A program made the translations under genes and the position numbers. This document shows positions 1 to 64,000 of a DNA stretch of 64,000 bases, piece by piece. Below the pieces are notes generated by a model, which searched no databases, was not told where the DNA came from, and worked only from the letters and a program-made list of their open reading frames with translations. The stretch's first letter is position 1; the number at the start of each line of letters is the position of its first letter. The stretch comes from an uncultured Candidatus Saccharibacteria bacterium (GTDB lineage Bacteria; Patescibacteriota; Saccharimonadia; UBA4664; CAZOQX01). The DNA lies in contig CAZOQX010000003.1 of the NCBI GenBank assembly GCA_964582465.1, positions 1,115 to 65,114 of the forward strand, in the 5' to 3' direction.

Positions 1-1684
1 CTTGGATTTGCACCTCGTTAGTTGTAGCTCGATCGGTCAGCAATCGTTCCATAGTGCCGGACATATGGAAGACTTCAAAGATACCGAGACGACCCTTGTA
101 ACCATTGTTGCACTCCTTGCAGCCCTTCCCCCTGTACAAAGTATAAGCTTTTTGGCCAGCAACTGGCAAATTTTCATATCCCAGGTCTTGACGCAAAGAT
201 TCGACTTCGCTCGCGGACTTGGGTAAGAGTGAGCTAAGAGCGTTCATAATAGAGAGAGTCTGGGCCGGTGTACTGTCGTAACTCTCGGCACAGTGCTCAC
301 AAACTTTACGCACTAAACGTTGACCAATCACTGTATTAACCGTTGAGGCAATTAGGAAGGGTTCTACGCCCATATCGAGTAGTCGCGGCAAAACTCCGGA
401 AGCAGAGTTCGTGTGAAGCGTAGAGAGCACAACGTGACCTGTGAGAGCTGCCTGTACCGCCAAGTCAGCCGTTTCACCGTCGCGAATCTCCCCTACCATC
501 ACCACATTCGGGTCTTGGCGGAGAATTGATCGTAAGCCCGAGGCGAAAGTGAGTCCAACCTCCGGGCTAACCTGCATCTGGTTAATGCCGTCCATTTTGT
601 ACTCCACTGGGTCTTCCAGCGTCACAATATTAATCGTTGGACTCTTGATTTGGGCGATAACGGCGTAAAGCGTAGTTGACTTACCCGAACCGGTTGGGCC
701 AGTCGAAAGCGTCATACCATGAGGGCGGTGAATGCCGTCGGTGATGAGGCGAAGTGATCGACCCTTGAACCCCAGCGCATCGAGGGTCAAAATCGAACCA
801 TCCTTGTCCAGCAGTCTGATAACCACCTGCTCTCCAAATACAATAGGTGCGATGGAAACACGTACGTCAATCTCCCGCCCGGCGGCTTTGAACTGAAATT
901 GACCGTCCTGCGGAATACGGTGTTCGTCGATTTTCAGATTGGATAAAATTTTGATACGAGAAATCAACGCCGCCTCCACCTCCTTCGGTAGCGTCATGGT
1001 TTCTTGCAAAATACCATCGACGCGCAGGCGCACCTTAACTTCTTTCGCCCGCGGTTCAATATGGATATCAGAAGCCCTGGAGTTGGCGGCATACTCCAAA
1101 ATAGTATTCAAGGCGCGAGTAATCGGGGCGTCCTGCACCAGATTAGAAACATTGTCTTTATTCTTCTTGTCCTCCGAAGAATTTTTCGGAGAGTTATCCG
1201 CCATTTCATTGACGGAATCAATCACAGCTGATACTTCCTGCGACACATCAGCTTTGTACTGCCCCAAAACATGCTCAACGCTGGATTCTGATACCATGAA
1301 CGGGATTAGATTGCGCCCGATCTTGCGGCTTATAAAGTCAATGGCCTGCACATTCGTCGGATCAACTGTGCCAATAGCCAAACGCCCACGCATTTCACCA
1401 AAGGGCACCGTCATGTAGCTTTTGGCCAGATCGCGAGGCATGGCAGCCAGAATATTGTCAGCCACCGTCACATTGTGCAAATCAGCATATGGGATGCCGT
1501 TAGCCTGCGCCATCACTCGGGTTAAATCCTCCTCACCCACAACTTTTTGCTGGGTCAGAAGTGCTACCAGAGTAGTTTTTTGTTTCTTGGCATCGCTTCT
1601 AAGCGTACTCAACTTTTCCTGCGTTACTAGCCCCTGCTGAGCTAAAAGCTGCTCAAGTAGTTGTTGTGTTTCGAGGGCAAGCAT
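1..1684 (-). CDS. pilB: Type IV pilus assembly ATPase PilB/GspE family (C-terminus runs off window start)
   Basis: Minus-strand ORF starting at complement ATG 1682-1684. Translation carries Walker A GPTGSGKST and the C-terminal Zn-ribbon-like CKECNNGYKGRLGIFEV motif typical of PilB/GspE. No stop before window edge. Confidence 0.85.
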   Translation of the reverse strand, partial: MLALETQQLLEQLLAQQGLVTQEKLSTLRSDAKKQKTTLVALLTQQKVVGEEDLTRVMAQANGIPYADLHNVTVADNILAAMPRDLAKSYMTVPFGEMRGRLAIGTVDPTNVQAIDFISRKIGRNLIPFMVSESSVEHVLGQYKADVSQEVSAVIDSVNEMADNSPKNSSEDKKNKDNVSNLVQDAPITRALNTILEYAANSRASDIHIEPRAKEVKVRLRVDGILQETMTLPKEVEAALISRIKILSNLKIDEHRIPQDGQFQFKAAGREIDVRVSIAPIVFGEQVVIRLLDKDGSILTLDALGFKGRSLRLITDGIHRPHGMTLSTGPTGSGKSTTLYAVIAQIKSPTINIVTLEDPVEYKMDGINQMQVSPEVGLTFASGLRSILRQDPNVVMVGEIRDGETADLAVQAALTGHVVLSTLHTNSASGVLPRLLDMGVEPFLIASTVNTVIGQRLVRKVCEHCAESYDSTPAQTLSIMNALSSLLPKSASEVESLRQDLGYENLPVAGQKAYTLYRGKGCKECNNGYKGRLGIFEVFHMSGTMERLLTDRATTNEVQIQ

Positions 1685-1690
1685 ACGGCA

Positions 1691-2764
1691 CTACACAAGA
1701 GACCTTTCGGCCAAACCAATTGCGACCGGATATTCCAAGGCCATTTGGTTCAGCTGTTCCTGCATCACTGCGGGGAAGCTGACATGAGCCCAAGGATTCG
1801 CAATCGTGACAGGCAGGCCAGTTGCATTTGCTAGGTAGGTCGGTAAATCTGGTAGGGCCGCCGCACCTCCGGTCAAAATAATCTTTTCAATTTTGACAGT
1901 TTCATCTTTGGAAGCAAAAAACTTTTCCGATTTGTCCAGCTCACTGACCAATAGGTCGAGTGACGGCTTAATGGCCTTGTAAACTTGTCCTTCTAGCTTG
2001 TCTTGCATTAGACCGAACTTTTTTGTGAATTGCTCGGCTTGTTCGGCCGCCAAACCCAACGATTGGCTCACCGCCTTGATAAATGTCGACCCACCAACGT
2101 TAATCGAGCGCACCAGCTTTGGAGCCTGTTTGTGTACTACCGCGATATCGGTGTAAAGGCTTCCGACGTCTACGATCATCACGGCCGTATCTTCACGAGG
2201 CATCAAGCTACGAATCAGCGCGACGGCGTTCATCTCCAGCGCTTCAAGTTGTAACCCAGCCCGGTCAATGATATTCATGTATTTATTTACGCCGGTGTTG
2301 GGCGCAGACACCAAAAGAACTTCCATCTGATTGGGATCTTTCGCTGGCCCCACCACTTGCCAGTCCATTTTTACTTGATCAGCCGCAGTCGGAATGTATT
2401 GATCGGCCTGCAATTTAATGGCCTTGGCTAGCTCCTGATCATTCAGTTTGGGCGTCGTGATCACAGTAGCAAAAGCCAAAGCGGAAGGAATCCCTGCCAC
2501 CACGTTTTTAGTCGTGATTTTGGCGTCCTTCACTAGCTGTTTAATAACGTCCGCCACCTTCGATTGGTCCATCGGTGAGTCGCTAGTTGATAGTCCCGGT
2601 GGCAAATCAGCCGAGCCATAGGTCACAAGCGCCGGATTACCGCCACCAGCCCGAAGCTGCACCACCCTGACGCCAGTGGTTCCGATGTCTAGACCGAAAT
2701 AGCTATCTGAGCCTTGGAATAAGTTCATTAGCCAAATCATACCATAAGCAATATGGCTTGCCAA
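1691..2764 (-). CDS. pilM: Type IV pilus assembly protein PilM (actin-like ATPase)
   Basis: 357 aa ORF with N-terminal YFGLDIGTTGVRVVQL motif characteristic of PilM. Immediately upstream of pilB. Confidence 0.75.
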   Translation of the reverse strand: MASHIAYGMIWLMNLFQGSDSYFGLDIGTTGVRVVQLRAGGGNPALVTYGSADLPPGLSTSDSPMDQSKVADVIKQLVKDAKITTKNVVAGIPSALAFATVITTPKLNDQELAKAIKLQADQYIPTAADQVKMDWQVVGPAKDPNQMEVLLVSAPNTGVNKYMNIIDRAGLQLEALEMNAVALIRSLMPREDTAVMIVDVGSLYTDIAVVHKQAPKLVRSINVGGSTFIKAVSQSLGLAAEQAEQFTKKFGLMQDKLEGQVYKAIKPSLDLLVSELDKSEKFFASKDETVKIEKIILTGGAAALPDLPTYLANATGLPVTIANPWAHVSFPAVMQEQLNQMALEYPVAIGLAERSLV

Positions 2765-2771
2765 CTAGAAA

Positions 2772-3761
2772 CTAGCGTAGTTGCGGCAATAGTTTCAGGA
2801 TATGCGCTGTTTGGCTTTGTGCGGCGAGCCAGCGCGCAAGCGTGGGCGGCTTAAGTAAGATTATTCTGGCTAAAACAACGCCGTCGACTGTTTTTTCTCG
2901 CTTCAATATGTAGGTATTACCCTTAGCCGTGACCGCACCCGTAACTAACTGACCATCAGCCACGGCTGTGACTGCGTCGGCCACCGAAATCGGCAAGTTG
3001 CCGGCGCTAACCAACATGGCGTCTCCTGTTTTAGTCGCCGATACATCCTGCGAGTAGAGCTGCTGCAAATTAGTAAAATCCGCACCTTGTTTCAGCTTCT
3101 GGAGCAAACTCGCCGCCTGATCTTGGCTTTGCTTCACTAAAGTCGGATCTTGCTGCAGAGCCAGCGTCACCTTCTGATCTAAAAGCTGCTGCTTAGCACG
3201 GTAGCTAAACTCGAAACTATCTAGTCCGTATTGCTTCTTAATGTCACTAAGCGCCTTCTTTTTACCACCACCGTCCTTGTACAAACCATCCAGCGCTTTT
3301 GTACTCTCCTGATCAGTTAGCTCGATATGATGACTGCGCGCCCAGGCCGAGATTAAGGCCTGATTAGCGGACTCGGCCATAGCCTGTTCGTTTTGCTGTT
3401 TAGCGGTGAGCTTTTGGTTTACTTTATGTATTTCGAAATATTTTGCCTGGCTGCGCAGATTCAACAAGTAATCGTAGACGCTAACGGGGGTACGATTAAC
3501 ATACGCTGCCGGGATTGGTAATATGCGGGACATCCGATAAGCGAAGTCATTCTGCCAACCCAGTAAATATATGCCGACGGTTGCAGTCAGAATGGCAAAA
3601 CCTGCCGCCACCATTAGCGCTACAGCTGTTACAGCAGTCACTTTGCGCTGAGACTTGTTCGTATGAGCCAACACAAAGCGACTCACTACCTTCGCACTAT
3701 CCCCAATGAGCGACTTAAGCTGCTCACCTGCCTCTCGAAAAGTATCGCGAATCTCGCTCAT
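2772..3761 (-). CDS. Membrane-anchored parvulin-like peptidyl-prolyl isomerase (PrsA/SurA-like), possibly degenerate
   Basis: 329 aa with one N-terminal TM segment. C-terminal region GADFTNLQQLYSQDVSATKTGDAM...GNTYILK resembles the parvulin PPIase signature. Embedded in the pilus operon. Confidence 0.45.
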   Translation of the reverse strand: MSEIRDTFREAGEQLKSLIGDSAKVVSRFVLAHTNKSQRKVTAVTAVALMVAAGFAILTATVGIYLLGWQNDFAYRMSRILPIPAAYVNRTPVSVYDYLLNLRSQAKYFEIHKVNQKLTAKQQNEQAMAESANQALISAWARSHHIELTDQESTKALDGLYKDGGGKKKALSDIKKQYGLDSFEFSYRAKQQLLDQKVTLALQQDPTLVKQSQDQAASLLQKLKQGADFTNLQQLYSQDVSATKTGDAMLVSAGNLPISVADAVTAVADGQLVTGAVTAKGNTYILKREKTVDGVVLARIILLKPPTLARWLAAQSQTAHILKLLPQLR

Positions 3762-4963
3762 TGGTTCACCACCGAATTATTTAAAGCACAGCTATTATAG
3801 ATGCCAGCGCCGTTTTGATCCGTAGACTGCGGTCCCACCTTGCAAACCGGAGAGGTACTGCTCCCCGAGAACAGGGCGTAATCAAATATACCAATCAGCT
3901 GCCCCGTCAGGGTTTTGGTCGCCACCACGCGTCGGCGGATGTCGCCCGACTGCCCTACTACGTCGATCACCAACTGCGACCCCGGAATTTGTAAATCTGG
4001 ACCGTTCGCGTAAATGCCATCCGATAGCAGCTTCACTTGGTAATCAACTGAATAGGCTTTGCCATTTACGTCCTGATCAGCCGTACTCACTAACCGAACG
4101 CGGAAAATATATCCACGGCTACGATTATTGGGCGTACCGCTGCTCGCGATTTGATACAAAACACAGCTATAATTCGCCACCGTCGTAGTGTCGAGCACGA
4201 CGGTATTTCCAGTCTGCGGCAACGTCGAAGGGCTCGGCGTCGTAGAGGTAAACTGGGTTTTTTCCACCTTCACATCCTGAGAAGTACTGCCGTTGAAAGA
4301 CACCGCTGTTAACTCGAAGGCGGCACTGGGGTCAACTGCCAATATTTTATCAACACCATTGACGCCGCTCGAGGAAGTGCGCGCCCAGCAGAAACGGAAA
4401 GCTGAATAATCCTGAAAGAGTTTGTACGCGCTGTTACAATCTGGCGGGTTCTGGCCGATTGTACCTGTAGCCGCCACAGTGGCGCTGCACTTACGTGTCA
4501 AATAACTGGTATCAAATTGTAGGCTTTGATCCTTCAACACCGAGCCAGCAAAATTAGCATTGGTGCTCGGATAAACCTTACGTTGGCGCCACGATACCAG
4601 CCCGGGCGGATCAGTCGCCGGTGGCTCCTTGGTAATGGTGTAGTTCGGCCAGTTTGAGCTGGTAGTATCGGGCAGCACGGCGTAGTCCCCTACCAGCGTG
4701 CCATTATCGTATTGATTCGGGAAAAGCGTCTGGAGCTGACTCGTCGGGTTCGCCACACCGTCCAAAGTTTTAAGAGCATCCTCAATGCCCGCCTCGGCCG
4801 CATAAAAGGCATCCTCCGAGCGATCAACTTGACTCGATTGATTCAGCTCATTAATCGTCAGCTTCGCCGCATAGCTAGTCGTTACCACCAATAAGATGGC
4901 AATAATTGACACCAGGTAAATGGCGATGGCGCCGCGCTCGTTAGTTTTAACTACTTGCTTCAT
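3758..4963 (-). CDS. PilX-like pilus assembly protein / large minor pilin
   Basis: 401 aa with N-terminal hydrophobic segment followed by AFYAAEAGIE motif typical of the PilX N-terminal domain. Ser/Thr-rich remainder. Confidence 0.55.
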   Translation of the reverse strand: MKQVVKTNERGAIAIYLVSIIAILLVVTTSYAAKLTINELNQSSQVDRSEDAFYAAEAGIEDALKTLDGVANPTSQLQTLFPNQYDNGTLVGDYAVLPDTTSSNWPNYTITKEPPATDPPGLVSWRQRKVYPSTNANFAGSVLKDQSLQFDTSYLTRKCSATVAATGTIGQNPPDCNSAYKLFQDYSAFRFCWARTSSSGVNGVDKILAVDPSAAFELTAVSFNGSTSQDVKVEKTQFTSTTPSPSTLPQTGNTVVLDTTTVANYSCVLYQIASSGTPNNRSRGYIFRVRLVSTADQDVNGKAYSVDYQVKLLSDGIYANGPDLQIPGSQLVIDVVGQSGDIRRRVVATKTLTGQLIGIFDYALFSGSSTSPVCKVGPQSTDQNGAGIYNSCALNNSVVNQ

Positions 4964-5472
4964 TATTTGCCCCTCAAGGTTGCAACTGTCGACAAGCTAT
5001 AGGCGTAGGCGTAGGGATCACTTGAGCTAACGCTCCCAGGTTGCTTCAGCCAAACTGCCATATCAACCTGAAGCGCCTCTTTGTCACCCGCTGGGGCTAG
5101 GTTTTGATAGCGCACCGCCTGAATAAATACTCCGTCGGTCACTGACACACCGTTTCTGAGGATGGCATTATTTGCAAAAGTATAATTCACGTCCGTCGCG
5201 GCTTGACCATTCAAGTTTTGGTTGTATTGCAAGGTTAGCGCAGTGGGACTGTTCACGGCGGCAGCCTTGGCGTTTCTAATGTCTCGCGCAATGCCCTCTA
5301 GTACATAGCGGCCGTTTTGCTGTACCGCTCGCTGCGTGGCACCCTTTTGCTGCAGCTTAGAGATCGAGGTGAAGGTCAGGCTGGCCGTAATCATAGCGGA
5401 TGATAAAAGTGCCATGCCAATCACCACTTCAACCAGAGTAATGCCATCTTCGCGCCTCACGACTGCGTCCAA
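4963..5472 (-). CDS. Minor pilin with prepilin-type N-terminal cleavage/methylation domain
   Basis: 169 aa. N-terminus ...DGITLVEVVIGMALLS matches the class III signal peptide (G/FTLxE) consensus. Confidence 0.6.
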   Translation of the reverse strand: MDAVVRREDGITLVEVVIGMALLSSAMITASLTFTSISKLQQKGATQRAVQQNGRYVLEGIARDIRNAKAAAVNSPTALTLQYNQNLNGQAATDVNYTFANNAILRNGVSVTDGVFIQAVRYQNLAPAGDKEALQVDMAVWLKQPGSVSSSDPYAYAYSLSTVATLRGK

Positions 5473-6011
5473 TCGGTTAAAACGGTCCGCTCAATTACCT
5501 GCCTGGTACCGTTACTCTCCGTCCAGTTCACCTGCACCTGCACGTTTTTAGTATGAGAATCACCGTTGGCATCGCAGATTGTGAGCATACGGGAATAACT
5601 TGAATAAATCTGGCCAAAGTTGACACTATTACCATTAATGTCCAAGCTAGTGCCATCGAGTGCACCGGAACTGTAGGCGGTCGGACTAGCCACGGTCGCC
5701 TTACTCCAGCCACCTGGTCCGGCCACGCTCGGACGCATTATCCACTGGTGAGCTTGATCATTGGCGCAGCCGGTGATGCCATCCAAAAATGTGGCTGTAT
5801 CGCGTAGCTCACTATCACGGTAGGCTCGAAGCGCTTCCATCTCTCGATCAGCCAGTGCCACGGCCTGACTGCGCCGCCCCGCTTCTCCACTGGTTTTGGA
5901 TGATACACTCGCAAGCGCCGCGGCTGATGTGATCGACATCGCCATTAACGCCAGCGCTACCACTAGCTCGACCAAGGTTTGTCCAGATTGATTAGTCTTC
6001 AATGCCGCCAC
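5457..6011 (-). CDS. Minor pilin with prepilin-type N-terminal domain
   Basis: 184 aa. N-terminus ...SGQTLVELVVALALMA is a class III signal peptide. Confidence 0.6.
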   Translation of the reverse strand: MAALKTNQSGQTLVELVVALALMAMSITSAAALASVSSKTSGEAGRRSQAVALADREMEALRAYRDSELRDTATFLDGITGCANDQAHQWIMRPSVAGPGGWSKATVASPTAYSSGALDGTSLDINGNSVNFGQIYSSYSRMLTICDANGDSHTKNVQVQVNWTESNGTRQVIERTVLTDWTQS

Positions 6012-6017
6012 GAATTA

Positions 6018-6671
6018 TTACTTTACTGATACGTCAATCTTACCATTAGCGGGATAAAAAATCACTGTGCCGGTAAGTGCGACGTAATCAGCCGTTAGTG
6101 TAAATGTGACGTTTTGAGCGCCCGTATAGGGTTTGCCGGTAGAGGTTGTGACGGCCGCACACGGCGTACCGGAATCATCACAGCTAGTAAAACTCTTGCC
6201 GTCCGGGGCCAGAAATGCCAGCGATATGCTACTTGGCGCCGAGTTGCCGGCATTGTTTACGGCGATAGCCGAGATCTTGAGCCCCTCGGCGGTCAAGCTG
6301 GTCGAAGCGGCGAAAACTGGATCACTAATACCCGTCTGCTGAGTGTTATCGGTAGCAACCGACGTGTTTGTAAAATCACTGCCGTTTAATAGCATCGAAT
6401 CATACTTGTTCCCGGCCGAATTGTTATAAAAATTTAGGGCCGTCCCCCGCCAATAGCAGGGCGAGGTGGCACAGGTGCCAACTTGGCCAGTGTACGAATG
6501 CACCTGGGCCTGGCGAATGTCGTTCGCGAAGGCCTTGACCTCATCACTAAAACGCTCAGTTTTGATACTTGTCCCAGCTCCCCGGATTAAAACTAACGTC
6601 AACAATCCTATGATAGCCAGAGCCACCGTAGTTTCGATCAAAGTGTAGCCTTGTTTCCTAGGTAGTATCAT
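6018..6671 (-). CDS. Pseudopilin/minor pilin (prepilin-type N-terminal domain)
   Basis: 217 aa. N-terminus ...QGYTLIETTVALAIIGLL is a class III signal peptide. Confidence 0.6.
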   Translation of the reverse strand: MILPRKQGYTLIETTVALAIIGLLTLVLIRGAGTSIKTERFSDEVKAFANDIRQAQVHSYTGQVGTCATSPCYWRGTALNFYNNSAGNKYDSMLLNGSDFTNTSVATDNTQQTGISDPVFAASTSLTAEGLKISAIAVNNAGNSAPSSISLAFLAPDGKSFTSCDDSGTPCAAVTTSTGKPYTGAQNVTFTLTADYVALTGTVIFYPANGKIDVSVK

Positions 6672-6748
6672 TCTTAAAGTCCTTGAGCTTATACTACCAA
6701 ATAAATCCAGGAATACTAAATCCGGTTTTACCTAGGAGTAGAGGAACG

Positions 6749-7180
6749 CTATCTCACCGGGAATAAACCGGCGCCTTCGGTACAAACCGAAAGTTCGAAG
6801 TCACGATTATTGGCAGATTGAGCATAGAGTACTTCATATCTACTGGCATCAGTCGTAGCCGCACAGGCACCCGTCAAGTTTCCTGACGCAACATAAGTAC
6901 CAGCGGTAAAAGTATACTTGCCACCCAGCTTTGCGTCTAAGGTCGTCACGGCCGTTTTAGCAGCCGCATTGCTCGCAGGATAACTCGCGCCGTTATTAGC
7001 CGCATACTGATCAAGCAAGCCACCCATGCGGCCAGCCTCAGTCTTACGCGTAGTGTCACGTTGGGACTTCTGGGCACTGGCAATGGCGTTAAAGACCACC
7101 AGTATGATCAGGGCAGCGATGGCTAGCACGATCACTACTTCGATTAATGTAAACCCTTTAGATTTTTTCAATTCTCTCAC
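6749..7180 (-). CDS. pilA: Type IV major pilin (PilA-like), paralog 1
   Basis: 143 aa. Short leader MRELKKSKG followed by FTLIEVVIVLAIAALI, the canonical type IVa prepilin N-terminus. Small size is typical of a major pilin. Confidence 0.75.
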   Translation of the reverse strand: MRELKKSKGFTLIEVVIVLAIAALIILVVFNAIASAQKSQRDTTRKTEAGRMGGLLDQYAANNGASYPASNAAAKTAVTTLDAKLGGKYTFTAGTYVASGNLTGACAATTDASRYEVLYAQSANNRDFELSVCTEGAGLFPVR

Positions 7181-7271
7181 CCACTTGATGCTTATGTTTA
7201 CCTATTTATACCACTTCTCCCGTCAAAAACAAAACCGGGAGCACGGCCCGGCTTAGTTTTTGACTTTCGGA

Positions 7272-7712
7272 TTATTTAACTTGGACTAGTCCGCCACCTT
7301 CTGTACAAACACTCAACTCGTAGTCGCGGTTCGTTGCTCCATTTGTGACATATAACACCTCATATATCGCAGCCGTTGTTGGGCTAGTAGCACAGGCACC
7401 GGTTAAGGCCCCATTGGCGACGTAGGTGCCTGCTGTAAAGGTGTACTTAGCACCTAGTTTAGAGTCAAGACCGGTTACAGCCGTCTTGGCTAAGGCAGTG
7501 GTAGATGGATATACACCAGAAGCATTAGACGCGGATTGTTCTAGTAGACTCACAATGCGGCCAGCCTCAGTCTTACGCGTAGTGTCACGTTGGGACTTCT
7601 GGGCACTGGCAATGGCGTTAAAGACCACTAGCAGGATCAGGGCAGCGATGGCTAACACGATCACTACTTCGATTAATGTAAACCCTTTAGCCTTATTTAG
7701 TTTCCGTAACAT
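7272..7712 (-). CDS. pilA: Type IV major pilin (PilA-like), paralog 2
   Basis: The track ORF extends to 7784. The internal start MLRKLNKAKG-FTLIEV at 7712 gives a canonical short prepilin leader. Mature N-terminal ~45 aa are nearly identical to paralog 1 at both protein and DNA level. Confidence 0.7.
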   Translation of the reverse strand: MLRKLNKAKGFTLIEVVIVLAIAALILLVVFNAIASAQKSQRDTTRKTEAGRIVSLLEQSASNASGVYPSTTALAKTAVTGLDSKLGAKYTFTAGTYVANGALTGACATSPTTAAIYEVLYVTNGATNRDYELSVCTEGGGLVQVK

Positions 7713-7790
7713 AATATTTGTGCTCACCTTTCTATTACTTATAGTGCTTACGTTTAATTTAAAGTCTTTCAGCTCAGTTGTCAACCTCCC

Positions 7791-9017
7791 CTACCTAGTT
7801 GGCCCACTGCTGACGCCCGACACTAAGCCGTAAATCGGCAGAAGCACGGCGCCGATCAGGAAGGCCACCATCACGCCCAAAACTACCATGGTAGCAGGCT
7901 CAATCAGGGTGGAGATATTTTTGACGGCCTGATCGACCTCATCTTCATAATAAGAAGCTACCTTCTCCAGACTATCGCCGAGCGTACCTGTTTGTTCACC
8001 GACCGCGAGCATTTGGCCAACCAGCGGCAAAAACATCGGGTGGTCCGTAATTAATTCCGATAGCGATGTGCCGCTTTTGACACGATTAGTGATATCTAAA
8101 ATAGCCCGCTCGAAATTAACATTATTGATGGATTGGGCCACAATAGTGAGCGCCTGCAAAATAGGCACGCCAGTTGAGATCAGTGAACCCAGCGTCCGCG
8201 CGAACCGCGCCATGTAAACTTTTTCCATCAATTGACCAAATAACGGCACCTTCGTCTTCAAGCTATCCAGCTGGCTGCGGCCAGGCGCAGATTTAATATA
8301 CATCCGTAGGCCATAGCCTGCCCCGATCAGCACTAACACGGTAATGTACCAATAGTGGGTGGTGAAATTGGAGAGAGCGAGCATTATTCGCGTAAAAACT
8401 GGCAAGGGCTTTTTGAGATCTTCATACATCTTGCCCACCTGCGGTAAGACCAAAGTTAGCATCAAGGTTGACACACCCAAAAGCACAGCCAGCACCACAG
8501 CAGGATAGGTTAAAGCGCCTCTGATTTTTGACCTAATCGCCTGGTTTTTCTCCTCCTGGTCGGCCAGCTTGAGCAAAACTTCGTCCAGATTACCGCTCAC
8601 CTCCCCCGCCTCGACCATGCTGATATAAATCGTGCTAAATATGTCGGCATGCTGAGCAAGCGACTGCGATAAACTCACGCCCCCCTCTAGACTGCTCGAC
8701 AGGCTTCGAATTATCTCCTTAAGCTTCGGGTTGGTCATCTGTTGCTCTAGCATACGCAGAGCTTTGGCAATTGGCAGGCCGGCCTTTACCATGGTGGCCA
8801 GCTGGCGGGTAAAGATGACCTTCTCTTTCGTGCTAACACGGTGCAAGATTTTATCGAGGAAAGAAGAATCTAGGCCCGGTTTTTTGGTGCCAATTTCCAG
8901 AGGAAACAACTGTTTTGCAACCAAGAGTTTGGTGGCTTCTTTTTCGCTCGCCGCCTCAACTTCGGCTTTGACCAGTTGCCCGGTCGCGTCTTTAGCTACG
9001 TAGTAATACTGCTGCAT
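7791..9017 (-). CDS. pilC: Type IV pilus inner-membrane platform protein PilC (GspF family)
   Basis: 408 aa polytopic membrane protein with two GspF-like repeats. Sits between the pilins and pilO/N. Confidence 0.85.
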   Translation of the reverse strand: MQQYYYVAKDATGQLVKAEVEAASEKEATKLLVAKQLFPLEIGTKKPGLDSSFLDKILHRVSTKEKVIFTRQLATMVKAGLPIAKALRMLEQQMTNPKLKEIIRSLSSSLEGGVSLSQSLAQHADIFSTIYISMVEAGEVSGNLDEVLLKLADQEEKNQAIRSKIRGALTYPAVVLAVLLGVSTLMLTLVLPQVGKMYEDLKKPLPVFTRIMLALSNFTTHYWYITVLVLIGAGYGLRMYIKSAPGRSQLDSLKTKVPLFGQLMEKVYMARFARTLGSLISTGVPILQALTIVAQSINNVNFERAILDITNRVKSGTSLSELITDHPMFLPLVGQMLAVGEQTGTLGDSLEKVASYYEDEVDQAVKNISTLIEPATMVVLGVMVAFLIGAVLLPIYGLVSGVSSGPTR

Positions 9018-9026
9018 CGAAGTCTC

Positions 9027-9305
9027 CTACTGAAAGGGATCACTCTTACCTAGATCGCCTGATTTCGGCGAAACATCGGGGTAATCCGTGTCCTTTGACT
9101 GGAGTTGCTGAAGAGCATTTTGATCAAAAGAGGTGTTGATCCTAGCGGGGCCGGCAGCCGGCAAGTTGCCAGATTTTTGGGACTTTTTGTGGTGCGGGAA
9201 AAGCATCCAGCCTAGCACACCGACGATTAAGACTAAAATAACGATTTCTTTTACGAGCTTGCTTTGAGCCCGATTCTGAGGCATGGCAACTTTGGGCATT
9301 TTCAT
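9027..9305 (-). CDS. Small membrane-anchored protein in the PilP position (hypothetical)
   Basis: 92 aa with a single TM helix and a Pro/Gly/Ser-rich tail. Transcribed after pilN-pilO, where pilP sits in canonical pilMNOP operons. No sequence motif recognised. Confidence 0.4.
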   Translation of the reverse strand: MKMPKVAMPQNRAQSKLVKEIVILVLIVGVLGWMLFPHHKKSQKSGNLPAAGPARINTSFDQNALQQLQSKDTDYPDVSPKSGDLGKSDPFQ

Positions 9306-9877
9306 TGCGTCCCTCCTGTAGTGCTAGCGGGCGGCGCCGCCTGATAGTAGGCTGTAATGTTTACGGCTGCCTGCACATTAGTACTCCCGGCACCATTAGG
9401 TGCCAAGTTGACGGATTGAACGTCAATATAGCGAGCAGCGTTTTCGAGTTTTTGCAATAAGCTTTGGACGCCGGCGTAAGATGCACTGATGGCTAGATTT
9501 ACGGGATAAGTAGCGACCCCTGTTGCTGCGCTGGCGGCGACACCACCCGGCGAAAACGTAGTCATTACCGCACTGCTTTTGGACGTCAAATCACTTACCA
9601 TCGCCACCAGCCTCTCCTCTTCGTTAGCTGTAGGTAGTAGGTGCAGAATTTGATCATGCTGATCTTTGACGGCGGCGTAATTTTGGCGCAGGGTCTGAGT
9701 ATCTTGATCCAGCTGCTTTAAGGCAGTGATTTTATTGTTGTAATCTGCGATCTGCTGCCCATCCTTCCCGGCTGTGTTTAAAATTGGCTTAATGATAAAG
9801 AAGCCAACTACGGCCGCAGTTGCAAGCCCAATCAATAAATACAGCCCGACTAGGTTCAGTAATTTGTGATCTTTCAT
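9302..9877 (-). CDS. pilO: PilO-like pilus assembly protein
   Basis: 191 aa. N-terminal TM segment, then a coiled-coil segment and a C-terminal domain. Follows pilN with a 4-nt overlap. Confidence 0.55.
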   Translation of the reverse strand: MKDHKLLNLVGLYLLIGLATAAVVGFFIIKPILNTAGKDGQQIADYNNKITALKQLDQDTQTLRQNYAAVKDQHDQILHLLPTANEEERLVAMVSDLTSKSSAVMTTFSPGGVAASAATGVATYPVNLAISASYAGVQSLLQKLENAARYIDVQSVNLAPNGAGSTNVQAAVNITAYYQAAPPASTTGGTQ

Positions 9878-10476
9878 TTCGCCAAACCTCCGGTGGGATA
9901 AACATAGGTTGCGGAGAGCGAAAATGCCACGCGGGTTCCTTGGACGCTGGCTCCACTAAATGCTACGGAGTTAAAGTAGATTTGTCCTCCCGCATTCGCC
10001 ACACTGGTCGTACTTGGGTCGGGTGTTGGACTAGACTGCTTAAGCGCCGCGATGGCTGTGCCCACTTCATTGTAGGAACCAGCCGTGCCGGCAATGACAA
10101 CTTTCTCGCCATCGACATTAAGCGATTGCAGTGTGACCCCCTTCGGCAAAAGATCAGTCACCCGCTTAAAGATGGCCGAAAACTTATGTTGATTGCTAAA
10201 CAGCCCGTTCAATTCTTGTAGGCTAGCCTGGACAGCCAGGGCTTCTTTACGAAATGCGACGTTATCCGGTGAATTCACCTGAGCGTTGAGGGTGGTATAG
10301 CTATTTTTGGCCGAAGTCAGCCGCACTTTCTGGACGCCCAAGTACACGCCAGCAAGAACTGCCAAGCCCGCCACTAAAATTAGCCAGCCAACAATACTTG
10401 CCGTGGCTATCTTCTTAAACTTCTCCTCACGCTGACGGTTAAGGACTAAATCTGGTAGTAGGTTTACCTTGATCAT
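9874..10476 (-). CDS. pilN: PilN-like pilus assembly protein
   Basis: 200 aa. MIKVNLLP N-terminus followed by a TM helix is the hallmark PilN start. Confidence 0.65.
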   Translation of the reverse strand: MIKVNLLPDLVLNRQREEKFKKIATASIVGWLILVAGLAVLAGVYLGVQKVRLTSAKNSYTTLNAQVNSPDNVAFRKEALAVQASLQELNGLFSNQHKFSAIFKRVTDLLPKGVTLQSLNVDGEKVVIAGTAGSYNEVGTAIAALKQSSPTPDPSTTSVANAGGQIYFNSVAFSGASVQGTRVAFSLSATYVYPTGGLAK

Positions 10477-10520
10477 GGTTTATGCCTAAAGCTTACACTA
10501 TCCCGCTTATGCTAACAAGT

Positions 10521-13500
10521 TTAATTACTTGGTACCGCCTCATTCCACACCGCCGGAGCACTATTAAGAGTACTGAACCATGGCGGCGGGTTGCTCACCA
10601 CCGTGCCATCGTAGACGAAGTTCTCGGATGGGTTGATGTCAGGATCTAGTTGTGTGCCAGGCTGGCGCTGTAAGTTGAATGATGAGGCAATTATCAAACC
10701 GTTGAGTGTCAGCGGTTGGTCGACATTGACGCGATCATTGTTCCCCACTAAGCTGGTGCCCGAGCTAAATGCACCATTCGCAAAGTAGTTGCCGGCTAGA
10801 TTACTCACGCAATCGTCGGAATTGAAACACTTAACGATGATATTGCCGGTCACAATGAATCCAACTGACGTCTGCTGGCTGCGATCAGTACCGCTATAGC
10901 CGTTATAAGAGACATCACCGTTTACAATTAGATCGCCATTTACAACTATTGTGCCCGCTCCGCCTGCAAAACTGAGCGCGGTATGGGTAGCAGGATCGCC
11001 TAAGTTCAAATTACCATTAGCATAATAGGTTCTCCCGTTGGCGAGCGTAAAGGTGTCGTCCATCGTATAGTAATTTTGCCCGCTGACCTTAGTGAGGTTC
11101 GTGGCCTTCCCCACAATATTATTATTGTAATTGGTCTGCCCCCAGATGGCGTAAATCGGATTATTAGCATTGTCATACGTTCCCGAATTGCCGGTGTTGA
11201 GAGCGTAGGGGCTGAAGGCTTTTCCTTGACTAGGATGACCCGATACGCCTGGGCTGGTGAAGTCAAAGTGATTAATTAGTCCTTTGGTGTACAAGAACGC
11301 CGATTGCGCCAGGGAGTGCGCGAAGTAGCTATCGATCTTCCCGCCAGCGTAAACGTCGGAATTTTGGAAAGATATGGTCGGATTATAAATGGTAGCAACC
11401 CCGCGGTCGGGCTTGGCAGCACTATCCGATTCTATACCGTAAAGCACATTATCGGGCTTGGAGGCGCTCACGTCGCGCGATCCGAGGTCTCGGGTGTGTC
11501 CCTTAAAGGTACTCTCGTAGCGAGCGCGCTGGACGTTACTTGACCAACCCCAGTCGACATTGACTAAACCGTCCTTGGTGCCATCGTATGTTACGTCGCA
11601 TTCCCCATCGAAGTTAGCGGGACAATTGGCCGTATCTTCCTGAAGTAATTGGCCAGCGCCGGTGTAGTACTTGGTGTTGGCGGCACTCGCGGTCAGGTTA
11701 AAGAAACCGCCGGGCCAATAGGTTGCCGTCACATTTTGAGTGCCAGACTTGGTGTCATCAAAGCCCGTGATTACCGGCTCCACCACCTGCGTGTCATAAA
11801 TCATGCGATTCGTATAAAGCGGATCGGCGCGATCAAATGCCCAGCTTACTCCAGCGCCGTGAGCAAGCGGTGTCGAATCCCCCGAGTTATCCATCGTAGT
11901 AACGGTGGTCGAGTCCTGCCAATAAGTGGGGAGGTCGGCCGTTGCTGGGTCATTATCACCATCGGCCCAAGTCGGGTTGGTCTTGTTAAATCCCCCACCA
12001 AAGTAACTATCTTGGCCTAACACTTGACCTTGAATCGTGGCATTGGGATTCAGCCACCCCCACTTGGTCTCTCTTCTGCCCAAGTAGTAGGTAAAGTTGC
12101 TGACGATAAATTTATTGCTAATCTTTAGCGTCACGGTGGTACCAGCAGTCCCGTCGGCAGTTCCAGGGCTATAGGTGAAGCCGGCCGCGCCGCTGGCATT
12201 GGTTGCACCCCCCAACTTCACGCCGATCGGCGTGTCGTGAGCAGCAGCGTTTTTGGTTGGATACCAGTGGCCCTTGTCGTCTAGTTGCGACCAATTCACG
12301 TACTCATCCCACTTAAGCTGCGCATTATCGACGTGTGTAATGCCCGTAGTGTAGGTCAACGGTTCTTGGTTATTGGCCTTATATTTGAGTGTGCCGTTGT
12401 CCTGACTGTCCTGCAAAAGCGACGTCACAGTCGTAGTGCCCCACGATTTCAGTGGCAAATCACTTACACCCAAGCCGCCCTTCAAAATATTGTCTGGATC
12501 AAGCGTAAAGTTAGTCGGTACATCAGTATTGTCCGAATCAGCCTGATTGGTGAAGTTAGCATCGTTAATTGAGGCACTATACGTACTCGGGAAAAGTTGT
12601 GGATTTCGAACGTTATCCCAAGTGTTGGGCTTTGGCGAGTTATCGGCCTTAACTGGTCCAGCACTATTATCGGGCAATGACTGCCGCGGATCCGCTCCCT
12701 TATTGGTATCGCGCTGCAATAGATTTTTGTCGATGCCGCCCTGCCACTGAACGCCGTGGTCGCCCACCACTGAGACATCATCTGAGTTGTTAGCCGGCGA
12801 TTTAATTCCTTGGGCGTTAATATGGAGGTTAGAGATCTCGACAGCGTTGATGTGATTACTGCCGCCGCAGTCCCATACTTGTTTGCCGTCAGTATAAAAG
12901 TAGCTGCCGTCTTGGCAGGCGATGCCGCCGTGGCGGGGGTCAAAAGCATTGCTATCGCTGGTCGAGAAGTTCACGTCGCGAATGGGTTGCCACTTATTGC
13001 CACCAGGAGTGGACGAGCCGGACGTCACGGTGCCGTCGTTCTTCGGTACGTAAGCGAGCGGGATGCGCTGCAAGCAACCGGTGGCCGCAAACGAAGCCGG
13101 GCAACCAATCTCCGCCTTGTTATTAAAGACACTCATGCTGTTTAGGTCCGTATCGAGATTTTCGCTGGTGGTATTGGTATCCCCAAAAGCCGATCCCCAA
13201 GTACCAGCCAGCCAGAAGTTAGTCGAATGATCGTTGCCTTGGTATGTTCCTTGATCGGTTTTGCCGCGATTGCCCGCATCCGGCCACATGTAGGCCTGCA
13301 GGTTAAAGAGCGGATATTTAAAGTTATCGCGCACGAACTGTAAAACGGGGTGAATGAAGTTGGCTAAGTAGACTTTCGCTGGCGTGTTTAGAGATTTAAT
13401 GGTGATAGCGCAGGTGTCGCCGAATAGGTCATATACACCGGCCACGAGACTAGGCGTACCCATCTGGAAGGTTAGGCGATAGACGCCGGGGGTCGCTGGT

Positions 13501-14993
13501 GTTACATAGCTCGCATTCGAGAAAGTAGTAGTCTGATTGGGGCCGATAGGTGGACTATTAATCGACTGAGTCGTAGGTCCAGTTACAGGAGTGTCATCAG
13601 TACGAACTAGCTTATACGAGCTGGTCCAAGCCACATCGCCGGTATTCTTTAATGACTGGGTAATTTTTACAGTCGACCCCGGCGCGACAGGGTTCGGAAT
13701 AGAGCTTTGGATGCTTTGGCAGTTTGAGTTCTGGGAGCAAGTATCGTTGTAGGTTTCACTATCGTACGGGATCCAAATTTGCGGATCGTTATTGTAGCTA
13801 ATGTTGTGCCATACCCACATAAACTGCATACTATACGCCGCGGCAAAGTCTAGAGTTTTAGTTTCACCGTTGCCGCCAATAAATTCAGGGTATTTATCCG
13901 GATTCTGATCGGCAACTGCCGTCTTTACATCATAGCCCCGCCGATGAGCACTTCCCCCATTGAAAATATCTGGAGTTATCTTCCACGGCCCGGGACTAGT
14001 CCCGCCAACGTCGCGATAATATAAATCAAAGTAGATTTGTGGGTTAACCGGAGAAGAGTCGCTAGCCCCGTCCGCATCCTGCCACCTCAGCTCGTTATAA
14101 AGAATAGGATAAACCTCTTTTTGCGACAAGCAGGGGGTTGCAAACGGAATATAGAGGTCGTAGGTTCCACTCGTGTTGGTCGTATCAAGCGTGATAGGCT
14201 GATCACCTTTATCAAACCTCGCCCACAAGCCCACACGGTTCCCACCACAAGGGAAATTTTGATTTGCCCCCTGATTATTTACATCTTGTTGCATGCAACC
14301 ATCAGCTTGTGTCCCGGAGCTATAAGCTTGGATCCTGAAGTTCGCCCACCGGTCGTGACCAGGCTCAACGACCACACTGTCATCTGTGTTCATCGCCGAA
14401 ATATACCCAACTGCAAGTCGGTATACATAGTATCCGTTGCTCTTATTACTAGGCGATGATAAACATCCGCCATCGCCGTAGTTGTCAGAGTCGGTATCAA
14501 ACTTAATAGGGTCGCTCCACTGACCCGGGCTTGTAAAGAATACGGACCCTTGCTTGCCCTGAGAGATACATTTTTTGGCGTTATTATTATCGTCGAAGAT
14601 TTTGTAGGATTCGTCAGCGTTGGCGGGGGTAAAGAAAAATTTCATGCTTTTGAAATCTTGGTCAGAAGAACTTCCAGTACCTGTCCGAATTCTTATGTAG
14701 GTATTGTGGGGATCTTTGAAGTATAGCTTGATGTAAGATACGGGCGTATCGATAGCTCGACCTGTAGTGCCAGCATTGCATTGGTGGTTTGGATTGGTAA
14801 AGTAGCCTGAACATGCTTGGCTAACATCGACTTGAATATCGCCGTTCCCTCCATCGACTGTTTGATTCGGTAGAACATCATTTACTCTTACAAAGCTAAA
14901 GTCCGGGGCAGCCTGGGCTGGCTTAACCAAACTGAACAGGTTAACCGGCAGAAGCACCGCCAAAATAGTTAGCCACCTAATAAGCTTAGCCAT
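10521..14993 (-). CDS. Giant secreted surface protein (1490 aa), function unknown; candidate adhesin with beta-helix-like C-terminal region
   Basis: Uninterrupted 4.47 kb ORF with N-terminal signal peptide (LLPVNLFSLVKPAQA). Very Gly/Thr/Asn/Ser/Asp-rich. C-terminal NGDLIVNGDVSYNG...VGFIVTGNIIV repeats suggest a beta-helix. Heads the T4P locus. Confidence 0.7.
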   Translation of the reverse strand: MAKLIRWLTILAVLLPVNLFSLVKPAQAAPDFSFVRVNDVLPNQTVDGGNGDIQVDVSQACSGYFTNPNHQCNAGTTGRAIDTPVSYIKLYFKDPHNTYIRIRTGTGSSSDQDFKSMKFFFTPANADESYKIFDDNNNAKKCISQGKQGSVFFTSPGQWSDPIKFDTDSDNYGDGGCLSSPSNKSNGYYVYRLAVGYISAMNTDDSVVVEPGHDRWANFRIQAYSSGTQADGCMQQDVNNQGANQNFPCGGNRVGLWARFDKGDQPITLDTTNTSGTYDLYIPFATPCLSQKEVYPILYNELRWQDADGASDSSPVNPQIYFDLYYRDVGGTSPGPWKITPDIFNGGSAHRRGYDVKTAVADQNPDKYPEFIGGNGETKTLDFAAAYSMQFMWVWHNISYNNDPQIWIPYDSETYNDTCSQNSNCQSIQSSIPNPVAPGSTVKITQSLKNTGDVAWTSSYKLVRTDDTPVTGPTTQSINSPPIGPNQTTTFSNASYVTPATPGVYRLTFQMGTPSLVAGVYDLFGDTCAITIKSLNTPAKVYLANFIHPVLQFVRDNFKYPLFNLQAYMWPDAGNRGKTDQGTYQGNDHSTNFWLAGTWGSAFGDTNTTSENLDTDLNSMSVFNNKAEIGCPASFAATGCLQRIPLAYVPKNDGTVTSGSSTPGGNKWQPIRDVNFSTSDSNAFDPRHGGIACQDGSYFYTDGKQVWDCGGSNHINAVEISNLHINAQGIKSPANNSDDVSVVGDHGVQWQGGIDKNLLQRDTNKGADPRQSLPDNSAGPVKADNSPKPNTWDNVRNPQLFPSTYSASINDANFTNQADSDNTDVPTNFTLDPDNILKGGLGVSDLPLKSWGTTTVTSLLQDSQDNGTLKYKANNQEPLTYTTGITHVDNAQLKWDEYVNWSQLDDKGHWYPTKNAAAHDTPIGVKLGGATNASGAAGFTYSPGTADGTAGTTVTLKISNKFIVSNFTYYLGRRETKWGWLNPNATIQGQVLGQDSYFGGGFNKTNPTWADGDNDPATADLPTYWQDSTTVTTMDNSGDSTPLAHGAGVSWAFDRADPLYTNRMIYDTQVVEPVITGFDDTKSGTQNVTATYWPGGFFNLTASAANTKYYTGAGQLLQEDTANCPANFDGECDVTYDGTKDGLVNVDWGWSSNVQRARYESTFKGHTRDLGSRDVSASKPDNVLYGIESDSAAKPDRGVATIYNPTISFQNSDVYAGGKIDSYFAHSLAQSAFLYTKGLINHFDFTSPGVSGHPSQGKAFSPYALNTGNSGTYDNANNPIYAIWGQTNYNNNIVGKATNLTKVSGQNYYTMDDTFTLANGRTYYANGNLNLGDPATHTALSFAGGAGTIVVNGDLIVNGDVSYNGYSGTDRSQQTSVGFIVTGNIIVKCFNSDDCVSNLAGNYFANGAFSSGTSLVGNNDRVNVDQPLTLNGLIIASSFNLQRQPGTQLDPDINPSENFVYDGTVVSNPPPWFSTLNSAPAVWNEAVPSN

Positions 14994-15074
14994 TAGAGTT
15001 ATTGTATGAGCTTATCCACTACCAGTCAAACCCCTTAAGCTTATTGACATCATGACTGCTCCGGTAGACTATTA

Positions 15075-15707
15075 ATGTTAATGGCTAAGCGCAAAAGGAA
15101 AATGACCAGACTACTCCCATCGCTCGGCAAGCTCTCTAACCTTTCTTTCGTAGCGATCGTATGTGGCGTGGTGACTTTTGGAATACTTGCCTACTACGTG
15201 GTACACGCGCTCTCTTATCACAGAATCGGCATACTACAAGAACACGGCCAAACTTTTTACTACACCAACCCCACAACCGGCCACGTAACTGCTGAAAAAG
15301 TTATTCATCCTGATCAAGGTGATGGCGGTAAACTGTCATGTAGCAATACTTGCTGGCTCTCGGCTAAAGCAAGTTCAACCTTCCAAGACGCCTGGACTGG
15401 TCCAGGGTTTCACGTAGCGTCCAGCGGCGTAAACTCAACTAACAAGAATCAACGCGCGTGCTTTGTTATTCGGGTTGCTCCAGGTGCATCCTCAGCAATA
15501 GCAGGAATATCCGTCGATGGGACACCAGTAGGACAATCTACATCTGTTACAAAAGATTTCAAGTGTTATTGGCTGAACTACACAGTCAAAGCAGGCCAGA
15601 CCGGCCTCAGCTGGACCATCCATGTTCAGTCTGGGCAAGTTCAGATTGACCGTGTAGAACTGTGGCAGGGCGGTGCTAGTGGCAAGAGTGTTTTTGTAGA
15701 ACTGTAG
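15075..15707 (+). CDS. Secreted/membrane-anchored Cys-containing protein, tandem paralog A
   Basis: 210 aa with N-terminal hydrophobic anchor. C-terminal ~125 aa are identical to paralog B. Conserved CSNTCW, CF and C motifs. Confidence 0.6.
   Translation: MLMAKRKRKMTRLLPSLGKLSNLSFVAIVCGVVTFGILAYYVVHALSYHRIGILQEHGQTFYYTNPTTGHVTAEKVIHPDQGDGGKLSCSNTCWLSAKASSTFQDAWTGPGFHVASSGVNSTNKNQRACFVIRVAPGASSAIAGISVDGTPVGQSTSVTKDFKCYWLNYTVKAGQTGLSWTIHVQSGQVQIDRVELWQGGASGKSVFVEL
15334..15705 (+). repeat. Direct repeat copy 1 (372 bp, 100% identical to 15958-16329)
   Basis: Read directly: tgtcatgtagcaatacttgctgg...gtgtttttgtagaa occurs twice with a 624-bp period. Confidence 0.9.
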
Positions 15708-15755
15708 CTTGCTTTTGCCGTAAACATGTGATACAGTTGCATTCAACTAAACACT

Positions 15756-16334
15756 ATGTTGAAGTTTCGTTTTTCTATACTAACAGTCTACCTGGCCAGC
15801 ATAATTGCTGGCTTCTTAGCTTGGAGCTTCCCTGCCCAGGCTATTACGTATCACAAAGTCTCCACTCTCCAGGAACACTCAACTTTCTCTTATACAAATG
15901 ATGGGAAAACGATTAAAGAGAAGGTTCAGCATCCTGACTGGAGGGACGGCGGGCACATGTCATGTAGCAATACTTGCTGGCTCTCGGCTAAAGCAAGTTC
16001 AACCTTCCAAGACGCCTGGACTGGTCCAGGGTTTCACGTAGCGTCCAGCGGCGTAAACTCAACTAACAAGAATCAACGCGCGTGCTTTGTTATTCGGGTT
16101 GCTCCAGGTGCATCCTCAGCAATAGCAGGAATATCCGTCGATGGGACACCAGTAGGACAATCTACATCTGTTACAAAAGATTTCAAGTGTTATTGGCTGA
16201 ACTACACAGTCAAAGCAGGCCAGACCGGCCTCAGCTGGACCATCCATGTTCAGTCTGGGCAAGTTCAGATTGACCGTGTAGAACTGTGGCAGGGCGGTGC
16301 TAGTGGCAAGAGTGTTTTTGTAGAATTACAGTAA
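15756..16334 (+). CDS. Secreted Cys-containing protein, tandem paralog B
   Basis: 192 aa with signal peptide ending AQA. C-terminal half is identical to paralog A. Confidence 0.65.
   Translation: MLKFRFSILTVYLASIIAGFLAWSFPAQAITYHKVSTLQEHSTFSYTNDGKTIKEKVQHPDWRDGGHMSCSNTCWLSAKASSTFQDAWTGPGFHVASSGVNSTNKNQRACFVIRVAPGASSAIAGISVDGTPVGQSTSVTKDFKCYWLNYTVKAGQTGLSWTIHVQSGQVQIDRVELWQGGASGKSVFVELQ
15958..16329 (+). repeat. Direct repeat copy 2 (372 bp)
   Basis: Identical to 15334-15705. Encodes the shared C-terminal half of the two paralogs. Confidence 0.9.
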
Positions 16335-16335
16335 A

Positions 16336-17490
16336 CTAAACCACTACCTCTTTAGGCCTGTCGCGCAAATTATAATCCGAACTCATCACATAGCCGTAGG
16401 CGCCGGCGTTCAGTATTGCTAAAATCTCTCCTTCTTTCGGCATGGTAAGCTCCCGCTCCTGGGCCAATAAATCGCCAGACTCACACACATTCCCAGCTAC
16501 ATACACCACCGCCTGCTCGCCCTCTACTCTACTTGCATTCATAATTTGGTGATATGAGCCGTACATGGCCGGTCGAATTAAATGATTAAAGCCCGTGTTT
16601 ACGCCTACAAATGTGCGATCCGGGTTCTTTTTTATATCCGTCACTTTGGTGAGCAAAAAGCCGGTCTCGGCCACCAAATAACGCCCGGGCTCGAGCCGCA
16701 TTGCAACCGGCGAGCCATACTCCCGCGTAAATTTCGCCATCAGCTCGCTCGCCTGCTTACCGAATTCGGCTACGTCCAGGGGTTGCTCGCTAGGTCGATA
16801 CGGCACGCCCAAACCGCCGCCAAAATCTAAATACTTCAACCCCTCAAACCCCCGTGCCGTTTCGAGTAATACACTCATGGCGTGAATTAGAATAGCGACA
16901 TCTAACACGTTCGATCCAATGTGCTGATGCAAGCCCACGATCTTTAGGCCGTGTTTTTTCGCGATTGCTTTGGCCTCGTCGAGCTGCGAAATATCAATCC
17001 CAAATTTACTAGCCGGGCCGCCGGTAATCACATGAGCGTGGTGACCGGCCCCAATTCCTTGGTTAACCCGAATCCCCACTTCCTTTCCCAGCCCTAAGCT
17101 TCCCCACTTTTCCAGCTGGCCAAGCGAATCGAGGTTTACGGCCATTCCCTGCTCGGCCAACCATGCGAGCTCGCTCGCATCAATATTGCTACAGGTAAAT
17201 ACCAGGCGGTCAGTCGTAAAACCGGCCGCCTTTGCCCGCTCGACTTCGCCGGGACTGACGCATTCGGCACTAGCCCCTAGTTCACGAAGTTGCTTTAAAA
17301 CTTCCAAATTAGAATTAGCCTTAACCGCAAAATGGATCTGTGCCGGTTGATAAGAAATCGCCTGCTCGAGCGTCTGGTAGCGCTCCTTGATTGTCTCTAA
17401 CTCATAAACATAGAGCGGCGTGCCGTATTTTGTCGCGAGCTTGGTCGCCAGGTCCCCGCTGATATCGAGTTTATTGTCGCGTACCTGCAT
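16336..17490 (-). CDS. lysA: PLP-dependent decarboxylase, diaminopimelate decarboxylase-like
   Basis: 384 aa. The N-terminal region FAVKANSNLEVLKQLRELGASAECVSPGEVE matches the group IV (alanine racemase fold) decarboxylase family. It cannot be distinguished from ornithine/arginine decarboxylases by eye. Confidence 0.65.
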   Translation of the reverse strand: MQVRDNKLDISGDLATKLATKYGTPLYVYELETIKERYQTLEQAISYQPAQIHFAVKANSNLEVLKQLRELGASAECVSPGEVERAKAAGFTTDRLVFTCSNIDASELAWLAEQGMAVNLDSLGQLEKWGSLGLGKEVGIRVNQGIGAGHHAHVITGGPASKFGIDISQLDEAKAIAKKHGLKIVGLHQHIGSNVLDVAILIHAMSVLLETARGFEGLKYLDFGGGLGVPYRPSEQPLDVAEFGKQASELMAKFTREYGSPVAMRLEPGRYLVAETGFLLTKVTDIKKNPDRTFVGVNTGFNHLIRPAMYGSYHQIMNASRVEGEQAVVYVAGNVCESGDLLAQERELTMPKEGEILAILNAGAYGYVMSSDYNLRDRPKEVVV

Positions 17491-17522
17491 TCCCCGATTA
17501 TAAAGGAAGAGCGCTAGGCCGG

Positions 17523-18383
17523 CTAATAAACGTCGACGGCAATATGAATGTGGTCGCGGTGATCAGCTTCCGTGGCCGGGTCATAGTGATGAGGCACACC
17601 TTGGTCGAGATTAAGGGGCGAGTTCCAGTAGATTAGCTCATCCACATGATACTCGGCGCGATGATTAAAGACGTAAGGCATGATCGAGACATGCTGCTCC
17701 TGGTTGGCAATATCAACCGCTAGACCGCGGTAATGGAAGCTATTTGTCACATGATGACCATTAGTGAGGTACGCTATCACAATCGGAATGCCACGATTTG
17801 CCATGTCGTTCACGAGTTTGAGCAAGTCCGCGCTCACACGCACGCATTGGCCAGTGGCTTCCACGGGTGCACACTCCCCCCGTGCCACTCGCTGCATAAT
17901 ACCTACCGTCTGCGGCTGAATCGAAATGTGCGGATTCTGCAAAATTAGCTGGGCGTAATAGGCGGCATTATTTACAGGTTGCGTTAAGCTCGCACAACTC
18001 TTGCCCTGGGTGCGGTAAATGGCACACCAAGTGTTGAGGTTAGCAACGCCAATGTTTGCCGCACTTTGCCCCAGTGGCTTGTTACCTAGCCCGCGGTGAT
18101 TGGGATCAAGCTGGTAATAAATCAGAGCTGATTTGGTTGGCCAATCGAAGTAGCCATTAATTTTGAGCGCCTGCCTGGCAGCAAAGGATACGCTTCCGGA
18201 ATTCTTGAGGTGCCACTGTAAATTCTTCACGCAGACGCCTGTGCTGTTCATGCTAAGCACTGGCTTAACGGGACAGGCAAAGGGATCTTGGCCAGTCGCA
18301 TGCGCTGGGGCAACTGCAATAAGCGGCATCACTACCGCAACCAGCGCTACTATAATTTTTGCAAACTTCAACTTCATAGCCAA
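17523..18383 (-). CDS. Secreted peptidoglycan-binding-domain protein with M15 (VanY-like) D,D-/L,D-peptidase domain
   Basis: 286 aa with signal peptide. Mid-region resembles PG-binding domain 1. C-terminus has SFHYRGLAVDI and DHIHIAVD, matching the SxHxxGxAxD ... DxxHxH zinc motifs of peptidase M15. Confidence 0.6.
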   Translation of the reverse strand: MAMKLKFAKIIVALVAVVMPLIAVAPAHATGQDPFACPVKPVLSMNSTGVCVKNLQWHLKNSGSVSFAARQALKINGYFDWPTKSALIYYQLDPNHRGLGNKPLGQSAANIGVANLNTWCAIYRTQGKSCASLTQPVNNAAYYAQLILQNPHISIQPQTVGIMQRVARGECAPVEATGQCVRVSADLLKLVNDMANRGIPIVIAYLTNGHHVTNSFHYRGLAVDIANQEQHVSIMPYVFNHRAEYHVDELIYWNSPLNLDQGVPHHYDPATEADHRDHIHIAVDVY

Positions 18384-18564
18384 AACTGGCTGCCCGAGGG
18401 CAGCTCACTTAATTTACGTGAACTTTAACATTTTTTGGGCTTAGTGTCAACATAACTACTCTCTTAGGCTAGCAATCACCGCTTCAGTTGATAAATGCCG
18501 GACACTTGGGGCACAAACAAAAAGTTAAGCCCCGAAGGGCCTAACTTGGTGAGGTGGTTTTGGT

Positions 18565-18966
18565 CTACTGGCTAATCGGACCGAGGCCTTGCAGCAAATG
18601 CTGGCGTACCTGTAGATGCTGATCAAATTGGCTCAGCCGCTCCTTGATCTGGCTATCGCTTAGGCCCTTGCCCCTAAGCTTAGATGTCAGATCATCTCGA
18701 AGCTTCTGGTGGAATTGATCAAGCGTCATTCCATGCTCCTGCACAATTTGCTGAAGAGTTTTGGTCTTCAGCTCACTCCGCAGGTCAGCTGGCTTCACGC
18801 CTAGCACACTGGCTACTCCATCAAGCGGATGCCGATGCATTTGCCGCATCGAAGTCATCCCAGGATGTGCAGGCCGGTTTGAGCTCGCGAAAGAGCTCGC
18901 TCCCACCATAGCCGCAGCTCCAACTAAGATCCCGCCGGCCATTAAAGCAATTTTTTGTTTAACCAC
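18565..18966 (-). CDS. Small secreted hypothetical protein
   Basis: 133 aa with N-terminal signal/anchor (IALMAGGILVGAAAMVGASSFA). A hairpin plus T-run immediately downstream on the minus strand (~18510-18545) is consistent with a terminator. Confidence 0.45.
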   Translation of the reverse strand: MVKQKIALMAGGILVGAAAMVGASSFASSNRPAHPGMTSMRQMHRHPLDGVASVLGVKPADLRSELKTKTLQQIVQEHGMTLDQFHQKLRDDLTSKLRGKGLSDSQIKERLSQFDQHLQVRQHLLQGLGPISQ

Positions 18967-19075
18967 GGTTCCCCTTTAATTAACTTCCCTATTAAAACAC
19001 TGTCGGCTGAGAAATCGCTTAACACAGAGGTAGCCTGGAGCGTTTGCTCCAGGCTACCAGTCGATCGACGCCGCC

Positions 19076-19471
19076 CTACTTGGAAACCGCACAGGCCTGA
19101 GCGAAGGAGGCGTGGTAGCCTTTCTTCGCCGCGAGGTGGGACGCCCAAGGGTACATGTCGCCAGACCGGCGAGTCAGCAGGACGTTGTAGTCCTCCTGGG
19201 CGCCTGCCGGGTCGGTGACGAAGTACACATAGGCCCGAACCGGCCGGTAGCTGCTAGACACGGGCCAGGTCAAGCGTTGCCGCCCATCCCTCCACCCGAT
19301 CTGGATTTTGACCGGACCAGTGAACTTGTAGCGATACGGCCGGTGCTGCCGTGTGGGCTTCGCGATACCATGAATCTGGTTACCACGACAGACCTTGCCG
19401 CTCGCCTGAGCAGGCAAAGCGCCCATCGCCACGACGGACACAATCACTGCCAACCAAATGAAACGCCGCAT
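19076..19471 (-). CDS. Small secreted hypothetical protein encoded in a GC-rich block
   Basis: 131 aa with a clear signal peptide MRRFIWLAVIVSVVAMGALPAQA. Local GC is visibly higher than the flanks. The antisense 131-aa ORF lacks a signal peptide and was not preferred. Confidence 0.5.
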   Translation of the reverse strand: MRRFIWLAVIVSVVAMGALPAQASGKVCRGNQIHGIAKPTRQHRPYRYKFTGPVKIQIGWRDGRQRLTWPVSSSYRPVRAYVYFVTDPAGAQEDYNVLLTRRSGDMYPWASHLAAKKGYHASFAQACAVSK

Positions 19472-19564
19472 TCGACGGCTCCTCTCGGTGGGATTGTCAA
19501 TACTTAACCATGATGTGTGCGTGCTGTCAATGACAGTAGCTCCGGCTCTGTTAAAATTACTGCT

Positions 19565-20635
19565 ATGAGTTTAAAAATCGGCATCGTGGGTTTACCAAAC
19601 GTTGGCAAGTCTACCCTCTTCAATGCCCTAACTAAAAACAACGTCCTTGCGGCCAATTACCCATTTGCGACCATTGAACCGAACGTTGGCATTGTGGCGT
19701 TGCCCGACAAACGTCTGGATGAACTCGCAATGCTTTTTCATCCAGAAAAGATCACCCCGGCCACAGTTACCTTCGTAGACATCGCCGGGCTCGTCGCCGG
19801 TGCCCACAAGGGGGAAGGGTTGGGGAATCAATTCTTGGCACACATCCGCGAAACTGATGCGATTTGCCAAGTTGTGCGGGCGTTCAAGGACCCCAACGTC
19901 ACTCATGTCGACGGCCAGGTTGAACCAAAACGCGATATCGAAACCATTCGTACCGAACTTGCCCTAGCCGACCTCGAGCAGCTTGAGCGTCGAGAAGGAA
20001 AATTGACCTCGGAGGCAAAATCGAGCCACGAAGCCGCCGCAGCACTAGAAGCGGTGCAAAAAGCCAAGCAAGCGCTAGATCAAAAACAATTCTTGGAGTC
20101 GAAGCTTGTCGAGAAATTACCTCCGGACCTTAACCTGCTCACGGCTAAACCGTTCATTTACGCCTTTAATCTAGACGAGGCCGACCTAGGCAACCAATCG
20201 TATCAAAAGGAATTGGCGGCTCTTGTTGATCCATCAAAATCGATTTTTTTATCGGCCAAAATCGAGGCCGAGCTAGCAGACTTGCCGCTCACAGAAGCGA
20301 GCAGTCTCTTGCAAGATCTCGGCCAGAGTCAGTCCGGCCTGGATCAGCTCGCACAAGCTGGTTTTGAAATCTTGGGCTTACAAACTTTCCTCACCGCCGG
20401 ACCAAAAGAAGTACGCGCCTGGACGATTCATCAAGGTGATACGGCACCACAAGCCGCCGGCGTCATTCACACTGACTTTCAAAAGGGCTTCATTCGGGCT
20501 GAGGTGGTAAGTTTTTTCGATTTAATCGCCACCGGCTCCGAATCTGCCGCCAAAGCCGCCGGTAAAGTCAGGTCCGAGGGCAAAGATTACGTCATGCAAG
20601 ATGGAGACGTCGTTGAGTTTAGGTTTAACGTTTAA
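19565..20635 (+). CDS. ychF: Ribosome-binding ATPase YchF (Obg-family GTPase)
   Basis: MSLKIGIVGLPNVGKSTLFNALT G1 motif. C-terminal TGS-domain-like region. Start moved to the internal ATG at 19565, which begins the conserved N-terminus. Confidence 0.85.
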   Translation: MSLKIGIVGLPNVGKSTLFNALTKNNVLAANYPFATIEPNVGIVALPDKRLDELAMLFHPEKITPATVTFVDIAGLVAGAHKGEGLGNQFLAHIRETDAICQVVRAFKDPNVTHVDGQVEPKRDIETIRTELALADLEQLERREGKLTSEAKSSHEAAAALEAVQKAKQALDQKQFLESKLVEKLPPDLNLLTAKPFIYAFNLDEADLGNQSYQKELAALVDPSKSIFLSAKIEAELADLPLTEASSLLQDLGQSQSGLDQLAQAGFEILGLQTFLTAGPKEVRAWTIHQGDTAPQAAGVIHTDFQKGFIRAEVVSFFDLIATGSESAAKAAGKVRSEGKDYVMQDGDVVEFRFNV

Positions 20636-21347
20636 TCAACACAAAGAAGCGCTCTACGTTGCCCTTGGTACCGGCAATCTTAGAATCAGCCTCTGCTTTG
20701 ATCTCATATTGATCACTTAATTGTTCACGAAATCGCTGCAATATCTGGATGCGCAAATTATCGTCTTTGATGACACCCCGCGCCCGATTAGCCTCACGCC
20801 TGGTCGCCTCAAATTGCGGTTTGGCAAGCACAACGATTGGCCCGCCCGGTTTAATCAAGGCGGCCATGCTACTGAGTATTTGTCCCAGCGCTATAAAAGA
20901 AACATCTGCCAGTGCCACATCGGGTATCACGGGCAAGCTGGTGACCTGCCTGATATCAGTTCGCTCCATCACTGTGACGCGGGGGTCATTGCGCAATGCA
21001 TAAGCCAGTTGACCATGTCCGACATCAACCGCAATAACCTCAGTCGCGCCGTGCTTAAGAGCAAAGTCAGTAAAACCACCTGTGGAAGCACCGACATCCA
21101 GAACCACCTTGTCCTCTACATTTAGACCAAGTTCGCCAAAGACAGAGGCCAGCTTATCCCCTCCCCGTGAGACATACTTCGGCATCGGCTTTAGGTCGAT
21201 ATCTGCATTTGAATCAACTGCAAGACCAGGTTTCGCGAGCCTACGCCCGCGTGAAAAAACCTCTCCCGCCATGATCATGGCTTGAGCCGCACGCAAATCC
21301 TGAGCCAGGCCTCGTCTGACAAGAAGTGAGTCCAGGCGCTCCTTCAT
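20625..21347 (-). CDS. tlyA: TlyA-family rRNA 2'-O-methyltransferase (S4 domain + FtsJ-like MTase)
   Basis: 240 aa. N-terminal S4-like RLDSLLVRRGL. Methyltransferase motif VLDVGASTGGFTD. Confidence 0.8.
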   Translation of the reverse strand: MKERLDSLLVRRGLAQDLRAAQAMIMAGEVFSRGRRLAKPGLAVDSNADIDLKPMPKYVSRGGDKLASVFGELGLNVEDKVVLDVGASTGGFTDFALKHGATEVIAVDVGHGQLAYALRNDPRVTVMERTDIRQVTSLPVIPDVALADVSFIALGQILSSMAALIKPGGPIVVLAKPQFEATRREANRARGVIKDDNLRIQILQRFREQLSDQYEIKAEADSKIAGTKGNVERFFVLIKR

Positions 21348-21910
21348 TTGGCTCGTTCGAGGTATTGACCAGTGCGAGTATCAACTTTAATACTGTCACC
21401 AACTTGGATAAAGAGGGGCACCTGGGTTTTTAGCCCGGTTTCAAGGGTGCACGCCTTAAGCGCGGCCGTAACTGTATCGCCGCGGGCACCGGGCTCACAC
21501 TCTGTGACTTTCATGTAGACGGTGTTGGGCAAGTCGATCCCTACCACCCGATCCTGAAATTTGAGAAGCGTTACGGTTGCACCGTCAGCCAAATAATTTA
21601 CCTGCTCTCCCAGCTTGGATGCATCAATTGCCTCTTGTTCAAAGCTGGTTTGGTCCATGAAGTAATACTGATTCCCCTCGCGGTAGAGGTATTGTAGGGC
21701 GGCCCGCTCGAGTTCGGCCGATTGGATTTTATCGGCCGCGCGGAAGGTCTTCTCCACCAGTGCCCCGGTCAGTAAGTTTTTAACCTTAACCCGCGCTACG
21801 GCACCGCCGCGGCCCATAGCCGCATGGGAATAATCCACCACGCGGTAAAGCTCACCGTCGAGCTCGATGAGAGTATCTTTGCGTAAATCCGTGTGACCAA
21901 GCATTGCCAT
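21344..21910 (-). CDS. efp: Elongation factor P
   Basis: 188 aa. Matches the EF-P family throughout (e.g. YLYREGNQYYFMDQTSFEQ). Confidence 0.9.
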   Translation of the reverse strand: MAMLGHTDLRKDTLIELDGELYRVVDYSHAAMGRGGAVARVKVKNLLTGALVEKTFRAADKIQSAELERAALQYLYREGNQYYFMDQTSFEQEAIDASKLGEQVNYLADGATVTLLKFQDRVVGIDLPNTVYMKVTECEPGARGDTVTAALKACTLETGLKTQVPLFIQVGDSIKVDTRTGQYLERAK

Positions 21911-21919
21911 AATTTTCTC

Positions 21920-22138
21920 CTAGCGCACTACAAAGGGCAAAAGCGACAGATGACGAGCTCGCTTCAGAGCCAAGCTTAGGCGGCGCTGGTGCTTGGCGCA
22001 AGTACCGGTGCGTTTGCGCGATTCGATTTTGCCATAGCTCGACAGGTAACGTTGCAACATTTTCACGTCCTTGTAGTCGATGTCATCAATCTGATCGACG
22101 CAAAACCGGCAAACTTTTTTGGAATAGAATTGGTTCAT
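21920..22138 (-). CDS. rpsR: 30S ribosomal protein S18
   Basis: 72 aa, CRFC...[14 protein letters not shown]...RKRTG S18 signature. Part of the rpsF-ssb-rpsR operon. Confidence 0.85.
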
Positions 22139-22147
22139 TTGGGTCTC

Positions 22148-22594
22148 CTAAAACGGAATATCGTCTAAGTTAACTGCTTCATCAGGAACGTCTTCAATCA
22201 CTACGTCATCGCTTTGAGCGGCAGCAGGTGCGGGACGACTCGGCGCCTCACCAGAAGCATCTCCAGCGCGATCCAAGAAGCTGATATCGTTTGCAACTAT
22301 CTCGGTCCGGCGCTGTTTGACGCCGTCTTTTTCCCAAGTCCTGGTTTGCAAACGACCCACCACCATTACCTTACGGCCTTTTGATAAGTACTGGCTGGCC
22401 AGTTCAGCAAGCTTGCCCCAGGCCACAATCTCATGAAATTCCACGGCTTCCTGGCGCTCACCATTTTGATCCTGCCACATTCGGTTGGTCGCAACTGCAA
22501 ATGATGCCACGTTCTGGCCGTTCGGTGTAGTCCTAAGCTCGGGGTCGCGCGTTAAATTACCCAGCACGATCGCTTGATTAAAACTTCTAGCCAC
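22148..22594 (-). CDS. ssb: Single-stranded DNA-binding protein
   Basis: 148 aa. OB-fold N-terminus (NQAIVLGNLTRDPELR) and acidic C-terminal DDIPF tail. Confidence 0.9.
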   Translation of the reverse strand: MARSFNQAIVLGNLTRDPELRTTPNGQNVASFAVATNRMWQDQNGERQEAVEFHEIVAWGKLAELASQYLSKGRKVMVVGRLQTRTWEKDGVKQRRTEIVANDISFLDRAGDASGEAPSRPAPAAAQSDDVVIEDVPDEAVNLDDIPF

Positions 22595-22958
22595 TTACTT
22601 CCTCACTTTCTGCGAGAGGGGCGGCTTCTTTGGCCGCGGCCTTCGCCTTTATCTTAGCTTCCTTTTGGGGACGCGGTTCCGGGCGGCGGACCAGCAGATG
22701 TCGCATAACCTCGTCTGTAATCAGTAGATTGGATTCCAGGCCCCTGACTTTCGCTCCATCCATTAATACTTCAAAAAGTACATAAACACCGAATTCTTGA
22801 TGTTTAACTTTATAAGCCAGGCGGCGCTTGCCCCAATTATCGCGCTTCACCACCTTTCCCCCGGTCGATTCAATCAATTTCTCGATCTTCGCAATCGGGG
22901 TATCAATATCTATTTCTAGATCTGGGTGGAAAACCACTACCAGTTCATATGGTCGCAT
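22587..22958 (-). CDS. rpsF: 30S ribosomal protein S6
   Basis: 123 aa. MRPYELVVVFHPDLE N-terminus is the S6 signature. Confidence 0.9.
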   Translation of the reverse strand: MRPYELVVVFHPDLEIDIDTPIAKIEKLIESTGGKVVKRDNWGKRRLAYKVKHQEFGVYVLFEVLMDGAKVRGLESNLLITDEVMRHLLVRRPEPRPQKEAKIKAKAAAKEAAPLAESEEVSG

Positions 22959-23098
22959 GTTGCTCCTTTCTGCGGAAATCCTTTGCGGATTGCGGTCTGC
23001 TGACTAGCAGAGCGCCAAAAGGCATGTTAGTTGCTTTCGACGTCTAATCATAGCCGCTTCAGATCGCCAGGTCAAGCTTACCTGTTACAATTGGGCTA

Positions 23099-23617
23099 AT
23101 GTATATCTTGGCCAGTCAGTTTAAAGGTCTTGCCGTAATTAGTCTGCAACATGGTCCGCTCGGCCATGTCACCAGACCCCTGATTGACCTAGGCCGGCTG
23201 TCGCTCATGGCCTTTTTGTGTGAGGTGCCGGAAGAAGGTGAACGCGTTTTGCTTGTTAGAGACGTCCGCCAGGTTAAAGCGAAGGAAATTGTAATCGAGT
23301 CGGCTGACGATCTAAGCCCGCCCGCTGACATCGTGCGCCTCCAGGGCTTACTTTCCAGACGTACTGATCTAGTCAAGCTGCCCGTGGTCAACGAATCCGG
23401 GCTAAAACTCGGAAGGGTCGAAGACTTTACGGTTAGCCCGCCCGATTTCATTGTGCAAAAATTGCACATTAGGCAAACCCCACTCAAGAACCTCCTCATG
23501 AATCGCCTGGTTGTAGATCGCAGCCAAATCATCGAGGTAACACCGAAGAAAATCGTCATCCAAGATGCTACCGTTAAAGGTGCCCTCTTTGCGCCGGGAT
23601 CAGTCGCCCCAGAGTAA
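23099..23617 (+). CDS. PRC-barrel domain protein (hypothetical)
   Basis: 172 aa with two PRC-barrel-like segments (YILASQFKGLAVISLQHG...). Function unknown. Confidence 0.4.
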   Translation: MYILASQFKGLAVISLQHGPLGHVTRPLIDLGRLSLMAFLCEVPEEGERVLLVRDVRQVKAKEIVIESADDLSPPADIVRLQGLLSRRTDLVKLPVVNESGLKLGRVEDFTVSPPDFIVQKLHIRQTPLKNLLMNRLVVDRSQIIEVTPKKIVIQDATVKGALFAPGSVAPE

Positions 23618-23765
23618 ACCGCCCTTGCTTCCGCATGCCGCTTACGCTAAGATGGGAAAAGCAAAAGGAGTTTAACTGTGGCAATTGTGGTTGTACTGTG
23701 GGGACTGGCCTTCGCTCTAGCTTACCGGCTAATCGTAGCTAACCGCGCCTAAAATCTAGTCCGCT

Positions 23766-24371
23766 TTAGTTGTCCTTCGTAAACCGATCGACAACTTTTT
23801 TGATACTTTCGTAAGTAAACCCTTTGCGCCCCAAGTGCGCCATTAGCTTTTGACGATCGGGGTACTTGACCATCAGTTTTTGGCGCTCAACTAGATCTGC
23901 CAAGACTTCTTCCTCATCATGTCCCCCCAGCGCCTCTTCAATCTCGTCAGTTCCCAGGCCTTTTTGGCGCAATTCCTGCACAAGCTGTAAACGCGAGCGT
24001 GGGCGCAGCAGACGGCGGCTTTCTACCCAGCTTGCAGCAAAATCGCTATCGTTCAGGAGGCTCCGTGCCACCAGCTCACGGACAATGTCGGCTGTTTGCT
24101 CCTTTGAATAGCCCTTTCTCTCGAGGTATTGCAGCACCTCATCTTGACTGCGTGGCCGAATGGCAAGATACGATAGCGCCTTTTCCAAAGCCTTGTTCTT
24201 TTCGGCCGCTGACTTAAAGCGTTCAAGTTCCTCAGCGCCAACTTCACTCCCCTCACGCAGACCACTGTCCGCCAGAAACAAAGCGGAGCAAGCAAACGAG
24301 TATTTACCGTCCACGAAGATTGAATAGCGTTCGCGGGCCGCTTGCTTCTTGATCTTGGTAATTTGCGGCAT
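23766..24371 (-). CDS. recX: Recombination regulator RecX
   Basis: 201 aa helical-repeat protein immediately downstream of recA. RecX-like repeats (ALSYLAIRPRSQDEVLQYLERKGY). Confidence 0.8.
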   Translation of the reverse strand: MPQITKIKKQAARERYSIFVDGKYSFACSALFLADSGLREGSEVGAEELERFKSAAEKNKALEKALSYLAIRPRSQDEVLQYLERKGYSKEQTADIVRELVARSLLNDSDFAASWVESRRLLRPRSRLQLVQELRQKGLGTDEIEEALGGHDEEEVLADLVERQKLMVKYPDRQKLMAHLGRKGFTYESIKKVVDRFTKDN

Positions 24372-24373
24372 TA

Positions 24374-25402
24374 CTAAGTAGTTTGGGCTTTTTTGCGTAC
24401 GGCGCCTGCAAGTTCTTCCAGGATCTTGGGATTATCCTTCAGATATTGCTTGGCCGCCTCGCGTCCTTGGGCGATCTTCTCTTCTTTGTACTCGTACCAA
24501 GCGCCTGTTTTTTGCACTAACTCGTGCTTAACCGCCAGATCGAGCACATCACCAGCGCGCGAGATGCCCTCGTTAAACATAATGTCGAACTCGGCCACCT
24601 TGAAAGGCGGTGCGACCTTATTTTTAACTACCTTGACCTTTACGTGATTCCCTACTGGCGTATCAGCGTCCTTAATTTGCTCGGTACGGCGGATGTCCAA
24701 ACGCACCGAAGCATAGAATTTCAAAGCGTTACCGCCGGGCGTAGTTTCCGGATTGCCGAACATAACGCCGATCTTCATGCGCAGCTGGTTGATGAAAATG
24801 ACAGTAGTTTTGGACTTGCTGATGACTCCAGTGAGTTTGCGTAAAGCTTGAGACATTAGCCGCGCCTGCAGACCCACGTGCGCATCGCCCATGTCGCCCT
24901 CAATTTCAGCCCGGGGCACCAAGGCTGCGACAGAATCAATAATCACGACATCAACAGCGTTTGAGCGCACCAAAGTTTCGGCGATTTCTAAAGCCTGCTC
25001 GCCTGTATCGGGCTGCGAGATTAGCAGATCGTCGAGATTAACCCCAATTCTTTTAGCGTACTCGGGATCCAGAGCGTGCTCTGCATCCACAAAAGCCGCC
25101 ATGCCGCCCGATTTCTGGGTGCTTGCTACCACATGCAGCGCCAGCGTGGTTTTTCCGCTCGATTCCGGCCCATAAATTTCGATAATTCGGCCCTTCGGTA
25201 TACCTCCACCGAGAGCGAGATCCAGCGACAAACTACCCGTAGGAATAGTTTCGACATCAATTTTGTGCGACTCGCCCAGGCGCATAATAGCGCCCTTACC
25301 AAATTGCTTTTCGATTTGCTCGACCGCAAGACCAATCGCTTGCATGCGCGAGGATCTATCGCCCTTTTGTTCCACGATTTTCTCCGCTACTGCTGTTGCC
25401 AT
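24374..25402 (-). CDS. recA: Recombinase RecA
   Basis: 342 aa. [13 protein letters not shown] Walker A and a canonical RecA core. Confidence 0.95.
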
Positions 25403-25468
25403 TTTACCTACCTTTACCTTTATTTTCTAGATAAAATGACTATACCCGAACAAAACCCGAATTGTCAA

Positions 25469-26155
25469 CTACGGCTTTGGTCTGACAGGAGTGGAGGGTA
25501 AGTGCACCAGCAGGCTGCGACTCACCACAGTGCTCTTACCGAGCTTACTTTTGGCCGTAAACTTAATAGTGTTTAGGCCATCTTGCAGCGTCAGTTGGTC
25601 ACTAAAATGGCCGCCAGCATCGGAGATTACTGCTACCCCATTAATGAATAGGTCCGCCCCAGGCTCGACTTTGCCGGAGGTTTGAATAGTGGAAGCTGTA
25701 ACCACTTGGTTATCCTTGGGACTATCCACCCGAAGCTTCGGGGCGCCGGCGAGTGTACTCACCTGCCACAAGAGGTAGGCTAGGACAGCAACAATGGCCA
25801 GACCAATTCCCAAGATCACCAGGATTTTGGGTGTAAAAATGAAGCGACGCTTTAACGGCCGGCGGCGGGCGCTCGATTTGGCCGCCAGCTGGCCGCGCTG
25901 GGCATCATATAAAGCCATGACTTCTCCTCCATTCAGCCCGAGAAACTCGCCGTAGCGGCGCACAAAACCACGCACGTAGACGTCATTGGGTAAATCGCTA
26001 TAATCATCAGCCTCGAAGCGAGTTAAATAACGGCCGCGAATTTTAGTCACAACTTCCACCTCGCTTAGCTTGATACCAGAGCGCTGCCGCTGCTGTTTTA
26101 GCAGAGCCCCTAGTTTGGTTTCAGGTGTAGAATTATTCCTCGTAGCCGGCGCCAT
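25469..26155 (-). CDS. rodZ: RodZ-like HTH membrane protein (cytoskeleton-associated)
   Basis: 228 aa. N-terminal HTH (LGALLKQQRQRSGIKLSEVEVVTKIR), a central TM helix and an extracellular beta-rich C-terminal domain. Confidence 0.6.
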   Translation of the reverse strand: MAPATRNNSTPETKLGALLKQQRQRSGIKLSEVEVVTKIRGRYLTRFEADDYSDLPNDVYVRGFVRRYGEFLGLNGGEVMALYDAQRGQLAAKSSARRRPLKRRFIFTPKILVILGIGLAIVAVLAYLLWQVSTLAGAPKLRVDSPKDNQVVTASTIQTSGKVEPGADLFINGVAVISDAGGHFSDQLTLQDGLNTIKFTAKSKLGKSTVVSRSLLVHLPSTPVRPKP

Positions 26156-28229
26156 CGCTTGGCTCAGAAATGCTACTTACCAGAATCTCACGCGGCCTGG
26201 CGCCATCGGCCGGGCCAACGATGCCGCGTTCTTCCATTAAATCGATCAACCGAGCCGCCCGCGCATAGCCAATTCTAAGTCGCCGTTGGAGGAGCGAGGC
26301 TGAGGCCTTACCGGAGCGAATCACCATATCGGCTGCCTCCTTAAACAAATCATCATCCACGCCGTCCATACCACCCTCGTAGCCACCACGACCACCGCCG
26401 AGGCGCACCGGCTGAGCCAAAACTTCATCGTTATACTGCGGGGCTCGGGCTTGGCGGAGATAGTCCGTCACTCCCTTAACTTCCTTCTCACTCACGAATG
26501 AGCCCTGCATACGCCTGGGTTTAATGAGCTCGGGACTCAAGAACAGCATGTCACCTTTTCCAACCAGTTTTTCGGCCCCACCCTGGTCAATGATCGTGCG
26601 CGAATCAACTTGGGAGGCGACGGTAAAGGCGATGCGCGCCGGCACATTAGCCTTGATCAAACCCGTAATGACGTTAACACTCGGCCGCTGCGTAGCAAGT
26701 ACCAGGTGAATTCCCGTGGCGCGCGCCAGTTGAGCCAGCCGCACAACCAGCGCTTCCACATCGGATGCTGCTAAACTCATCAGGTCGGCCAACTCATCGA
26801 TCACGATCACGATATAGGGCATCCCCTCTTCTTTGCTCGAAGCGTTATACTCAGCAATGTTACGCTTGCCGCGCTCAGCAAAGAGTTTGAGGCGTCGCTC
26901 CATTTCCGCAACCGCCCACTTGAGCGCCGAAATACACTTCTCCGGCTCCACAATTACCGGGGTCAGCAGGTGCGGCACATCATTATATAAACTGAGCTCC
27001 ACCCGCTTGGGGTCGACCAGGATTAGTTTGAGATCAGCTGGCGAATTGCGATAAAGCAGGCTTAAAAGCAAAGTATTAATCATGACACTTTTACCAGATC
27101 CGGTAGCACCGGCGATCAAAAGATGGGGCATTTTGGCGAGATCAGCCACCTCGGGCGTGCCCGCGACATCGCGCCCGAGGACAAAGCTCAGAGGCGACTT
27201 AGCATCTTTGACCTCCGGCGAGGTCAGAATGTCCTTGAGCCGGACGGTCGCACCAATCTTATGCGGCACCTCAATACCTACCAGGCTCTTACCCGGGATG
27301 GGTGCTTCGACGCGCAAAGGGTGAGCCGCCAGGGCCAAACTCAAGTTATGCTGTAATTCGGTGATTTTGTTGAGCTTCACACCGCTTTCCGGCTTTAAGG
27401 TGTACTGCGTTACGGTCGGGCCCACGTTTACCTCCCCCATCGCAACTTCTATACCGAAGCTCGCGAGGGTTTGCTGAATTGTGCTAGCATTTTCCTTAAT
27501 ATTCCCGGCATCGGCCTGACCCTTAGTTTCTTCCAGCAGATCCAGGCTGGGTGGCTGCCAGTCAGGATCAACCCCGGCGGTCAGAGCTTCGAAGTCCTTC
27601 TCGCTCTTTTCCCCTCGAGCGTTCAGGGTGCCGCGAATCGGCAACTTATTATTTACGACCAGCCCCGCCGGCTCATTAATTTGCAAGTCGGCCTGGCGTC
27701 GGTTCTTGAATAATTCAACAATTTTCTTGATCAAATCGCTCAACTTGGCATTAAAGGCAACTACCAGCGCAATTAGCATGAATGCAACCAGCAACGCCGA
27801 GGAAGCTGCCACATTAAACATCTTTAATAAGAGGAAGCTCAGCCCATAACCAATCAGGCCTCCGCCCCCGCCTTGACTTGCTACATGAGCCGCTTGAGCG
27901 GGATCGGCGCCGATATGGAGCAGGCCGGCCACGGTAATGACGAAGAGGAGAAAGCCGACGTATATATTTACGCGTGATTCGAACTTTTCCGGCAAAAATA
28001 ACATCCAGGCCACTAGTCCCAAGATAATCGGAAGTAAAAAGGCCTCGAGACCGATTAACAGCCTAAACCCGTGAAAAACTCCGCCGGGCAAAAAACCGCC
28101 GACATTAAAGATAGCAAGCAGTAGAATGATCGCGAGCACTGCAAGCAAAATCGCGACAATTTCTTGAACAATGTTGGCATCCAAGCTGGGCTTAAGCTTG
28201 GAAACTTTGGCTTTGCGGCGTCTGGCCAT
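26133..28229 (-). CDS. ftsK: DNA translocase FtsK/SpoIIIE
   Basis: 698 aa. N-terminal TM helices, AGATGSGKS Walker A and a C-terminal gamma domain. Confidence 0.9.
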   Translation of the reverse strand: MARRRKAKVSKLKPSLDANIVQEIVAILLAVLAIILLLAIFNVGGFLPGGVFHGFRLLIGLEAFLLPIILGLVAWMLFLPEKFESRVNIYVGFLLFVITVAGLLHIGADPAQAAHVASQGGGGGLIGYGLSFLLLKMFNVAASSALLVAFMLIALVVAFNAKLSDLIKKIVELFKNRRQADLQINEPAGLVVNNKLPIRGTLNARGEKSEKDFEALTAGVDPDWQPPSLDLLEETKGQADAGNIKENASTIQQTLASFGIEVAMGEVNVGPTVTQYTLKPESGVKLNKITELQHNLSLALAAHPLRVEAPIPGKSLVGIEVPHKIGATVRLKDILTSPEVKDAKSPLSFVLGRDVAGTPEVADLAKMPHLLIAGATGSGKSVMINTLLLSLLYRNSPADLKLILVDPKRVELSLYNDVPHLLTPVIVEPEKCISALKWAVAEMERRLKLFAERGKRNIAEYNASSKEEGMPYIVIVIDELADLMSLAASDVEALVVRLAQLARATGIHLVLATQRPSVNVITGLIKANVPARIAFTVASQVDSRTIIDQGGAEKLVGKGDMLFLSPELIKPRRMQGSFVSEKEVKGVTDYLRQARAPQYNDEVLAQPVRLGGGRGGYEGGMDGVDDDLFKEAADMVIRSGKASASLLQRRLRIGYARAARLIDLMEERGIVGPADGARPREILVSSISEPSDGAGYEE

Positions 28230-28637
28230 ATGCCTAAATTATACCGCTAATGGATAAGGTTGACCAGATATGATGAAGCTGCGGCCGCTTCTTGAACGCT
28301 AGTTGTCTTTTTCTTCATCTTCGTCTGCGAAGTTCTGCAAAAAACGATTGAAATTCGAAATATAACCCTTGTCTGATCCTAGTAGAGTCAAAAGGTCATC
28401 GTTATTCTGGTCGGTAGGCTCCCTGATCTCTGGTTCGTTTTGATCAGGCTCTTCGTCAACTGATGCCACTGGCGCAAAACTCCCTACTATTAAATACTCA
28501 CAAGACAAGACTGCATTATACCGCTAGCCTTATTAGATGGAGTCAGTCAAAGACATGAAAACTGCTCGCGAAATCATCAGGCTTTTTTGCAACTTATACA
28601 ATTGCTTACTTGGCTGGGATCTGCTTGTTCGACTAAA

Positions 28638-30440
28638 CTAGATTTCGTTAATTACAGGGATGACCATGGGACTGCGACCGGTGCGGTCGTACAGAAACTG
28701 GCCAATATCATCGCGTAGAGATAGTTTAAAGCGATTCCAGTCCACGGGTTGATTGGGATTGCGGCGTGCAAAAATTTTACGCACCTCATTGCGCGCTTCA
28801 GCAATTAACTGCTCGTTTTCCTTCATGTACACAAAGCCGCGGGAAATGATATCGGGGCTGGTCACCAGCTTGCCCGTTTTTTGGTCTACCATCGCAATCA
28901 CCATGAAGATGCCTTCCGAGGCCATGGTCAGCCGGTCGCGTAGCACAATGCCTTCGACATCCCCTACCCCGTTGCCGTCGATCATGATGAGACCGGCCTG
29001 GACGCGCTGGCCCTTGCGCACGCCGCTGGGAGCTATTTCCAGGCTATCACCATTATTCAGCACAAAGATATTCTCGCGCGGGATTTTAGTTTTGGCGGCG
29101 GCAAACTCGGCGTGGTGTACCTGCATGTGAAACTCGCCGTGAATCGGGATGAAATACTTCGGCCGAATCAGCTCGAGCATTTCGGCGAGCTCCTCGCGAT
29201 GAGCGTGGCCGGACACGTGCAGGATGCCACAATCGTCAATGCGCCGGAAGTAATTATGGTAAACTTTGGAGCCTTCGCGCATCAGATTATCCCAAGTCAT
29301 CACCACGGATTTTTCATTACCGGGAATGATGCTTGAGCTCATAATGACGGCGTCGCCTGGCTTAATCTTTACGAATGGGTGGTCACCGGTAGACATGCGC
29401 GTCAGTGCCGAATTAATTTCACCTTGTGAGCCAGTGCAAATAATACACACCTGATTATCCGGCATGTTCACGATATCTTGCATCCGCGTCACAATCCCCC
29501 GCGGAACTTTAAGGTAACCAAGTTTTACAGCCAGCTCCACGTTTGCAAGCATGCTCCGCCCGTTGAACGATACCTTGCGGCCGGTCCTTTCGGCAGCATT
29601 GATGATGAGCTGCACACGGTTAATCTGGCTGGAGAACGAGGAGATAATGATGCGGCCATTCTGACGCTTAAAGAGCTCCTCGAATGTGGGCTGAATCTCC
29701 ATTTCGCTAGGGGTTCGGCCCTCGATCTCGCAAGCCGTCGAGTCGGACATTAGCACCGTTACACCCTCGTCGCCAATTTCTTTAAGGCGAGTTAGGTCGG
29801 TGGGCTTGTTATCGGCTGGTGAAGGGTCAAAACGGAAGTCGCCGGTGTGCACCACGCGCGCAGCCGGAGTATCAATCACCACGGCGCAAGCGTCCGGAAT
29901 GGCATGCGTCACCCGCACCAGCTCAACTTTGAACTGGCCGAGTTGCACCTTCTCGTGCTTATCGGGGTCAACCACGATCAAGCGTGGTTGAGTTTGCAGG
30001 TGGAATTCCACCAACTTCTTTTCAATCATACCGATGGTAAAGCGAGCTCCATAGAGTGGCGCCTGCAATTTGGGCAGAATGTAGGGAATACCACCCATGT
30101 GGTCTTCGTGAGCGTGCGTAATGACGTGCCCACGGATTTTGGCCTTATTTTTCTCTAAATATGTGACATCGGGAATGACGTAATCAATGCCGGGCTGCTC
30201 GTTCGTGGGAAACATAAATCCCATATCGACTACGATAATGTCGTCGCCAAATTCAAAGGCGGTCATGTTCTTGCCGACTTCTCCCAGGCCACCTAGGGGC
30301 ACAATTTTTAGTTTGGGCTCGTGAGTCGGCTGGTTGGCAATCTGGCCACGATGAGCCTTGTTCTCGCCATTAAACTCCGATCGGTTAACCGGGTCAGCTG
30401 GCGGTAAAGGGTTTTTTACGAGCGGCGGTTTACGCTTCAT
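28638..30440 (-). CDS. rnj: Ribonuclease J (metallo-beta-lactamase/beta-CASP)
   Basis: 600 aa. HAHEDHMGG motif, beta-CASP region and C-terminal domain. Confidence 0.9.
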   Translation of the reverse strand: MKRKPPLVKNPLPPADPVNRSEFNGENKAHRGQIANQPTHEPKLKIVPLGGLGEVGKNMTAFEFGDDIIVVDMGFMFPTNEQPGIDYVIPDVTYLEKNKAKIRGHVITHAHEDHMGGIPYILPKLQAPLYGARFTIGMIEKKLVEFHLQTQPRLIVVDPDKHEKVQLGQFKVELVRVTHAIPDACAVVIDTPAARVVHTGDFRFDPSPADNKPTDLTRLKEIGDEGVTVLMSDSTACEIEGRTPSEMEIQPTFEELFKRQNGRIIISSFSSQINRVQLIINAAERTGRKVSFNGRSMLANVELAVKLGYLKVPRGIVTRMQDIVNMPDNQVCIICTGSQGEINSALTRMSTGDHPFVKIKPGDAVIMSSSIIPGNEKSVVMTWDNLMREGSKVYHNYFRRIDDCGILHVSGHAHREELAEMLELIRPKYFIPIHGEFHMQVHHAEFAAAKTKIPRENIFVLNNGDSLEIAPSGVRKGQRVQAGLIMIDGNGVGDVEGIVLRDRLTMASEGIFMVIAMVDQKTGKLVTSPDIISRGFVYMKENEQLIAEARNEVRKIFARRNPNQPVDWNRFKLSLRDDIGQFLYDRTGRSPMVIPVINEI

Positions 30441-31059
30441 GCGATCTTTTGTCCTTGGTTAGGTTAATTTTTGGTTGTTCAACTTTAGTAGAAGCAGCCG
30501 GAATTTGGGCCAGAATTTTGGGAATCTTGGCGAAATCCTCTAGTAGAGTCTGCTTCATCGTGTTGTTATAAAGGGCGACGGCCGGGTGATACAGGGGCAA
30601 ATAAACTTGAGCACCCTTGCGCTTGGGCTGGCCGTGAACCTGGCTAATTTTCAGGTCCGGCAAAAATAAATTCATGGCATGCCGACCGAGCAAAATGATT
30701 AACTTGGGCTGGATAATAGCGACCTGCTGTTCGAGAAAGGGCCAGCAATCACGGATTTCCTCCGGCAAGGGATCGCGATTCCCGGGCGGCCGGTACTTCA
30801 CCACATTGGTAATGTAAACGTCGTCGCGGCCCAGCCCTATAGTTTCAAGCATCTCTGTAAGCAAGCGGCCGGCAGCTCCCACAAACGGTCGTCCCTGCTT
30901 ATCCTCTTCTGCGCCCGGCGCCTCACCGACGAACACCAGCTCCGCGTCGGGATTTCCCTCTCCGGGTACAGCATTGGTGGCCGACTGGCAAAGGGCAGTA
31001 CACACTCTACAGCTTGCAATATCTTGGGCTACTTCGGCCAAAGCCTCAGTTTTACTCAT
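30430..31059 (-). CDS. Uracil-DNA glycosylase, family 4 (4Fe-4S)
   Basis: 209 aa. CRVC...C cluster ligands and the GEAPG...GRPFVGAAG family-4 motifs. Confidence 0.8.
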   Translation of the reverse strand: MSKTEALAEVAQDIASCRVCTALCQSATNAVPGEGNPDAELVFVGEAPGAEEDKQGRPFVGAAGRLLTEMLETIGLGRDDVYITNVVKYRPPGNRDPLPEEIRDCWPFLEQQVAIIQPKLIILLGRHAMNLFLPDLKISQVHGQPKRKGAQVYLPLYHPAVALYNNTMKQTLLEDFAKIPKILAQIPAASTKVEQPKINLTKDKRSHEA

Positions 31060-33172
31060 TAGGTTCGCGCGGGAGAATCGCTTTGCGGCTGAAATTCAGC
31101 CGACCCTGCGGATCAACTTCAGTCAATTTAACGTCAATCACGTCGCCCAGTTTTACTACGTCTGTGACTTTTTCGACTCGATTTTGAGCCAGCTGTGAGA
31201 TGTGCACCAGACCCGATAAACCGGTCGGAGTTTCAACAAAGGCACCAAAGTCCATAATGCGGGCGACCTTGGCGCGGTAAACCTTCCCTACCTCAGGATC
31301 TTCCGTAATGTCCTTGATCCAATCGATGGCCTTGCGCGAGGCTTCGGCGTCTGTCGAGGCAATCATCACCAGACCAGTATCTTCGATATCGATCTGCACG
31401 CCAGTTTCAGCAATGATCTTATTAATCATTTCGCCGCCCTTACCGATCACATCTTTAATCTTTTCTGGGCGAATCATTAGCTTCGAAATACGCGGGGCAT
31501 GAGCTGCCACTTCGGCCCGCGGTTTATCAAGGACGGCAAGCATTTTATCGAGAATGTACTTTCGCCCCTCCTTGGCCTGAGCCAAGGCCTGACGCATAAT
31601 GTCGGGCGTGATACCCTTTACTTTAATGTCCATTTGCAGCGCCGTGATACCGAGCTCGGTACCTGCGACTTTAAAGTCCATGTCGCCGGCAAAGTCCTCA
31701 GCACCCTGAATGTCAGATAGAATGACATGCTTCTTACCGTCCGTCACAAGTCCCATAGCAATACCAGAAACCGGCCGCGTTATCGGCACACCGGCGTCCA
31801 TTAGGCTAAGCGTCGAGCCGCAGACACTAGCCATTGAGGTTGAACCATTCGAGCTCAAAATTTCCGTGACAACTCGAATCGTATAAGGAAATTCCTCGAC
31901 TGGCGGGATGACAGTCACAAGCGCACGCTCGGCCAAAGCACCGTGACCAATTTCGCGGCGGCCAGGGCTACGCATAGGGCGCACTTCCCCTACCGAATAG
32001 GGTGGGAAATTGTAATGGTGCATGTAGCGCTTAGAGGTATCTTCTTCCATGGTATCAATCAACTGAGCGTAGCTAGTTGAGGCGAGCGTCGTGATCGTAA
32101 GCGCTTGGGTGCTGCCGCGAGTGAACAGGGCTGACCCATGGGCACGCGGCAAAAGGCCAACGTCAGCACTAATCGGCCGGATCTCACTTGGCTTGCGGCC
32201 GTCGGGCCTGGCATCGTCTTCCAGGATTGCGCGACGAATATCAGCGTCAATCACCTTGGTGAAGGCCTCACGCACTGGCACCTCATCGTCGTCCTGCTGG
32301 ACGAACTTCGCCACCACGTCACTCTCAAGATTTCTAATGGCGTCGTGACGCAAATATTGATTCTCGTGCCGAATTGCCGCACCAAGACGGCCTTTCAGGA
32401 AGGCTTCGATTTTTTCAACTAGCGGCTTTTCGGGTACGTGCAGGTCAAATTCTTTAGGAGTAACACCAATTTCCTTGGCAATGCGCAGCTGTAGTTCGAT
32501 TACCGGTTGAATCGATTTATGCGCCAGTTCAATCGCTGCAATCATCGTAGCCTCATCAACTTCGTTCGCGCCAGCTTCCACCATCATGATGGCATCTTTG
32601 GTGCCAGCCACGGTCAAATCCAGTTTGCTTGCGAGCATCTCAGCCGTAGTCGGATAAGCCACCAGCTCACCATTAGCCTCGCCGATCTGTACACCAGCTA
32701 CTGGACCCTCAAACGGCGCGCCAGAGAGCATCAGGGCCGAGGAGACGGCAATCATGCCAATGATGTCGGCGCTATAAACCAGGTCGGCCGACAGTACTGT
32801 CGCAATACCTTGCACGTCATTCCGAAATCCCTTGGGGAAGAGTGGTCGGATTGGTCGATCAATTAAGCGGGCGGCTAGCGTAGCGTTTTCGCTGGCACGA
32901 CCCTCCCTTTTAATAAATCGGCTACCAGAAATTTTACCGCTTGCATACATCCGCTCCTCGTAATCGATTAAGAGTGGAAAAAAATCAATATCGGGACGCG
33001 GCGACCGGCTAACCACTGCCGTTCCCAGTACGATCGTGTCGCCATAACGCACCAGCACCGCTCCGTCGGCCAAAAAAGCCGCGCGGCCGGTCTCGATGGT
33101 GAGTTTGCGGCCACAAAATTCGGTCTCAAACTGCACTGTTTTACCACCAAAAGGGTGGATGATGTCTGACAT
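31052..33172 (-). CDS. pnp: Polynucleotide phosphorylase
   Basis: 706 aa. Two RNase PH domains plus KH and S1 domains. Confidence 0.95.
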   Translation of the reverse strand: MSDIIHPFGGKTVQFETEFCGRKLTIETGRAAFLADGAVLVRYGDTIVLGTAVVSRSPRPDIDFFPLLIDYEERMYASGKISGSRFIKREGRASENATLAARLIDRPIRPLFPKGFRNDVQGIATVLSADLVYSADIIGMIAVSSALMLSGAPFEGPVAGVQIGEANGELVAYPTTAEMLASKLDLTVAGTKDAIMMVEAGANEVDEATMIAAIELAHKSIQPVIELQLRIAKEIGVTPKEFDLHVPEKPLVEKIEAFLKGRLGAAIRHENQYLRHDAIRNLESDVVAKFVQQDDDEVPVREAFTKVIDADIRRAILEDDARPDGRKPSEIRPISADVGLLPRAHGSALFTRGSTQALTITTLASTSYAQLIDTMEEDTSKRYMHHYNFPPYSVGEVRPMRSPGRREIGHGALAERALVTVIPPVEEFPYTIRVVTEILSSNGSTSMASVCGSTLSLMDAGVPITRPVSGIAMGLVTDGKKHVILSDIQGAEDFAGDMDFKVAGTELGITALQMDIKVKGITPDIMRQALAQAKEGRKYILDKMLAVLDKPRAEVAAHAPRISKLMIRPEKIKDVIGKGGEMINKIIAETGVQIDIEDTGLVMIASTDAEASRKAIDWIKDITEDPEVGKVYRAKVARIMDFGAFVETPTGLSGLVHISQLAQNRVEKVTDVVKLGDVIDVKLTEVDPQGRLNFSRKAILPREPNE

Positions 33173-33284
33173 ATGTCTCCTACTTCCAGGTAAGTGTCGG
33201 GGCTATTCGATTAAAACTTAATCGGGCAGCTCCACCACTTACCCCGTTATTTAGTTGTTTAACCTACATTATCGGTTTCTAGCA

Positions 33285-33551
33285 CTATCGCCTCAAATCG
33301 AGCTTCTTAATAATGGCATTATAGCGCTCGGGCTCGGTCTTACTCAAGTAATCGAGCAGGCGGCGGCGTTTGCTCACCATCATGAGGAGTCCGCGGCGGG
33401 AGTGATTATCTTTTTTGTGAGTCTGCAAATGACCCGTCAGCTGACGAATTTTCTCGGTAAAAATACCGACCTGGACCTCTGGAGAACCAGTGTCCTTCTT
33501 GTGAGTCGCAAGCGTCCCAATAATTTTAGATTTTGTCTCAGTGTCTAACAT
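33285..33551 (-). CDS. rpsO: 30S ribosomal protein S15
   Basis: 88 aa. GSPEVQV...LTGHL...[12 protein letters not shown] signature. Upstream of pnp as usual. Confidence 0.9.
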
Positions 33552-33593
33552 CAGCTTGGGGTATGTTATCAGATCAAAATCGATTTTACAAGA

Positions 33594-34250
33594 TTAGACA
33601 AGCAAAAAGTCCGGATGAGCCTGAATGGCACTTAAGGCGGCAGCAGATTCGAGTTTAATATCCCCAATCGAAGTCCGGACAAGCCCACTCAAATAGGCTC
33701 CGGCGCTGAGTTTTTCGCCCAGATCACGGGCCAAACTCCGGATGTAAGTGCCACTGGACACCCGCACTACGAACCTCACCTTCGGATAGATGTAGCCAAG
33801 TAATTTGGCCGAGTGAATAGTGACTTCTCTCGGTTCAATTGTCACATCCTGACCGGCTCGGGCAGACTTGTAAGCGCGCCGGCCTCCCACTTTGATAGCC
33901 GAAAACTGCGGTGGGGTTTGCGTAATCCGGCCAACGAACGAATACAAGGCTTGCTCAATTTCCTTCTTAGTTGGTTGGGCCGTTGAAACTGCAGTCTTTT
34001 CGCCCTCGTTATCGTCCGTTGTGCTCGTTTCGCCCAACGTAATTTCCGCCACATAGGTTTTATCGAGTTTGGAAAATTCGGCGGCCCGTTTGGTAGCGGC
34101 ACCAAAGAGCATGATCATCAGTCCCGACGCCAGGGGATCAAGTGTGCCGGCGTGACCAATTTTGCGCTCTCCGGTTACCCTTCTAAGCTCACGAACGCAA
34201 TCAAACGAGCTGATGCCCACCGGTTTATCAATTAAAAGAACGCCGTTCAT
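33594..34250 (-). CDS. truB: tRNA pseudouridine(55) synthase TruB
   Basis: 218 aa. GHAGTLDPLASG catalytic motif. Confidence 0.9.
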   Translation of the reverse strand: MNGVLLIDKPVGISSFDCVRELRRVTGERKIGHAGTLDPLASGLMIMLFGAATKRAAEFSKLDKTYVAEITLGETSTTDDNEGEKTAVSTAQPTKKEIEQALYSFVGRITQTPPQFSAIKVGGRRAYKSARAGQDVTIEPREVTIHSAKLLGYIYPKVRFVVRVSSGTYIRSLARDLGEKLSAGAYLSGLVRTSIGDIKLESAAALSAIQAHPDFLLV

Positions 34251-35257
34251 TTGTTGGTGTCACTGGATCCGCCTGTCTCTTTGTCAGACTCTTGTTCTGG
34301 CCTAGCCTTGGTCTCGGGTTTAGGCTGCTCGCTCCTTGTGTCGCGGCGCTTATCCCGTGAGTCACGCTTCCCTCTGTCGTGGCGGCGTTCGCGGTCGTGA
34401 TCTCCGCCGCTACGATACAGGTTTTGAATTACTGTTTGTTGCTTGGCGCCGGCAGCGATCATTTGCGCTGCCACGGTGAGGGCTTTCGCCGATGTGTGCG
34501 TGGCGGTAAAACGATCCGTGCTGGCGACAATTCCAGTTAAGAGCACGGTTGCGATCGGCTCATCAATCACGCCCTGCTGCAAAGATTCGGCAATTGAAAC
34601 CAAAATCTCGCATAGGCTGGCAGCGTACGGATCAATCATGTTAACGCCGCCGTAATTATCGTTTGTGCGGTGAAAATCCAGGTTAATAATTGGTACTTCG
34701 GCGAGCTGGGGGTGGCTCGATACAACTTTGTCTACCCTAGCCTTCGTCGGCACGCCAAGCACGATGACCACATCAAAATTAGGCAAATCGGAACTGGCTA
34801 CTTCCGGTGCACTGACCGTCTCGACTTCCGCCGGCGCCTCGGCCGACACGTGGCGAAAGTGCACATCGCTTGCAGTTAATTTATCCGTGGGCGTGAGGAA
34901 AATACTCAGTTTGCCGTCGGTGACACTGTAACGTAGCTTGTCTACCTTGGCTTTTTCAATTTCAACCACTAAGTCGCCGCCTTCCGTTTTGGGGGCCGGC
35001 GCTGAAGCAGGTTTAGCTACCTTAGTCTCGCCAAAACCGCTTGTAAGCTGATCAACGGGCAGAAAGCTAACCGACTTTGGCAGCTGGTCCGAGATCACGC
35101 CATACACCTTCTTGCCCAATTTCTTCAAAATTAAAGTGAGCCCTAGGACTGCCGCGACCTGATCGACGCTAGGAAATTGCCCGCTCGTAATAAGTATGGT
35201 TTCAGCTTCGCCAATAGCCTGCGAGGCTTGTTGTTTAGGTGTTAAATCTGAATTCAT
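34247..35257 (-). CDS. DHH-family phosphoesterase-like protein (NrnA-like), with charged disordered C-terminal tail
   Basis: 336 aa. The N-terminal ILITSGQFPSVDQVAAVLGL... region resembles NrnA/DHH. The C-terminal ~60 aa are R/D/K/E-rich. Its position after truB matches the common truB-nrnA arrangement. Catalytic motifs are not clearly intact. Confidence 0.4.
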   Translation of the reverse strand: MNSDLTPKQQASQAIGEAETILITSGQFPSVDQVAAVLGLTLILKKLGKKVYGVISDQLPKSVSFLPVDQLTSGFGETKVAKPASAPAPKTEGGDLVVEIEKAKVDKLRYSVTDGKLSIFLTPTDKLTASDVHFRHVSAEAPAEVETVSAPEVASSDLPNFDVVIVLGVPTKARVDKVVSSHPQLAEVPIINLDFHRTNDNYGGVNMIDPYAASLCEILVSIAESLQQGVIDEPIATVLLTGIVASTDRFTATHTSAKALTVAAQMIAAGAKQQTVIQNLYRSGGDHDRERRHDRGKRDSRDKRRDTRSEQPKPETKARPEQESDKETGGSSDTNK

Positions 35258-35400
35258 AACTTCATTATACCTTCGGATAAGAGTAGTTGGCGTAAAAGTT
35301 GTCTCCTATCATACCATAAGAATAATATTCAGTCAAGAGCAGTAGAAAGAACCTCCGAGGGGCCGCGGCTAGCAGCCCCCCGGAACATGCGATTCGATCG

Positions 35401-35679
35401 CTAGGTGAGTGGGTTGGGTTTCTCGAAGTTAACTCCCTTCGCGGCCCCCACCGAAAAGATGGCCACCCAGAGAAGGCCAAGCGCCAGGGCTGCGATGCCG
35501 ACCCACTTGGGGCCCCAGCCGAAGGTGGCGGCCACAACCCCAGCGACCATCAGAATCGTCAACCACGTGAACCAGCGGCGCCAGCGGCGATCGCGCTCCT
35601 CGTTTCGCCCCATCTCGTCATAGATCTTCCCGTTCAGCATGGCCTCCCCCTTCGAAAGCGTCGATACGAGTAGCATCAT
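35401..35679 (-). CDS. Small two-TM membrane protein in a GC-rich block (hypothetical)
   Basis: 92 aa (probably shorter, from MLNGKIYDE...). Two hydrophobic helices. Local GC is high by eye. Confidence 0.4.
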   Translation of the reverse strand: MMLLVSTLSKGEAMLNGKIYDEMGRNEERDRRWRRWFTWLTILMVAGVVAATFGWGPKWVGIAALALGLLWVAIFSVGAAKGVNFEKPNPLT

Positions 35680-35742
35680 TCTACACCTTTACAGCCAAGT
35701 TGAAATCCGTTATAGTCAATCTTCGATAATCCGAGGTTCGAA

Positions 35743-36153
35743 GTGCCCATTATAAAATCCGCTATCAAGCGCGCTCGCCAGCAAGTTAAACGCCGCGAGC
35801 ATAATGTTGAGATCAAGAAGGCCATCAAGCTAGATGTGAAGGCCTTGGCGGCGGCTGTGGAGAGCAAAAATAGCGCCAAAGTGACCGAAACCTTGCGGGC
35901 AACGATCTCAGAAATTGATCGCGCTGCCAAAAAAGGACTAATCCACAAGAATACGGCCAGCCGACGCAAGTCCCGCCTGACCTTACTCGCAAATCAAGTC
36001 GCAAAACCGACCCGTTCAGCCAAGAGCAAGCCGACTAAGCCCGCTGCAAAAGCTGTCGCCAAAACCACTCCTAAAACCACCCCTCAAAAGACCACTGCAA
36101 AGCCTAAGGCCACAGCCAAGGCCAAGCCCAAAGCCAGTGGCCAGGCCAAGTAA
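35743..36153 (+). CDS. rpsT: 30S ribosomal protein S20 with long Lys/Ala/Thr-rich C-terminal extension
   Basis: MPIIKSAIKRARQ S20 N-terminus. ~50 aa basic low-complexity tail (AKPTRSAKSKPTKPAAKAVAKTTPK...). Confidence 0.85.
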   Translation: MPIIKSAIKRARQQVKRREHNVEIKKAIKLDVKALAAAVESKNSAKVTETLRATISEIDRAAKKGLIHKNTASRRKSRLTLLANQVAKPTRSAKSKPTKPAAKAVAKTTPKTTPQKTTAKPKATAKAKPKASGQAK

Positions 36154-36339
36154 GCCCGAAGATACCCCCAGCGGGCGTTATTTGCAGCTCTGCCAAGAGC
36201 TAATCGACCGTGTCGGTGCAATGCGTAATTTTGGCATGCGGAAGCACGATGTGTGGCTGGCCAAGGGCGAACTAAATCGAATCGTCGAGCTGACGGGCGA
36301 GCTACAAGCCCTCCTCGAAGAAATCAAAACGACCGACAC

Positions 36340-37275
36340 CTAGGCCGTTATGCCAGTCGCAATCTTATTAATCAGCTGCTCTACCAGTAAACTCGGCTCA
36401 CCCTGCCCGGTTTTGATAGCGTAATTCGTTTGTAGCGCCGCCAAAAAGGCCTGTCTAAGCACGGCCTCATTAATACTTTCCTGTCTGGACAGCGCCTTCG
36501 CCGCCACGTACGGTGACATGCCGGCTGATTTCGCGAGTTCACCAGGAGATATGCGGCCAGCGGCCTTAGCGAGAATCAAGTTCCTAAGCTGCCACGTCAC
36601 CATGCTTAAAACATAAATTTCTTCCGTGCGCTCGGCGAGCAGGCGCCGGTAAAGTTGCAGTGCCTCCCCCACCTTGCCGTTCGTCATCGCGTCCACCAGG
36701 TCAAAAATAGTTTGTTGAAAACCCGGCTCCACCATTTGCCGCACCGCGTCTACAGTAATCACGTTTTGGAAGTTAACCAATTTTAAAATCTCTTGGTGCA
36801 GGCGCCACTGATCATCCCCCGCCCGCTCAATTAGTTGGTCTACGGCCGCGGGCTCGATCTCACCACCTAAGCGCCTAGCCTCATCAGTCACCCATTTCTT
36901 CAAATGCGAGCCCGCCAAAAGTTCAAATTTGAAGGTTTGAGCCCGTTTTTTTAAATCCTTGAAGTAAATCGTCCGCTCGTCCACGGCTCGCTCAAAGAAT
37001 AAGGCCACGGTCGAATCGGGAATCTTATCGAGCAAGTTCAAAGCTTCCTTGGCTACATTCTTATTTACCCCCAGGTTCTCGATGATCACAAGGCGGCTAC
37101 CGGCCAGGAATGGCACGGCTTGCAGGGCCGACTCCAAACTTTTAAGATCAATTGTTTCGCCATTTATCCGTTCGATGCCAAAGTCGTTGCCGTTTTTCTT
37201 AATATATTGATCGACCAATTCACCGACTTTGCGGCGACCAGCAAAAATATTCGGCCCATAGAAAAATAGGATCAT
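36340..37275 (-). CDS. holA: DNA polymerase III subunit delta
   Basis: 311 aa. MILFFYGPN...N-terminus and helical C-terminal domains typical of HolA. Confidence 0.8.
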   Translation of the reverse strand: MILFFYGPNIFAGRRKVGELVDQYIKKNGNDFGIERINGETIDLKSLESALQAVPFLAGSRLVIIENLGVNKNVAKEALNLLDKIPDSTVALFFERAVDERTIYFKDLKKRAQTFKFELLAGSHLKKWVTDEARRLGGEIEPAAVDQLIERAGDDQWRLHQEILKLVNFQNVITVDAVRQMVEPGFQQTIFDLVDAMTNGKVGEALQLYRRLLAERTEEIYVLSMVTWQLRNLILAKAAGRISPGELAKSAGMSPYVAAKALSRQESINEAVLRQAFLAALQTNYAIKTGQGEPSLLVEQLINKIATGITA

Positions 37276-37820
37276 TGCGAATTATCCAAAAGTTTAATTA
37301 CCTCGGCATTGGGAATAACGTCTAGCCTAACGATGTCAGAAGCAGGCAATCCTCTGCTCGTAATCTGCATCATGCGGCCAATTCCATTACTCGACACCAC
37401 CAGTACACTTCTTTTTTTGTGCTTAAGCTTTTCGACCATCCTGATAGCTCTTTCATAAAGCTGAGATCGAGTTTCAATTCCAGGGACATTGTCGGGGGCG
37501 CCAGCAAGGCTCTTGGCTTGCTGCAATAAATCCAACGATCTACCCGTTAGCTCACCCATGTTGCGCTCTTTCAACTCATCGTCTAGTTCAATTTTATCCA
37601 TGGGGTAACCAATCACTTCAGCTACTACCTCAGCTGTTTGCCGAACGCGCTTGGAGGGCGCCGAAATAATCTTGTCTATCTTCAATCCGCGAGCCTTTTC
37701 ACCAGCCTGACGGGCCTGTTCGAATCCAAGCTCAGTCAATTCATCGTTGAGCTCACCTTGGCCCACGATTACTCGTTTTAAATTCCCTAAGCTTTGGCCA
37801 TGTCGCAAAAAGTAGATCAT
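37272..37820 (-). CDS. Histidine phosphatase family protein (phosphoglycerate mutase-like)
   Basis: 182 aa. MIYFLRHGQSLGN RHG catalytic motif. Confidence 0.75.
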   Translation of the reverse strand: MIYFLRHGQSLGNLKRVIVGQGELNDELTELGFEQARQAGEKARGLKIDKIISAPSKRVRQTAEVVAEVIGYPMDKIELDDELKERNMGELTGRSLDLLQQAKSLAGAPDNVPGIETRSQLYERAIRMVEKLKHKKRSVLVVSSNGIGRMMQITSRGLPASDIVRLDVIPNAEVIKLLDNSQ

Positions 37821-37903
37821 TGCTTTAGTTTAGCAGCCCGAGACTTCAAAATTTGAGGGCTCAGGCCGGAGCGCTCTCGCGTCCGGGTCGAACACGTGAA
37901 CGC

Positions 37904-38287
37904 TCATGCAGGGAATGGTTCGGGCTCCGGGGCTGGATCCAGGAACACGAACTTCGCGATGTCGGAAAGGGCGAAGTAGTAGGTGTCACCGGAGCACTTG
38001 ATGCACCACACGGCCTCGGCCTTCCTGCGATCGGGCAGAACACGCTCCTCGAATCTTCCACCCAGCTGGCCCACACGTGAGCGCGGTCCAGTGGAATCGG
38101 GCTCCATGAATTGATCACGGCTCTCCTGGAACCACGGCCGGTCCATGAAGAGCTCAACCCTAATTCGTAGGGAGCTTGAGAAGACCTCCCGGTGGAACTC
38201 GGCCAGGATCTTGGTCGTCGCCTCTTGGCCGGCTAGAGCAGCGTAGTAAGCCCGCACGGTCTGGAGGTACGTCTCGCCACTATCCAT
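37904..38287 (-). CDS. Hypothetical protein in a GC-rich insert (possibly NTF2/SnoaL-like)
   Basis: The track ORF runs to 38467 but overlaps the mutM 3' end. Internal ATG 38285-38287 is preceded by GGGAGGAAGAA. The protein MDSGETYLQTVRAYYAALAG... is weakly SnoaL-like. GC is clearly above the neighbouring genes. Confidence 0.4.
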   Translation of the reverse strand: MDSGETYLQTVRAYYAALAGQEATTKILAEFHREVFSSSLRIRVELFMDRPWFQESRDQFMEPDSTGPRSRVGQLGGRFEERVLPDRRKAEAVWCIKCSGDTYYFALSDIAKFVFLDPAPEPEPFPA

Positions 38288-38351
38288 TTCTTCCTCCCGC
38301 TCCAGGATAAGGTCATTCTCCGGCCTATTCAGGTTCGGCGCAAGCTTAAGG

Positions 38352-39224
38352 TTAATGCTTTTGGCAATGCGGGCAAAAATGAGTGCCGCGGCCGGCCACC
38401 CGGATTTTCTCGATTGGAGTGCCACAGACGGGGCAAGCCTGACCTTCACGGCGAAACACCCGCGCATTCTGCAAATAATTACCCCTCACGCCCAAGATAT
38501 TCACAAAGTTGGTAAAGCTTGTGCCACCATAATCGATGGCTTGGCGCAGTACTTCCCGAATGGAGCCGTGCAAGGCCTCTATTTCCTTTTTGGTGAGGGA
38601 GCCTGCAAGCCGTGCTGGATGAACCTTAGCCAGGTGCAGCGACTCATCGGCATAAATATTACCAATCCCCGAGACAGTCGATTGATCCAAAATCACGGCC
38701 TTTATAGGCGCCTTGGGGTGGCGTTTGATCTGCTGCAAAAAGCCTTCAAGGGTAAAATCGGCCGTTAGCGGCTCGGGACCTAGCCGGCTAATGAGCGCAT
38801 CGGCCGGCACTTCCTCGGCGTGTACCAGCTTCACCCAGCCAAACTTGCGCTGGTCGTTAAAAAAAAGTCGGTCGCCGGAAGCAAATTCAAAAATAACCCG
38901 TGTGCTCCTGTCGGGCAGCTCCCGCATCATGCTGTCGGTCGGATGGCCACCGGCAAACCGCTCACCCCGTCGGGGCTGAAAAACTAATTGGCCCGTCATT
39001 TTGAGGTGAACCATGAGGTTGTAGCCGTTTTCTAGTTCCAAAAATAACACTTTGGCCCGGCGGGCAATACCTTTAATCTTTTGCCCCAGCACAAATTGTT
39101 GCAGTTGTGCTGACGTAATTTGCAGGCTCTTCGCCCACGTTGTTTCCACCGATTTAATCATCTGCCCACGAATCAGCTGGTCCAACCCTAATCTGATCGT
39201 CTCAACCTCGGGCAGCTCAGGCAT
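38352..39224 (-). CDS. mutM: Formamidopyrimidine-DNA glycosylase
   Basis: 290 aa. MPELPEVET N-terminus with catalytic Pro2/Glu3. C-terminal zinc finger CPVC...CPHC. Confidence 0.9.
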   Translation of the reverse strand: MPELPEVETIRLGLDQLIRGQMIKSVETTWAKSLQITSAQLQQFVLGQKIKGIARRAKVLFLELENGYNLMVHLKMTGQLVFQPRRGERFAGGHPTDSMMRELPDRSTRVIFEFASGDRLFFNDQRKFGWVKLVHAEEVPADALISRLGPEPLTADFTLEGFLQQIKRHPKAPIKAVILDQSTVSGIGNIYADESLHLAKVHPARLAGSLTKKEIEALHGSIREVLRQAIDYGGTSFTNFVNILGVRGNYLQNARVFRREGQACPVCGTPIEKIRVAGRGTHFCPHCQKH

Positions 39225-39595
39225 TAAAGCTCCTCGACTTTTACAATGTGCTCTGCGGAGATAGGAGTTAAGGAGGCAACCTGAAATGTCCTAGGTAGGT
39301 CCGTTGAACGGAATAGAGGTTGGTCCAACTCTAAATGCAGCCGCACAACCTTTTCGTGCTTGGCTTTTACATGCGCCAGGACGTCAGCCAAAGTTTTTTC
39401 ATAAAGTGAGTCGGTCGGATCTGCCATAAACACCGCTACCATACCGGCCCAATGTTTGGGCGCTGGATCACGCGGCTTAATAAAACCCTGTTCTACTATT
39501 TTGGCATAATTTTCTGCCGTCGTCAGGTGATACAAAACCCCGGCTGGCTTATAAGGCACCCAAAAATTCCCATACTCTTCGGGGATGCTAGGCAC
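39224..39595 (-). CDS. DUF952-like small protein (ADP-ribosylation-fold superfamily), tentative
   Basis: 123 aa. LYHLTTAENYAKIVEQGFIKP... and ...VVRLHLELDQPLF resemble the DUF952 pattern (iYHi...W....GfiH ... lvlL.iD..L). Assignment by pattern memory only. Confidence 0.35.
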   Translation of the reverse strand: MPSIPEEYGNFWVPYKPAGVLYHLTTAENYAKIVEQGFIKPRDPAPKHWAGMVAVFMADPTDSLYEKTLADVLAHVKAKHEKVVRLHLELDQPLFRSTDLPRTFQVASLTPISAEHIVKVEEL

Positions 39596-39893
39596 TGGGC
39601 ATTACCTCATCAAACGGTTCGTCGAATTCTCCGCGAAAAATCAGCTCGCTTCCGGGATAGCTGCTCTCGCGTTCGGGATGTTCGGTATCGACTCGCCGTC
39701 TAGCTTCATCCCGCGCTCCTTTGCTCTCCCATCTCGCGATAGCCATAAAAGTTCCCGGCTCGGTCAAGGATCGATGTAATTTTGTGCCTTGGGCTCCAGG
39801 ATAGGATTGCAAAAATCGGCTGTTGCGTTTCCAATGCTCGACGAACTTCTCTTTTTCGCCTTCTGGCACACGCCAAACAAAAATACCTTTCAT
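39588..39893 (-). CDS. ABM (antibiotic biosynthesis monooxygenase)-like small protein, tentative
   Basis: 101 aa. FVWRVPEGEKEKFVEHWKRN...GTFMAIARWESKGARDEA resembles the ferredoxin-like ABM fold. Confidence 0.35.
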   Translation of the reverse strand: MKGIFVWRVPEGEKEKFVEHWKRNSRFLQSYPGAQGTKLHRSLTEPGTFMAIARWESKGARDEARRRVDTEHPERESSYPGSELIFRGEFDEPFDEVMPSA

Positions 39894-42607
39894 TACATTT
39901 CGCCCCAGTTCTTGCCGATCTTCGTGTCAACGTCGAGCTTAACTTTAAATTTGTGAACTTTCTCCATTTTGTCCTTAAGGTAGGCGGCGACAGACTCGGC
40001 CTTCTTTTCAGACACTTCCACTATTAACGAATCATGCACCTGCAAAAGCATCTTGGCGTCGGAATCCATCTCCTGGCCGATTTGGATCATCACCAGCTTC
40101 ATCAAATCCGCCTCAGTGCCTTGGATGGGCATGTTAATAGCCGCCCGCTCCGCCGCCTGGCGCACCACAAAATTAGCGCTTTTTACATCCGGCGTCGGAC
40201 GGCGACGACCAAACAGCGTCTCCACATAACCATCTTTGTGCGCCTTCTCGCGCAAGCTCTCCAGATAAACGAGCAGCTGTTTGCGCATACCGAAATAGCG
40301 ATCAATGAAAGCCTTCGCCGTATCGTGATCCATGCCGGTCGCCACGCTCAAACCGTGCGGACTCATGCCGTAGAGCACGCCAAAGTTCACTGTTTTGGCG
40401 GCCGCGCGCATATCTTTCGTGACTTTATCCTCGGGCACGTTAAATAATTCCGCTGCCGTCTCCACATGAATATCGACGCCGCGATTGAACGTTTCAATCA
40501 TGTCTTGGTCGTCCGCCAGTACCGCCGCCAAGCGCAGTTCAAATTGTGAGTAGTCAGCCGAGATTAATAGTTTGCCGGCACCGGCCACAAAGGCCTTGCG
40601 GATTTCGCGACCCAGCTCGGTTCGCACCGGAATGTTTTGCAAATTGGGGTTATTCGAGCTCAGGCGACCGGTCGCGGCAATGGTTTGGTTATAGCTCGTA
40701 TGCAAGCGACCGTTTTTATCGACCAGGAGCGGCAAAGCATCGATGTACGTGCTTTTGAGCTTGGTCAGCTCACGGTATTCCATAATTAAATCGATAATCG
40801 GGTGAGTACCCTGGAGCTTTTCTAGCTCGCTTGCAGCCGTAGACACGCCACTCTTCACCCGTTTTAAACCTACCGATCCAAGATTCAACCTATCAAATAA
40901 AACCGCTTTGAGCTGCTGGGTAGAACTAATATTGAATGAACCGCCGGCCATTTCCCAAATGTCTTTTTCGAGCTTGGTGATGCGCTTGCCCACCACATCA
41001 GCAAGTTCTTTTAGGTAAACCGAGTCGAGTTTAATGCCCTCGATCTCCATGGCAGCAAGCACTGGGATGAGGGGCCATTCCTGTGTCTCGGCCACCTTCT
41101 GCAGACGGTCGGTTTTTTTTAGCTCCGGTCGCAACTTTTCGTACAGGCGCCAGGTGATATCAGCATCCTCGCAGGCGTAGCAATGGGCGTCTTCGATAGT
41201 CGTAACGTCAAACGTCGTTTGCCCACGACCCGTGCCGATTAAACGTTCAATTGGAATCATCTCCAAACCAAGTTCGTTAAAAGCCAGATCACTTAATCCT
41301 GGCGATCGGCGCAAAGGGTTGAGCAAAAATGCCGCCACCATAGTGTCGAACACTACCGGGCCAAGCTCCACCCCACAGGTACGAAACACCTCATAATCGA
41401 ATTTGATGTTGTGGCCAACTTTGCCGATTTTAGGATTTTCGAGCACCGGCTGGAGCAGTCGGAAGATCTCATCTTTTTTAAGTTGGTTGCCACTTTGATG
41501 GCCCACCGGGATATACCACGATTGCTTGGCCTTAAAGCTGATGGAAATCCCCACCAGTGTCGCGGTAATAGAATCTACACTGTTTGTTTCCGTATCAATC
41601 GCGATCACAGGCTGCTGCTCGAGCAACTTCACCAGTTTTGTGAGTTTTTCGGCTGTATCTACAATCTCGTAATCCACGTCCACCGGTTTTTCGATGGTTG
41701 CCTCGGCCTGATCGAACAAGCTCGGCACCTTGGCCTTTGCCGGTTGGGGTAATTTATCGAGCAAACTCTTAAATTCGAAGCGTTGGAAGAGCTCAAAAGC
41801 CCGATCCCGGTCGATCTCACCCCACCGGGATTTGTCCAGGTCGAGCTTGATTGGCATATCGGTCACAATGGTTGCAAGCTTGCGGCTGAGCATGGCCTGG
41901 TCCTTATTCTCCCGCAATTTGTCGGCTACCGCTGGCTTCAGCTCATCCAGGTGTTCATAAATCCCCTCGAGCGAACCATGCGTTTGAACTAAACTCATCG
42001 CCGTCTTCTCACCAATCCCCGGCACGCCGGCAATATTATCGCTGGCATCACCCTTGAGCGCCTTAAAATCCACGAACTGCGCTGGCGTCATGCCGTAAGT
42101 TTCCTGCATGGCCGCAGTATCAAAGATCACCGTGTCCGTCATGCCGCGCCGCATCGTGTAAACTCGCGTATTGTGGTCAATCAGCTGCAGCTCATCCTTG
42201 TCGCCCGTTACAATCACCGTATCTAAATTTTGGACCGAGGATTGTTTTGCGAGCGTGCCAATAATGTCGTCAGCCTCGTAGTCTTCCACTTCTACAAGCG
42301 GAATGGCGAGAGCGTCAATTACTTCTTTGACCAGGGGAATTTGCTGGCGCAGATCATCCGGCATTTCCGCTCGGTTAGCCTTATATGTGGGTGAGAGGTC
42401 ATTGCGAAATGTCTTCTTCGATTTATCCCAAGCCACTACCACATAGTCTGGCTTCAAGTCGCGAATGCTGTTTAGGAGCATCAGCGTAAAGCCGTACACA
42501 GCGTTAGTGGGCGTACCGTCTTTAGTGGAAAGTCCCGGGATAGCATGATAACCGCGGTGAAATACCGCGTTGCCATCAAATAGTACTATCCTCTTCTTTG
42601 CTGCCAT
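39893..42607 (-). CDS. polA: DNA polymerase I
   Basis: 904 aa. 5'-3' exonuclease N-terminus, 3'-5' exo-like middle, and polymerase motifs (DYSQFELR, KTVNFGVLYG, QVHDSLIVE). Confidence 0.95.
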   Translation of the reverse strand: MAAKKRIVLFDGNAVFHRGYHAIPGLSTKDGTPTNAVYGFTLMLLNSIRDLKPDYVVVAWDKSKKTFRNDLSPTYKANRAEMPDDLRQQIPLVKEVIDALAIPLVEVEDYEADDIIGTLAKQSSVQNLDTVIVTGDKDELQLIDHNTRVYTMRRGMTDTVIFDTAAMQETYGMTPAQFVDFKALKGDASDNIAGVPGIGEKTAMSLVQTHGSLEGIYEHLDELKPAVADKLRENKDQAMLSRKLATIVTDMPIKLDLDKSRWGEIDRDRAFELFQRFEFKSLLDKLPQPAKAKVPSLFDQAEATIEKPVDVDYEIVDTAEKLTKLVKLLEQQPVIAIDTETNSVDSITATLVGISISFKAKQSWYIPVGHQSGNQLKKDEIFRLLQPVLENPKIGKVGHNIKFDYEVFRTCGVELGPVVFDTMVAAFLLNPLRRSPGLSDLAFNELGLEMIPIERLIGTGRGQTTFDVTTIEDAHCYACEDADITWRLYEKLRPELKKTDRLQKVAETQEWPLIPVLAAMEIEGIKLDSVYLKELADVVGKRITKLEKDIWEMAGGSFNISSTQQLKAVLFDRLNLGSVGLKRVKSGVSTAASELEKLQGTHPIIDLIMEYRELTKLKSTYIDALPLLVDKNGRLHTSYNQTIAATGRLSSNNPNLQNIPVRTELGREIRKAFVAGAGKLLISADYSQFELRLAAVLADDQDMIETFNRGVDIHVETAAELFNVPEDKVTKDMRAAAKTVNFGVLYGMSPHGLSVATGMDHDTAKAFIDRYFGMRKQLLVYLESLREKAHKDGYVETLFGRRRPTPDVKSANFVVRQAAERAAINMPIQGTEADLMKLVMIQIGQEMDSDAKMLLQVHDSLIVEVSEKKAESVAAYLKDKMEKVHKFKVKLDVDTKIGKNWGEM

Positions 42608-42722
42608 TACATTAATTATAGCGAAATTGCTTACTTTCGTGCCGCTTAAGGTTGCTAATCAGGTTGTCAGATTGCAAAATTGCTTTATTGGCATTGCCCG
42701 CTCTTCGACAAAAGGAGCAAAG

Positions 42723-43286
42723 TTGAGCACTCCGACCCTGACACGCCCGGCCCGAACCTACTGGAAGGTCGAGCGCCTGAAGCTGAGCTACAGTGGCATC
42801 GAGGAACGTCGCGAACAGGTACGGCTGCAATCCGAGGCCAACCTCATCGCCTCGCTGTGCGCAAATGGTCTCCACGCCCCGGCACTGGATCTCGACTTTG
42901 AGGTCGATACAGTGAACGTCGGAGACCGAACCCTGCTGACCTTCCACAAGCGAGTGCCTATGCGAGGCTTCAAGTCTCTGCTCAGGGCCTGGCAGGCCTC
43001 GGGCATGTGGCCTGGAGGTGAATGGTGGTGGCAGCCAGGAAGCGTGACACTCATGACTCTGTATCCGACGCGCCTAGTCGCCTCCAGCACGCCCGGCCAC
43101 CACCACCTCTACTACGATCGAGAGATCACCTGGGAGGAATACGCCGAGCTGCTACGTGGACTTCGCGACGCCGGGCTCATCCAGCGCGGGTTCTGTCGCA
43201 TGAGCCTCCGGCGCAAAATGACCATGTTGCGCCTCCCCGGGCACACCAAGAAGACCACACCTCTTCAACCCAGGTTCTCCGACTAG
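42723..43286 (+). CDS. PrimPol-like (bifunctional primase/polymerase N-terminal domain-like) protein, tentative; first gene of GC-rich island
   Basis: TTG start at 42723, 7 nt after AAGGAG. The track ORF from 42570 overlaps the polA 5' end. LDLDFEVD (DxD-like) and STPGHHHLYYD (sGxHhyF-like) motifs are spaced ~50 aa, as in PF09250-type prim-pol domains. GC is high by eye. Confidence 0.35.
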   Translation: MSTPTLTRPARTYWKVERLKLSYSGIEERREQVRLQSEANLIASLCANGLHAPALDLDFEVDTVNVGDRTLLTFHKRVPMRGFKSLLRAWQASGMWPGGEWWWQPGSVTLMTLYPTRLVASSTPGHHHLYYDREITWEEYAELLRGLRDAGLIQRGFCRMSLRRKMTMLRLPGHTKKTTPLQPRFSD

Positions 43287-43320
43287 TGTCGGCACGCGGA
43301 CAGTTTGATTGGAGGTTCCA

Positions 43321-43527
43321 GTGGCAAAGTTGAAGCCACGACAGAGGCAAATCCTCGCAGCCCTGGTTTCCCTCGGCGGCGAGGGCAGTACCCGCGAGAT
43401 CGCCGAGAAAGCTGGACTCTCTCCGAACGGTGTAGCCCAGACGCTGGGCTCCCCCGCCTTCGACGACATTGTCGAAGGCTTGGACGGCAAGGCCGGCGAC
43501 TACCGGTGGAAACTGCGCGTTCGCTGA
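43321..43527 (+). CDS. Small winged-helix DNA-binding protein (MarR/ArsR-like)
   Basis: GTG start 5 nt after GGAGG. RQRQILAALVSLGGEGSTREIAEKAGLSPNGVAQTL has the typical wHTH recognition-helix pattern. Confidence 0.45.
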   Translation: MAKLKPRQRQILAALVSLGGEGSTREIAEKAGLSPNGVAQTLGSPAFDDIVEGLDGKAGDYRWKLRVR

Positions 43528-43731
43528 TGCCGAATTTCGGAATCAGCCAATTCGCCGCTGGTTTCACCTACTTCGTCGGTGCGAAACTTCAGCCGATCGC
43601 CGATCTTTTGACCGAACGCCGGTTACATGTGCTCGGCTGTGAGGACCGATTCAACAAGGACCGGCGGCGTCGGAAATTCGGCTGCATGCATTACCCCAAG
43701 GCAGCCATCAGACAATGGAGGAGGCACTGAC

Positions 43732-44154
43732 ATGGGTGAGATGTTGGTCGACGGCAGGGATGCCAAGGTCTACATTCTCTGCCGCCAGCCCGGTGACGTC
43801 CCGTTCGCGTGGTACGAATATTGGGTGGTGTTTCGCGATGGCGAAGTGATCGAGGGCGCTAGCACCAGCGTGCACGATCTCTCCATCGTCGGGGACACGC
43901 TCATGCACAGTCGCCGCATCAACAACGCCCAGTTCCAAACCCCGCCCACGCCGGGGCGAGGCAAGTCGTCGGAACGTTGGCCGGTTCGAGTCATTGAACT
44001 CGGCCACTACTACGGCGAGACCGATGAGGTGGACGATGATCCCCTCTTCTGTCGCTACGACTGCGGCGCCTTCATCACCTGGTATGAGGGTGATGCGCCA
44101 TCAGGCGTCGACCCGTTCGGCGAGTGCCCCAACCATCCGGAGGCCAAGCGATGA
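43732..44154 (+). CDS. Hypothetical protein (island gene 3)
   Basis: ATG preceded by GGAGGAGG. 140 aa. C-terminal Cys/His cluster (CRYDCGAF...GECPNHPE). No recognised family. Confidence 0.45.
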   Translation: MGEMLVDGRDAKVYILCRQPGDVPFAWYEYWVVFRDGEVIEGASTSVHDLSIVGDTLMHSRRINNAQFQTPPTPGRGKSSERWPVRVIELGHYYGETDEVDDDPLFCRYDCGAFITWYEGDAPSGVDPFGECPNHPEAKR

Positions 44155-44417
44155 GAGCTAGGCACTCCCCCACACCCAGTGGCACCCCGATCCGTGATTC
44201 AGAGTCAATCGGGCTCAGAAGCACGTTACTGCGGCAGGCCGCTCCCTTGCGGCGGGCCGCTCTGGACCTTGATCCGGATGCGTGGCGACGAGCGGTTAAA
44301 GTGATCGGCTCTCCCACGGATGTCCGTTATGTGCTCGCCATGTTCGACGACGAACTGCCGGCACAGGCGCTGGAGTTCGCCCGACGCATGCTGGCAAAGA
44401 CGGAGGCATCAAAATGA
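44151..44417 (+). CDS. Hypothetical protein (island gene 4)
   Basis: ATGA start/stop overlap with the upstream gene. 88 aa with an Arg-rich N-terminus. Exact frame choice is uncertain (alternative track ORF 44124..44417). Confidence 0.3.
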   Translation: MRARHSPTPSGTPIRDSESIGLRSTLLRQAAPLRRAALDLDPDAWRRAVKVIGSPTDVRYVLAMFDDELPAQALEFARRMLAKTEASK

Positions 44418-44530
44418 GCAAGCAAAAGACAGCTGTGATCGGTGCGGTCGGCCTGCTCGGGCTAGCGATGTTCTACCTCGGGCGGTTCATGGCCAGGCAC
44501 TCGCACGACCTCGGACCCTGCGGCGATTAG
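44414..44530 (+). CDS. Tiny single-TM peptide (38 aa)
   Basis: ATGA overlap with the upstream stop. MSKQKTAVIGAVGLLGLAMFYLGRFMARHSHDLGPCGD. Confidence 0.35.
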   Translation: MSKQKTAVIGAVGLLGLAMFYLGRFMARHSHDLGPCGD

Positions 44531-44539
44531 GAGGTCAAG

Positions 44540-44638
44540 ATGCGCAAGCTTGTAGGCTACACGCTTCTGGGCATCGCGGCCTACCTCGTTGCCAAGATCA
44601 TCTGGGATTTCCTCGGCCATCTCAGTGAACGGCCATGA
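44540..44638 (+). CDS. Tiny single-TM peptide (32 aa)
   Basis: Strong SD AGGAGG 6 nt upstream. MRKLVGYTLLGIAAYLVAKIIWDFLGHLSERP. Confidence 0.35.
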   Translation: MRKLVGYTLLGIAAYLVAKIIWDFLGHLSERP

Positions 44639-44645
44639 GCGCCTC

Positions 44646-45038
44646 ATGAGATCTAGCCCACTCCTCAGCCTGCGTGAGCGTGAAGTCGCCGAACTCGCAA
44701 GCTCCGGTCTGACCAACAAGGAGATTGCCGCTCAGCTCGGCCTCTCGCCCGAAACCATCAAGAATCACTTGTCTCATGCCTTCACGAAACTCGGCGTACA
44801 CAACCGAATTGAGCTGGCTCGCGAGATGGTGCACCGCGAGATGATCCGCGCGAGCAGCACGAGGGTGACAATTCTCGCCACGTCCTTTGACGACGGATCT
44901 TGGTTCGTTGCCATCAAGGAGGACGAAACAGTCAGCGTCGTTCCGTTCAGCAAACGTGAGGAATGGGAGGCTTTTCGCCAAGCACTGGAAGTCCTCCAGC
45001 CCTACCTCTGCGCCCAACTGCGGATAATCGAGCGGTGA
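44646..45038 (+). CDS. LuxR/GerE-family HTH transcriptional regulator with uncharacterised C-terminal domain
   Basis: LSLREREVAELASSGLTNKEIAAQLGLSPETIKNHLSHAFTKLGV is a canonical LuxR-type HTH placed at the N-terminus. Last gene of the island. Followed by a hairpin. Confidence 0.65.
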   Translation: MRSSPLLSLREREVAELASSGLTNKEIAAQLGLSPETIKNHLSHAFTKLGVHNRIELAREMVHREMIRASSTRVTILATSFDDGSWFVAIKEDETVSVVPFSKREEWEAFRQALEVLQPYLCAQLRIIER

Positions 45039-45058
45039 GCTCTAGCAGCCCGACACCG

Positions 45059-45088
45059 GGGCCCGGGATTCTAACGAATTCCGGGCCC
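45059..45088 (+). terminator. GC-rich hairpin (8-bp stem GGGCCCGG/CCGGGCCC) downstream of the LuxR gene
   Basis: Inverted repeat read directly from the sequence. Followed by TTGGCCGTTTTA. Confidence 0.45.
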
Positions 45089-45112
45089 TTGGCCGTTTTA
45101 ATTACAAAGAAA

Positions 45113-45154
45113 GCGCCCCTGGCTCGTGCAAAGCCTCGGGGCGCAGTCGTTTTT
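45113..45154. terminator. Bidirectional rho-independent terminator (rpoD on minus; island operon on plus)
   Basis: GCGCCCC...GGGGCGC stem. T-runs on both strands (AGTCGTTTTT on plus, TTTCTTTGTAATTAAAA on minus). Immediately 3' of the rpoD stop. Confidence 0.6.
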
Positions 45155-46301
45155 AATGCAGGTAATCGCGTAGTTTTTTACTTTCGCGGTGCTTGCGCAG
45201 TTTGGCGAGCGCCTTGGCCTCGATCTGACGAATTCGCTCGCGGGTCACGCCGAATTCCTGTCCCACCTCTTCCAGTGTGTGACTGCGGCCATCGTCTAGC
45301 CCGAAGCGCATGCGTAAAATTTTCTGTTCGCGTGGGGTAAGTAAGTCAAGCATCTCACCTACCTGCTCTTTCAGCAGCTGATCGGTGGCAGCCTCAAGCG
45401 GCGTGCGCGACTCTTCGTCCGGAATGAAATCGCCCAGCGTAGAGTCGGCTTCCTCGCCCACCGGCGCTTCGAGCGACACAATGTCTTGTTTGATCTTCAT
45501 AATGTGATTAACCTTCTCGACTTCCATGTCCATCTCGGCGGCGAGTTCTTCTACCATCGGTTCGCGTCCCAGTTCTTGCTGCAAGCGCCGCTGGGTGCGA
45601 ATCAACTTATTAATCGTCTCCACCATGTGGACGGGGATACGGATGGTACGGGCTTGGTCGGCAATAGCCCGGGTAATAGCCTGGCGAATCCACCAGGTCG
45701 CATAAGTCGAAAACTTGTAGCCCTTGGTGTAATCGAATTTCTCCACAGCGCGGAGTAGGCCAGTGTTACCCTCCTGAATTAGGTCGAGTAAGTCGAGCCC
45801 ACGCCCAATGTATTTTTTCGCGATCGATACCACCAGACGCATGTTGGCCTCAGCCATCTTGTCCTTAGCCCGCTTGCCATCGGCCGCAGCCAGCGTGTTT
45901 TTAGACGCGTTCACGCCCTTCTGGATCCGCTTCGCGAGCGCTACTTCTTCCTCGGCTTTCAGCAAAGGGATTTTACCAATTTCGCGCAGGTACAGCCTAA
46001 CCGAATCGTCGGCCACTGTGTCATCGATATACGTTTCGGGCTTCTCGGGCTGGGTTTCCTCTTCCTCTTCGCCCTGGCCCCACATCAGCTCATCGCGCTG
46101 ATCAATTACTTCAACGCCGGCATCAAACAGTTGCTGGTAAAACTCATCGAGCTCCTCGACATTATCCTCGGCCTCGCCATAGATCGCGCTAACTTCTTGC
46201 TGTGTGACATAGCCACGCTCCTTGCCCTTGGCAATCAGCTGTTCAACTTCGGAATTGGTCGACGCATCTTCTTCTTGTGGTTTCTGAACCTTTTTCGGCA
46301 T
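45153..46301 (-). CDS. rpoD: RNA polymerase sigma factor RpoD (sigma-70)
   Basis: 382 aa. Regions 1.2 to 4 (e.g. [28 protein letters not shown], region 4.2 [25 protein letters not shown]). Confidence 0.95.
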
Positions 46302-48033
46302 TATAACTCCTTTACCTTGGCCGACAGCGCTTGGTGTTCGGCCATCAACTTTTGGGCCAAATCGCGCCTACCGGCTCGCTCGGCCTCTTTAATTTGATGC
46401 GTAATTTCTTCGTGGCGTCTCCGGGTGGCCAACACGACTAGTTCTTTTGCCAAGTGGAAGGCTTCGAAACTGCGGTCTTGCGGTCCGATCTCGGAATATT
46501 CTTCTTCGCCCTTTAATGAAAGGATTTTAACATAATCTGACAGTTCTGTCAGATCTCTCGCTATCTGGTCAGAAGTAGCGGCCGGCCTGGCTTTGAGAAA
46601 TTTGCAAATAGCTTGGTGCTCACTCCGGCTGAACAATTCTTCGTCCATATCGGCCAGGCTAGCGCGCAGATCGGGAAAGACTAAGTTCAGAGCCAGCAAG
46701 TTCTCCTCCACCACCTCTTCGCGGCTCAACTGCAGTGGGTCAGCCTTCTCCTTCGCCTCCATCTGGCGGACAGGCTTCGGCTCGGCTTGACTCAGTTTTT
46801 CTTTAATTACGGCGGGCTCACCATCGACCCGTTCAGCCAAAAGTTTAATGTAATGCTCTTGCTCCACCGGATCACGCAGATATTTGAGTACGGGTATGAT
46901 TTGATCGGTAAAACTGCGCTTGCCCAGGGCACTCGCCAGATCGCTGCCTGCCGCGTGGCGCTCAAACAACCAGTCCATGACGTATTTAGCCTCGGAAACG
47001 GCGGTTTGCCACAGCTCTGGCTTTTGCTTAATAAGCTCGTCGGGATCCTTGGCGCCAGCCATATCCACGACCGAAAGTGTTAAATTCAGCTGCTGGCTCA
47101 GGTCAATAGCCCGCTCCGTGGCACGCAGTCCGGCGGCGTCTTGATCAAAGGCCAGTTTGACGTTCTTTGTCAGCCGGCCAACCATCTTCAATTGGTCGAG
47201 CGTAAGCGCTGTGCCGCTCGAGGCTACCACCTGTTTCACGCCGGCCTGGTGGCTTGCCACGACGTCCATGTTCCCCTCTACTATTACAAGTTCGTCATGT
47301 TGTTTGACCGCCTCTTTGGCCAAGTGGAAGCCGTAGAGCACCCGACCCTTGTCATAAATCAGTGTCTGCGGGGTATTAAAATACTTTGGCCCGGTGGCCG
47401 TCGGATCAAGAATCCTCGCGGCGATGCCCACCGGCTCCCCGCGCTCATTAGAAATCGGAAAAGTTATGCGCCCACGAAACATATCAAACGTGCGATTGTC
47501 GCGCTGGCCCGTCAGCCCAGCCTGGTTGAGCTCAGCTATTGTAAAGCCCTGCTTGGTCATAAAGGTGGTCAGCCCTGACTGCGTCACCGGTGCATAGCCG
47601 AGCCGAAAATCTAGAATTGACTGCTTGGTCAGTCCGCGCTGCTTCATATAATCGAGGGCTCGCGGGTTCTTGGTCAGGCTAAGCTGATAGTACTTGACGG
47701 CAAGCGTCATGGCAGCCTTAAGCCGGTCTTTCAGCTTGGTGTTGCTCGGCCCCCGGCTCTTTAATTCCACCCCGGCCCGTTTAGCTAGCACCTCCAAGGC
47801 CTGCCGGAAATCCAAGCCTTCCATTTTCATCACGAATTTAAAGATGTCGCCGCCCTCGCCGCAGCCAAAGCAGTGCCAAATACCCTTTTCGGCGCTCACC
47901 ATCATACTAGGCGTCTTCTCGTTGTGGAACGGACAAACGCCTTTCATATTGCGCCCGGCTGGCTTGAGCTGAACGTAGCTAGCCACCACCTCGGCCACAC
48001 CCAGGCGTTCTTTAATTTCCGCCACTTCATCCA
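46301..48033 (-). CDS. dnaG: DNA primase DnaG
   Basis: Zinc-binding [10 protein letters not shown]...CFGCG, TOPRIM (VIVVEGNMDV) and a C-terminal domain. Start placed at [11 protein letters not shown] (48033) rather than the track's upstream-extended start at 48217. Confidence 0.85.
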
Positions 48034-48113
48034 TTAGAAGTAATTGTAGCACTTGAAAGCAAGAGCCCCGCCGGATGACCGGCAGGGCCCGCTTGAACCG
48101 CTGTGCTGTGTCG

Positions 48114-48302
48114 TCACTGTGAGTTATAGATGCTGGCATCCTCGCGGATACTGGCGACACAGTGAGTGCACAGGAGGCAAGACCCCAGCCAGCAGTGCGA
48201 GCAATCCTCGCAGTCATGCGGCGGCCCCACCTTGAAGAAGTCCCGACGCCGCGTCGCGCTGTTCTGGCTCGGAGTCGCTTGCTCGGTACCCGGTGCTGCC
48301 AC
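48114..48302 (-). CDS. Possible small Cys-rich ORF (CxxCxxCx4CxxCxxC) in a GC-rich block upstream of dnaG; coding status uncertain
   Basis: Translation verified codon by codon: ...HDCEDCSHCWLGSCLLCTHCVASIRED... GTG start. Overlapping plus-strand ORFs also exist, so this may be non-coding. Confidence 0.2.
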   Translation of the reverse strand: MAAPGTEQATPSQNSATRRRDFFKVGPPHDCEDCSHCWLGSCLLCTHCVASIREDASIYNSQ

Positions 48303-48571
48303 AGGGAATCCTCTCTGGAAGACGAAAACGGAGACTGGGAGGGACTTGTCCTAGCATCTCAGACTCACCCACATACGCAGCTGCCATGGTCACTGTGCGT
48401 CCTAGTCATACGTGCCGCCACCTGGCCTCGGGCCCGAGTCGCAAGTGGGCGTCGCAGAGAACTTCTTGAACGACCAGCCGTCCGCTAGATCTAGAATATG
48501 ACGACATCCTTTCACGTTACAAGCATAAGGGCAGTTCGAACTTAAGCGTTTTATGTGATTAAATTAAGCTG

Positions 48572-49111
48572 ATGGAACCAACCACCGCCGGCCCTAATTA
48601 CAAGAAAGTCGCCCTCTTCGGCGGCCTAGGCCTAGCCGTCCTCATCGCGATCATCCTCATTTTTGCTAATCACTCCGCCGGGCCGGACAAACAATTCATG
48701 GAGCGAGAGACGGCGAACTTCCAGCAAGCTGTGGCTGTAGCCGCTACCGCCACAACCCAAAACTCCCAAACACCCGACGTCTTAAACGCCGCCGCGAGCA
48801 TGCGCGTAGTAATGCCGAGCGAGATCAACCAAATGAAGGACTGGGACAAAAAGTGGTACGGCGCCAATCTACCCCGTAATGCCGGCTCAATCAAAGTCGT
48901 AAAAGCCAATGCTGAGGCTTTGAATGGCTCGAGCAGTTTTGATAACGACTTTGTTGCGGCGATTTTACCCTACCTGAAAGATAGCCTCAGCATTGCCAAG
49001 CAGTTCCAGCCCACCCTGCAACACTCCGAAACTAAGGATTTAGCTGCGAGCATCATCCGCGATGTCAGCGCCCAAATCTCAACACTCCAGAAGATTAAAA
49101 CTTCACAATAG
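48572..49111 (+). CDS. Membrane-anchored hypothetical protein
   Basis: 179 aa. N-terminal TM helix (VALFGGLGLAVLIAIILIF), then an Ala/Thr-rich linker and a soluble domain. Confidence 0.5.
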   Translation: MEPTTAGPNYKKVALFGGLGLAVLIAIILIFANHSAGPDKQFMERETANFQQAVAVAATATTQNSQTPDVLNAAASMRVVMPSEINQMKDWDKKWYGANLPRNAGSIKVVKANAEALNGSSSFDNDFVAAILPYLKDSLSIAKQFQPTLQHSETKDLAASIIRDVSAQISTLQKIKTSQ

Positions 49112-49143
49112 CTCGGTAACTAGTAAAATTAGATCCTGGGCAA

Positions 49144-49233
49144 GGAGAGGTCGCATAGTGGCCTAGTGCGCTCGCTTGGAAAGCGGGTGAAGTCGCAAGG
49201 CTTCCGAGGGTTCGAATCCCTCCCTCTCCGCCA
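49144..49233 (+). tRNA. tRNA-Ser (anticodon GGA), CCA encoded
   Basis: Hand-folded. Acceptor GGAGAGG/CCTCTCC, 3-bp D-stem (type II), anticodon stem CTCGC/GCGGG with loop TTGGAAA (anticodon GGA), long variable arm TGAAGTCGCAAGGCTTCC, T-arm GAGGG-TTCGAAT-CCCTC, discriminator G, CCA. Confidence 0.85.
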
Positions 49234-49259
49234 ATTTCAAAAAGGTTTGACTTTAAAAA

Positions 49260-49293
49260 GTGATGCCCCGCCTCACGACGGGGCATCACTTTT
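49260..49293. terminator. Bidirectional rho-independent terminator (10-bp perfect stem GTGATGCCCC/GGGGCATCAC)
   Basis: Read directly. A-run on the 5' side and TTTT on the 3' side. Sits between tRNA-Ser (plus) and the 3' end of the minus-strand gene 49316..49651. Confidence 0.75.
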
Positions 49294-49315
49294 GATGCAT
49301 TGTCGATCAGCGGGA

Positions 49316-49651
49316 CTAAATGAGCTGGGAGAGAGCCGCTCGGTCCTCGGCCATCCACAGGTACCCCTTGCGGGTGGTGGTATTGACGAATCCCCCCACT
49401 GCCCACCTCTTGTGGGTCTCGATTACTTCGCCGTCCAACGTCTCAGACATGACCATGCCCTCGATGTTGTGCGTGTGACCAGAACCGTCCTCGTGCTCGA
49501 GACGGCGGATGCGTGCGTAGACGGTGTGGCCATTCGCGAGATCGAGCTTGGCGAACAGTTTCACCGGACTGAAGGCGAATTTATAGCAATCCGCCAGTCG
49601 ATCGTCAGAAGGACAATCGACTATCTCGAGCTTTTCCAACCAATTCGTCAT
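49316..49651 (-). CDS. Hypothetical protein in a GC-rich block adjacent to tRNA-Ser
   Basis: 111 aa, no recognised motifs. The block ~49300-49760 is visibly GC-rich. An AT-rich promoter region follows before the ABC transporter. Confidence 0.4.
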   Translation of the reverse strand: MTNWLEKLEIVDCPSDDRLADCYKFAFSPVKLFAKLDLANGHTVYARIRRLEHEDGSGHTHNIEGMVMSETLDGEVIETHKRWAVGGFVNTTTRKGYLWMAEDRAALSQLI

Positions 49652-49816
49652 GCCACCCCCTTTGGGGTACGGTGTCTGTCAGGCCGACACTCTCGCCGTT
49701 ACTCCTTTGGGGAGTCACCAGCCCATACGAGCTGGGATTTAATTAGGATAATACCACTTAAGCTTTAGTTTGTCAATTGATTAGCCAAACCACTGACGCG
49801 GATTTACAATTAGGCT

Positions 49817-50497
49817 ATGCTCGTAATCGCCCTCAAGCAAGTTAACAAAGTTTTTCACGACCAGGCCACCCCGACGCCCGTATTATTCGATATTAATATT
49901 GAAGTGAGTAAGGGCGATTTTGTAGCCATTAGCGGGCCGTCCGGGTCGGGCAAATCAACTCTAATGAACATCTTGGGCCTGCTAGATACTCCCACCAGCG
50001 GCCACTATCTGCTAGACGGCAAGGAAGTTGGTAATCTGCCCGACCGCAAGTTGGCCAAATTCCGGCGCCAGAAAATCGGCTTCGTTTTCCAGAACTTTAA
50101 TCTCATCCCCCGCCTAACGCTATTACAAAATATCGAGCTACCGATGATCTACGCCGGTCTTAGCGCCAAGGAGCGCCACGCCCGCGCCGCTCGGCTCTTA
50201 AAACAAGTCGGGCTAGACGCCTTCGCCGACTATAAACCCACCCAGGTCTCCGGCGGCCAAGCCCAGCGCGTCGCTATCGCCCGAGCCCTCGCCAATAAGC
50301 CAAGTCTGCTGCTAGCCGACGAACCCACCGGCAACTTGGACAGCAAAAATAGCCGGGCCATCATGGAGCAGCTCAAAGTCCTGAATAAAGCCGGCGTCAC
50401 CATTATCGTGGTTACCCATAATCCAGAGGTAGCCGCCTTTACCCACCGCACCATTACCGTTCGCGACGGCCGCATCCAACCCAGGAGAACCGTATGA
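49817..50497 (+). CDS. ABC transporter ATP-binding protein (MacB/LolD/FtsE family)
   Basis: Walker A GPSGSGKST, signature LSGGQAQRVAIARAL, Walker B LLLADEPTGNLD. Confidence 0.9.
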   Translation: MLVIALKQVNKVFHDQATPTPVLFDINIEVSKGDFVAISGPSGSGKSTLMNILGLLDTPTSGHYLLDGKEVGNLPDRKLAKFRRQKIGFVFQNFNLIPRLTLLQNIELPMIYAGLSAKERHARAARLLKQVGLDAFADYKPTQVSGGQAQRVAIARALANKPSLLLADEPTGNLDSKNSRAIMEQLKVLNKAGVTIIVVTHNPEVAAFTHRTITVRDGRIQPRRTV

Positions 50498-51717
50498 TCT
50501 GGGAAAACTTTAAAATGGCCCTACGTTCGCTACGTGGCGCCAAGCTGCGCTCATTCCTAACCATGCTCGGCATTATCATTGGTGTAGCATCGGTTACAAC
50601 AATCATCGCGATTGGCCAAGGCGTCAAAGTTGAGGTCGCCAAGCAAATTAATAGTTTTGGTGCCAATAGCGTTTTTATTACGCCGGGACAATTAATTACC
50701 ACCGACAAAAACGGCAAAACTTCCCTAAACCCCTCCGCCGGCGCTGGGACCACTACTCTAACCTCCCAGGACGTCGATTCGGTAAAAAAACTAGCCCACA
50801 TTACAAGTGTAGCCCCGATCAGTCTGTTCTCGGGTTTGATCTCTCAGGGAGCCAGCCAGGACCCGTCGGCCCTCCTACTTGCTACCACCCCGAGTTTTAA
50901 TGAAATTCAAAAACAAACCCTTGCGGCTGGCCGCTTCCTAAAGACTACCGATACGACTCAGGATGTGGTGGTACTCGGCAGCAAGGCTGCTGCCAGCTTA
51001 TTTGGCGATCACGCCGCCGTGGGCCAAACCGTTACAATTCGAACTACGCCGTTCAAAGTCGTTGGCGTTTTTGCTGCCTCACCAAACACCGGTTTTAATT
51101 TCGGCCCCAGTCTGGACGATGCCGTCTACATCCCCGAAAATAGCGCCGTTAAGCTCACCAAAAGCCCACTTCAGATCCTGAGAATCGTGGTCGAAGTTGA
51201 CTCAGCTAGCTCGGTAAACCCTGCCGTTTCCAGCTTAAAGCAGCAACTGCTTAAAAATCATGGCGGCCAAGAGGACTTCAGCGTGCTAAAGCAATCAGAT
51301 ATTATCAGCGCCACCGGCCAAATATTAAATCTGCTAACCACCTTCATAGTCGCCATCGCTTCGATCGCCCTCTTGGTTGGCGGCATCGGCATTATGAATA
51401 TCATGCTGGTGTCGGTCACCGAGCGCACTCGCGAGATCGGCATCCGCAAGGCCATCGGCGCCTCCGCTTCCATCATTATGCTGCAGTTTTTAATCGAAGC
51501 GGTGGTGATCAGCTTCATCGGTGGGCTCCTGGGCCTCGGCCTATCGCTTGTGCAGGGACAACTGGCGGAGAAATTCGCGAAAATTCATCCGGTCTATACG
51601 CTCGGTGCTATTTTGCTCGCCTTCGGTGTTTCAACGCTAATAGGCGTGGTCTTTGGCATCGCGCCAGCTATCAAGGCAGCCCGCAAGCGCCCAATCCAAG
51701 CGTTAAGATACGAGTAA
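50494..51717 (+). CDS. ABC transporter permease, MacB/FtsX family with large extracytoplasmic domain
   Basis: 407 aa. TM1, a ~230 aa extracytoplasmic domain, then three C-terminal TM helices (FtsX-like). ATGA overlap with the ATPase gene. Confidence 0.85.
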   Translation: MIWENFKMALRSLRGAKLRSFLTMLGIIIGVASVTTIIAIGQGVKVEVAKQINSFGANSVFITPGQLITTDKNGKTSLNPSAGAGTTTLTSQDVDSVKKLAHITSVAPISLFSGLISQGASQDPSALLLATTPSFNEIQKQTLAAGRFLKTTDTTQDVVVLGSKAAASLFGDHAAVGQTVTIRTTPFKVVGVFAASPNTGFNFGPSLDDAVYIPENSAVKLTKSPLQILRIVVEVDSASSVNPAVSSLKQQLLKNHGGQEDFSVLKQSDIISATGQILNLLTTFIVAIASIALLVGGIGIMNIMLVSVTERTREIGIRKAIGASASIIMLQFLIEAVVISFIGGLLGLGLSLVQGQLAEKFAKIHPVYTLGAILLAFGVSTLIGVVFGIAPAIKAARKRPIQALRYE

Positions 51718-51720
51718 CAA

Positions 51721-52734
51721 CTAGCCTAATTCTTTTTTAAGCTCTTCAACCAAATCGACAGGCAGTGGATCAACCCGGTTTAGAAATGCGAGATACACGC
51801 TCACGAAATCGCCGAGCAGCGTCGTCCATAAAATCTGCTGGATCTTGGTTTCGCCCTTGGCCTCCACTACCAGGGGCTTAGGCATATGCCCAGCGAGCAG
51901 ACGGCTCACGATGTCGTAGCTTTTAACAACGCGTGGATGATCAAAGCTGGATTTAATCTGCACCACTTTCAGCTTTGGTTGCTCCGGGTGGAGCCATCCT
52001 TGGAATTCGTTGTGTTTAAATTCAGGCCAGAGGTAATAAAAAGCTAGATTCTTGGCGTTTTCATTCAGATCAATCTTCCACTTTAAAACTGCCGGCGCCA
52101 TTTGGGTGCTACCGTAAACCACCACGACGTGCCCCTGCAGATCCTGGGCCAGTTGCTTTGCGGGGTTATTCGCCACCGACTTGTCTTTACTCCAGCTAGC
52201 GATTTCTTTAATTAACCACTCCCCCGCTTCTTCCAGCTCAGCCGTTGCACCACTAACTAGACCGACCGACTCAAGTAGCGTCGCCAGTGCTTTGAGCGCA
52301 AAGAAAACGGCCAGGCGGGGCTGCAGGGCCGCTGGGACTTTGAGCATAGGGATTTGCTCGCGTTCGGCCACCTTTTCCAGATCTCCGCCAGAGGCTAAGA
52401 TGACAACTTTAGCATTCCTCCCCTTGGCGTCCTCGAGCGCAGATAGTGCCTCCTCGGTATCACCTGAGTAACTAGAAGCTATCACTAAAGTATTTTCACC
52501 CACCCAAGCCGGCAAATTATAATCACGCACGATTTCGAAGGGCACTTGCAGATCGTCACGCAACCAACACTTAATAAATTCACCTGGCAATGCCGACCCA
52601 CCCATTCCGACAAGAACCACGTTGCTGGGCAGAGGCAGATTAATAGCAAGCGGAAATTGCTGTTTCAGTTGGGTTAGTTGGCCGGCGATTACTGCCAGTG
52701 CATTACCTTGATCAACCTCACGAACATCAGACAT
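51721..52734 (-). CDS. Bifunctional phosphoglucose/phosphomannose isomerase (SIS domain)
   Basis: 337 aa with two SIS-like halves (VVLVGMGGSALPGEF; VVVVYGSTQMAPAV). Resembles archaeal-type PGI/PMI. Confidence 0.7.
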   Translation of the reverse strand: MSDVREVDQGNALAVIAGQLTQLKQQFPLAINLPLPSNVVLVGMGGSALPGEFIKCWLRDDLQVPFEIVRDYNLPAWVGENTLVIASSYSGDTEEALSALEDAKGRNAKVVILASGGDLEKVAEREQIPMLKVPAALQPRLAVFFALKALATLLESVGLVSGATAELEEAGEWLIKEIASWSKDKSVANNPAKQLAQDLQGHVVVVYGSTQMAPAVLKWKIDLNENAKNLAFYYLWPEFKHNEFQGWLHPEQPKLKVVQIKSSFDHPRVVKSYDIVSRLLAGHMPKPLVVEAKGETKIQQILWTTLLGDFVSVYLAFLNRVDPLPVDLVEELKKELG

Positions 52735-52815
52735 GTCTCTATTATGCCATAAACGTATGATGCAAGAAGCCCGCCATCCAGGCGAAACTCCTCGCGTCAG
52801 ATGACGGGCATGTGG

Positions 52816-53205
52816 CTAGTCGGGGTAGATGGGCTCATCCCCGGTCATAATGAAGTGAAGGAAGACGTCTGCTACCCCTGGCAAGGCTTCATCCTCTGCC
52901 GGCTTATCCTTTACCGGGTCGCGGCCCTTCCAGCTCAAGAACTCGACAGCTGCCCTCATCGACAGCGAGCGGCGCACCTCTTGAGCTGAGAGTCGTGTGT
53001 GCTCTCTTGGGACCTCTTCAACCGTGGTATCGGCGCCGCTTGCGTCGATGTAAGCAGAGATGACCAGGGTCGTGGCCAAGACATTGCGAATCCTCACTAT
53101 CCCAACGGGCGAATGTACCGCACCCGCCGCCCGGGGATGCCATAAAGACAGGGCCTGGAACAAAGCTGTGGCCCGAATGTCTTCTTCTCTTGAGAGCAGA
53201 CTCAC
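52816..53205 (-). CDS. Hypothetical protein in a GC-rich block between PGI/PMI and groEL
   Basis: 129 aa ORF. High GC by eye. No recognised motif. Overlapping plus-strand ORFs make coding status uncertain. Confidence 0.3.
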   Translation of the reverse strand: MSLLSREEDIRATALFQALSLWHPRAAGAVHSPVGIVRIRNVLATTLVISAYIDASGADTTVEEVPREHTRLSAQEVRRSLSMRAAVEFLSWKGRDPVKDKPAEDEALPGVADVFLHFIMTGDEPIYPD

Positions 53206-53315
53206 TTTCCCTCCTCGGGGCTGGGTCCAACCAATTTTTCATCACCTCGAAGTAATTTACAAGCATAACAAAAAAGGAGCACGCGGGCTCCTTTTTGAAA
53301 ATCGTGGGTTAGGCC

Positions 53316-54989
53316 TTAGTAGTCCATGCCGCCCATGGGCATGCCGCCGCCCGGCGCGCCGCCGGCCGCAGGCGGTTCGGGAATATCCACTACCAGAGCA
53401 CCCATGGTCATGGCCGTCCCGGCCACACTCACAGCGTTTTGGATAGCTTCTTTCGTGACCTTGGCCGGATCCACAATCCCTTTAGTTTTCATATCAACCA
53501 GTTTATCCGGCTCGTTCACATCAAATCCATGACCGAACGCGCCGTCCCAAACTTGGGCTAGTTTTTGCTCGGCATTCAAACCGGCATTAGCCATTAACTG
53601 CTTAAACGGCTCCTGCAAAGCACTGGCGAGAATCTTGGCCCCAGCTAATTGGGTTTCCGAGAGCTTGGGGTTGTTCTGGCTGAGCACCTTCGCGAAGTTC
53701 ACTAGCGTCACTTCCCCGCCCGGCACAATCCCCTCGGCCACCGCCGCCTTGGTCGCAGCCACGGCATCATCAACTCGGAATTTCTTTTCTTCAATCTCAG
53801 TTTCGGTCGCGCCACCAACCTTGATGACAGCAACTTTGCCTTTTAGAGCAGCTAGTCGCTTCTCGAAGTTTTCCTTTTCGAATTCGCTAGTAGCCTTTTC
53901 GACCTGCAGCTTCAATTGAGAAATGCGATCTTTAATGGCCGCCGGGTCACCGTATCCCTCAACAATCGTGGTGTTATCCTTGTCGGCTACAATCTTGCGC
54001 GCGCTGCCGAGCATACTCACATCGGCATTCTCAAAGGTATGGCCCTGGTCCTCAGAGATCATGGTGGCACCAGTGAGAACGGCAATGTCTTCAAGAATGG
54101 CCTTGCGGCGATCACCAAAGGCCGGCGCCTTGATGGCGAGCGTATTAAAGACGCCTTTCAAACGGTTCAAGACAAGCGTGGCTAGAGCCTCGCCCTCAAC
54201 GTCTTCGGCAATAATGACGAGCTCTTTCTTCCCGCCCTGGGCAATTTTCTCGAGTAGCGGCAAAATTTCTTGAATTGAGCCGACCTTTTTGTCGGTCACC
54301 AAAATTAAAGGTTTTTCGTAAACGGCTTCCATGCGCCCCGGATCGGTCACCATATAGGCGCTGACGTAACCGCGATCAATTTGGAAACCTTCAACCACTT
54401 CGCTTTCAATCCCCAAGCTCTGGGACTGCTCGACGGTGACGGAGCCATCTTCGCCGACCGCCTCGATGACATTTGCGATCATCTGACCGATCTCGGGGTT
54501 GCCAGCCGAAACGGTGGCAACTTGAGCGATCTTTTCCTTCTTGCCTTTAATCTGCTCCGTCACTCCCGCTTTGCCGAGGTAGCCTAGGACAAAATCTTGG
54601 GCGTATTCCAAGCCTTTGCGCAGTTCCATTGGGTTATGACCAGCCGTAATAAGCTTGTTGGCCTCACTTAAGATGTGGTAGGCCAGAATTGTGGCAGTAG
54701 TGGTGCCGTCGCCAACTTGGTCGTTGGTCTTGGATGCGGCCTCTTTGATCAATTCGGCCCCGACTTTGTGGCCCAGCGTGTCAGTATCTTTATCTTGTTT
54801 TTCAGCCACTTCGATGGCCTTAGCCACTGTCACGCCATCATGCGTCACAGTCTGGTTACCATAACTTTTACCAATCACAACATTGCGGCCCTTCGGCCCC
54901 ATCGTCACGCGCACGGCGTCGTAGAGTTCTTTGGCGCCGGCGAGCACCCGATTGCGCGCTTCGTCATCATAGTAAACTTTCTTTGCCAT
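53316..54989 (-). CDS. groEL: Chaperonin GroEL
   Basis: 557 aa. Canonical GroEL sequence with C-terminal GGM repeats (GGAPGGGMPMGGMDY). Confidence 0.95.
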   Translation of the reverse strand: MAKKVYYDDEARNRVLAGAKELYDAVRVTMGPKGRNVVIGKSYGNQTVTHDGVTVAKAIEVAEKQDKDTDTLGHKVGAELIKEAASKTNDQVGDGTTTATILAYHILSEANKLITAGHNPMELRKGLEYAQDFVLGYLGKAGVTEQIKGKKEKIAQVATVSAGNPEIGQMIANVIEAVGEDGSVTVEQSQSLGIESEVVEGFQIDRGYVSAYMVTDPGRMEAVYEKPLILVTDKKVGSIQEILPLLEKIAQGGKKELVIIAEDVEGEALATLVLNRLKGVFNTLAIKAPAFGDRRKAILEDIAVLTGATMISEDQGHTFENADVSMLGSARKIVADKDNTTIVEGYGDPAAIKDRISQLKLQVEKATSEFEKENFEKRLAALKGKVAVIKVGGATETEIEEKKFRVDDAVAATKAAVAEGIVPGGEVTLVNFAKVLSQNNPKLSETQLAGAKILASALQEPFKQLMANAGLNAEQKLAQVWDGAFGHGFDVNEPDKLVDMKTKGIVDPAKVTKEAIQNAVSVAGTAMTMGALVVDIPEPPAAGGAPGGGMPMGGMDY

Positions 54990-54998
54990 TCTTCTCTC

Positions 54999-55265
54999 CT
55001 ACTTCTTTACGACTGCGAGGACATCTTCCTCTTTTAATAACAAAAGCTCTTCGCCACTCACCTTCACTTCGGTGGGCCCGTATTTGGTGTACATGATCTT
55101 GTCGCCCACCTTTACTTCTTTCACATCTTTGCCGACTGCCACTACCTCGCCCATTTGGGGTTTTTCTTTGGCAGTATCGGGCAAAATAATGCCTCCTGGT
55201 GAGCGGTCTTCGGCTTCCAGCGATTTTGCGACCAGACGGTCAGCCAAAGGCTGTAATTTCATCAT
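54999..55265 (-). CDS. groES: Co-chaperonin GroES
   Basis: 88 aa. MKLQPLADRLVAK...GGIILPDTAKEKPQ mobile-loop region. Confidence 0.95.
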   Translation of the reverse strand: MMKLQPLADRLVAKSLEAEDRSPGGIILPDTAKEKPQMGEVVAVGKDVKEVKVGDKIMYTKYGPTEVKVSGEELLLLKEEDVLAVVKK

Positions 55266-55338
55266 TGCCTCCTTAAAGCGCTTAAGTATTTAGCACTCGC
55301 AGTATATGAGTGCTAACGCTAGAAATATGGTAGCTAGA

Positions 55339-56109
55339 TCAATTCTTAGTGTCAAGCGTGGCCGCTTCGATCAGACCCTCTATCTGACGTGCCGTGTCCT
55401 CTGGGCCTTTCACCTTAATCACGTCATACCCAGCCAGCTTCACCACCTCGTCATTACCCCCTGGGGCGAGAGCATCACCAACGTAAACCACCTGGTCCCT
55501 CTCTAGGCCCAACACATCTTTAAGCTTAGTGATGGCGGTGGCCTTGTCCACTCCTTGCAGAGTTACATCAATCGAGGTTAGTCCGGCAGTATGTACGGCG
55601 TAATCAGGCAACTTGGGGATGAGCGCCGCGCGCAACCTGGCCCTCTTGATGCCATCAGGGTCCCAGGACTGCTTCTCTCCAAGCTTGGCCTGCTGCCCTA
55701 GGGCCGAAAATGTCATTTGGCTAACGCGGTCTTCAATAATTTCCCCAGCCGGCTGCGGTTCCCAGTAGCCGAGCTGCTTCGCCGTTTGTTCAATAATTGC
55801 GGCAATGCTTGCCTTCGCCGCCGCCGGAATCTCGTCCGCATAAATCTCGGTCCAAGCCGATCTATCCAAATCGTAACGAAAATAATTCGTGCCGTTCGTC
55901 GGCAAAATGTGCAGATTCTTTAGCTCCTCGACACTAGCCCGTAGCGGGTCAATCAGCTGGGTTTGGAAGCGCTCAAAGGCCGCCCCGCTAGTTACCGCCA
56001 CCTCGTATCGCGCGAGCAGTTTACGCATCAGCTCCGCCATCTCGGCACTAAGTTCCACTTTGCTTTCGGTGAGTGTGCCATCCAAATCAAAAACGATCAG
56101 CTTCTTCAT
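55339..56109 (-). CDS. HAD-IIB family hydrolase (PMM/Cof-like)
   Basis: Start placed at MKKLIVFDLDGTLT (DxDGT motif I); the track ORF extends 8 codons upstream. C-terminal YVGDALAPGGNDEV motif IV. Confidence 0.7.
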   Translation of the reverse strand: MKKLIVFDLDGTLTESKVELSAEMAELMRKLLARYEVAVTSGAAFERFQTQLIDPLRASVEELKNLHILPTNGTNYFRYDLDRSAWTEIYADEIPAAAKASIAAIIEQTAKQLGYWEPQPAGEIIEDRVSQMTFSALGQQAKLGEKQSWDPDGIKRARLRAALIPKLPDYAVHTAGLTSIDVTLQGVDKATAITKLKDVLGLERDQVVYVGDALAPGGNDEVVKLAGYDVIKVKGPEDTARQIEGLIEAATLDTKN

Positions 56110-56113
56110 AATT

Positions 56114-56509
56114 TCACCTAATCCCCGAATCAAATCGAATTACCACCCGGACGTCTTCGCCATCAGCCACTACCACTGGCTGTTGCCCGCCACCTATAGC
56201 CAGATTCACGGGGATGGCTGTACCGATCAAAGTATAGCGACCCGGCTTAACTTTAACTCTGAACTTACCATCCATATCAGATTTAGTTTTTGCCACTTTT
56301 TTTCCGGCAGAATCATTTACTTCAACCGAGTAGCTAAGGAGAGGCTTGCTGCACGGCCCGCCAAACTGGCATACGGGGCTGGTGGGACTAACCATGGCCG
56401 TACCGGAAATTGTCGCCGTTTGACCAGTGTGCGAGTGGTAATACAACCACAACCCAAAAGCACCTAGCACAACTACAATTACTACCAGCCAAGGCCATTT
56501 CTTCCTCAT
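56114..56509 (-). CDS. Membrane-anchored hypothetical protein (beta-sandwich-like)
   Basis: 131 aa. N-terminal TM helix then a Gly/Thr-rich beta-rich domain. 4-nt overlap with the upstream gene. Confidence 0.45.
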   Translation of the reverse strand: MRKKWPWLVVIVVVLGAFGLWLYYHSHTGQTATISGTAMVSPTSPVCQFGGPCSKPLLSYSVEVNDSAGKKVAKTKSDMDGKFRVKVKPGRYTLIGTAIPVNLAIGGGQQPVVVADGEDVRVVIRFDSGIR

Positions 56510-56790
56510 TTGCGGCCAACTTCTTCATACGCGGAAACCACGATCGAGCTCAAATTAGCCCATAAAAGCGGCATCCAGATCGGTACGCCGGCCAGTTGAG
56601 GCCGGGCGTAAACCCAAGCATGGGAAATGTTAACTAAAAAAGCTTCAGCCAAAAACCCCATTATGAGAGTGAGCAAGAACCAACGCGATTCGTGCTTAAG
56701 CGGCAGGTGGCGGTGTTTGACTATGGCCGCCACAATTAGCGCAAACACTAGTAGAAATGGCCAGCGCCACAAGGCGGCTACAGCAAACAT
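56506..56790 (-). CDS. Small polytopic membrane protein (hypothetical)
   Basis: The track ORF extends to 56919, overlapping the murE 3' end. The internal start MFAVAALWRW... gives a ~94-aa protein with three hydrophobic helices. Confidence 0.35.
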   Translation of the reverse strand: MFAVAALWRWPFLLVFALIVAAIVKHRHLPLKHESRWFLLTLIMGFLAEAFLVNISHAWVYARPQLAGVPIWMPLLWANLSSIVVSAYEEVGRK

Positions 56791-56827
56791 CAGGAAAGCA
56801 AAGTAAAAACTGAGCCAAGAAAGTTTC

Positions 56828-58138
56828 TTATTCACCTGGGCCTCGCTTGATTGCCCTGGCAGCCTCAGCCATCTCGTCCCACGGCCGTTTTTCCTTTCCG
56901 TGCAGAATATTTGATTCATGCCCCTTACCGAGCAGCAGAATCGTATCGTCTTTTTTAGCTAAATCGACCGCCTTTTTGATCGCTTTAGAGCGGTCATGCA
57001 CCAGGAAAAGATCCTGGTCAAGCTTTTTGCCAGCCTTCTTCGCGCCCGCCGCGATTTCGTCCATAATCACCAAGCCATCCTCGGTCCGATCATCCTCTTC
57101 CGTGATCACCACGATATCACACCACTTCCCCGCTACCTCGCCCTGCATCGGCCGCTTAGCGTGGTCGCGCTCACCGGCGCTACCGAATACCACAATCAGG
57201 CGCCCTTTGGTCACCGGTTTAATTTCGGCAAAGACCTTTTCAAACGACTCGGGCGTGTGGGCATAATCCACAATCAAGGTAAAATCCTGGCCCAAATCAA
57301 CCGTGTTCATTCGTCCCTCGACGCTTTTTACGCCAACAATCCCGTCTTCAATTTGCTTGTCGCTTAGTTTAAGCGCGATGCCGACTCCAATCGCCGCCAA
57401 AGCATTTAGCACGTTAAAGCTGCCGGGCAAATTCAGCCACAAATTCAATGTCCGGTCCCTATAACTGGCCGTAAAACCACTGCCGCCCGCCTCGGCAGTA
57501 ATATTAGACCCTCGCAATTCCCCTTTGGAAATCCCATACGTCAACGGTTTAGGTACCACCCCAGCGAACAAATCCGCACTAGGGTCTTCGGCATTCACCA
57601 CTCCCACACCTGAACTGTGAGGATTTTGGGCCACCCGTTTAAACAGTCGCAGCTTCGCATCACGGTAACGTTCAAAAGAGCCGTGATAATCCAGATGCTC
57701 ATGCGTCACATTTGTCATCACAGCCAGCGAATAACGAATCCCCCACAGCCGACCCTGAGCCAGAGCATGGCTGGTCGTTTCAATAATGATCCAATCAAGC
57801 TGGTGGGCCCGGGCTTGCTTCAAAATCTTCACTAGCGGAAAAGCCTGGATCGCCGTCATCCGAGTCGGATTTGGCCGCAGCCCATCTCCCACATCCACGG
57901 AAACGGTCGTCACCAACCCAACCTTAAACCCCGCCGCTTTCAGCATGCTATGAATTAAGGTGCTGGTCGTGGTTTTGCCGTCTGTACCAGTTACACCGAT
58001 AATTTTCAATTTTCGCGCCGGAAAGCCACCGAGCAGCTGCGCGAGCATCATTTCGCCGGTGTGCCCCCACGGCTCAATTAATTTGAACAGCCGCTTCGGA
58101 ATAAAGAACTTTACTAATCTGCGAAATTTTTCTTCCAT
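56828..58138 (-). CDS. murE: UDP-N-acetylmuramoyl-L-alanyl-D-glutamate--2,6-diaminopimelate (or L-lysine) ligase MurE
   Basis: 436 aa. GVTGTDGKTTT P-loop and DYAHTPES motif typical of MurE. Confidence 0.8.
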   Translation of the reverse strand: MEEKFRRLVKFFIPKRLFKLIEPWGHTGEMMLAQLLGGFPARKLKIIGVTGTDGKTTTSTLIHSMLKAAGFKVGLVTTVSVDVGDGLRPNPTRMTAIQAFPLVKILKQARAHQLDWIIIETTSHALAQGRLWGIRYSLAVMTNVTHEHLDYHGSFERYRDAKLRLFKRVAQNPHSSGVGVVNAEDPSADLFAGVVPKPLTYGISKGELRGSNITAEAGGSGFTASYRDRTLNLWLNLPGSFNVLNALAAIGVGIALKLSDKQIEDGIVGVKSVEGRMNTVDLGQDFTLIVDYAHTPESFEKVFAEIKPVTKGRLIVVFGSAGERDHAKRPMQGEVAGKWCDIVVITEEDDRTEDGLVIMDEIAAGAKKAGKKLDQDLFLVHDRSKAIKKAVDLAKKDDTILLLGKGHESNILHGKEKRPWDEMAEAARAIKRGPGE

Positions 58139-59178
58139 CAGTAGAACAGCTCGTGCTTAACTTTCACATTATAGGCCTGGACGAGACGTTCACCGAGCTT
58201 AGTCCAGACTCGGTAGCGGGCACTCGCCAGCGGCAAATCCCACAGCCCGACGTATTCAGTGATATATGGATTAAAGCCAGTTTTGAAGCGGGCCAAACCG
58301 GCAAAACGGTGGTCTGGGTTATCGATTTCGGCGGCCGGAGGTGTGCCGTGCAAATCATATTCCGTAACACCGCGGGCTTTCAGCCAGCGCATCACTTCCC
58401 ACTGCAGTAAATAGGCCGCTTGCAGATCTGAGTGCTCTCGGGTCGAGCCACCATCCTTATACAGGCCCTTTTTACCCAGAAAAGTAGCGAAAACTCCGGC
58501 GAGCACCTGACCCTCGTAACGCGCAAAGAACATCTGGCCAGTTCCGCCGGCAGCGTGCAAGTGCCAAAAGTCTGCAAAGTAATCAATTGAGCGCAGATAA
58601 AATCCGGCGCGCTCCTTGGTGGCTTGCATGAGCTTATACATTTGTTGAATTGAATCGCGATCCGTGGGCACCGGCTCAATGAGGACTCCTTTGCGCTCGG
58701 CCAGCCGAATATTATAGCGAGTTTTTTGTTTGAAACTCGCGATAATTTCTTCCTCCTCCGGCGCTAAGTCCACCACTACAGTATCAACATTTAACTGCAA
58801 ATCGTGGGCCTTGATCAGCCCCAGTCGGGAGAGTTGATCGGCTTTAACATCTTCGCGCAACAATTCTGGTTCAACTTTGACCAATAGGGCGCCTGTGGCT
58901 GCTGCCGCCAACTGGGGAAGGAGTTTTTGGAATTGATCGAAATCTGCTACGCCGGGGCCCTTGGGCACATACCACAATTCGCCCAGCGCTGTCCGCCGGC
59001 TGAGGGCCAGCACCGCCACCTCTCCTGCCGCTAATTCTCCGATTAAATAATGGGGGTTCCAGCCGTGGCGCTGCTTGGTCTCGGCAAATGCCGCTACCTG
59101 GAGTACGTTGCCGCCATCAGGGTTCGCCGCCACCAGCTCGTCCCACTTTGCTGTTTCAGCCGGGGTCGCAGACCTCAT
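58138..59178 (-). CDS. FemAB-family peptidoglycan interpeptide-bridge aminoacyltransferase, paralog 1
   Basis: ~346 aa GNAT-tandem fold. Start trimmed to MRSATPAETAKWDEL to avoid overlap with the upstream paralog. FemX/FemAB family features (W..L......G..LQ...). Confidence 0.7.
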   Translation of the reverse strand: MRSATPAETAKWDELVAANPDGGNVLQVAAFAETKQRHGWNPHYLIGELAAGEVAVLALSRRTALGELWYVPKGPGVADFDQFQKLLPQLAAAATGALLVKVEPELLREDVKADQLSRLGLIKAHDLQLNVDTVVVDLAPEEEEIIASFKQKTRYNIRLAERKGVLIEPVPTDRDSIQQMYKLMQATKERAGFYLRSIDYFADFWHLHAAGGTGQMFFARYEGQVLAGVFATFLGKKGLYKDGGSTREHSDLQAAYLLQWEVMRWLKARGVTEYDLHGTPPAAEIDNPDHRFAGLARFKTGFNPYITEYVGLWDLPLASARYRVWTKLGERLVQAYNVKVKHELFY

Positions 59179-60142
59179 CGGCGCACCAATTTGATCAGCC
59201 GTCGACCAACAGGTTTCAGCACCGGCCACAATCCGACCAATACGTTATACAGGGCAAAATTAAAGGGCAGGTCCAAGCTACCAATATAGTCGGTTTCGGC
59301 TGGTCCAAAGTTGGCTTTAAACTGGCTGACGCCCTCGTTCAGCCGACCGTTAAAGTCATAGGTGCTGAGCCCCGCCGCCTGCATCGCTTCAATGGCCCGC
59401 CACTTTAGTAAATAATTTGCCCGGGCTGCCGCCCCCGCGGCCGTCATGCCACCGTAAAGCTCAAAAGCTACTCCCCCACCTGTCATTAGCCAGACAAACG
59501 CCTCCGGGCGGCTGCCAACCTCGGCGTAGGCTACGAAATTCCGCTCGGGCGCAAGCTCGAACAAGTGTTTGTAATAATCAAAATCATGCAGCCCAAAACC
59601 GGCCCGCTTGGCCGTATCCGCGTAAATGCGCCAGAAGTCGGCCAACTCATCAGGGGAGGTGACCCGTCTAACTTTCACCCCCTCAGCTTCAGCCTTACGC
59701 ATGTATTGCCGTGCCTTTGGCCGCATGTCCGCCATTATCTCCGTTTGATCGCGCCGCAAGTTGATCGTGTAGGTTTCACTCATAAGTACCGGCTGCCTGG
59801 ATCGCCGCCAGCCGTGCGGCAGAGTGCCGGGTGGCCAGGCCGGTTCAACTTTTAAATACAACGCCTTGCGCGTACGCACCAGTTCCGCCAACTCCCTCAG
59901 CAACCCCGCGGCCCTAGTCGGGTCAGCTACTGGTCCTCGCGGCACATATGCAACCTTGAAACCCGTTCCAGGAATCGGCCAAAAAAGCACTTGAGCAGCA
60001 CCGTGTTCACCCTGCCACCGTCTCGGCTCCCAACCATTCAAACGCTTCAATTCGCCCCACTCCCATAGTTGCAAAGGATGGCCATAGGGGCTAGCCTCGA
60101 CCAGTTCGTTCCACTGCTTTTGGTCCGTCACTTCCGTGAGCA
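59175..60142 (-). CDS. FemAB-family aminoacyltransferase, paralog 2
   Basis: Start placed at MLTEVTDQKQWNELVEASPYGHPLQLWEWGELK, the FemAB-like N-terminus; the track ORF extends to 60305. Homologous in outline to paralog 1. Confidence 0.7.
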
Positions 60143-60197
60143 TAAGGTTATTGTAGCTGAACTTGGTGACCAAAGGCGAGCCCGTTAAAATAGAGGC

Positions 60198-61232
60198 ATG
60201 AATATTCTGGGCATCGAAACCTCCTGCGATGAAACTGCCGCCGCGGTCGTGGCAGATGGCAAACACATTTTGTCGAACATCGTGGCCTCTCAGATCGACT
60301 TGCACGCCCAGTACGGCGGCGTCATTCCCGAGCTTGCTGCCCGCTCACACATCGGGGAAATCGTGCCCGTGGTGGCGCTCGCCCTGAAGGAAGCAAAGCT
60401 CAACTGGGGTCAGATTGATGGCATCGCCGTGACGGCTGGCCCCGGGCTTCTAGGCTCTCTCATGATCGGCACGCTCACGGCTGCAACCCTGGCTGAGATC
60501 AAGCACATACCGCTTTACGGCGTCGATCATGTCGAAGCGCATGCCTACGCCAATTTTCTAGACACAAAACGCCCCCCGGCCTTCCCTCTACTGGCGTTAA
60601 TCGTCTCTGGTGGCCACACCCAGCTAGTACTGTTTAAGAAACATTTGGACTACACCGTTTTAGGCCAAACCCGAGATGACGCCGCTGGTGAGGCATTCGA
60701 TAAAGTGGCAAAGCTGCTTGATCTCGGATATCCCGGCGGCCCCGCCATTGCCAAGTCCGCTCTGGGCGCAAATGAAGCCGCTTACGCTCTGCCAAAACCC
60801 AAACTCGACTCAAACTACGACTTTAGTTTTTCGGGCCTTAAAACGGCTGTATTACGCCTCGTTCAAAACCTAGTCGGCAAGGACTTCACTGCTCCTTCCG
60901 CCGGGCTCGCCAAATCTTTATCCAAGAATCAGATTAATGACCTCGCCGCCTCGTTCCAAAAAACGGTCGTGGATATCCTGGTTAACGCTACCCTATCAGC
61001 CTATGAACAATTCCATCCCCAATCTGTTGTAATCGCAGGAGGAGTTGCCGCTAACCAAAGGTTGCGTGACGAGCTCAAAGCCCGTCTACCCATCGCCATC
61101 GAATACGCTCCGATGAACTTGTGTACCGATAACGCCGCCATGGTCGCCGCGCTGGGCTATCACCTTGCCCACGCCGGCCGCGCGACCGATCCTACCAAGC
61201 TGAAAGCCAATCCGATTCTGAGCATGAGCTAG
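60198..61232 (+). CDS. tsaD: tRNA N6-adenosine threonylcarbamoyltransferase TsaD
   Basis: MNILGIETSCDETAAAVV and HVEAHAYA metal-binding motifs of Kae1/TsaD. Confidence 0.9.
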   Translation: MNILGIETSCDETAAAVVADGKHILSNIVASQIDLHAQYGGVIPELAARSHIGEIVPVVALALKEAKLNWGQIDGIAVTAGPGLLGSLMIGTLTAATLAEIKHIPLYGVDHVEAHAYANFLDTKRPPAFPLLALIVSGGHTQLVLFKKHLDYTVLGQTRDDAAGEAFDKVAKLLDLGYPGGPAIAKSALGANEAAYALPKPKLDSNYDFSFSGLKTAVLRLVQNLVGKDFTAPSAGLAKSLSKNQINDLAASFQKTVVDILVNATLSAYEQFHPQSVVIAGGVAANQRLRDELKARLPIAIEYAPMNLCTDNAAMVAALGYHLAHAGRATDPTKLKANPILSMS

Positions 61233-61265
61233 CAGACACCTGGCAGAAATTGTAAGATTAGCCTT

Positions 61266-63596
61266 ATGGAAATGGAGAAAGCTTACAATCCGGCCAAATA
61301 CGAGGCCGCTATTTATAAGTTGTGGGAAGAATCCGGTGTCTTTGAACCCGATCTTAAGGCTAAAGGCCAGCCCTTTTCGATTATTTTGCCGCCCCCCAAC
61401 GCTAATGGCGATCTGCACCTGGGGCACGCTATGTATGTGGTGGAGGATATTCTGGTGCGTTACCACCGCATGAGTGGCCATCCAACTTTATGGTTACCGG
61501 GTACGGATCACGCCGGCATTGAGACGCAAGTAGTGTTCGAGCGGGAACTAGCCAAACAAGGTAAATCTCGATTTGATCTGGGGCGCGAAGAGTTTTACCA
61601 ACAAGCGTTGGCATTTACGCTGAACAACCAGCCCAAAATCATTAGCCAACTCCGGTCACTGGGTTTTTCTTTGGACTGGTCGCGTCTTAAATTCACGCTC
61701 GACCCCGATATTATCGAAATCGTCTACCAGACTTTCAAGCAAATGATGGCGGACGACCTGATTTATCGTGGCAATCGGATTGTGAACTGGTGCACCAATT
61801 GCCGCTCCAGCTTTGCCGACATCGAAGTGAAGCATGTGGATCAAACCGACGAGCTTTACACGCTTGATTACGACACCGTCCAGATAGCTACGACTCGGCC
61901 TGAAACCATCTTCGCCGACGTAGCCGTAGCTGTCAGCCCCGATGATCCCCGCTTCTCGAAGTTAGTGGGCAAGAATGCCACTGTTCCCCTGGTTGACCGG
62001 CCCGTGCCCATCATCGCCGATACCTATGTTGATCCCAAGTTTGGCACCGGTGCGCTGAAAATCACTCCTGGACACGATACGAACGATTATGAAATCGGGC
62101 GGCGCCATAATCTGCCTGAAATCAGCGTTATCGATCTGGAAGGCCGAATGATCAATGTACCGGATGAACTAGCCGGGCTAACCGTCACGGAGGCTCGCGC
62201 CAAAACTCTGGAACTCCTGAAGAAGGCCGGCAAACTGATTAAAACCACTCCCCTCACCCACGCCGTGGGCACCCACGAACGCTGCGGTACCATCATTGAG
62301 CCACTCATCACCGAGCAATGGTTCCTTCGGATCGAACGGTTAAACCAGCCCGTCATCAAAGCTATCGAATCTGATGAAGTGAAGATTGTACCTGGCCGCT
62401 TCAAAAAGGTCGCCTTGGATTGGCTTAGATCTGAGCATGATTGGAATATTAGCCGGCAAAACTGGTTTGGTATCCGCATACCGATCTACTACAAAACCAG
62501 TAATGACCCCACCAAGGACGCGCACATCTTCGCCACTTCCGATCAAGCAGCCGAAGCCTACTACGGCAAAGACGGCTACCGAGCCGAGACCGACACCTTT
62601 GATACCTGGTTTTCTTCCGGACAATGGCCCTATGCCACCCTTACGGCAACTGGCGACTTCGACCGCTTCTACCCGAGCTCGGTAATGGAGACCGGTCGTG
62701 ACATTTTGACCAAGTGGGTCACCAAAATGGTCCTCTTTGGTCTTTACCGATCTGGCAAAGTTCCCTTTCACACCGTTTACTTACATGGACTGGTGAACGA
62801 CGCCCAGGGCCAGAAAATGAGCAAATCAAAGGGCAATGTAATTAATCCTCTCGATATGACCACCAAGTACGGCACCGATGCGCTCAGGCTCGCCCTAATA
62901 ACGGGAGTCACTCCCGGCAATGACGGTAGTTTGAGCGAAGAAAAAATCGTCGGCTACCGCAACTTCTGTAATAAACTGTGGAACGTGGCCAGATTTACGC
63001 TTGGTAAAGCCGTAAACTACTCCCCCACCCTTCCCGAGTTAAAGTCCGAGGCCGATCATTGGATGGCTACTCGGCTCAATGAAGCCACCGATCGGGTGAC
63101 CAAATCGATTGAGACCTTGCGCTTCTCTGACGCCGCCCAGACGGTTTACCAGGTGCTCTGGAACGACCTAGCCGATGTCTATCTGGAAGCCTCGAAGCAA
63201 TCGGCCAATGTGCCGCTCCTGGTGTACTTCCTCGAGACCATTTTGAAGCTAACCCATCCATTCGCTCCGTTCGTGTCAGAGCAAATCTGGCAGCATATGG
63301 CTTGGCAGAGCCGTAATTTGATAAATTCACCCTGGCCGGATAGGGGAGAGCTAAAACCATCGCAGTCACACACCGACAGTTTCGCGGCTAAGCTGGCGGC
63401 CCGGGCCTTAGCTGATGGCCGATCCCGCCTTGAAAAGGAGCTGAAAGATAAGCGAGCCTACATCAAGTTGCTCGAGAGCCGGGTGGCTGATCCAGGTTTT
63501 GCCAAAGCTTCGGCCCAATTTCGGGATGACACAAAAACCAAGTTGGAGCAGGCCAGATCAGATGTGGCAAGTCTTGACAAACAGCTCAAAGCCTAG
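61266..63596 (+). CDS. valS: Valine--tRNA ligase (compact form)
   Basis: Class I HIGH (PNANGDLHLGHA), WLPGTDHAGIETQ (ValRS-type), KMSKSKGN, and a C-terminal coiled-coil typical of ValRS. 776 aa is short, but that is common in reduced genomes. Confidence 0.8.
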   Translation: MEMEKAYNPAKYEAAIYKLWEESGVFEPDLKAKGQPFSIILPPPNANGDLHLGHAMYVVEDILVRYHRMSGHPTLWLPGTDHAGIETQVVFERELAKQGKSRFDLGREEFYQQALAFTLNNQPKIISQLRSLGFSLDWSRLKFTLDPDIIEIVYQTFKQMMADDLIYRGNRIVNWCTNCRSSFADIEVKHVDQTDELYTLDYDTVQIATTRPETIFADVAVAVSPDDPRFSKLVGKNATVPLVDRPVPIIADTYVDPKFGTGALKITPGHDTNDYEIGRRHNLPEISVIDLEGRMINVPDELAGLTVTEARAKTLELLKKAGKLIKTTPLTHAVGTHERCGTIIEPLITEQWFLRIERLNQPVIKAIESDEVKIVPGRFKKVALDWLRSEHDWNISRQNWFGIRIPIYYKTSNDPTKDAHIFATSDQAAEAYYGKDGYRAETDTFDTWFSSGQWPYATLTATGDFDRFYPSSVMETGRDILTKWVTKMVLFGLYRSGKVPFHTVYLHGLVNDAQGQKMSKSKGNVINPLDMTTKYGTDALRLALITGVTPGNDGSLSEEKIVGYRNFCNKLWNVARFTLGKAVNYSPTLPELKSEADHWMATRLNEATDRVTKSIETLRFSDAAQTVYQVLWNDLADVYLEASKQSANVPLLVYFLETILKLTHPFAPFVSEQIWQHMAWQSRNLINSPWPDRGELKPSQSHTDSFAAKLAARALADGRSRLEKELKDKRAYIKLLESRVADPGFAKASAQFRDDTKTKLEQARSDVASLDKQLKA

Positions 63597-63633
63597 CGTT
63601 TCACACGAAACGGTTTTGCTTTAGAATAGAATC

Positions 63634-64000
63634 ATGCCGGACAAAAACCCCAAAACCCGTTTCTTTGCCTTGGCTGCCACAGTGGTCGCTGCCAGTCTGT
63701 TGTTTTTTATCTTGATCCGGCCGGCTGTTTCCTCCTGGGGAAAGAGTAGGGCAGTCAGTTTAGATCTTACAGCCAGCCACTCCAAAAACACCGGCAAACA
63801 AATCGCTTTATATGAGCTTGCGCTGATGCTATATCCTCACGATAAAGTGGCAGCTTTCGGCCTAGCCGACGTTTTGGCCAGAAGAGGGGATAGGGGAGCG
63901 GCCATTCGCGTACTGGGCCTCCTGCCGCTTACAGAAAGCGGCGAGCGCATCGCTACATTACGCTACGCAGCTGGCAACTATACCGGCGCTATTGCTACCG
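63634..64000 (+). CDS. Membrane-anchored hypothetical protein, possibly TPR-like (3' truncated by window end)
   Basis: ATG at 63634. TM helix FFALAATVVAASLLFFILI followed by helical-repeat-like sequence. No stop in window. Confidence 0.35.
   Translation, partial: MPDKNPKTRFFALAATVVAASLLFFILIRPAVSSWGKSRAVSLDLTASHSKNTGKQIALYELALMLYPHDKVAAFGLADVLARRGDRGAAIRVLGLLPLTESGERIATLRYAAGNYTGAIAT

Follow-up and report, generated by a model that had tools for sequence, protein, structure and literature searches.

An unusually ordered type IV pilus gene cluster in an uncultured Saccharibacterium

At the start of the window (the whole stretch of DNA analysed, 64 kb in length) lies a real type IV pilus (T4P) gene cluster from an uncultured Saccharibacterium, whose gene order is unusual and whose genes all occupy the minus strand (Table 1). 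Transcription runs from a giant Sec-secreted protein at the head of the operon through pilN, pilO, a small membrane protein, pilC, two pilin paralogs, four minor pilins and a PrsA/PpiD/SurA-like protein to pilM and pilB, in full agreement with the gene list and order of an earlier note on this DNA. The predicted machinery comprises PilB as extension ATPase, PilC as platform protein, and PilM, PilN and PilO for alignment; PilN starts with MIKVNLLP, read from the sequence as the PilM-binding motif. The closest of 573 PilM homologs shares 78% identity, and nearly all those at 53-78% identity carry the label Saccharimonadia or Saccharimonadales, which supports the attribution to a Saccharibacterium made before.

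Table 1. Features of the pilus locus in order of their coordinates in the window.
Feature	Coordinates	Strand	Evidence and remarks
pilB, extension ATPase	2..1684	-	Pfam T2SSE 1.4e-121; MshEN 4.6e-13
pilM, actin-like cytoplasmic alignment protein, 349 aa	1691..2740	-	Pfam PilM_2 8.4e-54
PrsA/PpiD/SurA-like membrane-anchored protein, 329 aa	2772..3761	-	Pfam SurA_N_3, Rotamase_3, Rotamase
pilX/GspK-like large minor pilin, 401 aa	3758..4963	-	NERG/AIAIY N-terminus, without Glu5; AFYAAEAGIEDA motif
Minor pilin, GspJ/PilW-like, 169 aa	4963..5472	-	EDG/ITLVE; N_methyl 7.5e-4
Minor pilin, GspI/PilV-like, 184 aa	5457..6011	-	QSG/QTLVE; N_methyl 3.1e-6
Minor pilin, GspH/FimU-like, 217 aa	6018..6671	-	KQG/YTLIE; N_methyl 3.8e-6
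Pilin paralog 2, 143 aa	6749..7180	-	GTG start; SKG/FTLIE; N_methyl 4.8e-8
Terminator-like hairpin	7222..7264	-	A-tract before, U-tract after; directly 3' of pilin paralog 1; best in scan
Pilin paralog 1, 146 aa	7272..7712	-	ATG at 7712; N_methyl 1.2e-7
Promoter-like site	7756..7784	-	TTGACA-17-TAAATT; between pilC and pilin 1
pilC, platform protein, 408 aa	7791..9017	-	Pfam T2SSF 5.4e-64, two repeats
Single-pass membrane protein, 92 aa	9027..9305	-	4-nt overlap with pilO; position of pilP in diderm bacteria
pilO, 191 aa	9302..9877	-	Pfam PilO 3.2e-11; 4-nt overlap with pilN
pilN, 200 aa	9874..10476	-	Pfam PilN 2.8e-8
Sec-secreted giant, 1490 aa	10521..14993	-	Sec-type signal peptide MAKLIRWLTILAVLLPVNLFSLVKPAQA/AP
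C-terminal beta-solenoid module of giant (residues ~1317-1490, ~170 aa)	10524..11045	-	conserved
Ig-like domain of giant (residues 436-527)	13413..13688	-	N_BRCA1_IG 4.5e-7, 30.8 bits (cut-off 28)
Promoter-like site	15001..15029	-	TTGACT-17-TACAAT; 8 nt upstream of giant ATG; top-scoring, consensus match only

Next to the two paralogs, the predicted pilin complement has four minor pilins, which form a GspH/I/J/K-like set, and the five class-III signal peptides of the window all fall within this locus. The probable major pilin, paralog 1, has the leader MLRKLNKAKG/FTLIE, a Shine-Dalgarno-like AAAGGTGAG upstream of its ATG and two Cys in its C-terminal part; it is 72% identical to paralog 2, the DNA of the first ~50 codons being almost the same in both. 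Among the minor pilins, weak NCBIfam matches point to GspH and GspI for the 217-aa protein, to PilV and GspI for the 184-aa protein, and to GspJ and a prepilin-peptidase-dependent protein for the 169-aa protein. The PilX-like protein has no match in Pfam, and its AFYAAEAGIEDA motif is common to 28 homologs, each of them the last gene of the minor-pilin block in other loci.

More than one transcription unit is probably present, as suggested by the hairpin after the first pilin gene and by the promoter-like site before it, which is conserved as the same TTGACA-17 site between pilC and pilA in two related loci (L002 and L006). Transcription would start upstream of the giant and a second time at this conserved promoter, and the hairpin (stem of 17 pairs, centroid -23.5 kcal/mol, z = -1.9 relative to shuffled sequences) would attenuate read-through. 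Highly expressed major pilins usually have such a hairpin and a promoter of their own, and this layout is no argument against a single functional locus. Of the strong internal terminators that the earlier note had considered, one convincing terminator-like hairpin was found.

To place this gene order, 55 pilM-centred loci were compared. About 40 of them show the usual Saccharimonadia order, giant-pilM-N-O-small-pilB-T-C-pilA-pilD-minor pilins-pilX, and only three other lineages (L001, L002/L004 and L006) have that of the window, where pilM indeed lies apart from pilN and pilO in the non-canonical way noticed before. Contrary to the earlier note, the window does not contain the whole locus: pilB runs off the start, with ~36 C-terminal residues absent (it is 74% identical to the 597-aa PilB of L001), and pilT and pilD, the latter for the prepilin peptidase, are missing; a search of the entire 64 kb found neither these two nor a secretin or a PilP homolog. 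In L001, L002 and L006, the three closest relatives, pilT and pilD come directly after pilB, and this synteny places them just beyond the window. The three proteins once described as atypical additions also fare differently, since the small protein and the giant are near-universal in Saccharimonadia pilus loci and the PPIase-like gene is the one restricted to the rearranged clade (4 of ~50 Saccharimonadia pilus loci).

The locus is of the type named T4P-1 in Nanosynbacter lyticus TM7x (TM7x_00415-00475), which belongs, like T4P1 of Southlakia epibionticum (SEML1_0104-0116), to the same phylum-level group as the window; we infer orthology to the TM7x locus from its published description. The three have in common the PilB, PilT, PilC, PilM, PilN, PilO and PilD component set, a major pilin of small size, several minor ones and a large pilin of the PilX type that lacks a canonical prepilin signal (PMC11623550). 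The TM7x and Southlakia loci are essential and power twitching (PMC10633639, PMC11623550). Most of the environmental Saccharimonadia loci sampled follow the same M-N-O...B-T-C-A-D-pilins order, whereas in the window pilM adjoins pilB instead of pilN, pilC and the pilin block separate the small gene from pilM, two pilin paralogs stand in tandem, and the PrsA-like gene is inserted 3' of pilX. Neither the small post-pilO protein nor the upstream giant is discussed in the main text of PMC11623550 or PMC10633639.

The 92-aa protein represents a Saccharimonadia-wide family, whose homologs (82-96 aa) always occur after pilO, with a 4-nt overlap, in 47 loci. They share a conserved tail, V.VE.V..I...FD...L..L.D..V.DF..P.DL..GLGN..PFG, in which the ..PF. 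motif gives way to a Cys-rich tail in loci L036-L041. The window's protein has no match in Pfam, NCBIfam or PDB. Its position is that of PilP, as the earlier note had stated, and like the PilP of diderm type IVa pili it is small, membrane-tethered and extracytoplasmic. In contrast to PilP, it has no lipobox, no beta-sandwich domain and no secretin partner, and the ~55 residues outside the membrane are too few for a PilP fold; the Pfam PilP model matched 0 of 36 family members, and hhalign aligned only the 7 residues of the ..PF. motif, at a probability of 0.5%. None of the profile, hhalign and lipobox results identified it as a PilP homolog. The protein, translationally coupled to pilO, may instead serve throughout the lineage as a fourth subunit of the PilMNO alignment complex, one that matches PilP in gene position and membrane topology but is not homologous to it, and a protein devoid of a secretin-binding domain fits a cell lacking an outer-membrane secretin.

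In the 329-aa protein, ~40 cytoplasmic residues precede a membrane helix (about residues 41-69); next come a SurA_N-like domain and a parvulin-like domain that is degenerate, and the chain closes with a C-terminal helix. It scores narrowly above the Pfam cut-offs for SurA_N_3 (29.8 bits, cut-off 27.2), Rotamase_3 (28.0, cut-off 22.5) and Rotamase (25.7, cut-off 21.7), and its PDB matches are PrsA, SurA, Pin1 and PpiD. The name PPIase given before is therefore right at the level of fold and profile, and is not sustained at the catalytic residues. The two catalytic His, present as GYHIIK and RVRHILIK in the closest canonical relative, L056 (which also retains GGDLGYF), correspond to TYILK and ARIILLK in the window; Tyr, and Ile/Leu/Val, replace them in all three pilus-linked lineages that keep the parvulin domain, and the fourth (L002) has lost the whole domain, with both flanking segments kept. 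For this comparison, the Par10 and Pin1 references set beside the three-lineage and L002 alignment were entered by hand, while the PrsA and Pin1 segments behind the TYILK/ARIILLK reading and the L056 sequence were tool-derived. Given these losses, we rename the “dedicated PPIase” a PrsA/PpiD-like chaperone, a more likely function than that of an isomerase; inactivity is presumed from the sequence, and His-less parvulins may still be active. With the extracytoplasmic chaperones PrsA of Bacillus and PpiD and SurA of E. coli it shares the SurA_N-type chaperone domain and a parvulin domain before a C-terminal helix, and its N-terminal anchor resembles that of PpiD. It differs from them in the replaced His, in its gene being part of a pilus operon, in the His-bearing strand, which follows the rest of the parvulin domain instead of preceding it, and in its score against the NCBIfam SurA equivalog (28.8 bits, cut-off 394). 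In PrsA and SurA the chaperone function resides in the module flanking the parvulin domain, which the domain loss in L002 fits.

Residues ~30-540 of the giant, including the Ig-like domain that is its sole Pfam match, are variable, whereas residues ~540-1490 are common to about 15 full-length homologs (mostly beta in a model with pLDDT 67.7). The C-terminal solenoid defines a family of 280 clusters, in all of which it is C-terminal, and adjoins pilus machinery genes in 43 loci. Family members range from 149 to 2292 aa, have Sec signal peptides throughout and prepilin-like ones in no case, and differ at their N-termini (Ig-like, PD40 propeller, sugar-binding). A membrane-anchored TPR protein is often encoded upstream, and in some loci the TPR-giant pair is tandem-duplicated. 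Like PilY1/PilC of proteobacterial type IVa pili, which combine a variable N-terminal region with a conserved C-terminal domain, the giant is a large, Sec-exported non-pilin encoded in a pilus locus. The C-terminal domain of PilY1 is a beta-propeller (Pfam Neisseria_PilC), whereas that of the giant is confidently modelled as a beta-solenoid and the giant has no Neisseria_PilC match; also, the PilY1 gene follows pilX and that of the giant lies beside pilM/N. The best structural matches of the solenoid include ComZ of Thermus thermophilus (6qvi) and the Caldicellulosiruptor tapirins (6n2b, 6n2c, 4wa0), both pilus-associated (PMC6561018, bioRxiv 10.1101/359786). The giant is most likely a pilus-associated surface adhesin that docks via the conserved module, and would resemble PilY1, ComZ or tapirins in function without belonging to those families.

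Other explanations deserve consideration for each accessory protein. The 92-aa protein might be a true, extremely reduced PilP, in which only the membrane anchor and the linker that binds PilN and PilO, as far as the ..PF. motif, survived and the secretin-binding beta-sandwich was lost along with the secretin. Slot and topology would suit this origin, and the tail end GLGN..PFG or KSDPFQ resembles RRDPFAP in the genuine PilP of L052; we consider it very improbable, as a two-residue core motif is easily convergent and is missing in L036-L041, and the profile, hhalign and lipobox results speak against it. The PPIase-like gene, in turn, may be the genome's sole PrsA-like gene, merely relocated: a general housekeeping foldase brought into the pilus operon by chance rearrangement, with no pilus-specific role, and perhaps with isomerase activity or a chaperone role in general secretion. 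L056 has divIC and ftsEX as its neighbours, which is a housekeeping setting, few pilus loci contain the gene and the 64-kb window holds no second copy, all in keeping with such a relocation. It appears unlikely nonetheless, because the gene occupies the same slot after pilX, overlapping it (by 4 nt in the window) or abutting it in the window, L001 and L002, across lineages whose PilM proteins are 59-78% identical; because its product, at 28-37% identity in the same lineages, diverges as fast as pilins and at the rate of exported components; and because the loss of the His and of the domain would be unexpected in the cell's only extracytoplasmic isomerase.

As for the giant, it may belong to the envelope or wall and have nothing to do with the pilus fibre. 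In another reading, it would be a structural envelope part of the pilus machine and not an adhesin, namely a wall-spanning conduit or anchor that replaces secretin and PilP in a single-membrane cell, with the small protein linking it to PilN and PilO. The Sec-exported giant with its conserved module, its location in 43 loci beside alignment-complex genes rather than pilin genes, the lack of a secretin in the window and the preceding TPR protein, which recalls pilotin-like TPR proteins, are all compatible with this role. We nevertheless hold it to be rather doubtful, since the more than 10-fold range in length, the changing N-terminal domains and the tandem gene duplications are more in keeping with a diversifying host-contact protein than with a fixed part of a machine.

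We thus return to a reading that seems on balance probable, that of the main T4P locus of a member of Saccharimonadia, with a clade-specific rearrangement and three accessory proteins, one of them a chaperone and not an isomerase. This chaperone would descend from a housekeeping membrane-anchored PrsA-like foldase, whose gene came to lie between pilX and pilM in the rearranged clade, and may act as an extracytoplasmic holdase or chaperone for the large components that are exported (the PilX-like pilin, the giant or both). The SurA_N-like segment also occurs at the N-terminus of one giant family member (L042), a lead to a chaperone-giant fusion that is confined to this single protein, and in 0 of 149 module-bearing representative proteins. 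As the earlier note had stated, type IV pili serve Saccharibacteria in twitching and in attaching to their hosts, and this is documented (PMC9894109, PMC11623550, PMC10633639).

Window positions 1-14993 carry 14 tightly packed reading frames on the minus strand, most of them identified by profile searches. The core of a type IVa pilus is readily recognized, since the PilB-type ATPase, the PilC platform protein and PilM, PilN and PilO all score above cut-off with the Pfam families T2SSE, T2SSF, PilM_2, PilN and PilO, and an N_methyl motif with Gly-1 and Glu+5 reveals a class-III signal peptide (G/FxxxE) in five more proteins. Many of the genes overlap by 1-16 nt or lie less than 10 nt apart, and wider gaps are confined to the surroundings of the two pilin genes, the 3' side of the gene for a giant secreted protein (44 nt) and the 5' side of pilM (31 nt). 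An earlier note had listed this gene content and order essentially correctly, barring the enzymatic nature it implied for an embedded PPIase and its description of the locus as complete: the window edge truncates pilB, which lacks some 36 residues relative to the PilB of the relative L001, and a search of the whole 64-kb window turned up no secretin, no PilP homolog and neither pilT nor pilD. In the three closest relatives (L001, L002 and L006) pilT and pilD directly follow pilB and, as the contig measures 66.6 kb, both genes probably lie just beyond the window start, within the 2.6 kb outside it.

Features of the pilus locus, its surroundings and the comparison loci
Feature	Source	Positions	Strand	Remarks
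pilB	window	2-1684	-	T2SSE 1.4e-121, MshEN
pilM	window	1691-2740	-	PilM_2 8.4e-54
PPIase-like protein	window	2772-3761	-	329 aa, membrane-anchored
five prepilins	window	4963-7712	-	Gly-1/Glu+5 methylation motif
pilin 2	window	6749-7180	-	
hairpin	window	7222-7264	-	17 pairs, flanking A-/U-tracts; directly after pilin 1; -23.5 kcal/mol, z -1.9
pilin 1	window	7272-7712	-	
promoter-like site	window	7756-7784	-	TTGACA-17-TAAATT; between pilC and pilin 1
pilC	window	7791-9017	-	T2SSF 5.4e-64
small protein	window	9027-9305	-	92 aa
pilO	window	9302-9877	-	PilO 3.2e-11
pilN	window	9874-10476	-	PilN 2.8e-8; N-terminus MIKVNLLP
giant protein	window	10521-14993	-	1490 aa
promoter-like site	window	15001-15029	-	best match; 8 nt upstream of giant ATG
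first tandem paralog	window	15075-15707	+	210 aa
second tandem paralog	window	15756-16334	+	192 aa
MacB-like pair	window	49817-51717	+	ABC ATPase and permease
small protein, Cys-rich tail	L036	10835-11095		
giant-family member	L042	3196-9951		2251 aa
pilM, two copies	L043	767-1807; 9977-11014		before pilN; before pilB
neighbour of divIC-PPIase-ftsEX	L056	4332-6545		737 aa
TPR-like protein	L013	3895-4422		
TPR-like protein	L016	7511-8035		
TPR-like protein	L017	2078-2599		
TPR-like protein	L045	4217-4729		

The PilM of the window has 573 detectable relatives, the best of which share 53-78% identity with it, and those bearing a name are nearly all called Saccharimonadia or Saccharimonadales. We retrieved 55 pilM-centred loci and located the counterparts of the window's proteins in them by iterated local profiles. 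The usual order, seen in about 40 of these loci, is [TPR protein]-giant-pilM-pilN-pilO-small-pilB-pilT-pilC-pilA-pilD-minor pilins-pilX, which is also how the T4P-1 locus, essential in TM7x and S. epibionticum, has been described (PMC11623550, PMC10633639). The order of the window, giant-N-O-small-C-pilA-minor pilins-X-PPI-M-B(-T-D), recurs among the fetched loci only in L001 (PilM 78% identical), L002/L004 (61%) and L006 (59%). Given this distribution, pilM is truly detached from pilN and pilO, which is the derived condition of a small clade. Within this clade the cytoplasmic and membrane core (PilM, PilB and PilC) shows 59-78% identity and all the exported parts 28-61%. Measured against the published T4P-1 loci, the locus is a variant of a known system and no new kind of system. 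The earlier note was right that this pilus locus is saccharibacterial and departs from the canonical order; the gene embedded in it is PrsA-like. The small protein and the giant, which the note took for atypical additions, are features of the whole group.

Two side observations came from the same set of loci. L043, which holds two pilM genes and no PPIase-like gene, looked like an evolutionary intermediate; these copies are only 47% identical, so that the locus may combine two systems and is not necessarily an intermediate. L053 (titled Roizmanbacteria) and L054 and L055 (titled Gammaproteobacteria, which looks doubtful) also have this pilus locus, including almost identical PilM, PilN and PilO, and lack the small gene after pilO.

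The small membrane protein encoded after pilO belongs to a family of 82-96 aa that occupies this very position in 47 of the 47 Saccharimonadia loci that reach this point; the start codon usually overlaps the pilO stop codon (by 4 nt in the window). In members of this family a single membrane helix follows a short basic N-terminal stretch and leads into a tail of some 50-55 residues, with the conserved pattern V.VE.V..I...FD...L..L.D..V.DF..P.DL..GLGN..PFG, which in the window ends in GDLGKSDPFQ. In L036-L041 a Cys-rich tail, ..PQ.C....TCG.., replaces GLGN..PFG. Like PilP, to whose position the earlier note had assigned it, the protein follows PilO and has the same membrane topology; unlike PilP, it possesses neither a lipoprotein signal (the N-terminus lacks a lipobox Cys and is a plain membrane helix) nor the secretin-binding beta-sandwich, for which its tail, about 55 residues in the window, is too short. 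Searches of Pfam, NCBIfam and PDB, including a PDB profile search, gave no family match, and the Pfam PilP model matched none of 36 family members even at E<=10. When the family profile was compared by hhalign with one genuine PilP, that of a Solibacteraceae locus (L052) with RRDPFAP and a secretin downstream, nothing aligned except this 7-residue motif, with a probability of 0.5%, and the protein was accordingly rejected as a PilP. The most economical reading, because the gene order is conserved and coupled, is that it would be a fourth subunit that this lineage has added to the alignment complex.

The "dedicated PPIase" of the earlier note did not fail with the Rotamase profile, as the note had allowed it might: the protein passes narrowly with SurA_N_3 (29.8 bits, cut-off 27.2), Rotamase_3 (28.0, cut-off 22.5) and Rotamase (25.7, cut-off 21.7), and Rotamase_2 stays under its cut-off (22.2 against 27). 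The architecture and extracytoplasmic location are those of the PrsA/PpiD/SurA-like chaperones: a single membrane helix follows the short cytoplasmic N-terminus, and beyond it lie a SurA_N-like domain, an inserted parvulin-like domain ahead of the C-terminal segment, and a C-terminal helix; a G(I/V)YxLGWQ motif is invariant in the family. Homologs occur in the rearranged clade only; a word-indexed search returned the query alone, and a contig look-up by exact sequence gave no match. The nearest canonical relative, found by a metagenome scan with a four-member alignment, is L056, a 308-aa protein (Rotamase 93.8 bits) whose gene lies between divIC and ftsE-ftsX, a housekeeping cell-envelope context. 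It retains GGDLGYF, GYHIIK and RVRHILIK, the last two holding the active-site histidines, and PrsA has GYHIIK at the first histidine position as well. Both histidines are absent from the pilus-linked copies, which read TYILK and ARIILLK in the window, FYILR and VRLIEIS in L001, and MYILK and AQVILFE in L006, and the GDLG motif is likewise degraded in these copies. In L002/L004 the entire parvulin domain has been cleanly deleted and both flanking segments are retained. In PrsA, SurA and PpiD the flanking module provides most of the chaperone function, and not every parvulin domain is active. The lost histidines, the domain deletion and this role of the flanking module together make it most likely that the protein is a chaperone or holdase derived from a housekeeping foldase, that is, a probable pseudo-enzyme and no working isomerase. 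The overlap of its gene with pilX, 4 nt long in both the window and L001 and 1 nt long in L002, suggests that its expression is coupled to that of pilX, the largest pilin.

No housekeeping copy of the divIC-PPIase-ftsEX type was found in the window. A candidate ftsEX pair proved to be an ABC ATPase with a MacB-type permease (MacB_PCD and FtsX domains) and no PPIase nearby, and is a MacB-like efflux pair. Next to divIC-PPIase-ftsEX in L056 lies a 737-aa protein with the rare Ig-like domain N_BRCA1_IG (20.5 bits, below the cut-off of 28); the same domain is the only Pfam match in the giant of the window.

The two pilin paralogs are 72% identical, and their genes are almost identical in DNA over the 5' ~150 nt (~50 codons) and divergent downstream, a pattern that suggests a recent duplication or a gene conversion confined to the region of the N-terminal helix. 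The three remaining prepilins and a 401-aa protein, in the gene order m217-m184-m169-X401, form a GspH/I/J/K-like block in canonical order, for which the NCBIfam hints are weak. The protein that closes this block, X401, has the traits of PilX/GspK tip pilins: a hydrophobic pilin-like N-terminus (NERG/AIAIY) with Tyr at +5 and no Glu5, and a large globular part. Its ERG...AFYAAEAG(I/V)E motif recurs in 28 proteins encoded at the end of the minor-pilin block in other loci, and it fits the description of PilX1 of TM7x (PMC11623550). No Pfam family, PilX_N and GspK included, matched it at E<=0.1, and its sole NCBIfam match is that of the N-terminus to tapirin (0.013).

Signals of transcription were sought as consensus-level matches only. 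The best promoter-like site precedes the giant gene, and the TTGACA-17 site between pilC and pilin 1 recurs between pilC and pilA in L002 and L006. One hairpin, after pilin 1, stands out among possible internal terminators, which the earlier note had thought might split the locus; it was not found at the equivalent place in L002 or L006, and the remaining intergenic regions fold no better than shuffled sequences. Such an arrangement of promoter and hairpin is often seen where a strongly expressed major pilin forms part of a larger locus, and it does not divide the pilus system in function.

Like its relatives, the giant protein at the head of the locus carries a Sec-type signal peptide, and none of them is prepilin-like. 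Residues ~540-1490 are common to about 15 full-length homologs, and the first ~500 are variable: an Ig-like domain is found there in the giant of the window, a PD40 propeller in the family member P0124 and a sugar-binding domain in P0132. The widely conserved part is limited to the last ~170 residues, a C-terminal module with matches in 280 clusters when 1.84 billion representatives were searched exhaustively with HMMER, and it invariably forms the very end of the protein (149-2292 aa in length); a word-indexed search with the giant returned the query alone. In 43 of the loci compared, the module HMM matches a protein encoded next to the machinery genes; among them are L036-L042, the set whose PilM is the most distant from that of the window (47-50% identity) and which often bears two such genes in tandem. 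Many giants also show a (R)GYF(T/Q/E)N..D..G motif after the signal peptide (in the window, residues ~60-75, CSGYFTNPNHQC), so that the family has conserved segments at both ends.

In 18 Saccharimonadia loci of the usual order, the gene immediately before the giant encodes a membrane-anchored TPR-like protein of about 175 aa (MPQVE...), the pair being tandemly duplicated in L033, L045, L047 and L048; the TPR-like protein is absent from the window. Here, two tandem paralogs are divergent from the giant gene, each with an N-terminal membrane or signal segment and both identical over the C-terminal ~125 residues (SCSNTCWLSAKASSTFQDAWTG...SGKSVFVEL), with no Pfam family matched.

Modelled by AlphaFold2 from a 30-sequence alignment, the C-terminal module folds into a confident beta-solenoid (pLDDT 83.7, pTM 0.82), and a Foldseek search with a 951-residue model of the giant (pLDDT 67.7) placed ComZ at the top (E 5e-3, probability 0.97), the rest of the model having no structural match. 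ComZ has been proposed as a DNA receptor situated at the tip (PMC6561018), and the tapirins, which are adhesins, have their genes near the pilus locus (bioRxiv 10.1101/359786). Since beta-solenoids are generic, the likeness predicted by the models would be resemblance and not membership: ComZ has a class-III signal peptide and a pilin scaffold, whereas the giant has a Sec-type signal and shares the solenoid only, and the NCBIfam tapirin model does not match it. PilY1/PilC proteins, in turn, end in a C-terminal beta-propeller, whereas the giant has no Pfam match to a propeller and its C-terminal model is a beta-solenoid. Between a structural component of the cell wall, the main rival, and a pilus-associated adhesin, the latter fits best, because the head is variable, the C-terminal module conserved, the genes tandemly duplicated and the linkage to the pilus constant.

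A single giant-family member, that of L042, has the C-terminal module of the family and, where a signal peptide would be expected, a long cytoplasmic stretch, a membrane helix and a SurA_N-like segment (E 4.2e-6 with a five-sequence helix-free profile). This is the sole clear case, the segment in the L039 giant being marginal; none of 149 representative proteins carrying the module has it, and Pfam matched nothing on the giants tested. The fusion did not prove recurrent in this set, and a fusion of chaperone and giant modules in L042 is a possible, weak lead.

A tentative joint reading, which we hold to be possible rather than probable, is that two undescribed lineage-specific components of the pilus and a recruited dead chaperone come together here. 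A subunit of ~85 aa would take the place of PilP as the fourth partner of PilMNO in a cell without a secretin; the giants would dock through their conserved C-terminal beta-solenoid and display hypervariable modules for host binding, either on the pilus or next to it; and, in the clade of the window, the operon would have gained a PrsA-like chaperone devoid of catalytic activity, specifically to fold or hold the large exported parts. The small and giant components are not discussed in the main texts of PMC11623550 and PMC10633639.

Type IV pili are essential to the epibiotic life of cultivated Saccharibacteria (PMC10633639, PMC11623550), whose cells are ultrasmall and have a single membrane. 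The most useful by-products of this analysis are the two conserved components and the domain-loss series in the chaperone. The latter, in which the histidines and then the entire domain are lost, is a natural series indicating that an operon-embedded "isomerase" acts as a chaperone. The conserved small protein, a putative partner of PilN and PilO, and the giants are leads directly testable in the genetically tractable TM7x and S. epibionticum, and the giants, a family of conserved anchor and variable head present at nearly every pilus locus, are a candidate determinant of host specificity.

Follow-up and report, generated by a model that had tools for sequence, protein, structure and literature searches.

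The largest open reading frame (ORF) of the window, that is, of the whole 64,000-nucleotide stretch of DNA analysed here, encodes a modular protein composed of a variable N-terminal region with an Ig domain, a Saccharibacterial core, and a C-terminal module. Across a large protein family, whose genes lie directly before pilus machinery genes, the module is what stays invariant. The link of this giant protein to the pilus is strong; its location at the pilus tip and its adhesive function we infer. We lean, with some reserve, towards a reading in which the giant is exported by Sec, is not a pilin, and serves the type IV pilus (T4P) of a Saccharibacteria-type (Patescibacteria) bacterium as an accessory protein. 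Its module would dock to the pilus or its machine, and its N-terminal part would bind targets.

Results

The giant ORF and its product

The coding sequence occupies positions 10521–14993 of the minus strand and runs from ATG to stop (1490 aa plus the stop codon), the runner-up in the window having 904 aa; the sequence-only reading had rightly named it the largest ORF, leaving the strand unstated. The product is identical to one protein of a public collection, P0001 (NCBI, on a contig of 66.6 kb), whose record carries no protein name. The mature protein has a mass of 158 kDa and a pI of 4.66. Gly, Thr, Asn, Ser, and Asp account for 9.3, 9.1, 9.1, 8.4, and 8.3% of residues, respectively (44.2% in sum), and Glu for merely 1.3%. 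The share of the five residues is the maximum of the window (z = 3.2; mean over 37 long ORFs, 28.5 ± 5.0%), in agreement with the extreme composition noted from the sequence. The next in this ranking are one minor pilin and the PilX-like gene, both from the operon of the giant.

The N-terminus (MAKLIRWLTILAVLLPVNLFSLVKPAQA, followed by AP) shows, by a rule-of-thumb reading, a basic n-region, a hydrophobic core, and an A-x-A site; the signal-peptide call is thus rule-based rather than made by a predictor. The only 19-residue hydropathy peak above ~1.6 is at residues 1–10, and the second highest, 1.44, falls at residue 1339, within the solenoid. The Sec signal peptide and the lack of a transmembrane segment after it, both claimed earlier, are retained. 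Signal-like N-terminal segments are present in all homologues inspected, and the N-terminus of the giant has no G-F/M-T-L-x-E prepilin motif. The signal peptide, the lack of other membrane segments, and a composition like that of the pilins of the operon speak for the extracellular character of the giant.

Sortase or other anchoring motifs had been proposed as a check, and none were found in the giant: the search covered LPXTG/NPXTG/LAXTG, PEP, and GG[AS]xx[FWY], and the C-terminus (...AVWNEAVPSN) has neither a hydrophobic segment nor an LPXTG sortase anchor. Self-BLAST shows no internal repeats in the protein, and the gene has no tandem repeats. The parts of the gene and its upstream site are as follows.

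15001–15029, minus strand: promoter-like site TTGACT-17-TACAAT, 10/12 consensus matches
14910–14993, minus strand: putative Sec-type signal peptide, aa 1–28, proposed cleavage after AQA (rule-based)
13689–14909, minus strand: variable N-terminal region, aa 29–435, with 7 Cys (sequence comparison)
13413–13688, minus strand: NBR1-type Ig-like domain, aa 436–527 (PF16158, E 4.5e-7, 30.8 bits against a cutoff of 28)
11424–13388, minus strand: Saccharibacteria-specific conserved core, aa 536–1190, ~650 aa (alignments)
10530–11384, minus strand: conserved C-terminal module, aa 1204–1488, ~290 aa (hhalign, HMMER, phmmer)
10557–11099, minus strand: confidently modelled beta-solenoid, aa ~1299–1479 (AlphaFold2)

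The promoter-like site is a consensus match from a scan that overall was not enriched over shuffles; in the pilus operon, such a site is seen upstream of the giant gene only. As it ends 7 nt before the ATG of the giant, with no Shine–Dalgarno sequence between, the mRNA may be leaderless.

The N-terminal region shows 23–28% identity, over parts of its length, in five of 17 family members and no match in 88 loci; taken with the Ig-like domain, the variable portion of the protein covers aa 29–535. The Ig-like domain, the only Pfam family matching the giant, is also present in the homologue P0003. The core carries the motifs VRDNxxF, YxWPDAG, WDEYVDWxQVDDKGHWY, and GWxWxSNxQRVRYE; among the loci, it is present in L001 and L003 only. 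Its AlphaFold2 model, which reaches low to moderate confidence (mean pLDDT 60.5), predicts beta structure throughout, and a fold search with it gave no match. The module ends in the tail ExFxYDG(R)xxxNPPPGF...AVWNExVP. Relatives show matches, below threshold, to F5/8 type C and to a sugar-binding domain of GH2.

Pilus operon of the window

The giant gene is the first in an operon of the order giant–pilN–pilO–orf92–pilC–five pilins–PilX-like–PpiC–pilM–pilB. As the sequence-only reading had it, pilN is the next gene on the 3' side, on the same strand, separated by 44 nt.

9874–10476, minus strand: pilN (PF05137, E 2.8e-8)
9302–9877, minus strand: pilO (PF04350, E 3.2e-11)
9027–9305, minus strand: orf92, small membrane protein of 92 aa between pilO and pilC (no family match)
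7791–9017, minus strand: pilC, platform protein (PF00482, E 5.4e-64)
4963–7784, minus strand: five prepilin-type genes (PF07963 matches)
3758–4963, minus strand: 401-aa PilX-like protein with an N-terminal hydrophobic helix (sequence, position, and literature comparison)
2772–3761, minus strand: SurA/PpiC-type peptidyl-prolyl isomerase
1691–2764, minus strand: pilM (PF11104, E 8.4e-54)
2–1684, minus strand: pilB, assembly ATPase, continuing beyond the window start (translation; phmmer to PilB ORFs of the loci)

The prepilin genes lie at 7272–7784, 6749–7180, 6018–6671, 5457–6011, and 4963–5472, the last of them scoring under the curated PF07963 cutoff (19.4 against 21.2 bits). The PilX-like protein, which has no family match, is labelled from its sequence, from its place as the last of the pilin cluster, and from comparison with PilX1/SEML1_0116 as described in PMC11623550 and the supplement of PMC10633639; by this analogy, it is a candidate tip pilin. 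An ORF of the size of orf92 follows pilO in L002, L003, L004, and Southlakia, and the isomerase gene is also present in L001. No secretin is found among the genes identified in the window's operon.

The module family and its genomic context

The pilus-operon link claimed for the giant holds beyond the window. The order giant–PilN–PilO–PilC...PilM–PilB is kept in all three Saccharibacteria MAG loci (3/3), at ~30% identity. The module of the giant aligns with short, pilM-adjacent proteins of many uncultured bacteria (hhalign A1 vs. A6, probability 99.9%, E 4.8e-37); exhaustive HMMER search yields more than 100 proteins with the module at the C-terminus, and phmmer with aa 1191–1490 of the giant matches ORFs in 64 loci. 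The family, as defined here, has the C-terminal ~290 aa, an N-terminal signal or anchor, a gene directly upstream of pilM/pilN, and the signature ...GAGTIxVxGDL...SVGxIV...YDGRxxxNPPPG...; these traits are present in the giant. The module caps signal-peptide proteins of 470 to >3300 aa, the stretch N-terminal to it ranging from ~200 to >3000 aa, and is encoded by one gene per locus. Pfam and NCBIfam contain no model for it, and no mention was found in the Saccharibacteria T4P literature searched.

Generally, the gene with the module precedes pilM-N-O-B-C, and in Saccharibacteria pilN-O-C. Among 80 independent metagenome loci, chosen solely by the module protein, 71 have at least 700 nt downstream; a PilM ORF is directly 3' of the module gene in 65 of these (92%), beginning a median of 77 nt past the module match and followed by PilN, PilO, PilB, and PilC. 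In several metagenome loci, recJ and a gene for RNase H precede the module gene, and no pilin lies close by. The distant relatives P0161, P0163, and P0164 do not adjoin pilus genes. The T4P-1 locus of Southlakia (oral Saccharibacteria) opens with pilM and has no giant-like gene; hence, not every member of the phylum requires a giant-type protein.

The position of the gene, directly before pilM/N/O or pilN/O and outside the pilins, and the near-universal heading of these machinery operons by the module gene would also suit a fixed envelope part of the pilus machine that remains at the cell surface, with the module on PilN/PilO ectodomains and the large beta-rich body of the giant spanning the envelope. 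The giant would then form or line the channel by which the pilus crosses the wall or outer layer of a secretin-less bacterium (a PilP/PilQ/TsaP-like role). The core is well conserved within Saccharibacteria, Pfam offers nothing for the giant beyond PF16158, and, as far as the window's operon is concerned, there is no identified secretin, all consistent with such a part. However, a part of this kind is expected to be of constant size, and the region before the module ranges from ~200 to >3000 aa and is poorly conserved; the fold relatives with a pilus link (ComZ, cyanobacterial PilX, tapirins) belong to the tip or the surface and are not parts of a conduit; and oral Saccharibacteria are reported to be piliated from T4P-1, which in Southlakia has no such head gene. 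By Pfam, the giant is not itself a secretin, with no secretin match at E ≤ 1 and no N0/STN domains, and Foldseek lists a secretin complex only at E 9.8, which carries no meaning. We consider the envelope role unlikely.

The variable N-terminal "passenger", the constant C-terminal domain, and the tight coupling of the module gene to machinery genes would also be seen if the giant were the cargo of a type II-secretion-like exporter, with the C-terminal module as the recognition domain. We know of no type II substrate with a conserved terminal module, the substrates known so far lacking one; a single-membrane bacterium requires no more than Sec to release a protein; the gene set of the operon, in which five pilins are joined by a PilX-like protein, is what a true pilus typically has; and T4P filaments are documented in Saccharibacteria (PMC11623550, PMC11880426). 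Export as cargo is very improbable.

Fold of the C-terminal module

The C-terminus is supported as a beta-helix, or solenoid, in line with the earlier proposal: two AlphaFold2 models agree on it (pLDDT 74–95 at aa ~1275–1479), and fold searches with the module return solenoids exclusively. The strings quoted in that proposal, NGDLIVNGDVSYNG and VGFIVTGNIIV, are indeed found at aa ~1350–1387.

The top structural matches are DUF3494-type ice-binding proteins, yet true ice-binding or antifreeze function is scarcely credible: the structural alignments have 15–19% sequence identity, Pfam gives no ice-binding/DUF3494 match at E ≤ 1, the same likeness is seen in ComZ, which does not bind ice, and linkage to pilus genes is unconnected to ice. 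Among solved pilus-related folds, ComZ (a tip pilin, PDB 6QVI) is the closest, and the tapirin match is weaker than those of ComZ or ice-binding proteins.

Lyases and tailspikes also occur in the fold lists, and many right-handed beta-helices are carbohydrate-active enzymes, so the giant might, as the sequence-only reading offered as an alternative, be an enzyme with a beta-helix, either freely secreted or attached to the wall, that attacks surface polymers of the host as a polysaccharide lyase or hydrolase and shares no more than a transcript with the pilus genes. The solenoid is, however, short (~180 aa); of the domains suggested for checking, pectate lyase, PbH1, and LamG are not found in the giant, nor are Beta_helix, NosD, or glycoside hydrolase among Pfam matches at E ≤ 1; and the gene keeps its place beside pilus genes across distant lineages, which a neighbour by chance would hardly do. 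We regard the enzyme as very improbable.

Discussion

Proposed role at the pilus

Since the module heads T4P operons in many uncultured bacteria, the giant most likely represents an accessory protein or adhesin of the pilus that has not yet been described. A role at the pilus tip is plausible by analogy, given the fold likeness to ComZ and the PilY1-like architecture with a variable N-terminus and a conserved C-terminus. After Sec export, the giant would join the priming complex at the PilN/PilO/PilC platform, and PilB-driven polymerisation of pilins beneath would push it outward. The C-terminal module would attach it to the pilus, the likeliest docking site being the top of the minor-pilin priming complex, where the module would act as a tip "plug". 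Such a role has been put forward for the ComZ solenoid and for that of cyanobacterial PilX, and it matches the PilY1 C-terminal domain. At the tip, the N-terminal region would be exposed and bind the host or a surface. The solenoid, being the conserved part, is unlikely to set host specificity; binding specificity, if any, more likely lies in the variable N-terminal region. The NBR1-type Ig domain and, in relatives, the regions with sub-threshold GH2 and F5/8 type C matches are, judging from sequence, possible binding domains in the variable parts.

Several observations speak against this reading: the gene heads machinery genes, outside the minor pilins where PilY1 genes usually sit, and has no pilin near it in the loci with recJ; the operon already carries a candidate tip protein, the PilX-like one; the T4P-1 locus of Southlakia has no such gene; and P0161, P0163, and P0164 do not adjoin pilus genes. 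A broader version of the tip reading, which we put forward tentatively and hold to be doubtful, is that the solenoid module is an unrecognised, near-universal T4P tip "plug" of a Patescibacteria/CPR type that replaces PilY1, with the N-terminal passenger setting what the pilus grips and thus to which host an episymbiont can attach; the 1490-aa Saccharibacterial form would then be an expanded lineage-specific version. It is pure speculation that the giant corresponds to the densities that cryo-tomograms of environmental Saccharibacteria show at the ends of surface filaments or "lances" (PMC11880426).

A conserved docking module combined with very variable extracellular regions at the head of a pilus operon, as seen in many uncultured lineages, is an obvious candidate for the part that bears specificity. 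To our knowledge, all cultivated Patescibacteria live attached to host cells. T4P are essential in Southlakia and drive host binding of TM7x (PMC10633639, PMC11623550). The C-terminal ~290 aa also provide a simple sequence handle for finding such proteins in metagenomes. Were the giant an envelope part, it would hint at how pili cross the envelope in secretin-less bacteria.

Comparison with known systems

The only Pfam model touched by relatives of the module is DUF7305 (PF23981), matched by nine of 92 at E ≤ 0.01 (best 3e-4); P0162 and P0164 score 31 and 27 bits, respectively, against a gathering score of 27 bits, and the giant itself has no DUF7305 match at E ≤ 1. In the DUF7305-positive relatives with loci examined (P0163, P0164), pilus genes are not adjacent. 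No mention of DUF7305 was found in the literature searched, and we know of no function for this family.

In tapirins of Caldicellulosiruptor (PDB 6N2B, 6N2C, 4WA0), which have no sequence similarity to the giant, the helix itself binds the substrate, whereas in the giant the helix is the conserved part.

Like the giant, PilY1/PilC of Gram-negative type IVa pili appears as a large, Sec-exported non-pilin whose gene lies in a pilus cluster and whose N-terminal part varies while its C-terminal domain is conserved. This likeness is a functional analogy, not membership: homology was not detected, and PilY1 has a beta-propeller (PF05567) as its conserved domain, while that of the giant is a solenoid with no PF05567 match at E ≤ 1. 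PilY1 genes are usually among minor pilin genes, whereas the giant-type gene heads pilN/O or pilM/N/O.

ComZ of Thermus thermophilus and the giant share a beta-solenoid resembling ice-binding proteins, with no sequence-level similarity detected. For the ComZ solenoid, an ice-binding protein is reported as the nearest relative, and tip location has been argued (PMC6561018); according to a proposal in a 2026 preprint, cyanobacterial PilX has a solenoid resembling ice-binding proteins that serves as the tip plug in place of PilY1 (10.64898/2026.02.12.705559). ComZ and PilX carry their solenoid as an insertion in a pilin fold that has a prepilin leader and an N-terminal helix; in contrast, the giant has a Sec-type signal peptide (AQA, then AP), a C-terminal solenoid, and 1490 aa, and PF07963, which matches pilins of its operon, does not match it at E ≤ 1. 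Beside the PilY1 propeller and the pilin-inserted solenoid of ComZ and PilX, the giant would add a third pilus-tip design, a solenoid on a non-pilin.

The Giant Protein and Its Operon

The ORF of 1490 codons at window 10521..14993 on the minus strand, running from ATG to stop, is the largest in the window, as the sequence-only reading had it (the runner-up has 904 aa). The gene leads a long minus-strand type IV pilus (T4P) operon and is followed by pilN, in agreement with its earlier placement on the same strand directly upstream of that gene. The operon and its upstream site comprise:

14994–15029 region, intergenic, promoter-like site TTGACT-17-TACAAT, 5' of the giant gene
10521–14993, minus strand, giant gene, first in the operon
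9874–10476, minus strand, pilN, second in the operon
9302–9877, minus strand, pilO, after pilN
9027–9305, minus strand, gene of a 92-aa membrane protein, between pilO and pilC
7791–9017, minus strand, pilC
4963–7784, minus strand, five prepilin-type genes, three of them minor pilins (6018–6671, 5457–6011, 4963–5472)
3758–4963, minus strand, gene of a PilX-like protein of 401 aa, after the prepilin-type genes
minus strand, gene of a SurA/PpiC-type isomerase, between the PilX-like gene and pilM
1691–2764, minus strand, pilM
minus strand, pilB, extending past the window start

Between the end of the -10-like hexamer TACAAT and the start codon (ATG) of the giant gene lie 7 nt that contain no Shine–Dalgarno sequence; the mRNA from which this first gene of the operon is translated may be leaderless. 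The gene upstream of the giant is divergently oriented. A small single-helix membrane protein (75–92 aa) is encoded after pilO in the window (9027–9305, minus strand), in a distant metagenome operon (L004, 7137–7382), and in the oral Saccharibacterium Southlakia (SEML1_0107), and ORFs of 90–93 aa likewise follow pilO in two other loci (L002 and L003). No family match was found for this protein, a candidate for a conserved but unnamed component of these pilus machines.

The giant is an extracytoplasmic non-pilin protein. Its N-terminus, MAKLIRWLTILAVLLPVNLFSLVKPAQA followed by AP, has the proposed Sec form (read by rule, not by predictor), and the sole 19-residue hydropathy peak above about 1.6 sits there, with no other membrane segment in the protein. 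The extreme composition noted before is also observed: Gly, Thr, Asn, Ser, and Asp together make up 44.2% of residues (z = 3.2 relative to 37 long ORFs of the window, mean 28.5 ± 5.0%). The ORFs that rank next by this measure, the PilX-like gene and one of the minor pilins, belong to the same operon. The mature 158-kDa protein has a pI of 4.66. A motif search of the giant for sortase-type motifs (LPXTG, NPXTG, LAXTG), PEP, and GG[AS]xx[FWY] gave none, and a sortase-anchored adhesin is rejected. Neither internal repeats in the protein nor tandem repeats in its gene were found, so it is not a repeat-type adhesin.

Architecture and Predicted Fold

Alignment of 18 family members and segment-wise searches define three layers of the giant. 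The N-terminal region (aa 29–535) is weakly conserved, with 23–28% identity over parts in 5 of 17 relatives and no match in 88 loci. Pfam recognizes a single domain in the giant, and it lies here: an NBR1-type Ig domain (PF16158, aa 436–527, 30.8 bits, cutoff 28); the variable parts of relatives show sub-threshold matches to the GH2 sugar-binding domain and F5/8 type C. The core (aa 536–1190) is well conserved and confined to the Saccharibacterial family. The C-terminal module (aa ~1204–1488) is shared with a family of short proteins (profile–profile comparison with the giant, 99.9% probability, E 4.8e-37), and occurs once in the window, with no second copy found. Pfam and NCBIfam hold no model for the core or the module, and NCBIfam gave no match for the giant, its short relatives, or the neighboring unknowns. 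DUF7305 is weakly matched by 9 of 92 module relatives; membership of the giant in it is below threshold. Searches of PDB sequences, with the single sequence or a profile, returned nothing meaningful, the profile touching only phage gp5 needle repeats (E > 0.3).

An AlphaFold2 model of aa 536–1490 from 19 sequences is all-beta, with a mean pLDDT of 60.5 and 74–87 in the C-terminal part; a second run on aa 1190–1490 with 116 sequences yields short stacked strands typical of a solenoid, with pLDDT of 77–95 at aa ~1299–1479. In the Foldseek search of the first model against PDB, ComZ of Thermus thermophilus ranks top (E 8.7e-3, probability 0.98), followed by bactofilin, antigen 43, ice-binding proteins, and tapirin. 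The matches of this 955-aa model are only to the C-terminal solenoid, so the core has no recognizable fold at this model quality. The two models and the ComZ-led matches bear out the earlier call of a beta-helix-like C-terminus, and the strings quoted for it are found near aa 1350–1387.

The predicted solenoid is of the ice-binding-protein/ComZ kind rather than the pectate-lyase kind. A pectate-lyase-type enzyme is rejected, as the kind of fold differs and no such Pfam domain is present; an enzymatic role, as in the proposed enzyme on host surface polymers, is unlikely. That the giant binds ice is very unlikely: the fold likeness is there, but no ice-binding Pfam match accompanies it. A secretin is also rejected (no secretin Pfam match), as is a true pilin, both the prepilin leader and the pilin fold being missing.

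Homologs and Synteny in Saccharibacteria

The identical protein is present in the public collection as one copy without a name. A word-index homology search, with the whole giant or the 18-sequence alignment, returned only the giant itself, probably because low-complexity words crowded the candidate list, and a scan of GTDB genomes with the giant as single query gave no match. Exhaustive HMMER search with aa 291–1490 finds about 16 full-length relatives (1219–1756 aa, 35–41% identity), one of them annotated as 'hypothetical protein [Candidatus Saccharimonadales bacterium]', along with over 100 shorter ones in which the match is confined to the C-terminal 170–290 aa and invariably lies at the protein's own C-terminus. 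Scanning GTDB species genomes with a five-sequence alignment yields three loci, every one in a Saccharibacteria/Saccharimonadia MAG. In all three the homolog is followed on the same strand by PilN, PilO, and PilC, with PilM and PilB several genes on; hence, the gene order is kept at about 30% protein identity.

The Module at the Head of Pilus Operons in Metagenomes

Metagenome contigs were scanned with six aligned short proteins that carry the module, a query containing no pilus gene. All ORFs in the resulting 80 loci were then compared with the PilM, PilN, PilO, PilB, and PilC sequences of the window and of one locus. Of these loci, 71 continue for 700 nt or more past the module match, and 65 of the 71 (92%) encode PilM on the same strand. 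The PilM ORF begins at a median distance of 77 nt past the match; where the contig permits, it is succeeded by PilN, PilO, PilB, in many cases a second ATPase, and PilC. Each locus carries one module gene, of about 470 to more than 3300 aa, and aa 1191–1490 of the giant directly match such ORFs in 64 loci (E down to 2e-27). The upstream neighbors vary: one group has recJ with an RNase H gene, whereas another has genes of other large secreted proteins. The conserved partner is therefore the downstream machinery block. In more distant module relatives, pilus genes are not adjacent. A conserved C-terminal solenoid module is tied to T4P machinery genes across apparently many lineages, and outside this module both sequence and length vary.

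The main rival to a role at the pilus tip, a fixed envelope component bound to PilN/PilO, is favored by the position of the gene, which adjoins pilM/N/O rather than sitting among pilins, but fits poorly with the extreme size variation.

In four loci (L076, L077, L079, and L080) the module gene directly upstream of pilM is enormous (≥2724 to ≥3372 aa), and several of these genes extend past the locus edge. Large secreted proteins (376–1057 aa) are encoded before the module gene in L025 (1950–7895), L027 (3596–7975), L030 (5489–7990), L035, L039, L048, and L069; most carry W-x-E-P-x3-P-P-x-G-N-V-x-A-P-L-N right after the N-terminal helix, a motif absent from the window. By this motif, they form a further putative unnamed family tied to these pilus operons.

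Neighborhood of the Operon

Two tandem paralogs (15075–15707 and 15756–16334, plus strand; 210 and 192 aa) are transcribed divergently from the giant gene. Both products have an N-terminal hydrophobic segment, and they are identical over their C-terminal ~125 aa; the DNA contains a 300-nt direct repeat (95% identity, 624 nt apart). Neither has a Pfam match, nor the first an NCBIfam match; the pair appears to have arisen when a secreted-protein gene beside the pilus operon was recently duplicated or underwent gene conversion.

A few kb upstream of the operon are tlyA and ychF (19517–21347), and in Southlakia epibionticum the same genes (compared at SEML1_0102-0104) flank the T4P-1 locus. There, pilM is first and directly abuts ychF, with no large gene; in the window, pilM is at the far operon end, and ychF and pilN are separated by the giant gene plus some 4.5 kb occupied by lysA, the gene of a putative wall-binding protein, and the paralog pair. 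Within the phylum, the pilus locus has been rearranged. The recX and recA genes (23766–25402, minus strand) lie about 9 kb upstream of the operon; in TM7x, a recA/recX pair is within the second pilus locus (PMC11623550).

Proposed Role and Comparison With Known Systems

By analogy, we favor a tip-associated 'plug plus adhesin' with a PilY1-like role: the module would be its point of attachment to the pilus system, with the variable part exposed for binding. One reason is that tip adhesins usually combine a constant dock with a hypervariable passenger; the other is that pilus-linked proteins of this fold, ComZ (for which DNA binding has been shown) and cyanobacterial PilX, are tip elements. An ice-binding protein is reported as the closest relative of the ComZ solenoid, and a tip position is argued for ComZ (PMC6561018). 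A 2026 preprint (10.64898/2026.02.12.705559) describes a triangular solenoid, like that of ice-binding proteins, in every cyanobacterial PilX minor pilin and proposes it as a tip plug replacing PilY1. That the giant is cargo is less likely. The sequence-only interpretation is partly supported: it holds for the pilus link and the beta-helix, adhesion is plausible, and an enzyme is unlikely. The giant is best read as a solenoid protein of the pilus, at its tip or as an accessory, that is exported by Sec and is not itself a pilin. This makes it a testable candidate for the protein by which episymbiotic bacteria recognize hosts, and the module a simple marker for finding such proteins.

The two main Saccharibacteria T4P papers list pilins, PilX1/PilX2, and machinery and no giant-like protein; text searches of them and of the Southlakia supplementary tables (possibly incomplete) gave no mention of such a protein, a solenoid, or an ice-binding-like protein. 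In the oral species of these papers, the gene is missing at the corresponding locus. With no prepilin leader and no pilin fold, the giant is not a ComZ/PilX pilin, and with no propeller, it is not a PilY1. Its conserved domain is closest in fold to ComZ/PilX, the whole is closest in design to PilY1, and tapirins are a looser analog.

Follow-up and report, generated by a model that had tools for sequence, protein, structure and literature searches.

Two tandem paralogs with identical 3′ parts and diverged 5′ parts: probable recent gene conversion between genes for predicted jelly-roll proteins

How two adjacent genes come to be identical base for base over one part of their length and strongly diverged over the rest is the question raised by a pair of paralogs in the 64-kb stretch of DNA analysed here (hereafter the window). 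A base-by-base comparison at an offset of 624 gave 368 identities in 368 bp between the two copies of a direct repeat, one in each gene (copies A and B, Table 1), and 256 bp lie between these perfect copies. The first-pass annotation had put the identical tract at 372 bp; a long perfect repeat at a 624-bp offset is indeed present, but it spans 368 bp only, the four further bases at 15702-15705 being an overshoot. Positions 15702, 15704 and 15705 differ, and the sequence after the repeat reads CTG TAG in copy 1 and TTA CAG TAA in copy 2. The 5′ boundary of the repeat is sharp, with 62% identity across the 40 nt directly upstream. Copy A codes for residues S..VFVE of paralog 1, which make up approximately three quarters of the mature domain, at its C-terminal end. 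Taking the nucleotide identity of the homologous 5′ parts (~59%) as background, the probability of 368 consecutive matches is ~1e-84, and chance is therefore ruled out as the source of the identity. A third copy of the repeat was found in the window neither with 20-mers nor by a family-profile search of the six reading frames.

Both paralog ORFs are co-oriented, in frame and uninterrupted, with proper starts and stops, in agreement with their earlier description as a tandem pair. Paralog 1 starts with a basic stretch (KRKRK), followed by 21 hydrophobic residues that could be a signal peptide or a signal anchor, the sequence VHA-LSYH and a beta-sandwich domain of ~160 aa, while paralog 2 has a classical signal peptide ending AQA-ITYH that is followed by the same domain. 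A hydrophobic N-terminal segment of ~20 residues followed by VHA-L (copy 1) or AQA-I (copy 2) makes export of both proteins plausible. The order of the locus (5′ part 1, repeat, spacer, 5′ part 2, repeat) is set by the unique sequence of the spacer. A terminator scan found no terminator-like site in these 48 bp, and the two genes are thus probably co-transcribed as an operon. The GC content across the pair is ~47-48%, slightly below the window mean of 52%.

Table 1. Coordinates of the paralog pair and of associated features, in window positions.
Feature	Coordinates	Strand	Basis
Giant orphan gene, 1490 aa	10521-14993	-	ORF list; first gene of type IV pilus operon; N-terminal hydrophobic leader
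Divergent intergenic region, giant gene / paralog 1	14994-15080	.	Consensus matches only
Paralog 1, 208 aa (alternative ATG at 15075 gives 210 aa)	15081-15707	+	ORF list; database entry P0002, 208 aa; hydropathy; profile match, E 3e-82
Diverged 5′ part of mature domain, paralog 1	15210-15333	+	Homologue in paralog 2 at 15840-15957
Exact repeat copy A, 368 bp	15334-15701	+	Base-by-base comparison and repeat search
Spacer between paralogs, 48 bp, unique sequence	15708-15755	+	Sequence; terminator scan
Paralog 2, 192 aa	15756-16334	+	ORF list; P0001 100% identical; hydropathy; profile match, E 2e-85
Exact repeat copy B, 368 bp, inside paralog 2	15958-16325	+	Base-by-base comparison and repeat search
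recX	23766-24371	-	Neighbour of recA
recA	24374-25402	-	RecA match, E 1.6e-141

The two parts of the genes differ sharply in their synonymous divergence. A codon alignment of the mature N-terminal segments, upstream of SCSNTCW, showed 21 of 38 residues to be identical (55%), close to the "~50%" protein identity quoted previously for the upstream halves, and a nucleotide identity of 59%. Third-position identity was 39%, different codons were used at 12 of the 21 conserved residues, and the Nei-Gojobori method gave a saturated pS of 0.81 and a pN of 0.31 (pN/pS ~0.4). The signal-sequence region has diverged further than this segment. The paralogs are alignable over their full length, and their 5′ parts hold the family motifs YH[KR][VI]..LQEH and HPD..DGG. 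Saturated synonymous divergence, both in the signal sequences and over the first ~40 residues of the mature proteins, points to an old duplication, and the divergence of the N part looks like old divergence under constraint; with pN this far below pS the segment carries no sign of positive selection, and the proposal that it is under diversifying selection was not borne out. In the 3′ part, by comparison, ~71 synonymous differences would be expected over ~88 synonymous sites. None was observed in the 368-bp tract; the 3′ part has just two, both of them in the last Leu codon and beyond the tract.

Neither paralog matched a family in Pfam or NCBIfam at E <= 0.1 or 0.01, and a search of PDB sequences with the family profile returned no match below E 0.65. 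Homologues were sought by a word-indexed search of 5.8 billion proteins and, exhaustively, with HMMER among 1.84 billion cluster representatives (~15 billion proteins). The word-indexed search found only the two window proteins, to which P0006 was added when the profile was used, and the HMMER search found two true relatives, P0004 and P0006. P0006 (237 aa) stands alone and has a hydrophobic leader at its N-terminus. In P0004, a protein of 594 aa, the domain occupies residues 424-587 and is preceded by a beta-propeller containing PQQ_2 and SBBP repeats. Both are encoded in single copy on high-GC contigs (61-68%) and have no neighbours in common with the window locus. No relatives of the paralogs were found in genome contigs or metagenome contigs. 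The family is new in being unannotated and extremely rare, with four members among ~15 billion predicted proteins.

The alignment of P0004 and P0006 with the mature window proteins covers these from one end to the other and takes in the diverged N part (YH[KR]VG..QE, HPD..GG). The four-sequence alignment has 34 invariant columns, eight of them in the N part (Y4, Q11, E12, V29, H31, P32, G37 and G38), and the C-terminal part holds the conserved motifs ACFV and W.I.V..G.V.ID.V.L.QGG; a conserved pair of Cys residues (ACFV...C) is predicted. An AlphaFold2 model built from this alignment (pLDDT 70.1, pTM 0.71) consists of 12 strands and no helix, and its residues 4-28 form three strands predicted with confidence equal to that of the rest. 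On both the alignment and the model, the mature protein (~160 aa) is a single domain, inside which the conversion boundary falls. The pair had been described as a C-terminal module with diversifying N-termini, a picture contradicted by relatives that cover the whole mature protein, by the invariant positions of the N part and by the equally confident N-terminal strands.

By prediction from the four-sequence model the domain folds as a beta jelly roll, a class assignment of moderate confidence. A jelly roll is the fold expected of a carbohydrate-binding module (CBM) or lectin, and the Foldseek match list agrees with it and adds the BC2L-C N-terminal lectin, at TM-scores of only 0.4-0.5. Folds of this class commonly serve to bind glycans or surface receptors, and membership of the predicted domain in any defined family is without support. 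From the model we infer that the pair may bind a surface ligand or glycan, a role possibly tied to the adjacent operon of pilus genes and giant gene; no sequence-family match in Pfam, NCBIfam or PDB sequences supports glycan binding. The statement that the pattern is typical of host-interaction proteins is conjecture, the jelly-roll fold and the proximity of the pilus operon being the sole evidence for it.

Among the HMMER matches there were also cadherin, fn3 and PKD repeat proteins; these were rejected because their scores are sums over near-identical repeats; the E of 5.6e-21 for the cadherin candidate P0003 arises from summing four such repeats. Local similarity of 33-36% to the bacterial cadherin repeats of P0003 was noted over 16011-16274 (residues 58-145 of mature paralog 2), with the shared motifs GTPVG, L.Y.[IV].AG.TG and SGQ[IV].[IV]D. 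This likeness was put down to chance, as the best pairwise alignment (36% over 98 aa) crosses a repeat boundary and P0004 and P0006 both lack the motifs; nor are the window proteins matched by the Cadherin model of Pfam. Separately, the N-terminal motif YH[KR]VG..QE...HP[DE]W in the diverged 5′ parts of both genes (15210-15333 and 15840-15957) resembles residues 234-271 of PDB 5n4f, part of a prolyl-oligopeptidase beta-propeller, at a non-significant E of 0.65. The resemblance may be coincidence; P0004 has the domain fused behind a beta-propeller.

The ORF list bears out the divergent arrangement of the pair and the neighbouring 1490-aa ORF. This giant gene is followed on the minus strand by the remainder of a type IV pilus operon, encoding PilN, PilO, PilC/GspF, three proteins with prepilin motifs, a PPIase and PilM. 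The sole Pfam match of the giant protein is the Ig-like N_BRCA1_IG (residues 436-527), and among 5.8 billion proteins it has one distant relative, P0010, with 30% identity over 17% of the query. In the intergenic region, a minus-strand promoter-like site (TTGACT-17-TACAAT, 15029-15001) ends 8 nt before the giant-gene ATG at 14993, and a TTGACA hexamer at 15044-15049 faces the pair, with the paralog 1 ATGs within ~30 nt; both are consensus matches only, and promoter and terminator scans gave nothing above shuffled expectation. With promoter-like sites so near the ATGs, the transcripts in both directions may lack a leader or carry only a very short one.

Downstream, lysA converges on paralog 2. 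The two stops (TAA at 16332-16334 for paralog 2, 16336-16338 for lysA) are tightly packed, 1 nt apart, and there is no terminator-like site or structure between them. The closest lysA relatives are 52-53% identical and come from Nomurabacteria and Parcubacteria MAGs; no syntenic locus was found among lysA relatives (<=53% identity), and the lineage is poorly sampled and of CPR affiliation at most as a weak guess. Just past lysA lie three more small or medium-sized proteins with hydrophobic leaders, encoded at 17523-18383(-), 18565-18966(-) and 19076-19471(-), for which no confident family assignment was obtained; one of them, of 286 aa, gives weak PG_binding_1 and Hedgehog-N (zinc peptidase-like) signals. 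The pair, the giant protein and these three ORFs form a cluster of probably exported proteins. The rest of the window is core chromosome, with genes for RecA, RecX, FtsK, RNase J, PNPase, TruB, PolA, Fpg, RpoD, DnaG, GroEL, a Mur ligase and a class I aminoacyl-tRNA synthetase that is probably LeuRS. The sole RNA gene detected in the 64 kb is a tRNA-Ser(GGA) at 49144-49233(+); an ORF at 49166-49768 overlaps it, and the 5′ end of this ORF is probably spurious.

We consider it probable, though well short of assured, that the pair are old tandem duplicates, encoding exported jelly-roll proteins, whose 3′ 368 bp have been made identical by recent RecA-dependent intrachromosomal gene conversion. Two homologous copies are present in the genome, the identity of the tract far exceeds that of its flank across a sharp boundary, and recA and recX lie in the window, so that the genome encodes homologous-recombination machinery. 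Zero differences in the 368-bp repeat, in a 3′ part with ~88 synonymous sites, beside a homologous part with a pS of 0.81 uphold the first-pass reading of recent gene conversion or recombination; recent recombination is the only biological route to such a contrast, which would otherwise reflect an assembly consensus. An old tandem duplication would have yielded the two co-oriented paralogs, and the 3′ 368 bp would have been homogenised very recently through non-reciprocal recombination of this kind. The 3′ limit of the tract, two codons ahead of the stop, would mark where the duplicated homology runs out, and the 5′ limit would lie inside the domain, at a point where sequence divergence now blocks extension of the heteroduplex.

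The latest conversion would probably be one of a series of recurrent events that keep the 3′ ~60% of the genes homogeneous, a form of partial concerted evolution. One conversion between copies only ~60% identical would be hard to start, and a part that repeated homogenisation has never allowed to diverge is therefore a more plausible history than one isolated event. There is also almost no flanking homology at the 3′ end of the tract, and together with the difficulty of initiation this forces either a recurrent version of the mechanism or one involving partial re-duplication, which counts against simple conversion. The direct repeats, so closely spaced, should themselves be open to RecA-mediated deletion that leaves one hybrid gene; as both copies persist, either the event was very recent or there is selection for both. 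No orthologous locus was found in protein collections, 185,579 species genomes or metagenome contigs. Partial gene conversion between tandem paralogs is a well-known phenomenon, and the mechanism adds nothing new to it.

An unlikely but by no means negligible reading is that the identical 3′ halves are those of young duplicates and not of converted old ones. A recent tandem duplication might have been followed by replacement of the 5′ part of one copy (signal sequence and ~40 residues) with a divergent allele from another lineage, or the locus might have arisen by partial re-duplication or unequal crossing-over, courses of events that we likewise regard as doubtful. Duplication with allele replacement would leave the same mosaic signature, recent duplication accounts for identity that reaches the gene end without flanking homology, and the single-copy state of the other family members at their loci points to a lineage-specific duplication. 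Replacement, however, calls for two rare events and a donor lineage with a homologue, no such donor was found in the collections searched, and the 48-bp spacer and second signal sequence show no trace of the region upstream of the first copy. Less probable again is an effect of assembly, in which merely similar 3′ halves were merged into one consensus used twice, or the tandem order or copy number was misassembled at a repeat longer than the k-mer. The source is probably a metagenome-assembled genome of a barely sampled lineage and a 368-bp perfect repeat exceeds usual k-mer sizes; the earlier flagging of the repeat as an assembly risk point was legitimate. Against misassembly, unique junctions fix the order of upstream flank, 5′ part 1, repeat, spacer with 5′ part 2, repeat and lysA, both genes keep an unbroken reading frame between a proper start and a proper stop, and a chimera of two strains would not produce the spacer junction. 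The main assembly risk is that near-identical copies were merged to exact identity, in which case the 100% figure may be exaggerated, or that the copy number exceeds two.

Programmed variation, whether by a diversity-generating retroelement (DGR) with its template and variable repeat or by a pilin-like expressed locus with silent cassettes linked to the type IV pilus genes, is very improbable and largely refuted, even if repeats in exported proteins adjoining a pilus operon invite it. Zero mismatches in 368 bp leave none that could be adenine-specific, and no reverse transcriptase was present among the ORFs of at least 150 aa scanned against Pfam, a scan that took in all but a few of the ORFs of that size. 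Unlike silent cassettes, each of the two copies is a full gene that possesses a start and a leader; the pair lacks the prepilin GFxxxE motif and any match to pilin models, which the true pilins nearby do match; and there are only two copies in 64 kb. The same scan revealed no integrase or transposase, and an explanation by mobile elements was rejected. Scarcely credible, and refuted by the contrast in synonymous sites, is the idea that the 3′ halves owe their identity to nothing more than purifying selection on a C-terminal part of critical function. The conserved motifs of that part would fit, but selection at the protein level does not preserve synonymous sites, and the 368-bp repeat without a difference, in a 3′ part with ~88 such sites, adjoins a segment with saturated pS.

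The analysis is of modest use on three counts. For users of the assembly, the 368-bp perfect repeat marks a spot that needs verification. The analysis defines a domain family that is very rare and unannotated and has a predicted CBM-like fold. It also shows that this family has an orphan giant protein and a type IV pilus operon for neighbours, in a lineage that has been sampled little and in which ligands at the cell surface are of interest. A long shot is that the pair is the founding example of a lectin-like (CBM-fold) family at the surface of a possibly CPR-type bacterium with an adjacent pilus and giant-protein operon, in which recurrent conversion keeps the ligand-binding body identical and the diverged leaders and first strands give two forms of deployment, for example one anchored and one released. 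On that lectin-like reading, the repeat would permit RecA-mediated deletion or expansion and hence copy-number switching at the population level. If binding of host or environmental glycans were true the family would be a useful marker; otherwise the locus is a routine mosaic paralog pair.

The predicted domain is most readily compared with jelly-roll (galactose-binding-domain-like) proteins, namely CBM35, CBM6, CBM22, CBM61, the BC2L-C N-terminal lectin and the receptor-binding domains of iota toxin Ib and CDTb. Sequence identity to these is 5-17%, at the low TM-scores given above, and unlike CBMs and lectins the window domain has no identifiable ligand site and no enzyme partner encoded nearby. 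For the mosaic itself, the nearest parallel is Helicobacter pylori, in which, according to a summary of Pride & Blaser (2002) in PMC3960876, the babA/babB and homA/homB genes have 3′ segments that are near-identical within a genome and 5′ segments that are divergent, a pattern attributed to RecA-dependent intragenomic gene conversion. As far as that summary goes, the window pair shares with these genes the combination of 3′ identity and 5′ divergence in exported proteins. It differs in that the H. pylori loci are dispersed and the window copies are adjacent tandem genes, in that the H. pylori products are outer-membrane beta-barrel adhesins and those of the window are small, soluble or anchored, predicted jelly rolls, and in that phase-variable repeats were not seen at the window pair, for which recurrence is a proposal. 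In bacteria, duplicated housekeeping genes such as tuf and the rRNA operons are also known to be homogenised by gene conversion (surveyed in PMC6053082). These have in common with the window pair both the proposed mechanism and the signature of paralogs identical at synonymous sites, but tuf and rRNA genes are usually homogenised whole and kept so over long times, whereas in the window pair it is part of a small lineage-specific gene that has been made identical.

Follow-up and report, generated by a model that had tools for sequence, protein, structure and literature searches.

Recent ORFans derived from phages or integrative elements have been described (Cortez, Forterre and Gribaldo, 2009; PMC2718499), as have the ORFans of E. 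coli (PMC3514957, PMC2275313), and classical ORFans are AT-richer than the genome in which they reside (PMC3514957). For the Saccharimonadia, gene transfer involving actinobacterial partners has been reported from wastewater, and the published cases are based on nucleotide identities of above 90-99% between symbiont and partner (preprint 10.64898/2026.09.16.751625). The blocks A to F studied here, located in an uncultured member of this class, share with integrative-element ORFans that they are short, lineage-restricted, homolog-free with the exception of E, atypical in composition, scattered between core genes and close to a recognisable phage-derived cassette of the same composition. On the other hand, they are single genes that lack integrase, att site and other element hallmarks, and they are GC-richer than their genome, contrary to the usual pattern of AT-rich orphans. 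Like genomic islets or mini-islands they occupy variable junctions of a conserved backbone, with cargo that differs or is absent across the Saccharimonadia; unlike these, they are very small (0.3-0.5 kb) and devoid of a mobility signature, and their polarity is read from distant relatives only. As in Candidatus Lutisaccharimonas and Candidatus Phosphoribacter, a Saccharimonadia genome carries DNA that resembles a high-GC partner community in composition; the blocks, however, have no donor sequence, and the identity of the recognisable island gene to its nearest relatives reaches only 32-59%. This gene, island ORF1, resembles the actinobacteriophage families phrog_10893 and phrog_18245 in profile match and motifs, a likeness at low identity that does not extend to blocks A-F.

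The window, i.e., the whole stretch of 64,000 nucleotides that was analysed, contains the following features, and the flanking genes are those named in the preliminary description (ychF; rpsT and DHH; His_Phos_1 and mutM; dnaG and DUF305; tRNA-Ser(GGA); PGI and groEL).

19076..19471, minus strand: block A, 131-aa orphan gene, divergent from ychF
35353..35385, minus strand: terminator-like hairpin, 16 nt past the ORF B stop codon (consensus scan only)
35401..35679, minus strand: block B, 92-aa orphan gene between DHH and rpsT
37904..38287, minus strand: block C, orphan gene of 127 aa, flanked by mutM and the histidine phosphatase gene (His_Phos_1)
42608..45152, plus strand: GC-rich island of 2.5 kb between polA and rpoD
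48063..48090, minus strand: hairpin, 24 nt past the stop codon of the D pseudo-ORF
48114..48563, minus strand: block D, probable decayed gene in the divergent dnaG/DUF305 spacer
49144..49233, plus strand: tRNA-Ser(GGA), separated by 82 nt from ORF E at the 3' end of the latter (ARAGORN and Rfam)
49316..49651, minus strand: block E, 111-aa small protein of a Saccharibacteria-specific family with motifs DGPS and LEHEDGSG
52816..53205, minus strand: block F, orphan ORF of 129 aa, flanked by groEL and PGI

With regard to base composition, each block was compared with all windows of the same size outside the 42.6-45.15 kb island, the GC content of the whole window being 0.523 (background 52.3%). 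Values for A (0.619, z 3.2, 99.8th percentile), B (0.620, z 2.8) and C (0.604, z 2.7) are followed by those for F (0.585, z 2.1) and D (48034-48560; 0.575, z 2.0), and E is not significant (0.565, z 1.4). GC3 of the called ORFs amounts to 0.77 for A, 0.82 for B, 0.73 for C, 0.73 for E and 0.66 for F; core genes have a mean of 0.57 (sd 0.045, maximum 0.66), and the 99th percentile for 100-codon windows within them is 0.71. The elevated GC originally claimed for all six blocks is therefore clear for A, B and C, which are compositional outliers, moderate to marginal for D and F, and confined to GC3 in E. A blind scan of the window for phase-specific GC returned A, B, C, D, E and the island as its top signals (0.82 for A and B, 0.79 for E), along with five borderline stretches (0.74-0.76) that all lie within core genes; it missed F. 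Since the highly expressed genes groEL (0.61), rpsF (0.48) and that for EF-P (0.58) are not rich in GC3, translational selection fails to account for the bias. No repeated sequence is common to any two of the blocks, no integrase, transposase or att-like or flanking repeat was found near any of them, and E is the only one that adjoins a tRNA.

A, B, C, E and F appear to be real genes. Their ORFs exhibit significant three-base periodicity with GC3 > GC1 > GC2 in the called frame (p = 2e-3 to 2e-6), and all five have a Shine-Dalgarno-like motif. For A (chi-square p = 5.5e-5) this is GAGGAG, 9 nt upstream, and for C (p = 1.3e-4) GGGAGG, 6 nt upstream. The N-terminus of ORF A resembles a Sec signal peptide, MRRFIWLAVIVSVVAMGALPAQA|SG, as judged by eye without a predictor, and an AlphaFold model from the single sequence was uninformative (pLDDT 41). 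Block A is adjoined by a further singleton orphan at 18565-18966, which is of normal composition (GC3 0.54). In the product of ORF B (p = 2.5e-6) a charged N-terminus precedes two hydrophobic segments; the hairpin beyond it has a stem of 14 pairs, ten of them G-C, and a T-rich tail. Assignments of ORF B to Pfam DUF3040 (18.5 bits, cut-off 24.7), NCBIfam PspM_Rv2743c (17.3 bits, cut-off 27.7) and SepX_GlpR_3 (22.5 bits, cut-off 150) were rejected; these sub-threshold matches are to actinobacterial small-membrane families and span the hydrophobic hairpin only.

ORFs A, B, C and F returned nothing except themselves when 1.84e9 representatives, standing for about 15 billion proteins, were searched at E <= 1e-3, and each is a singleton in clustering at 90% identity, all five ORFs occurring on this one contig alone. 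Searches with tblastn of phage and plasmid collections gave zero matches for A, B, C, D and F, and homologs pointed to no donor lineage for any of these five. By sequence comparison the ORFan label given to all blocks fits A, B, C and F, not E, and D lacks an intact ORF.

Block D is probably a decayed gene or pseudogene. One phase is GC-rich throughout (phase-specific GC 0.70-0.82 across 48130-48490, periodicity p = 0.02), and stop codons at 48351, 48390 and 48402 interrupt its frame, so that neither the stop map nor translation yields an intact ORF. The hairpin that follows has a stem of 12 pairs, ten of them G-C, and a weak T tail. As residue 64 of the long ORF is where the Zn-ribbon starts, the true start of dnaG lies near 48034. 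Block F is the weakest case and marginally atypical, its GC3 lying within the core-gene range; ORF F has periodicity (p = 0.002) and a GAGGAGG motif 5 nt ahead of its GTG start, and the groEL terminator at 53296-53271 is situated upstream of it.

Block E constitutes a separate case. A profile search recovered at least 180 small proteins, of which all named members stem from Saccharibacteria; the family has neither a name nor a Pfam entry, and homology is full-length and includes the conserved motifs. P14, H53, E54, G56, S57 and G96 are invariant in an alignment of 70 sequences, a common fold is predicted confidently (pLDDT 89), and a promoter-like site precedes the gene. Composition in the family mostly follows the resident genome, GC3 exceeding that of flanking genes by >0.15 in nine of 40 members. 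The idea that E had been transferred is contradicted, by the standard that the preliminary description itself set, by this restriction to Saccharibacteria and mostly resident composition; E is a resident family gene whose high GC3 is incidental.

The island (GC 0.598, z 4.7) carries ORFs exclusively on the plus strand, opposite to the flanking genes:

42723-43286, plus strand: ORF1, phage family, phrog_10893 match
43309-43527, plus strand: wHTH-like ORF
43627-44154, plus strand: ORF
around 44411-44640, plus strand: two tiny TM ORFs
44589-45038, plus strand: LuxR/GerE HTH protein (GerE domain, E = 7.8e-20)

In a comparison with PHROGs, ORF1 matched phrog_10893 at 4.9e-13; residues 166-228 (238-aa numbering, ORF 42570-43286) match both this family and phrog_18245, and the conserved motifs are HAPALDLDF and SSTPGHHHLY.D..I.W..Y..LL. 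All of its 120 GenBank phage homologs come from actinobacteriophages, 13 of 15 homologous IMG/VR loci have 56-68% GC, and the closest metagenome homologs reside on contigs of 68% and 71% GC, one of them next to an Rpf-like transglycosylase. The high-GC source proposed earlier is thereby supported for island ORF1. Judged as a prophage remnant, the island contains a phage-family gene and HTH regulators and lacks an integration module; neither an integrase nor an att repeat or convincing flanking repeats were found in it, nor does its DNA match phages at the nucleotide level.

In agreement with the proposal of a foreign composition, codon usage in the blocks follows the island and not the core. 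The relative synonymous codon usage (RSCU) of the five pooled ORFs correlates with that of the island at r = 0.82, a value reached by none of 2000 core samples (maximum 0.72), and with the core at r = 0.59, a value as low being found in only 2.9% of core samples; the likeness to the island stems partly from the common high GC3. Single blocks are too short for this test; for A alone, r is 0.40 against the island and 0.44 against the core. GC1/2/3 are 60.5/47.6/73.7 for A, B, C and F and 61.2/48.2/72.6 for the island, and amino-acid usage is alike in blocks and island, R and W being high and K, N and Q low.

Synteny, where examined, was in accordance with insertion. In relative L002 mutM and holA are adjacent, both C and the phosphatase gene being absent, and in L004 and L006 rpoD and polA are adjacent and the island ORFs have no counterpart. 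The B junction of L002 is occupied by other ORFs, L008 possesses a GC3-rich two-gene islet of its own in the polA-mutM gap, and cargo varies or is absent at the rpoD-polA, polA-mutM, mutM-holA and rpsT-DHH junctions among Saccharimonadia. The relatives compared are distant (polA <= 56% identical), so that insertion polarity is only coarsely resolved, and the junctions of A, E and F lie outside the comparison.

Several explanations have to be weighed for these observations. Since stop codons are rare in GC-rich DNA, the blocks could be GC-rich spacers or structured RNAs with long chance ORFs, as would befit the overlapping ORFs on both strands of every block, the lack of an intact ORF in D and the marginal status of F. 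This is very improbable, as the periodicity is significant, the GC-rich phase is position 3 of the called frame and five ORFs have Shine-Dalgarno-like motifs, to which the signal-peptide-like start of A, the hydrophobic segments of B and the homologs and confidently predicted fold of E are added. No block matches Rfam at the gathering score, the tRNA-Ser being the sole match in the entire window, and D and E, searched also at E <= 1, gave nothing credible. A chimera, in which assembly or binning inserted short reads of high GC into the contig of a Saccharimonadia genome, might be suspected because the source is a metagenome-assembled genome and the ORFs are singletons on one contig. Its probability is next to negligible, since the junctions of A, B, C and F, each block flanked by housekeeping genes at either end, recur in an independent Logan assembly of run SRR9179560, in which the 3.2-kb contig spanning A is 100% identical to the window.

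Direct copying of chromosomal genes of a high-GC actinobacterial host, as envisaged in the preliminary description, has a reported precedent in wastewater Saccharimonadia (preprint 10.64898/2026.09.16.751625). It would agree with the high-GC style of codon and amino-acid usage, with the actinobacterial nature of B's sole, weak and sub-threshold matches and with the high-GC surroundings of the island gene's closest metagenome homologs, including the Rpf-like transglycosylase. We nevertheless regard it as quite unlikely. Actinobacteria are presumably well sampled among the protein representatives searched, and as A, B, C and F have no homologs there, the data lend no support to a sequenced actinobacterial host as their source; the homologs of E are Saccharibacterial only. 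In genomes of 65-72% GC, GC3 is expected to exceed 0.73-0.82 unless genes are largely ameliorated, and ameliorated genes should retain protein homologs. Rather doubtful, albeit less so, is a native origin of the blocks as fast-evolving lineage-specific genes with a GC3 excess caused within the lineage, for instance by frequent recombination coupled to GC-biased repair or by family codon preference. The GC3 of the resident-family gene E and the nine deviating members of its family speak for it, as do the missing donor homologs, the absence of mobility genes nearby and the orphan beside A. The latter, however, has ordinary GC3, and small ORFs in 20 Saccharibacteria loci are as a rule not rich in GC3, the mean difference being -0.01 to -0.03 and only 5-7% of them lying above +0.15. 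Furthermore, the R/W-rich and K/N-poor amino-acid usage is exactly that of the phage-derived island, and codon usage is nearer to the island than in any core sample.

Because their codon usage matches that of the phage-derived island, the blocks look like relics of mobile DNA acquired from outside. We tentatively consider them single-gene remnants of phage-type mobile DNA from a high-GC pool, of common origin with the island, and assign this reading a probability of roughly 45%; as no block has a phage homolog, composition alone ties them to the island. The intact A, B, C and F and the decayed D would then be lineage-specific accessory genes at junctions of the conserved Saccharimonadia backbone, and the island would be a phage-derived cassette of ~60% GC with a recognisable gene from a family mainly found in phages of high-GC hosts. 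Phage-type DNA from a pool of roughly 56-68% GC would enter the 52% GC genome, deletion would trim the imported pieces down to single genes, and D would represent a late stage of decay. The survivors may be expressed, A as a secreted protein, B as a small membrane protein and C and F in the cytoplasm. An extension of this history, which we deem unlikely, holds that the episymbiont repeatedly captures phage or prophage DNA from the high-GC (actinobacterial) host, possibly as it consumes lysed cells of the latter, and keeps A and B for the host interface, single orphan genes being retained because they act there. The only pointers to such a role are the putative signal peptide of A and the hydrophobic segments of B, both read from the sequence.

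The present result mainly corrects the first reading, in that host chromosomal transfer is unsupported, E belongs to a conserved family and D is a probable pseudogene. If the blocks are phage-borne DNA that stems from the host pool, their composition could reveal the partners of uncultured CPR bacteria, and they would indicate that very small genomes, too, still acquire and trim foreign genes. Should the capture of host phages prove true, GC-rich islets would be a readable record of the host virome in the genome of the symbiont.

The preliminary description had singled out six blocks as GC-rich ORFans that suggest piecemeal acquisition from a high-GC donor, plausibly an actinobacterial host. 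The GC content of each was tested against every window of the same size outside the island that fills the polA/rpoD gap; overall GC of the window is 52.3%.

Composition of the six blocks
Block A, 19076-19471, minus-strand ORF: GC 0.619, z 3.2, ORF GC3 0.77
Block B, 35401-35679, minus-strand ORF: GC 0.620, z 2.8, ORF GC3 0.82
Block C, 37904-38287, minus-strand ORF: GC 0.604, z 2.7, ORF GC3 0.73
Block D, 48034-48560, without intact ORF: GC 0.575, z 2.0
Block E, 49316-49651, minus-strand ORF: GC 0.565, z 1.4, ORF GC3 0.73
Block F, 52816-53205, minus-strand ORF: GC 0.585, z 2.1, ORF GC3 0.66

The composition signal is located at codon position 3. Core genes (n = 42) have a mean GC3 of 0.57 and a maximum of 0.66, and the 99th percentile for 100-codon windows within them is 0.71. 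A blind phase-specific GC scan of the window (threshold of at least 0.74) recovered blocks A, B, C, D and E as well as three island segments and five borderline stretches (0.74-0.76), all of the latter within core genes, while block F was missed. Judged by z-scores, GC3 and blind scan together, the claim of elevated GC is therefore good for A, B and C, applies to E in GC3 only and is weak for D and F. A singleton orphan adjoining A (18565-18966, minus strand, 133 aa, signal-peptide-like start) has normal composition (GC 0.53, GC3 0.54); orphan status and GC richness are thus separable in this genome.

The ORFs of A, B, C, E and F are called on the minus strand, and in each of them the GC-rich phase coincides with the third codon position; GC falls in the order GC3 > GC1 > GC2, and the periodicity is significant (chi-square p: A 5.5e-5, B 2.5e-6, C 1.3e-4, E 2e-6, F 2e-3). 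Each of the five ORFs is preceded at 5-10 nt by a Shine-Dalgarno-like motif; in addition, a strong hairpin terminator lies downstream of B and a sigma-70-like promoter (11/12 match) upstream of E. As read from the sequence, A has a signal-peptide-like start and B two hydrophobic segments; a single-sequence AlphaFold model of A was uninformative. No Rfam family was found in any block at gathering score, nor in D and E at E <= 1, and the idea of non-coding RNAs was therefore dropped. A repeat search detected no repeats common to the blocks, which rules out copies of one element, and none flanking them. Elsewhere in the window, two pairs of long direct repeats, 15294-15593/15918-16217 (300 nt, 95%) and 6995-7173/7524-7702 (179 nt, 88%), are situated in adjacent ORFs and suggest recent tandem gene duplications, and a very long ORF (10521-14993, minus strand, 1490 aa) is present upstream of the region. 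A, B, C and F reappear, each between housekeeping genes, in Logan contigs of run SRR9179560; the contig spanning A is 100% identical to the window. This makes a chimeric assembly unlikely for these four blocks.

Block D, described previously as a lone small ORF, proved to be something else. In the long ORF, the Zn-ribbon of DnaG starts only at residue 64, which places the true dnaG start near 48034 and makes D the spacer between dnaG and the gene for a DUF305 protein. One phase has 0.70-0.82 GC throughout 48130-48490, but three stop codons (48351, 48390 and 48402) interrupt the corresponding minus-strand frame, which ends at 48114, with a hairpin 24 nt beyond this end. We read D as a probable decayed gene (48114-48563, minus strand).

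The names assigned earlier to the flanking genes were confirmed with Pfam, ARAGORN and Rfam: ychF; rpsT and a DHH protein gene; a His_Phos_1 phosphatase gene, mutM and holA; polA and rpoD; dnaG and the DUF305 protein gene; tRNA-Ser(GGA); an ABC/MacB pair; PGI, groEL and groES. In a polA search of species-representative genomes the nearest relatives were Saccharimonadia metagenome-assembled genomes (MAGs) with at most 56% identity, and rpoD is about 76% identical to that in two loci of relatives, L001 and L002. These identities support assignment to Saccharimonadia at class level and point to distant relatives among the genomes searched. The gene order dnaG-rpoD-polA...mutM-holA-rpsT is kept in relatives. 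RpoD adjoins polA in loci L004 and L006, while L001, L002, L005 and L008 carry 2-3.8 kb of unrelated cargo between the two genes, e.g., an ice-binding-like gene in L005 and, in L002, a purF-like gene and two genes for Rpf-like transglycosylases (L002:6378-7190 and L002:9462-9863) with PF06737, a domain typical of Actinobacteria. In L002, mutM adjoins holA, and both C and the phosphatase gene are missing. None of the comparison loci of relatives contains a counterpart of any block or island ORF. Locus L008 (MAG contig CAZGCZ010000012.1, 43% GC) has a two-gene GC3-rich islet of its own in the polA-mutM gap (L008:11276-11888), encoding an 82-aa two-TM protein (GC3 0.82) without homology to window ORF B and a 123-aa ORF (GC3 0.64), the long genes of the locus having a GC3 of 0.36. 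Small ORFs across 20 Saccharibacteria loci are not generally GC3-rich; the clustering of GC3-rich ones in the window is therefore exceptional and no trait of the clade as a whole.

The island (42.6-45.15 kb; 59.8% GC, z 4.7) is a unidirectional plus-strand cassette between the minus-strand genes polA and rpoD. It comprises ORF1 (42723-43286), a GerE/LuxR HTH protein, a small wHTH-like protein and, just upstream of the LuxR-type gene, two tiny TM ORFs (44411-44640, plus strand, about 38 and 33 aa, one hydrophobic segment each) that could encode phage-type small membrane peptides. ORF1 matches phrog_10893 and phrog_18245 in PHROGs, and tblastn retrieved 120 GenBank phage records, every one (120/120) from phages of Actinobacteria (Mycobacterium 42, Gordonia 39, Microbacterium 28, Arthrobacter 6, Rhodococcus 3, Curtobacterium 2). 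Homologs occur on 15 viral contigs in IMG/VR, 13 of them with a locus GC of 56-68% and two (L096, L098) of low GC; the nearest metagenome homologs reside on contigs of 68% GC (L078) and 71% GC (L079, with an Rpf-like PF06737 transglycosylase gene beside it), and one more on a contig of 52% GC. On L078 the family is present as two tandem paralogs (L078:164-1636). Two motifs rich in His and Asp, HAPALDLDF and SSTPGHHHLY.D, are strongly conserved in the family and resemble a site for catalysis or metal binding. The evidence from ORF1 argues that the island is phage-derived DNA from a high-GC pool. Neither an integrase nor convincing flanking repeats were found at the island; the sole candidate for att-like ends, a bracketing 30-nt direct repeat of 73% identity (42618-42647/45165-45194) with its second copy within the rpoD 3' end, is probably due to chance. 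At the nucleotide level, island DNA gave no match to phages, and among plasmids only a trivial LuxR-HTH match in those of Rhodococcus; the island ORF at 43627-44154 gave no match to phages, and those of the LuxR ORF were confined to generic HTH regions.

When A, B, C, E and F are pooled, their relative synonymous codon usage (RSCU) correlates with that of the island at r = 0.82, a link that is compositional only and follows in part from shared high GC3. None of 2000 size-matched samples of core genes reached this value against the island (mean 0.46, maximum 0.72), and correlation of the pooled blocks with the core was 0.59, as low as in only 2.9% of core samples. GC1/2/3 of A, B, C and F (60.5/47.6/73.7) is close to that of the island (61.2/48.2/72.6), with R and W enriched and K, N and Q depleted in blocks and island alike. 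Highly expressed genes are not GC3-rich; translational selection therefore does not explain the bias. Donor GC estimates in the style of Muto-Osawa and Lawrence-Ochman differed from one codon position to the next (54-56%, 72-80% and 62-63%) and were discarded.

An exhaustive phmmer (HMMER) search with the five concatenated proteins A, B, C, E and F against 1.84 billion representatives yielded self-hits only for A, B, C and F and four weak matches for E; each of the five is a singleton cluster at 90% identity. The proposed copying of genes from a host chromosome is thus not borne out for A, B, C and F. Translated searches (tblastn) with these four and the D translation produced no match in phage and plasmid records, and none of the five ORFs had a match in Pfam, NCBIfam, PHROGs or PADLOC, apart from sub-threshold ones of the hydrophobic hairpin of B to actinobacterial small-membrane families.

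A profile search seeded with E and the four weak matches collected 180 proteins of 100-150 aa, whose named members all belong to Saccharibacteria or Saccharimonadales, and the family is absent from IMG/VR. Among 40 distinct members, the GC3 of the gene is correlated with that of its flanks (r = 0.66; mean excess +0.07), nine of them, the window copy included, exceeding +0.15; a GC3 fixed at about 0.75-0.8 whatever the genome, as first seen in loci L017, L019 and L021, was ruled out by this sample. With such taxonomy and tracking of flanking GC3, E is therefore no ORFan of foreign origin, as had been proposed, and is a gene of a resident family. This uncharacterised, class-specific family (about 110-130 aa; loci L017-L077 and the window) is widespread in Saccharibacteria. 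Its genes stand singly between housekeeping genes, in many cases no more than 1-2 kb from leuS, and the proteins share invariant residues in the motifs DGPS and LEHEDGSG and a confident beta-rich predicted fold without PDB counterpart or Pfam entry.

The best-supported reading takes A, B, C and F, together with the decayed gene D, for what is left, one gene in each case, of mobile phage-type DNA that came from a high-GC pool, and places them in the same class as the island. Integrative elements are known to give rise to orphan genes, which are mostly AT-rich. The main rival holds that the blocks are native, fast-evolving orphan genes of atypical composition, and it stands because there is no donor sequence and because E, though resident, looks alike. 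A preprint (10.64898/2026.09.16.751625) has reported, from near-identical DNA, horizontal transfer involving Saccharimonadia and actinobacterial partners, whereas the blocks lack such identity. For the four orphan proteins, our working guess from sequence features is that A would be secreted, to stay at the cell surface or pass into the medium, that B would form a two-helix hairpin in the membrane, and that C and F would be cytoplasmic proteins.
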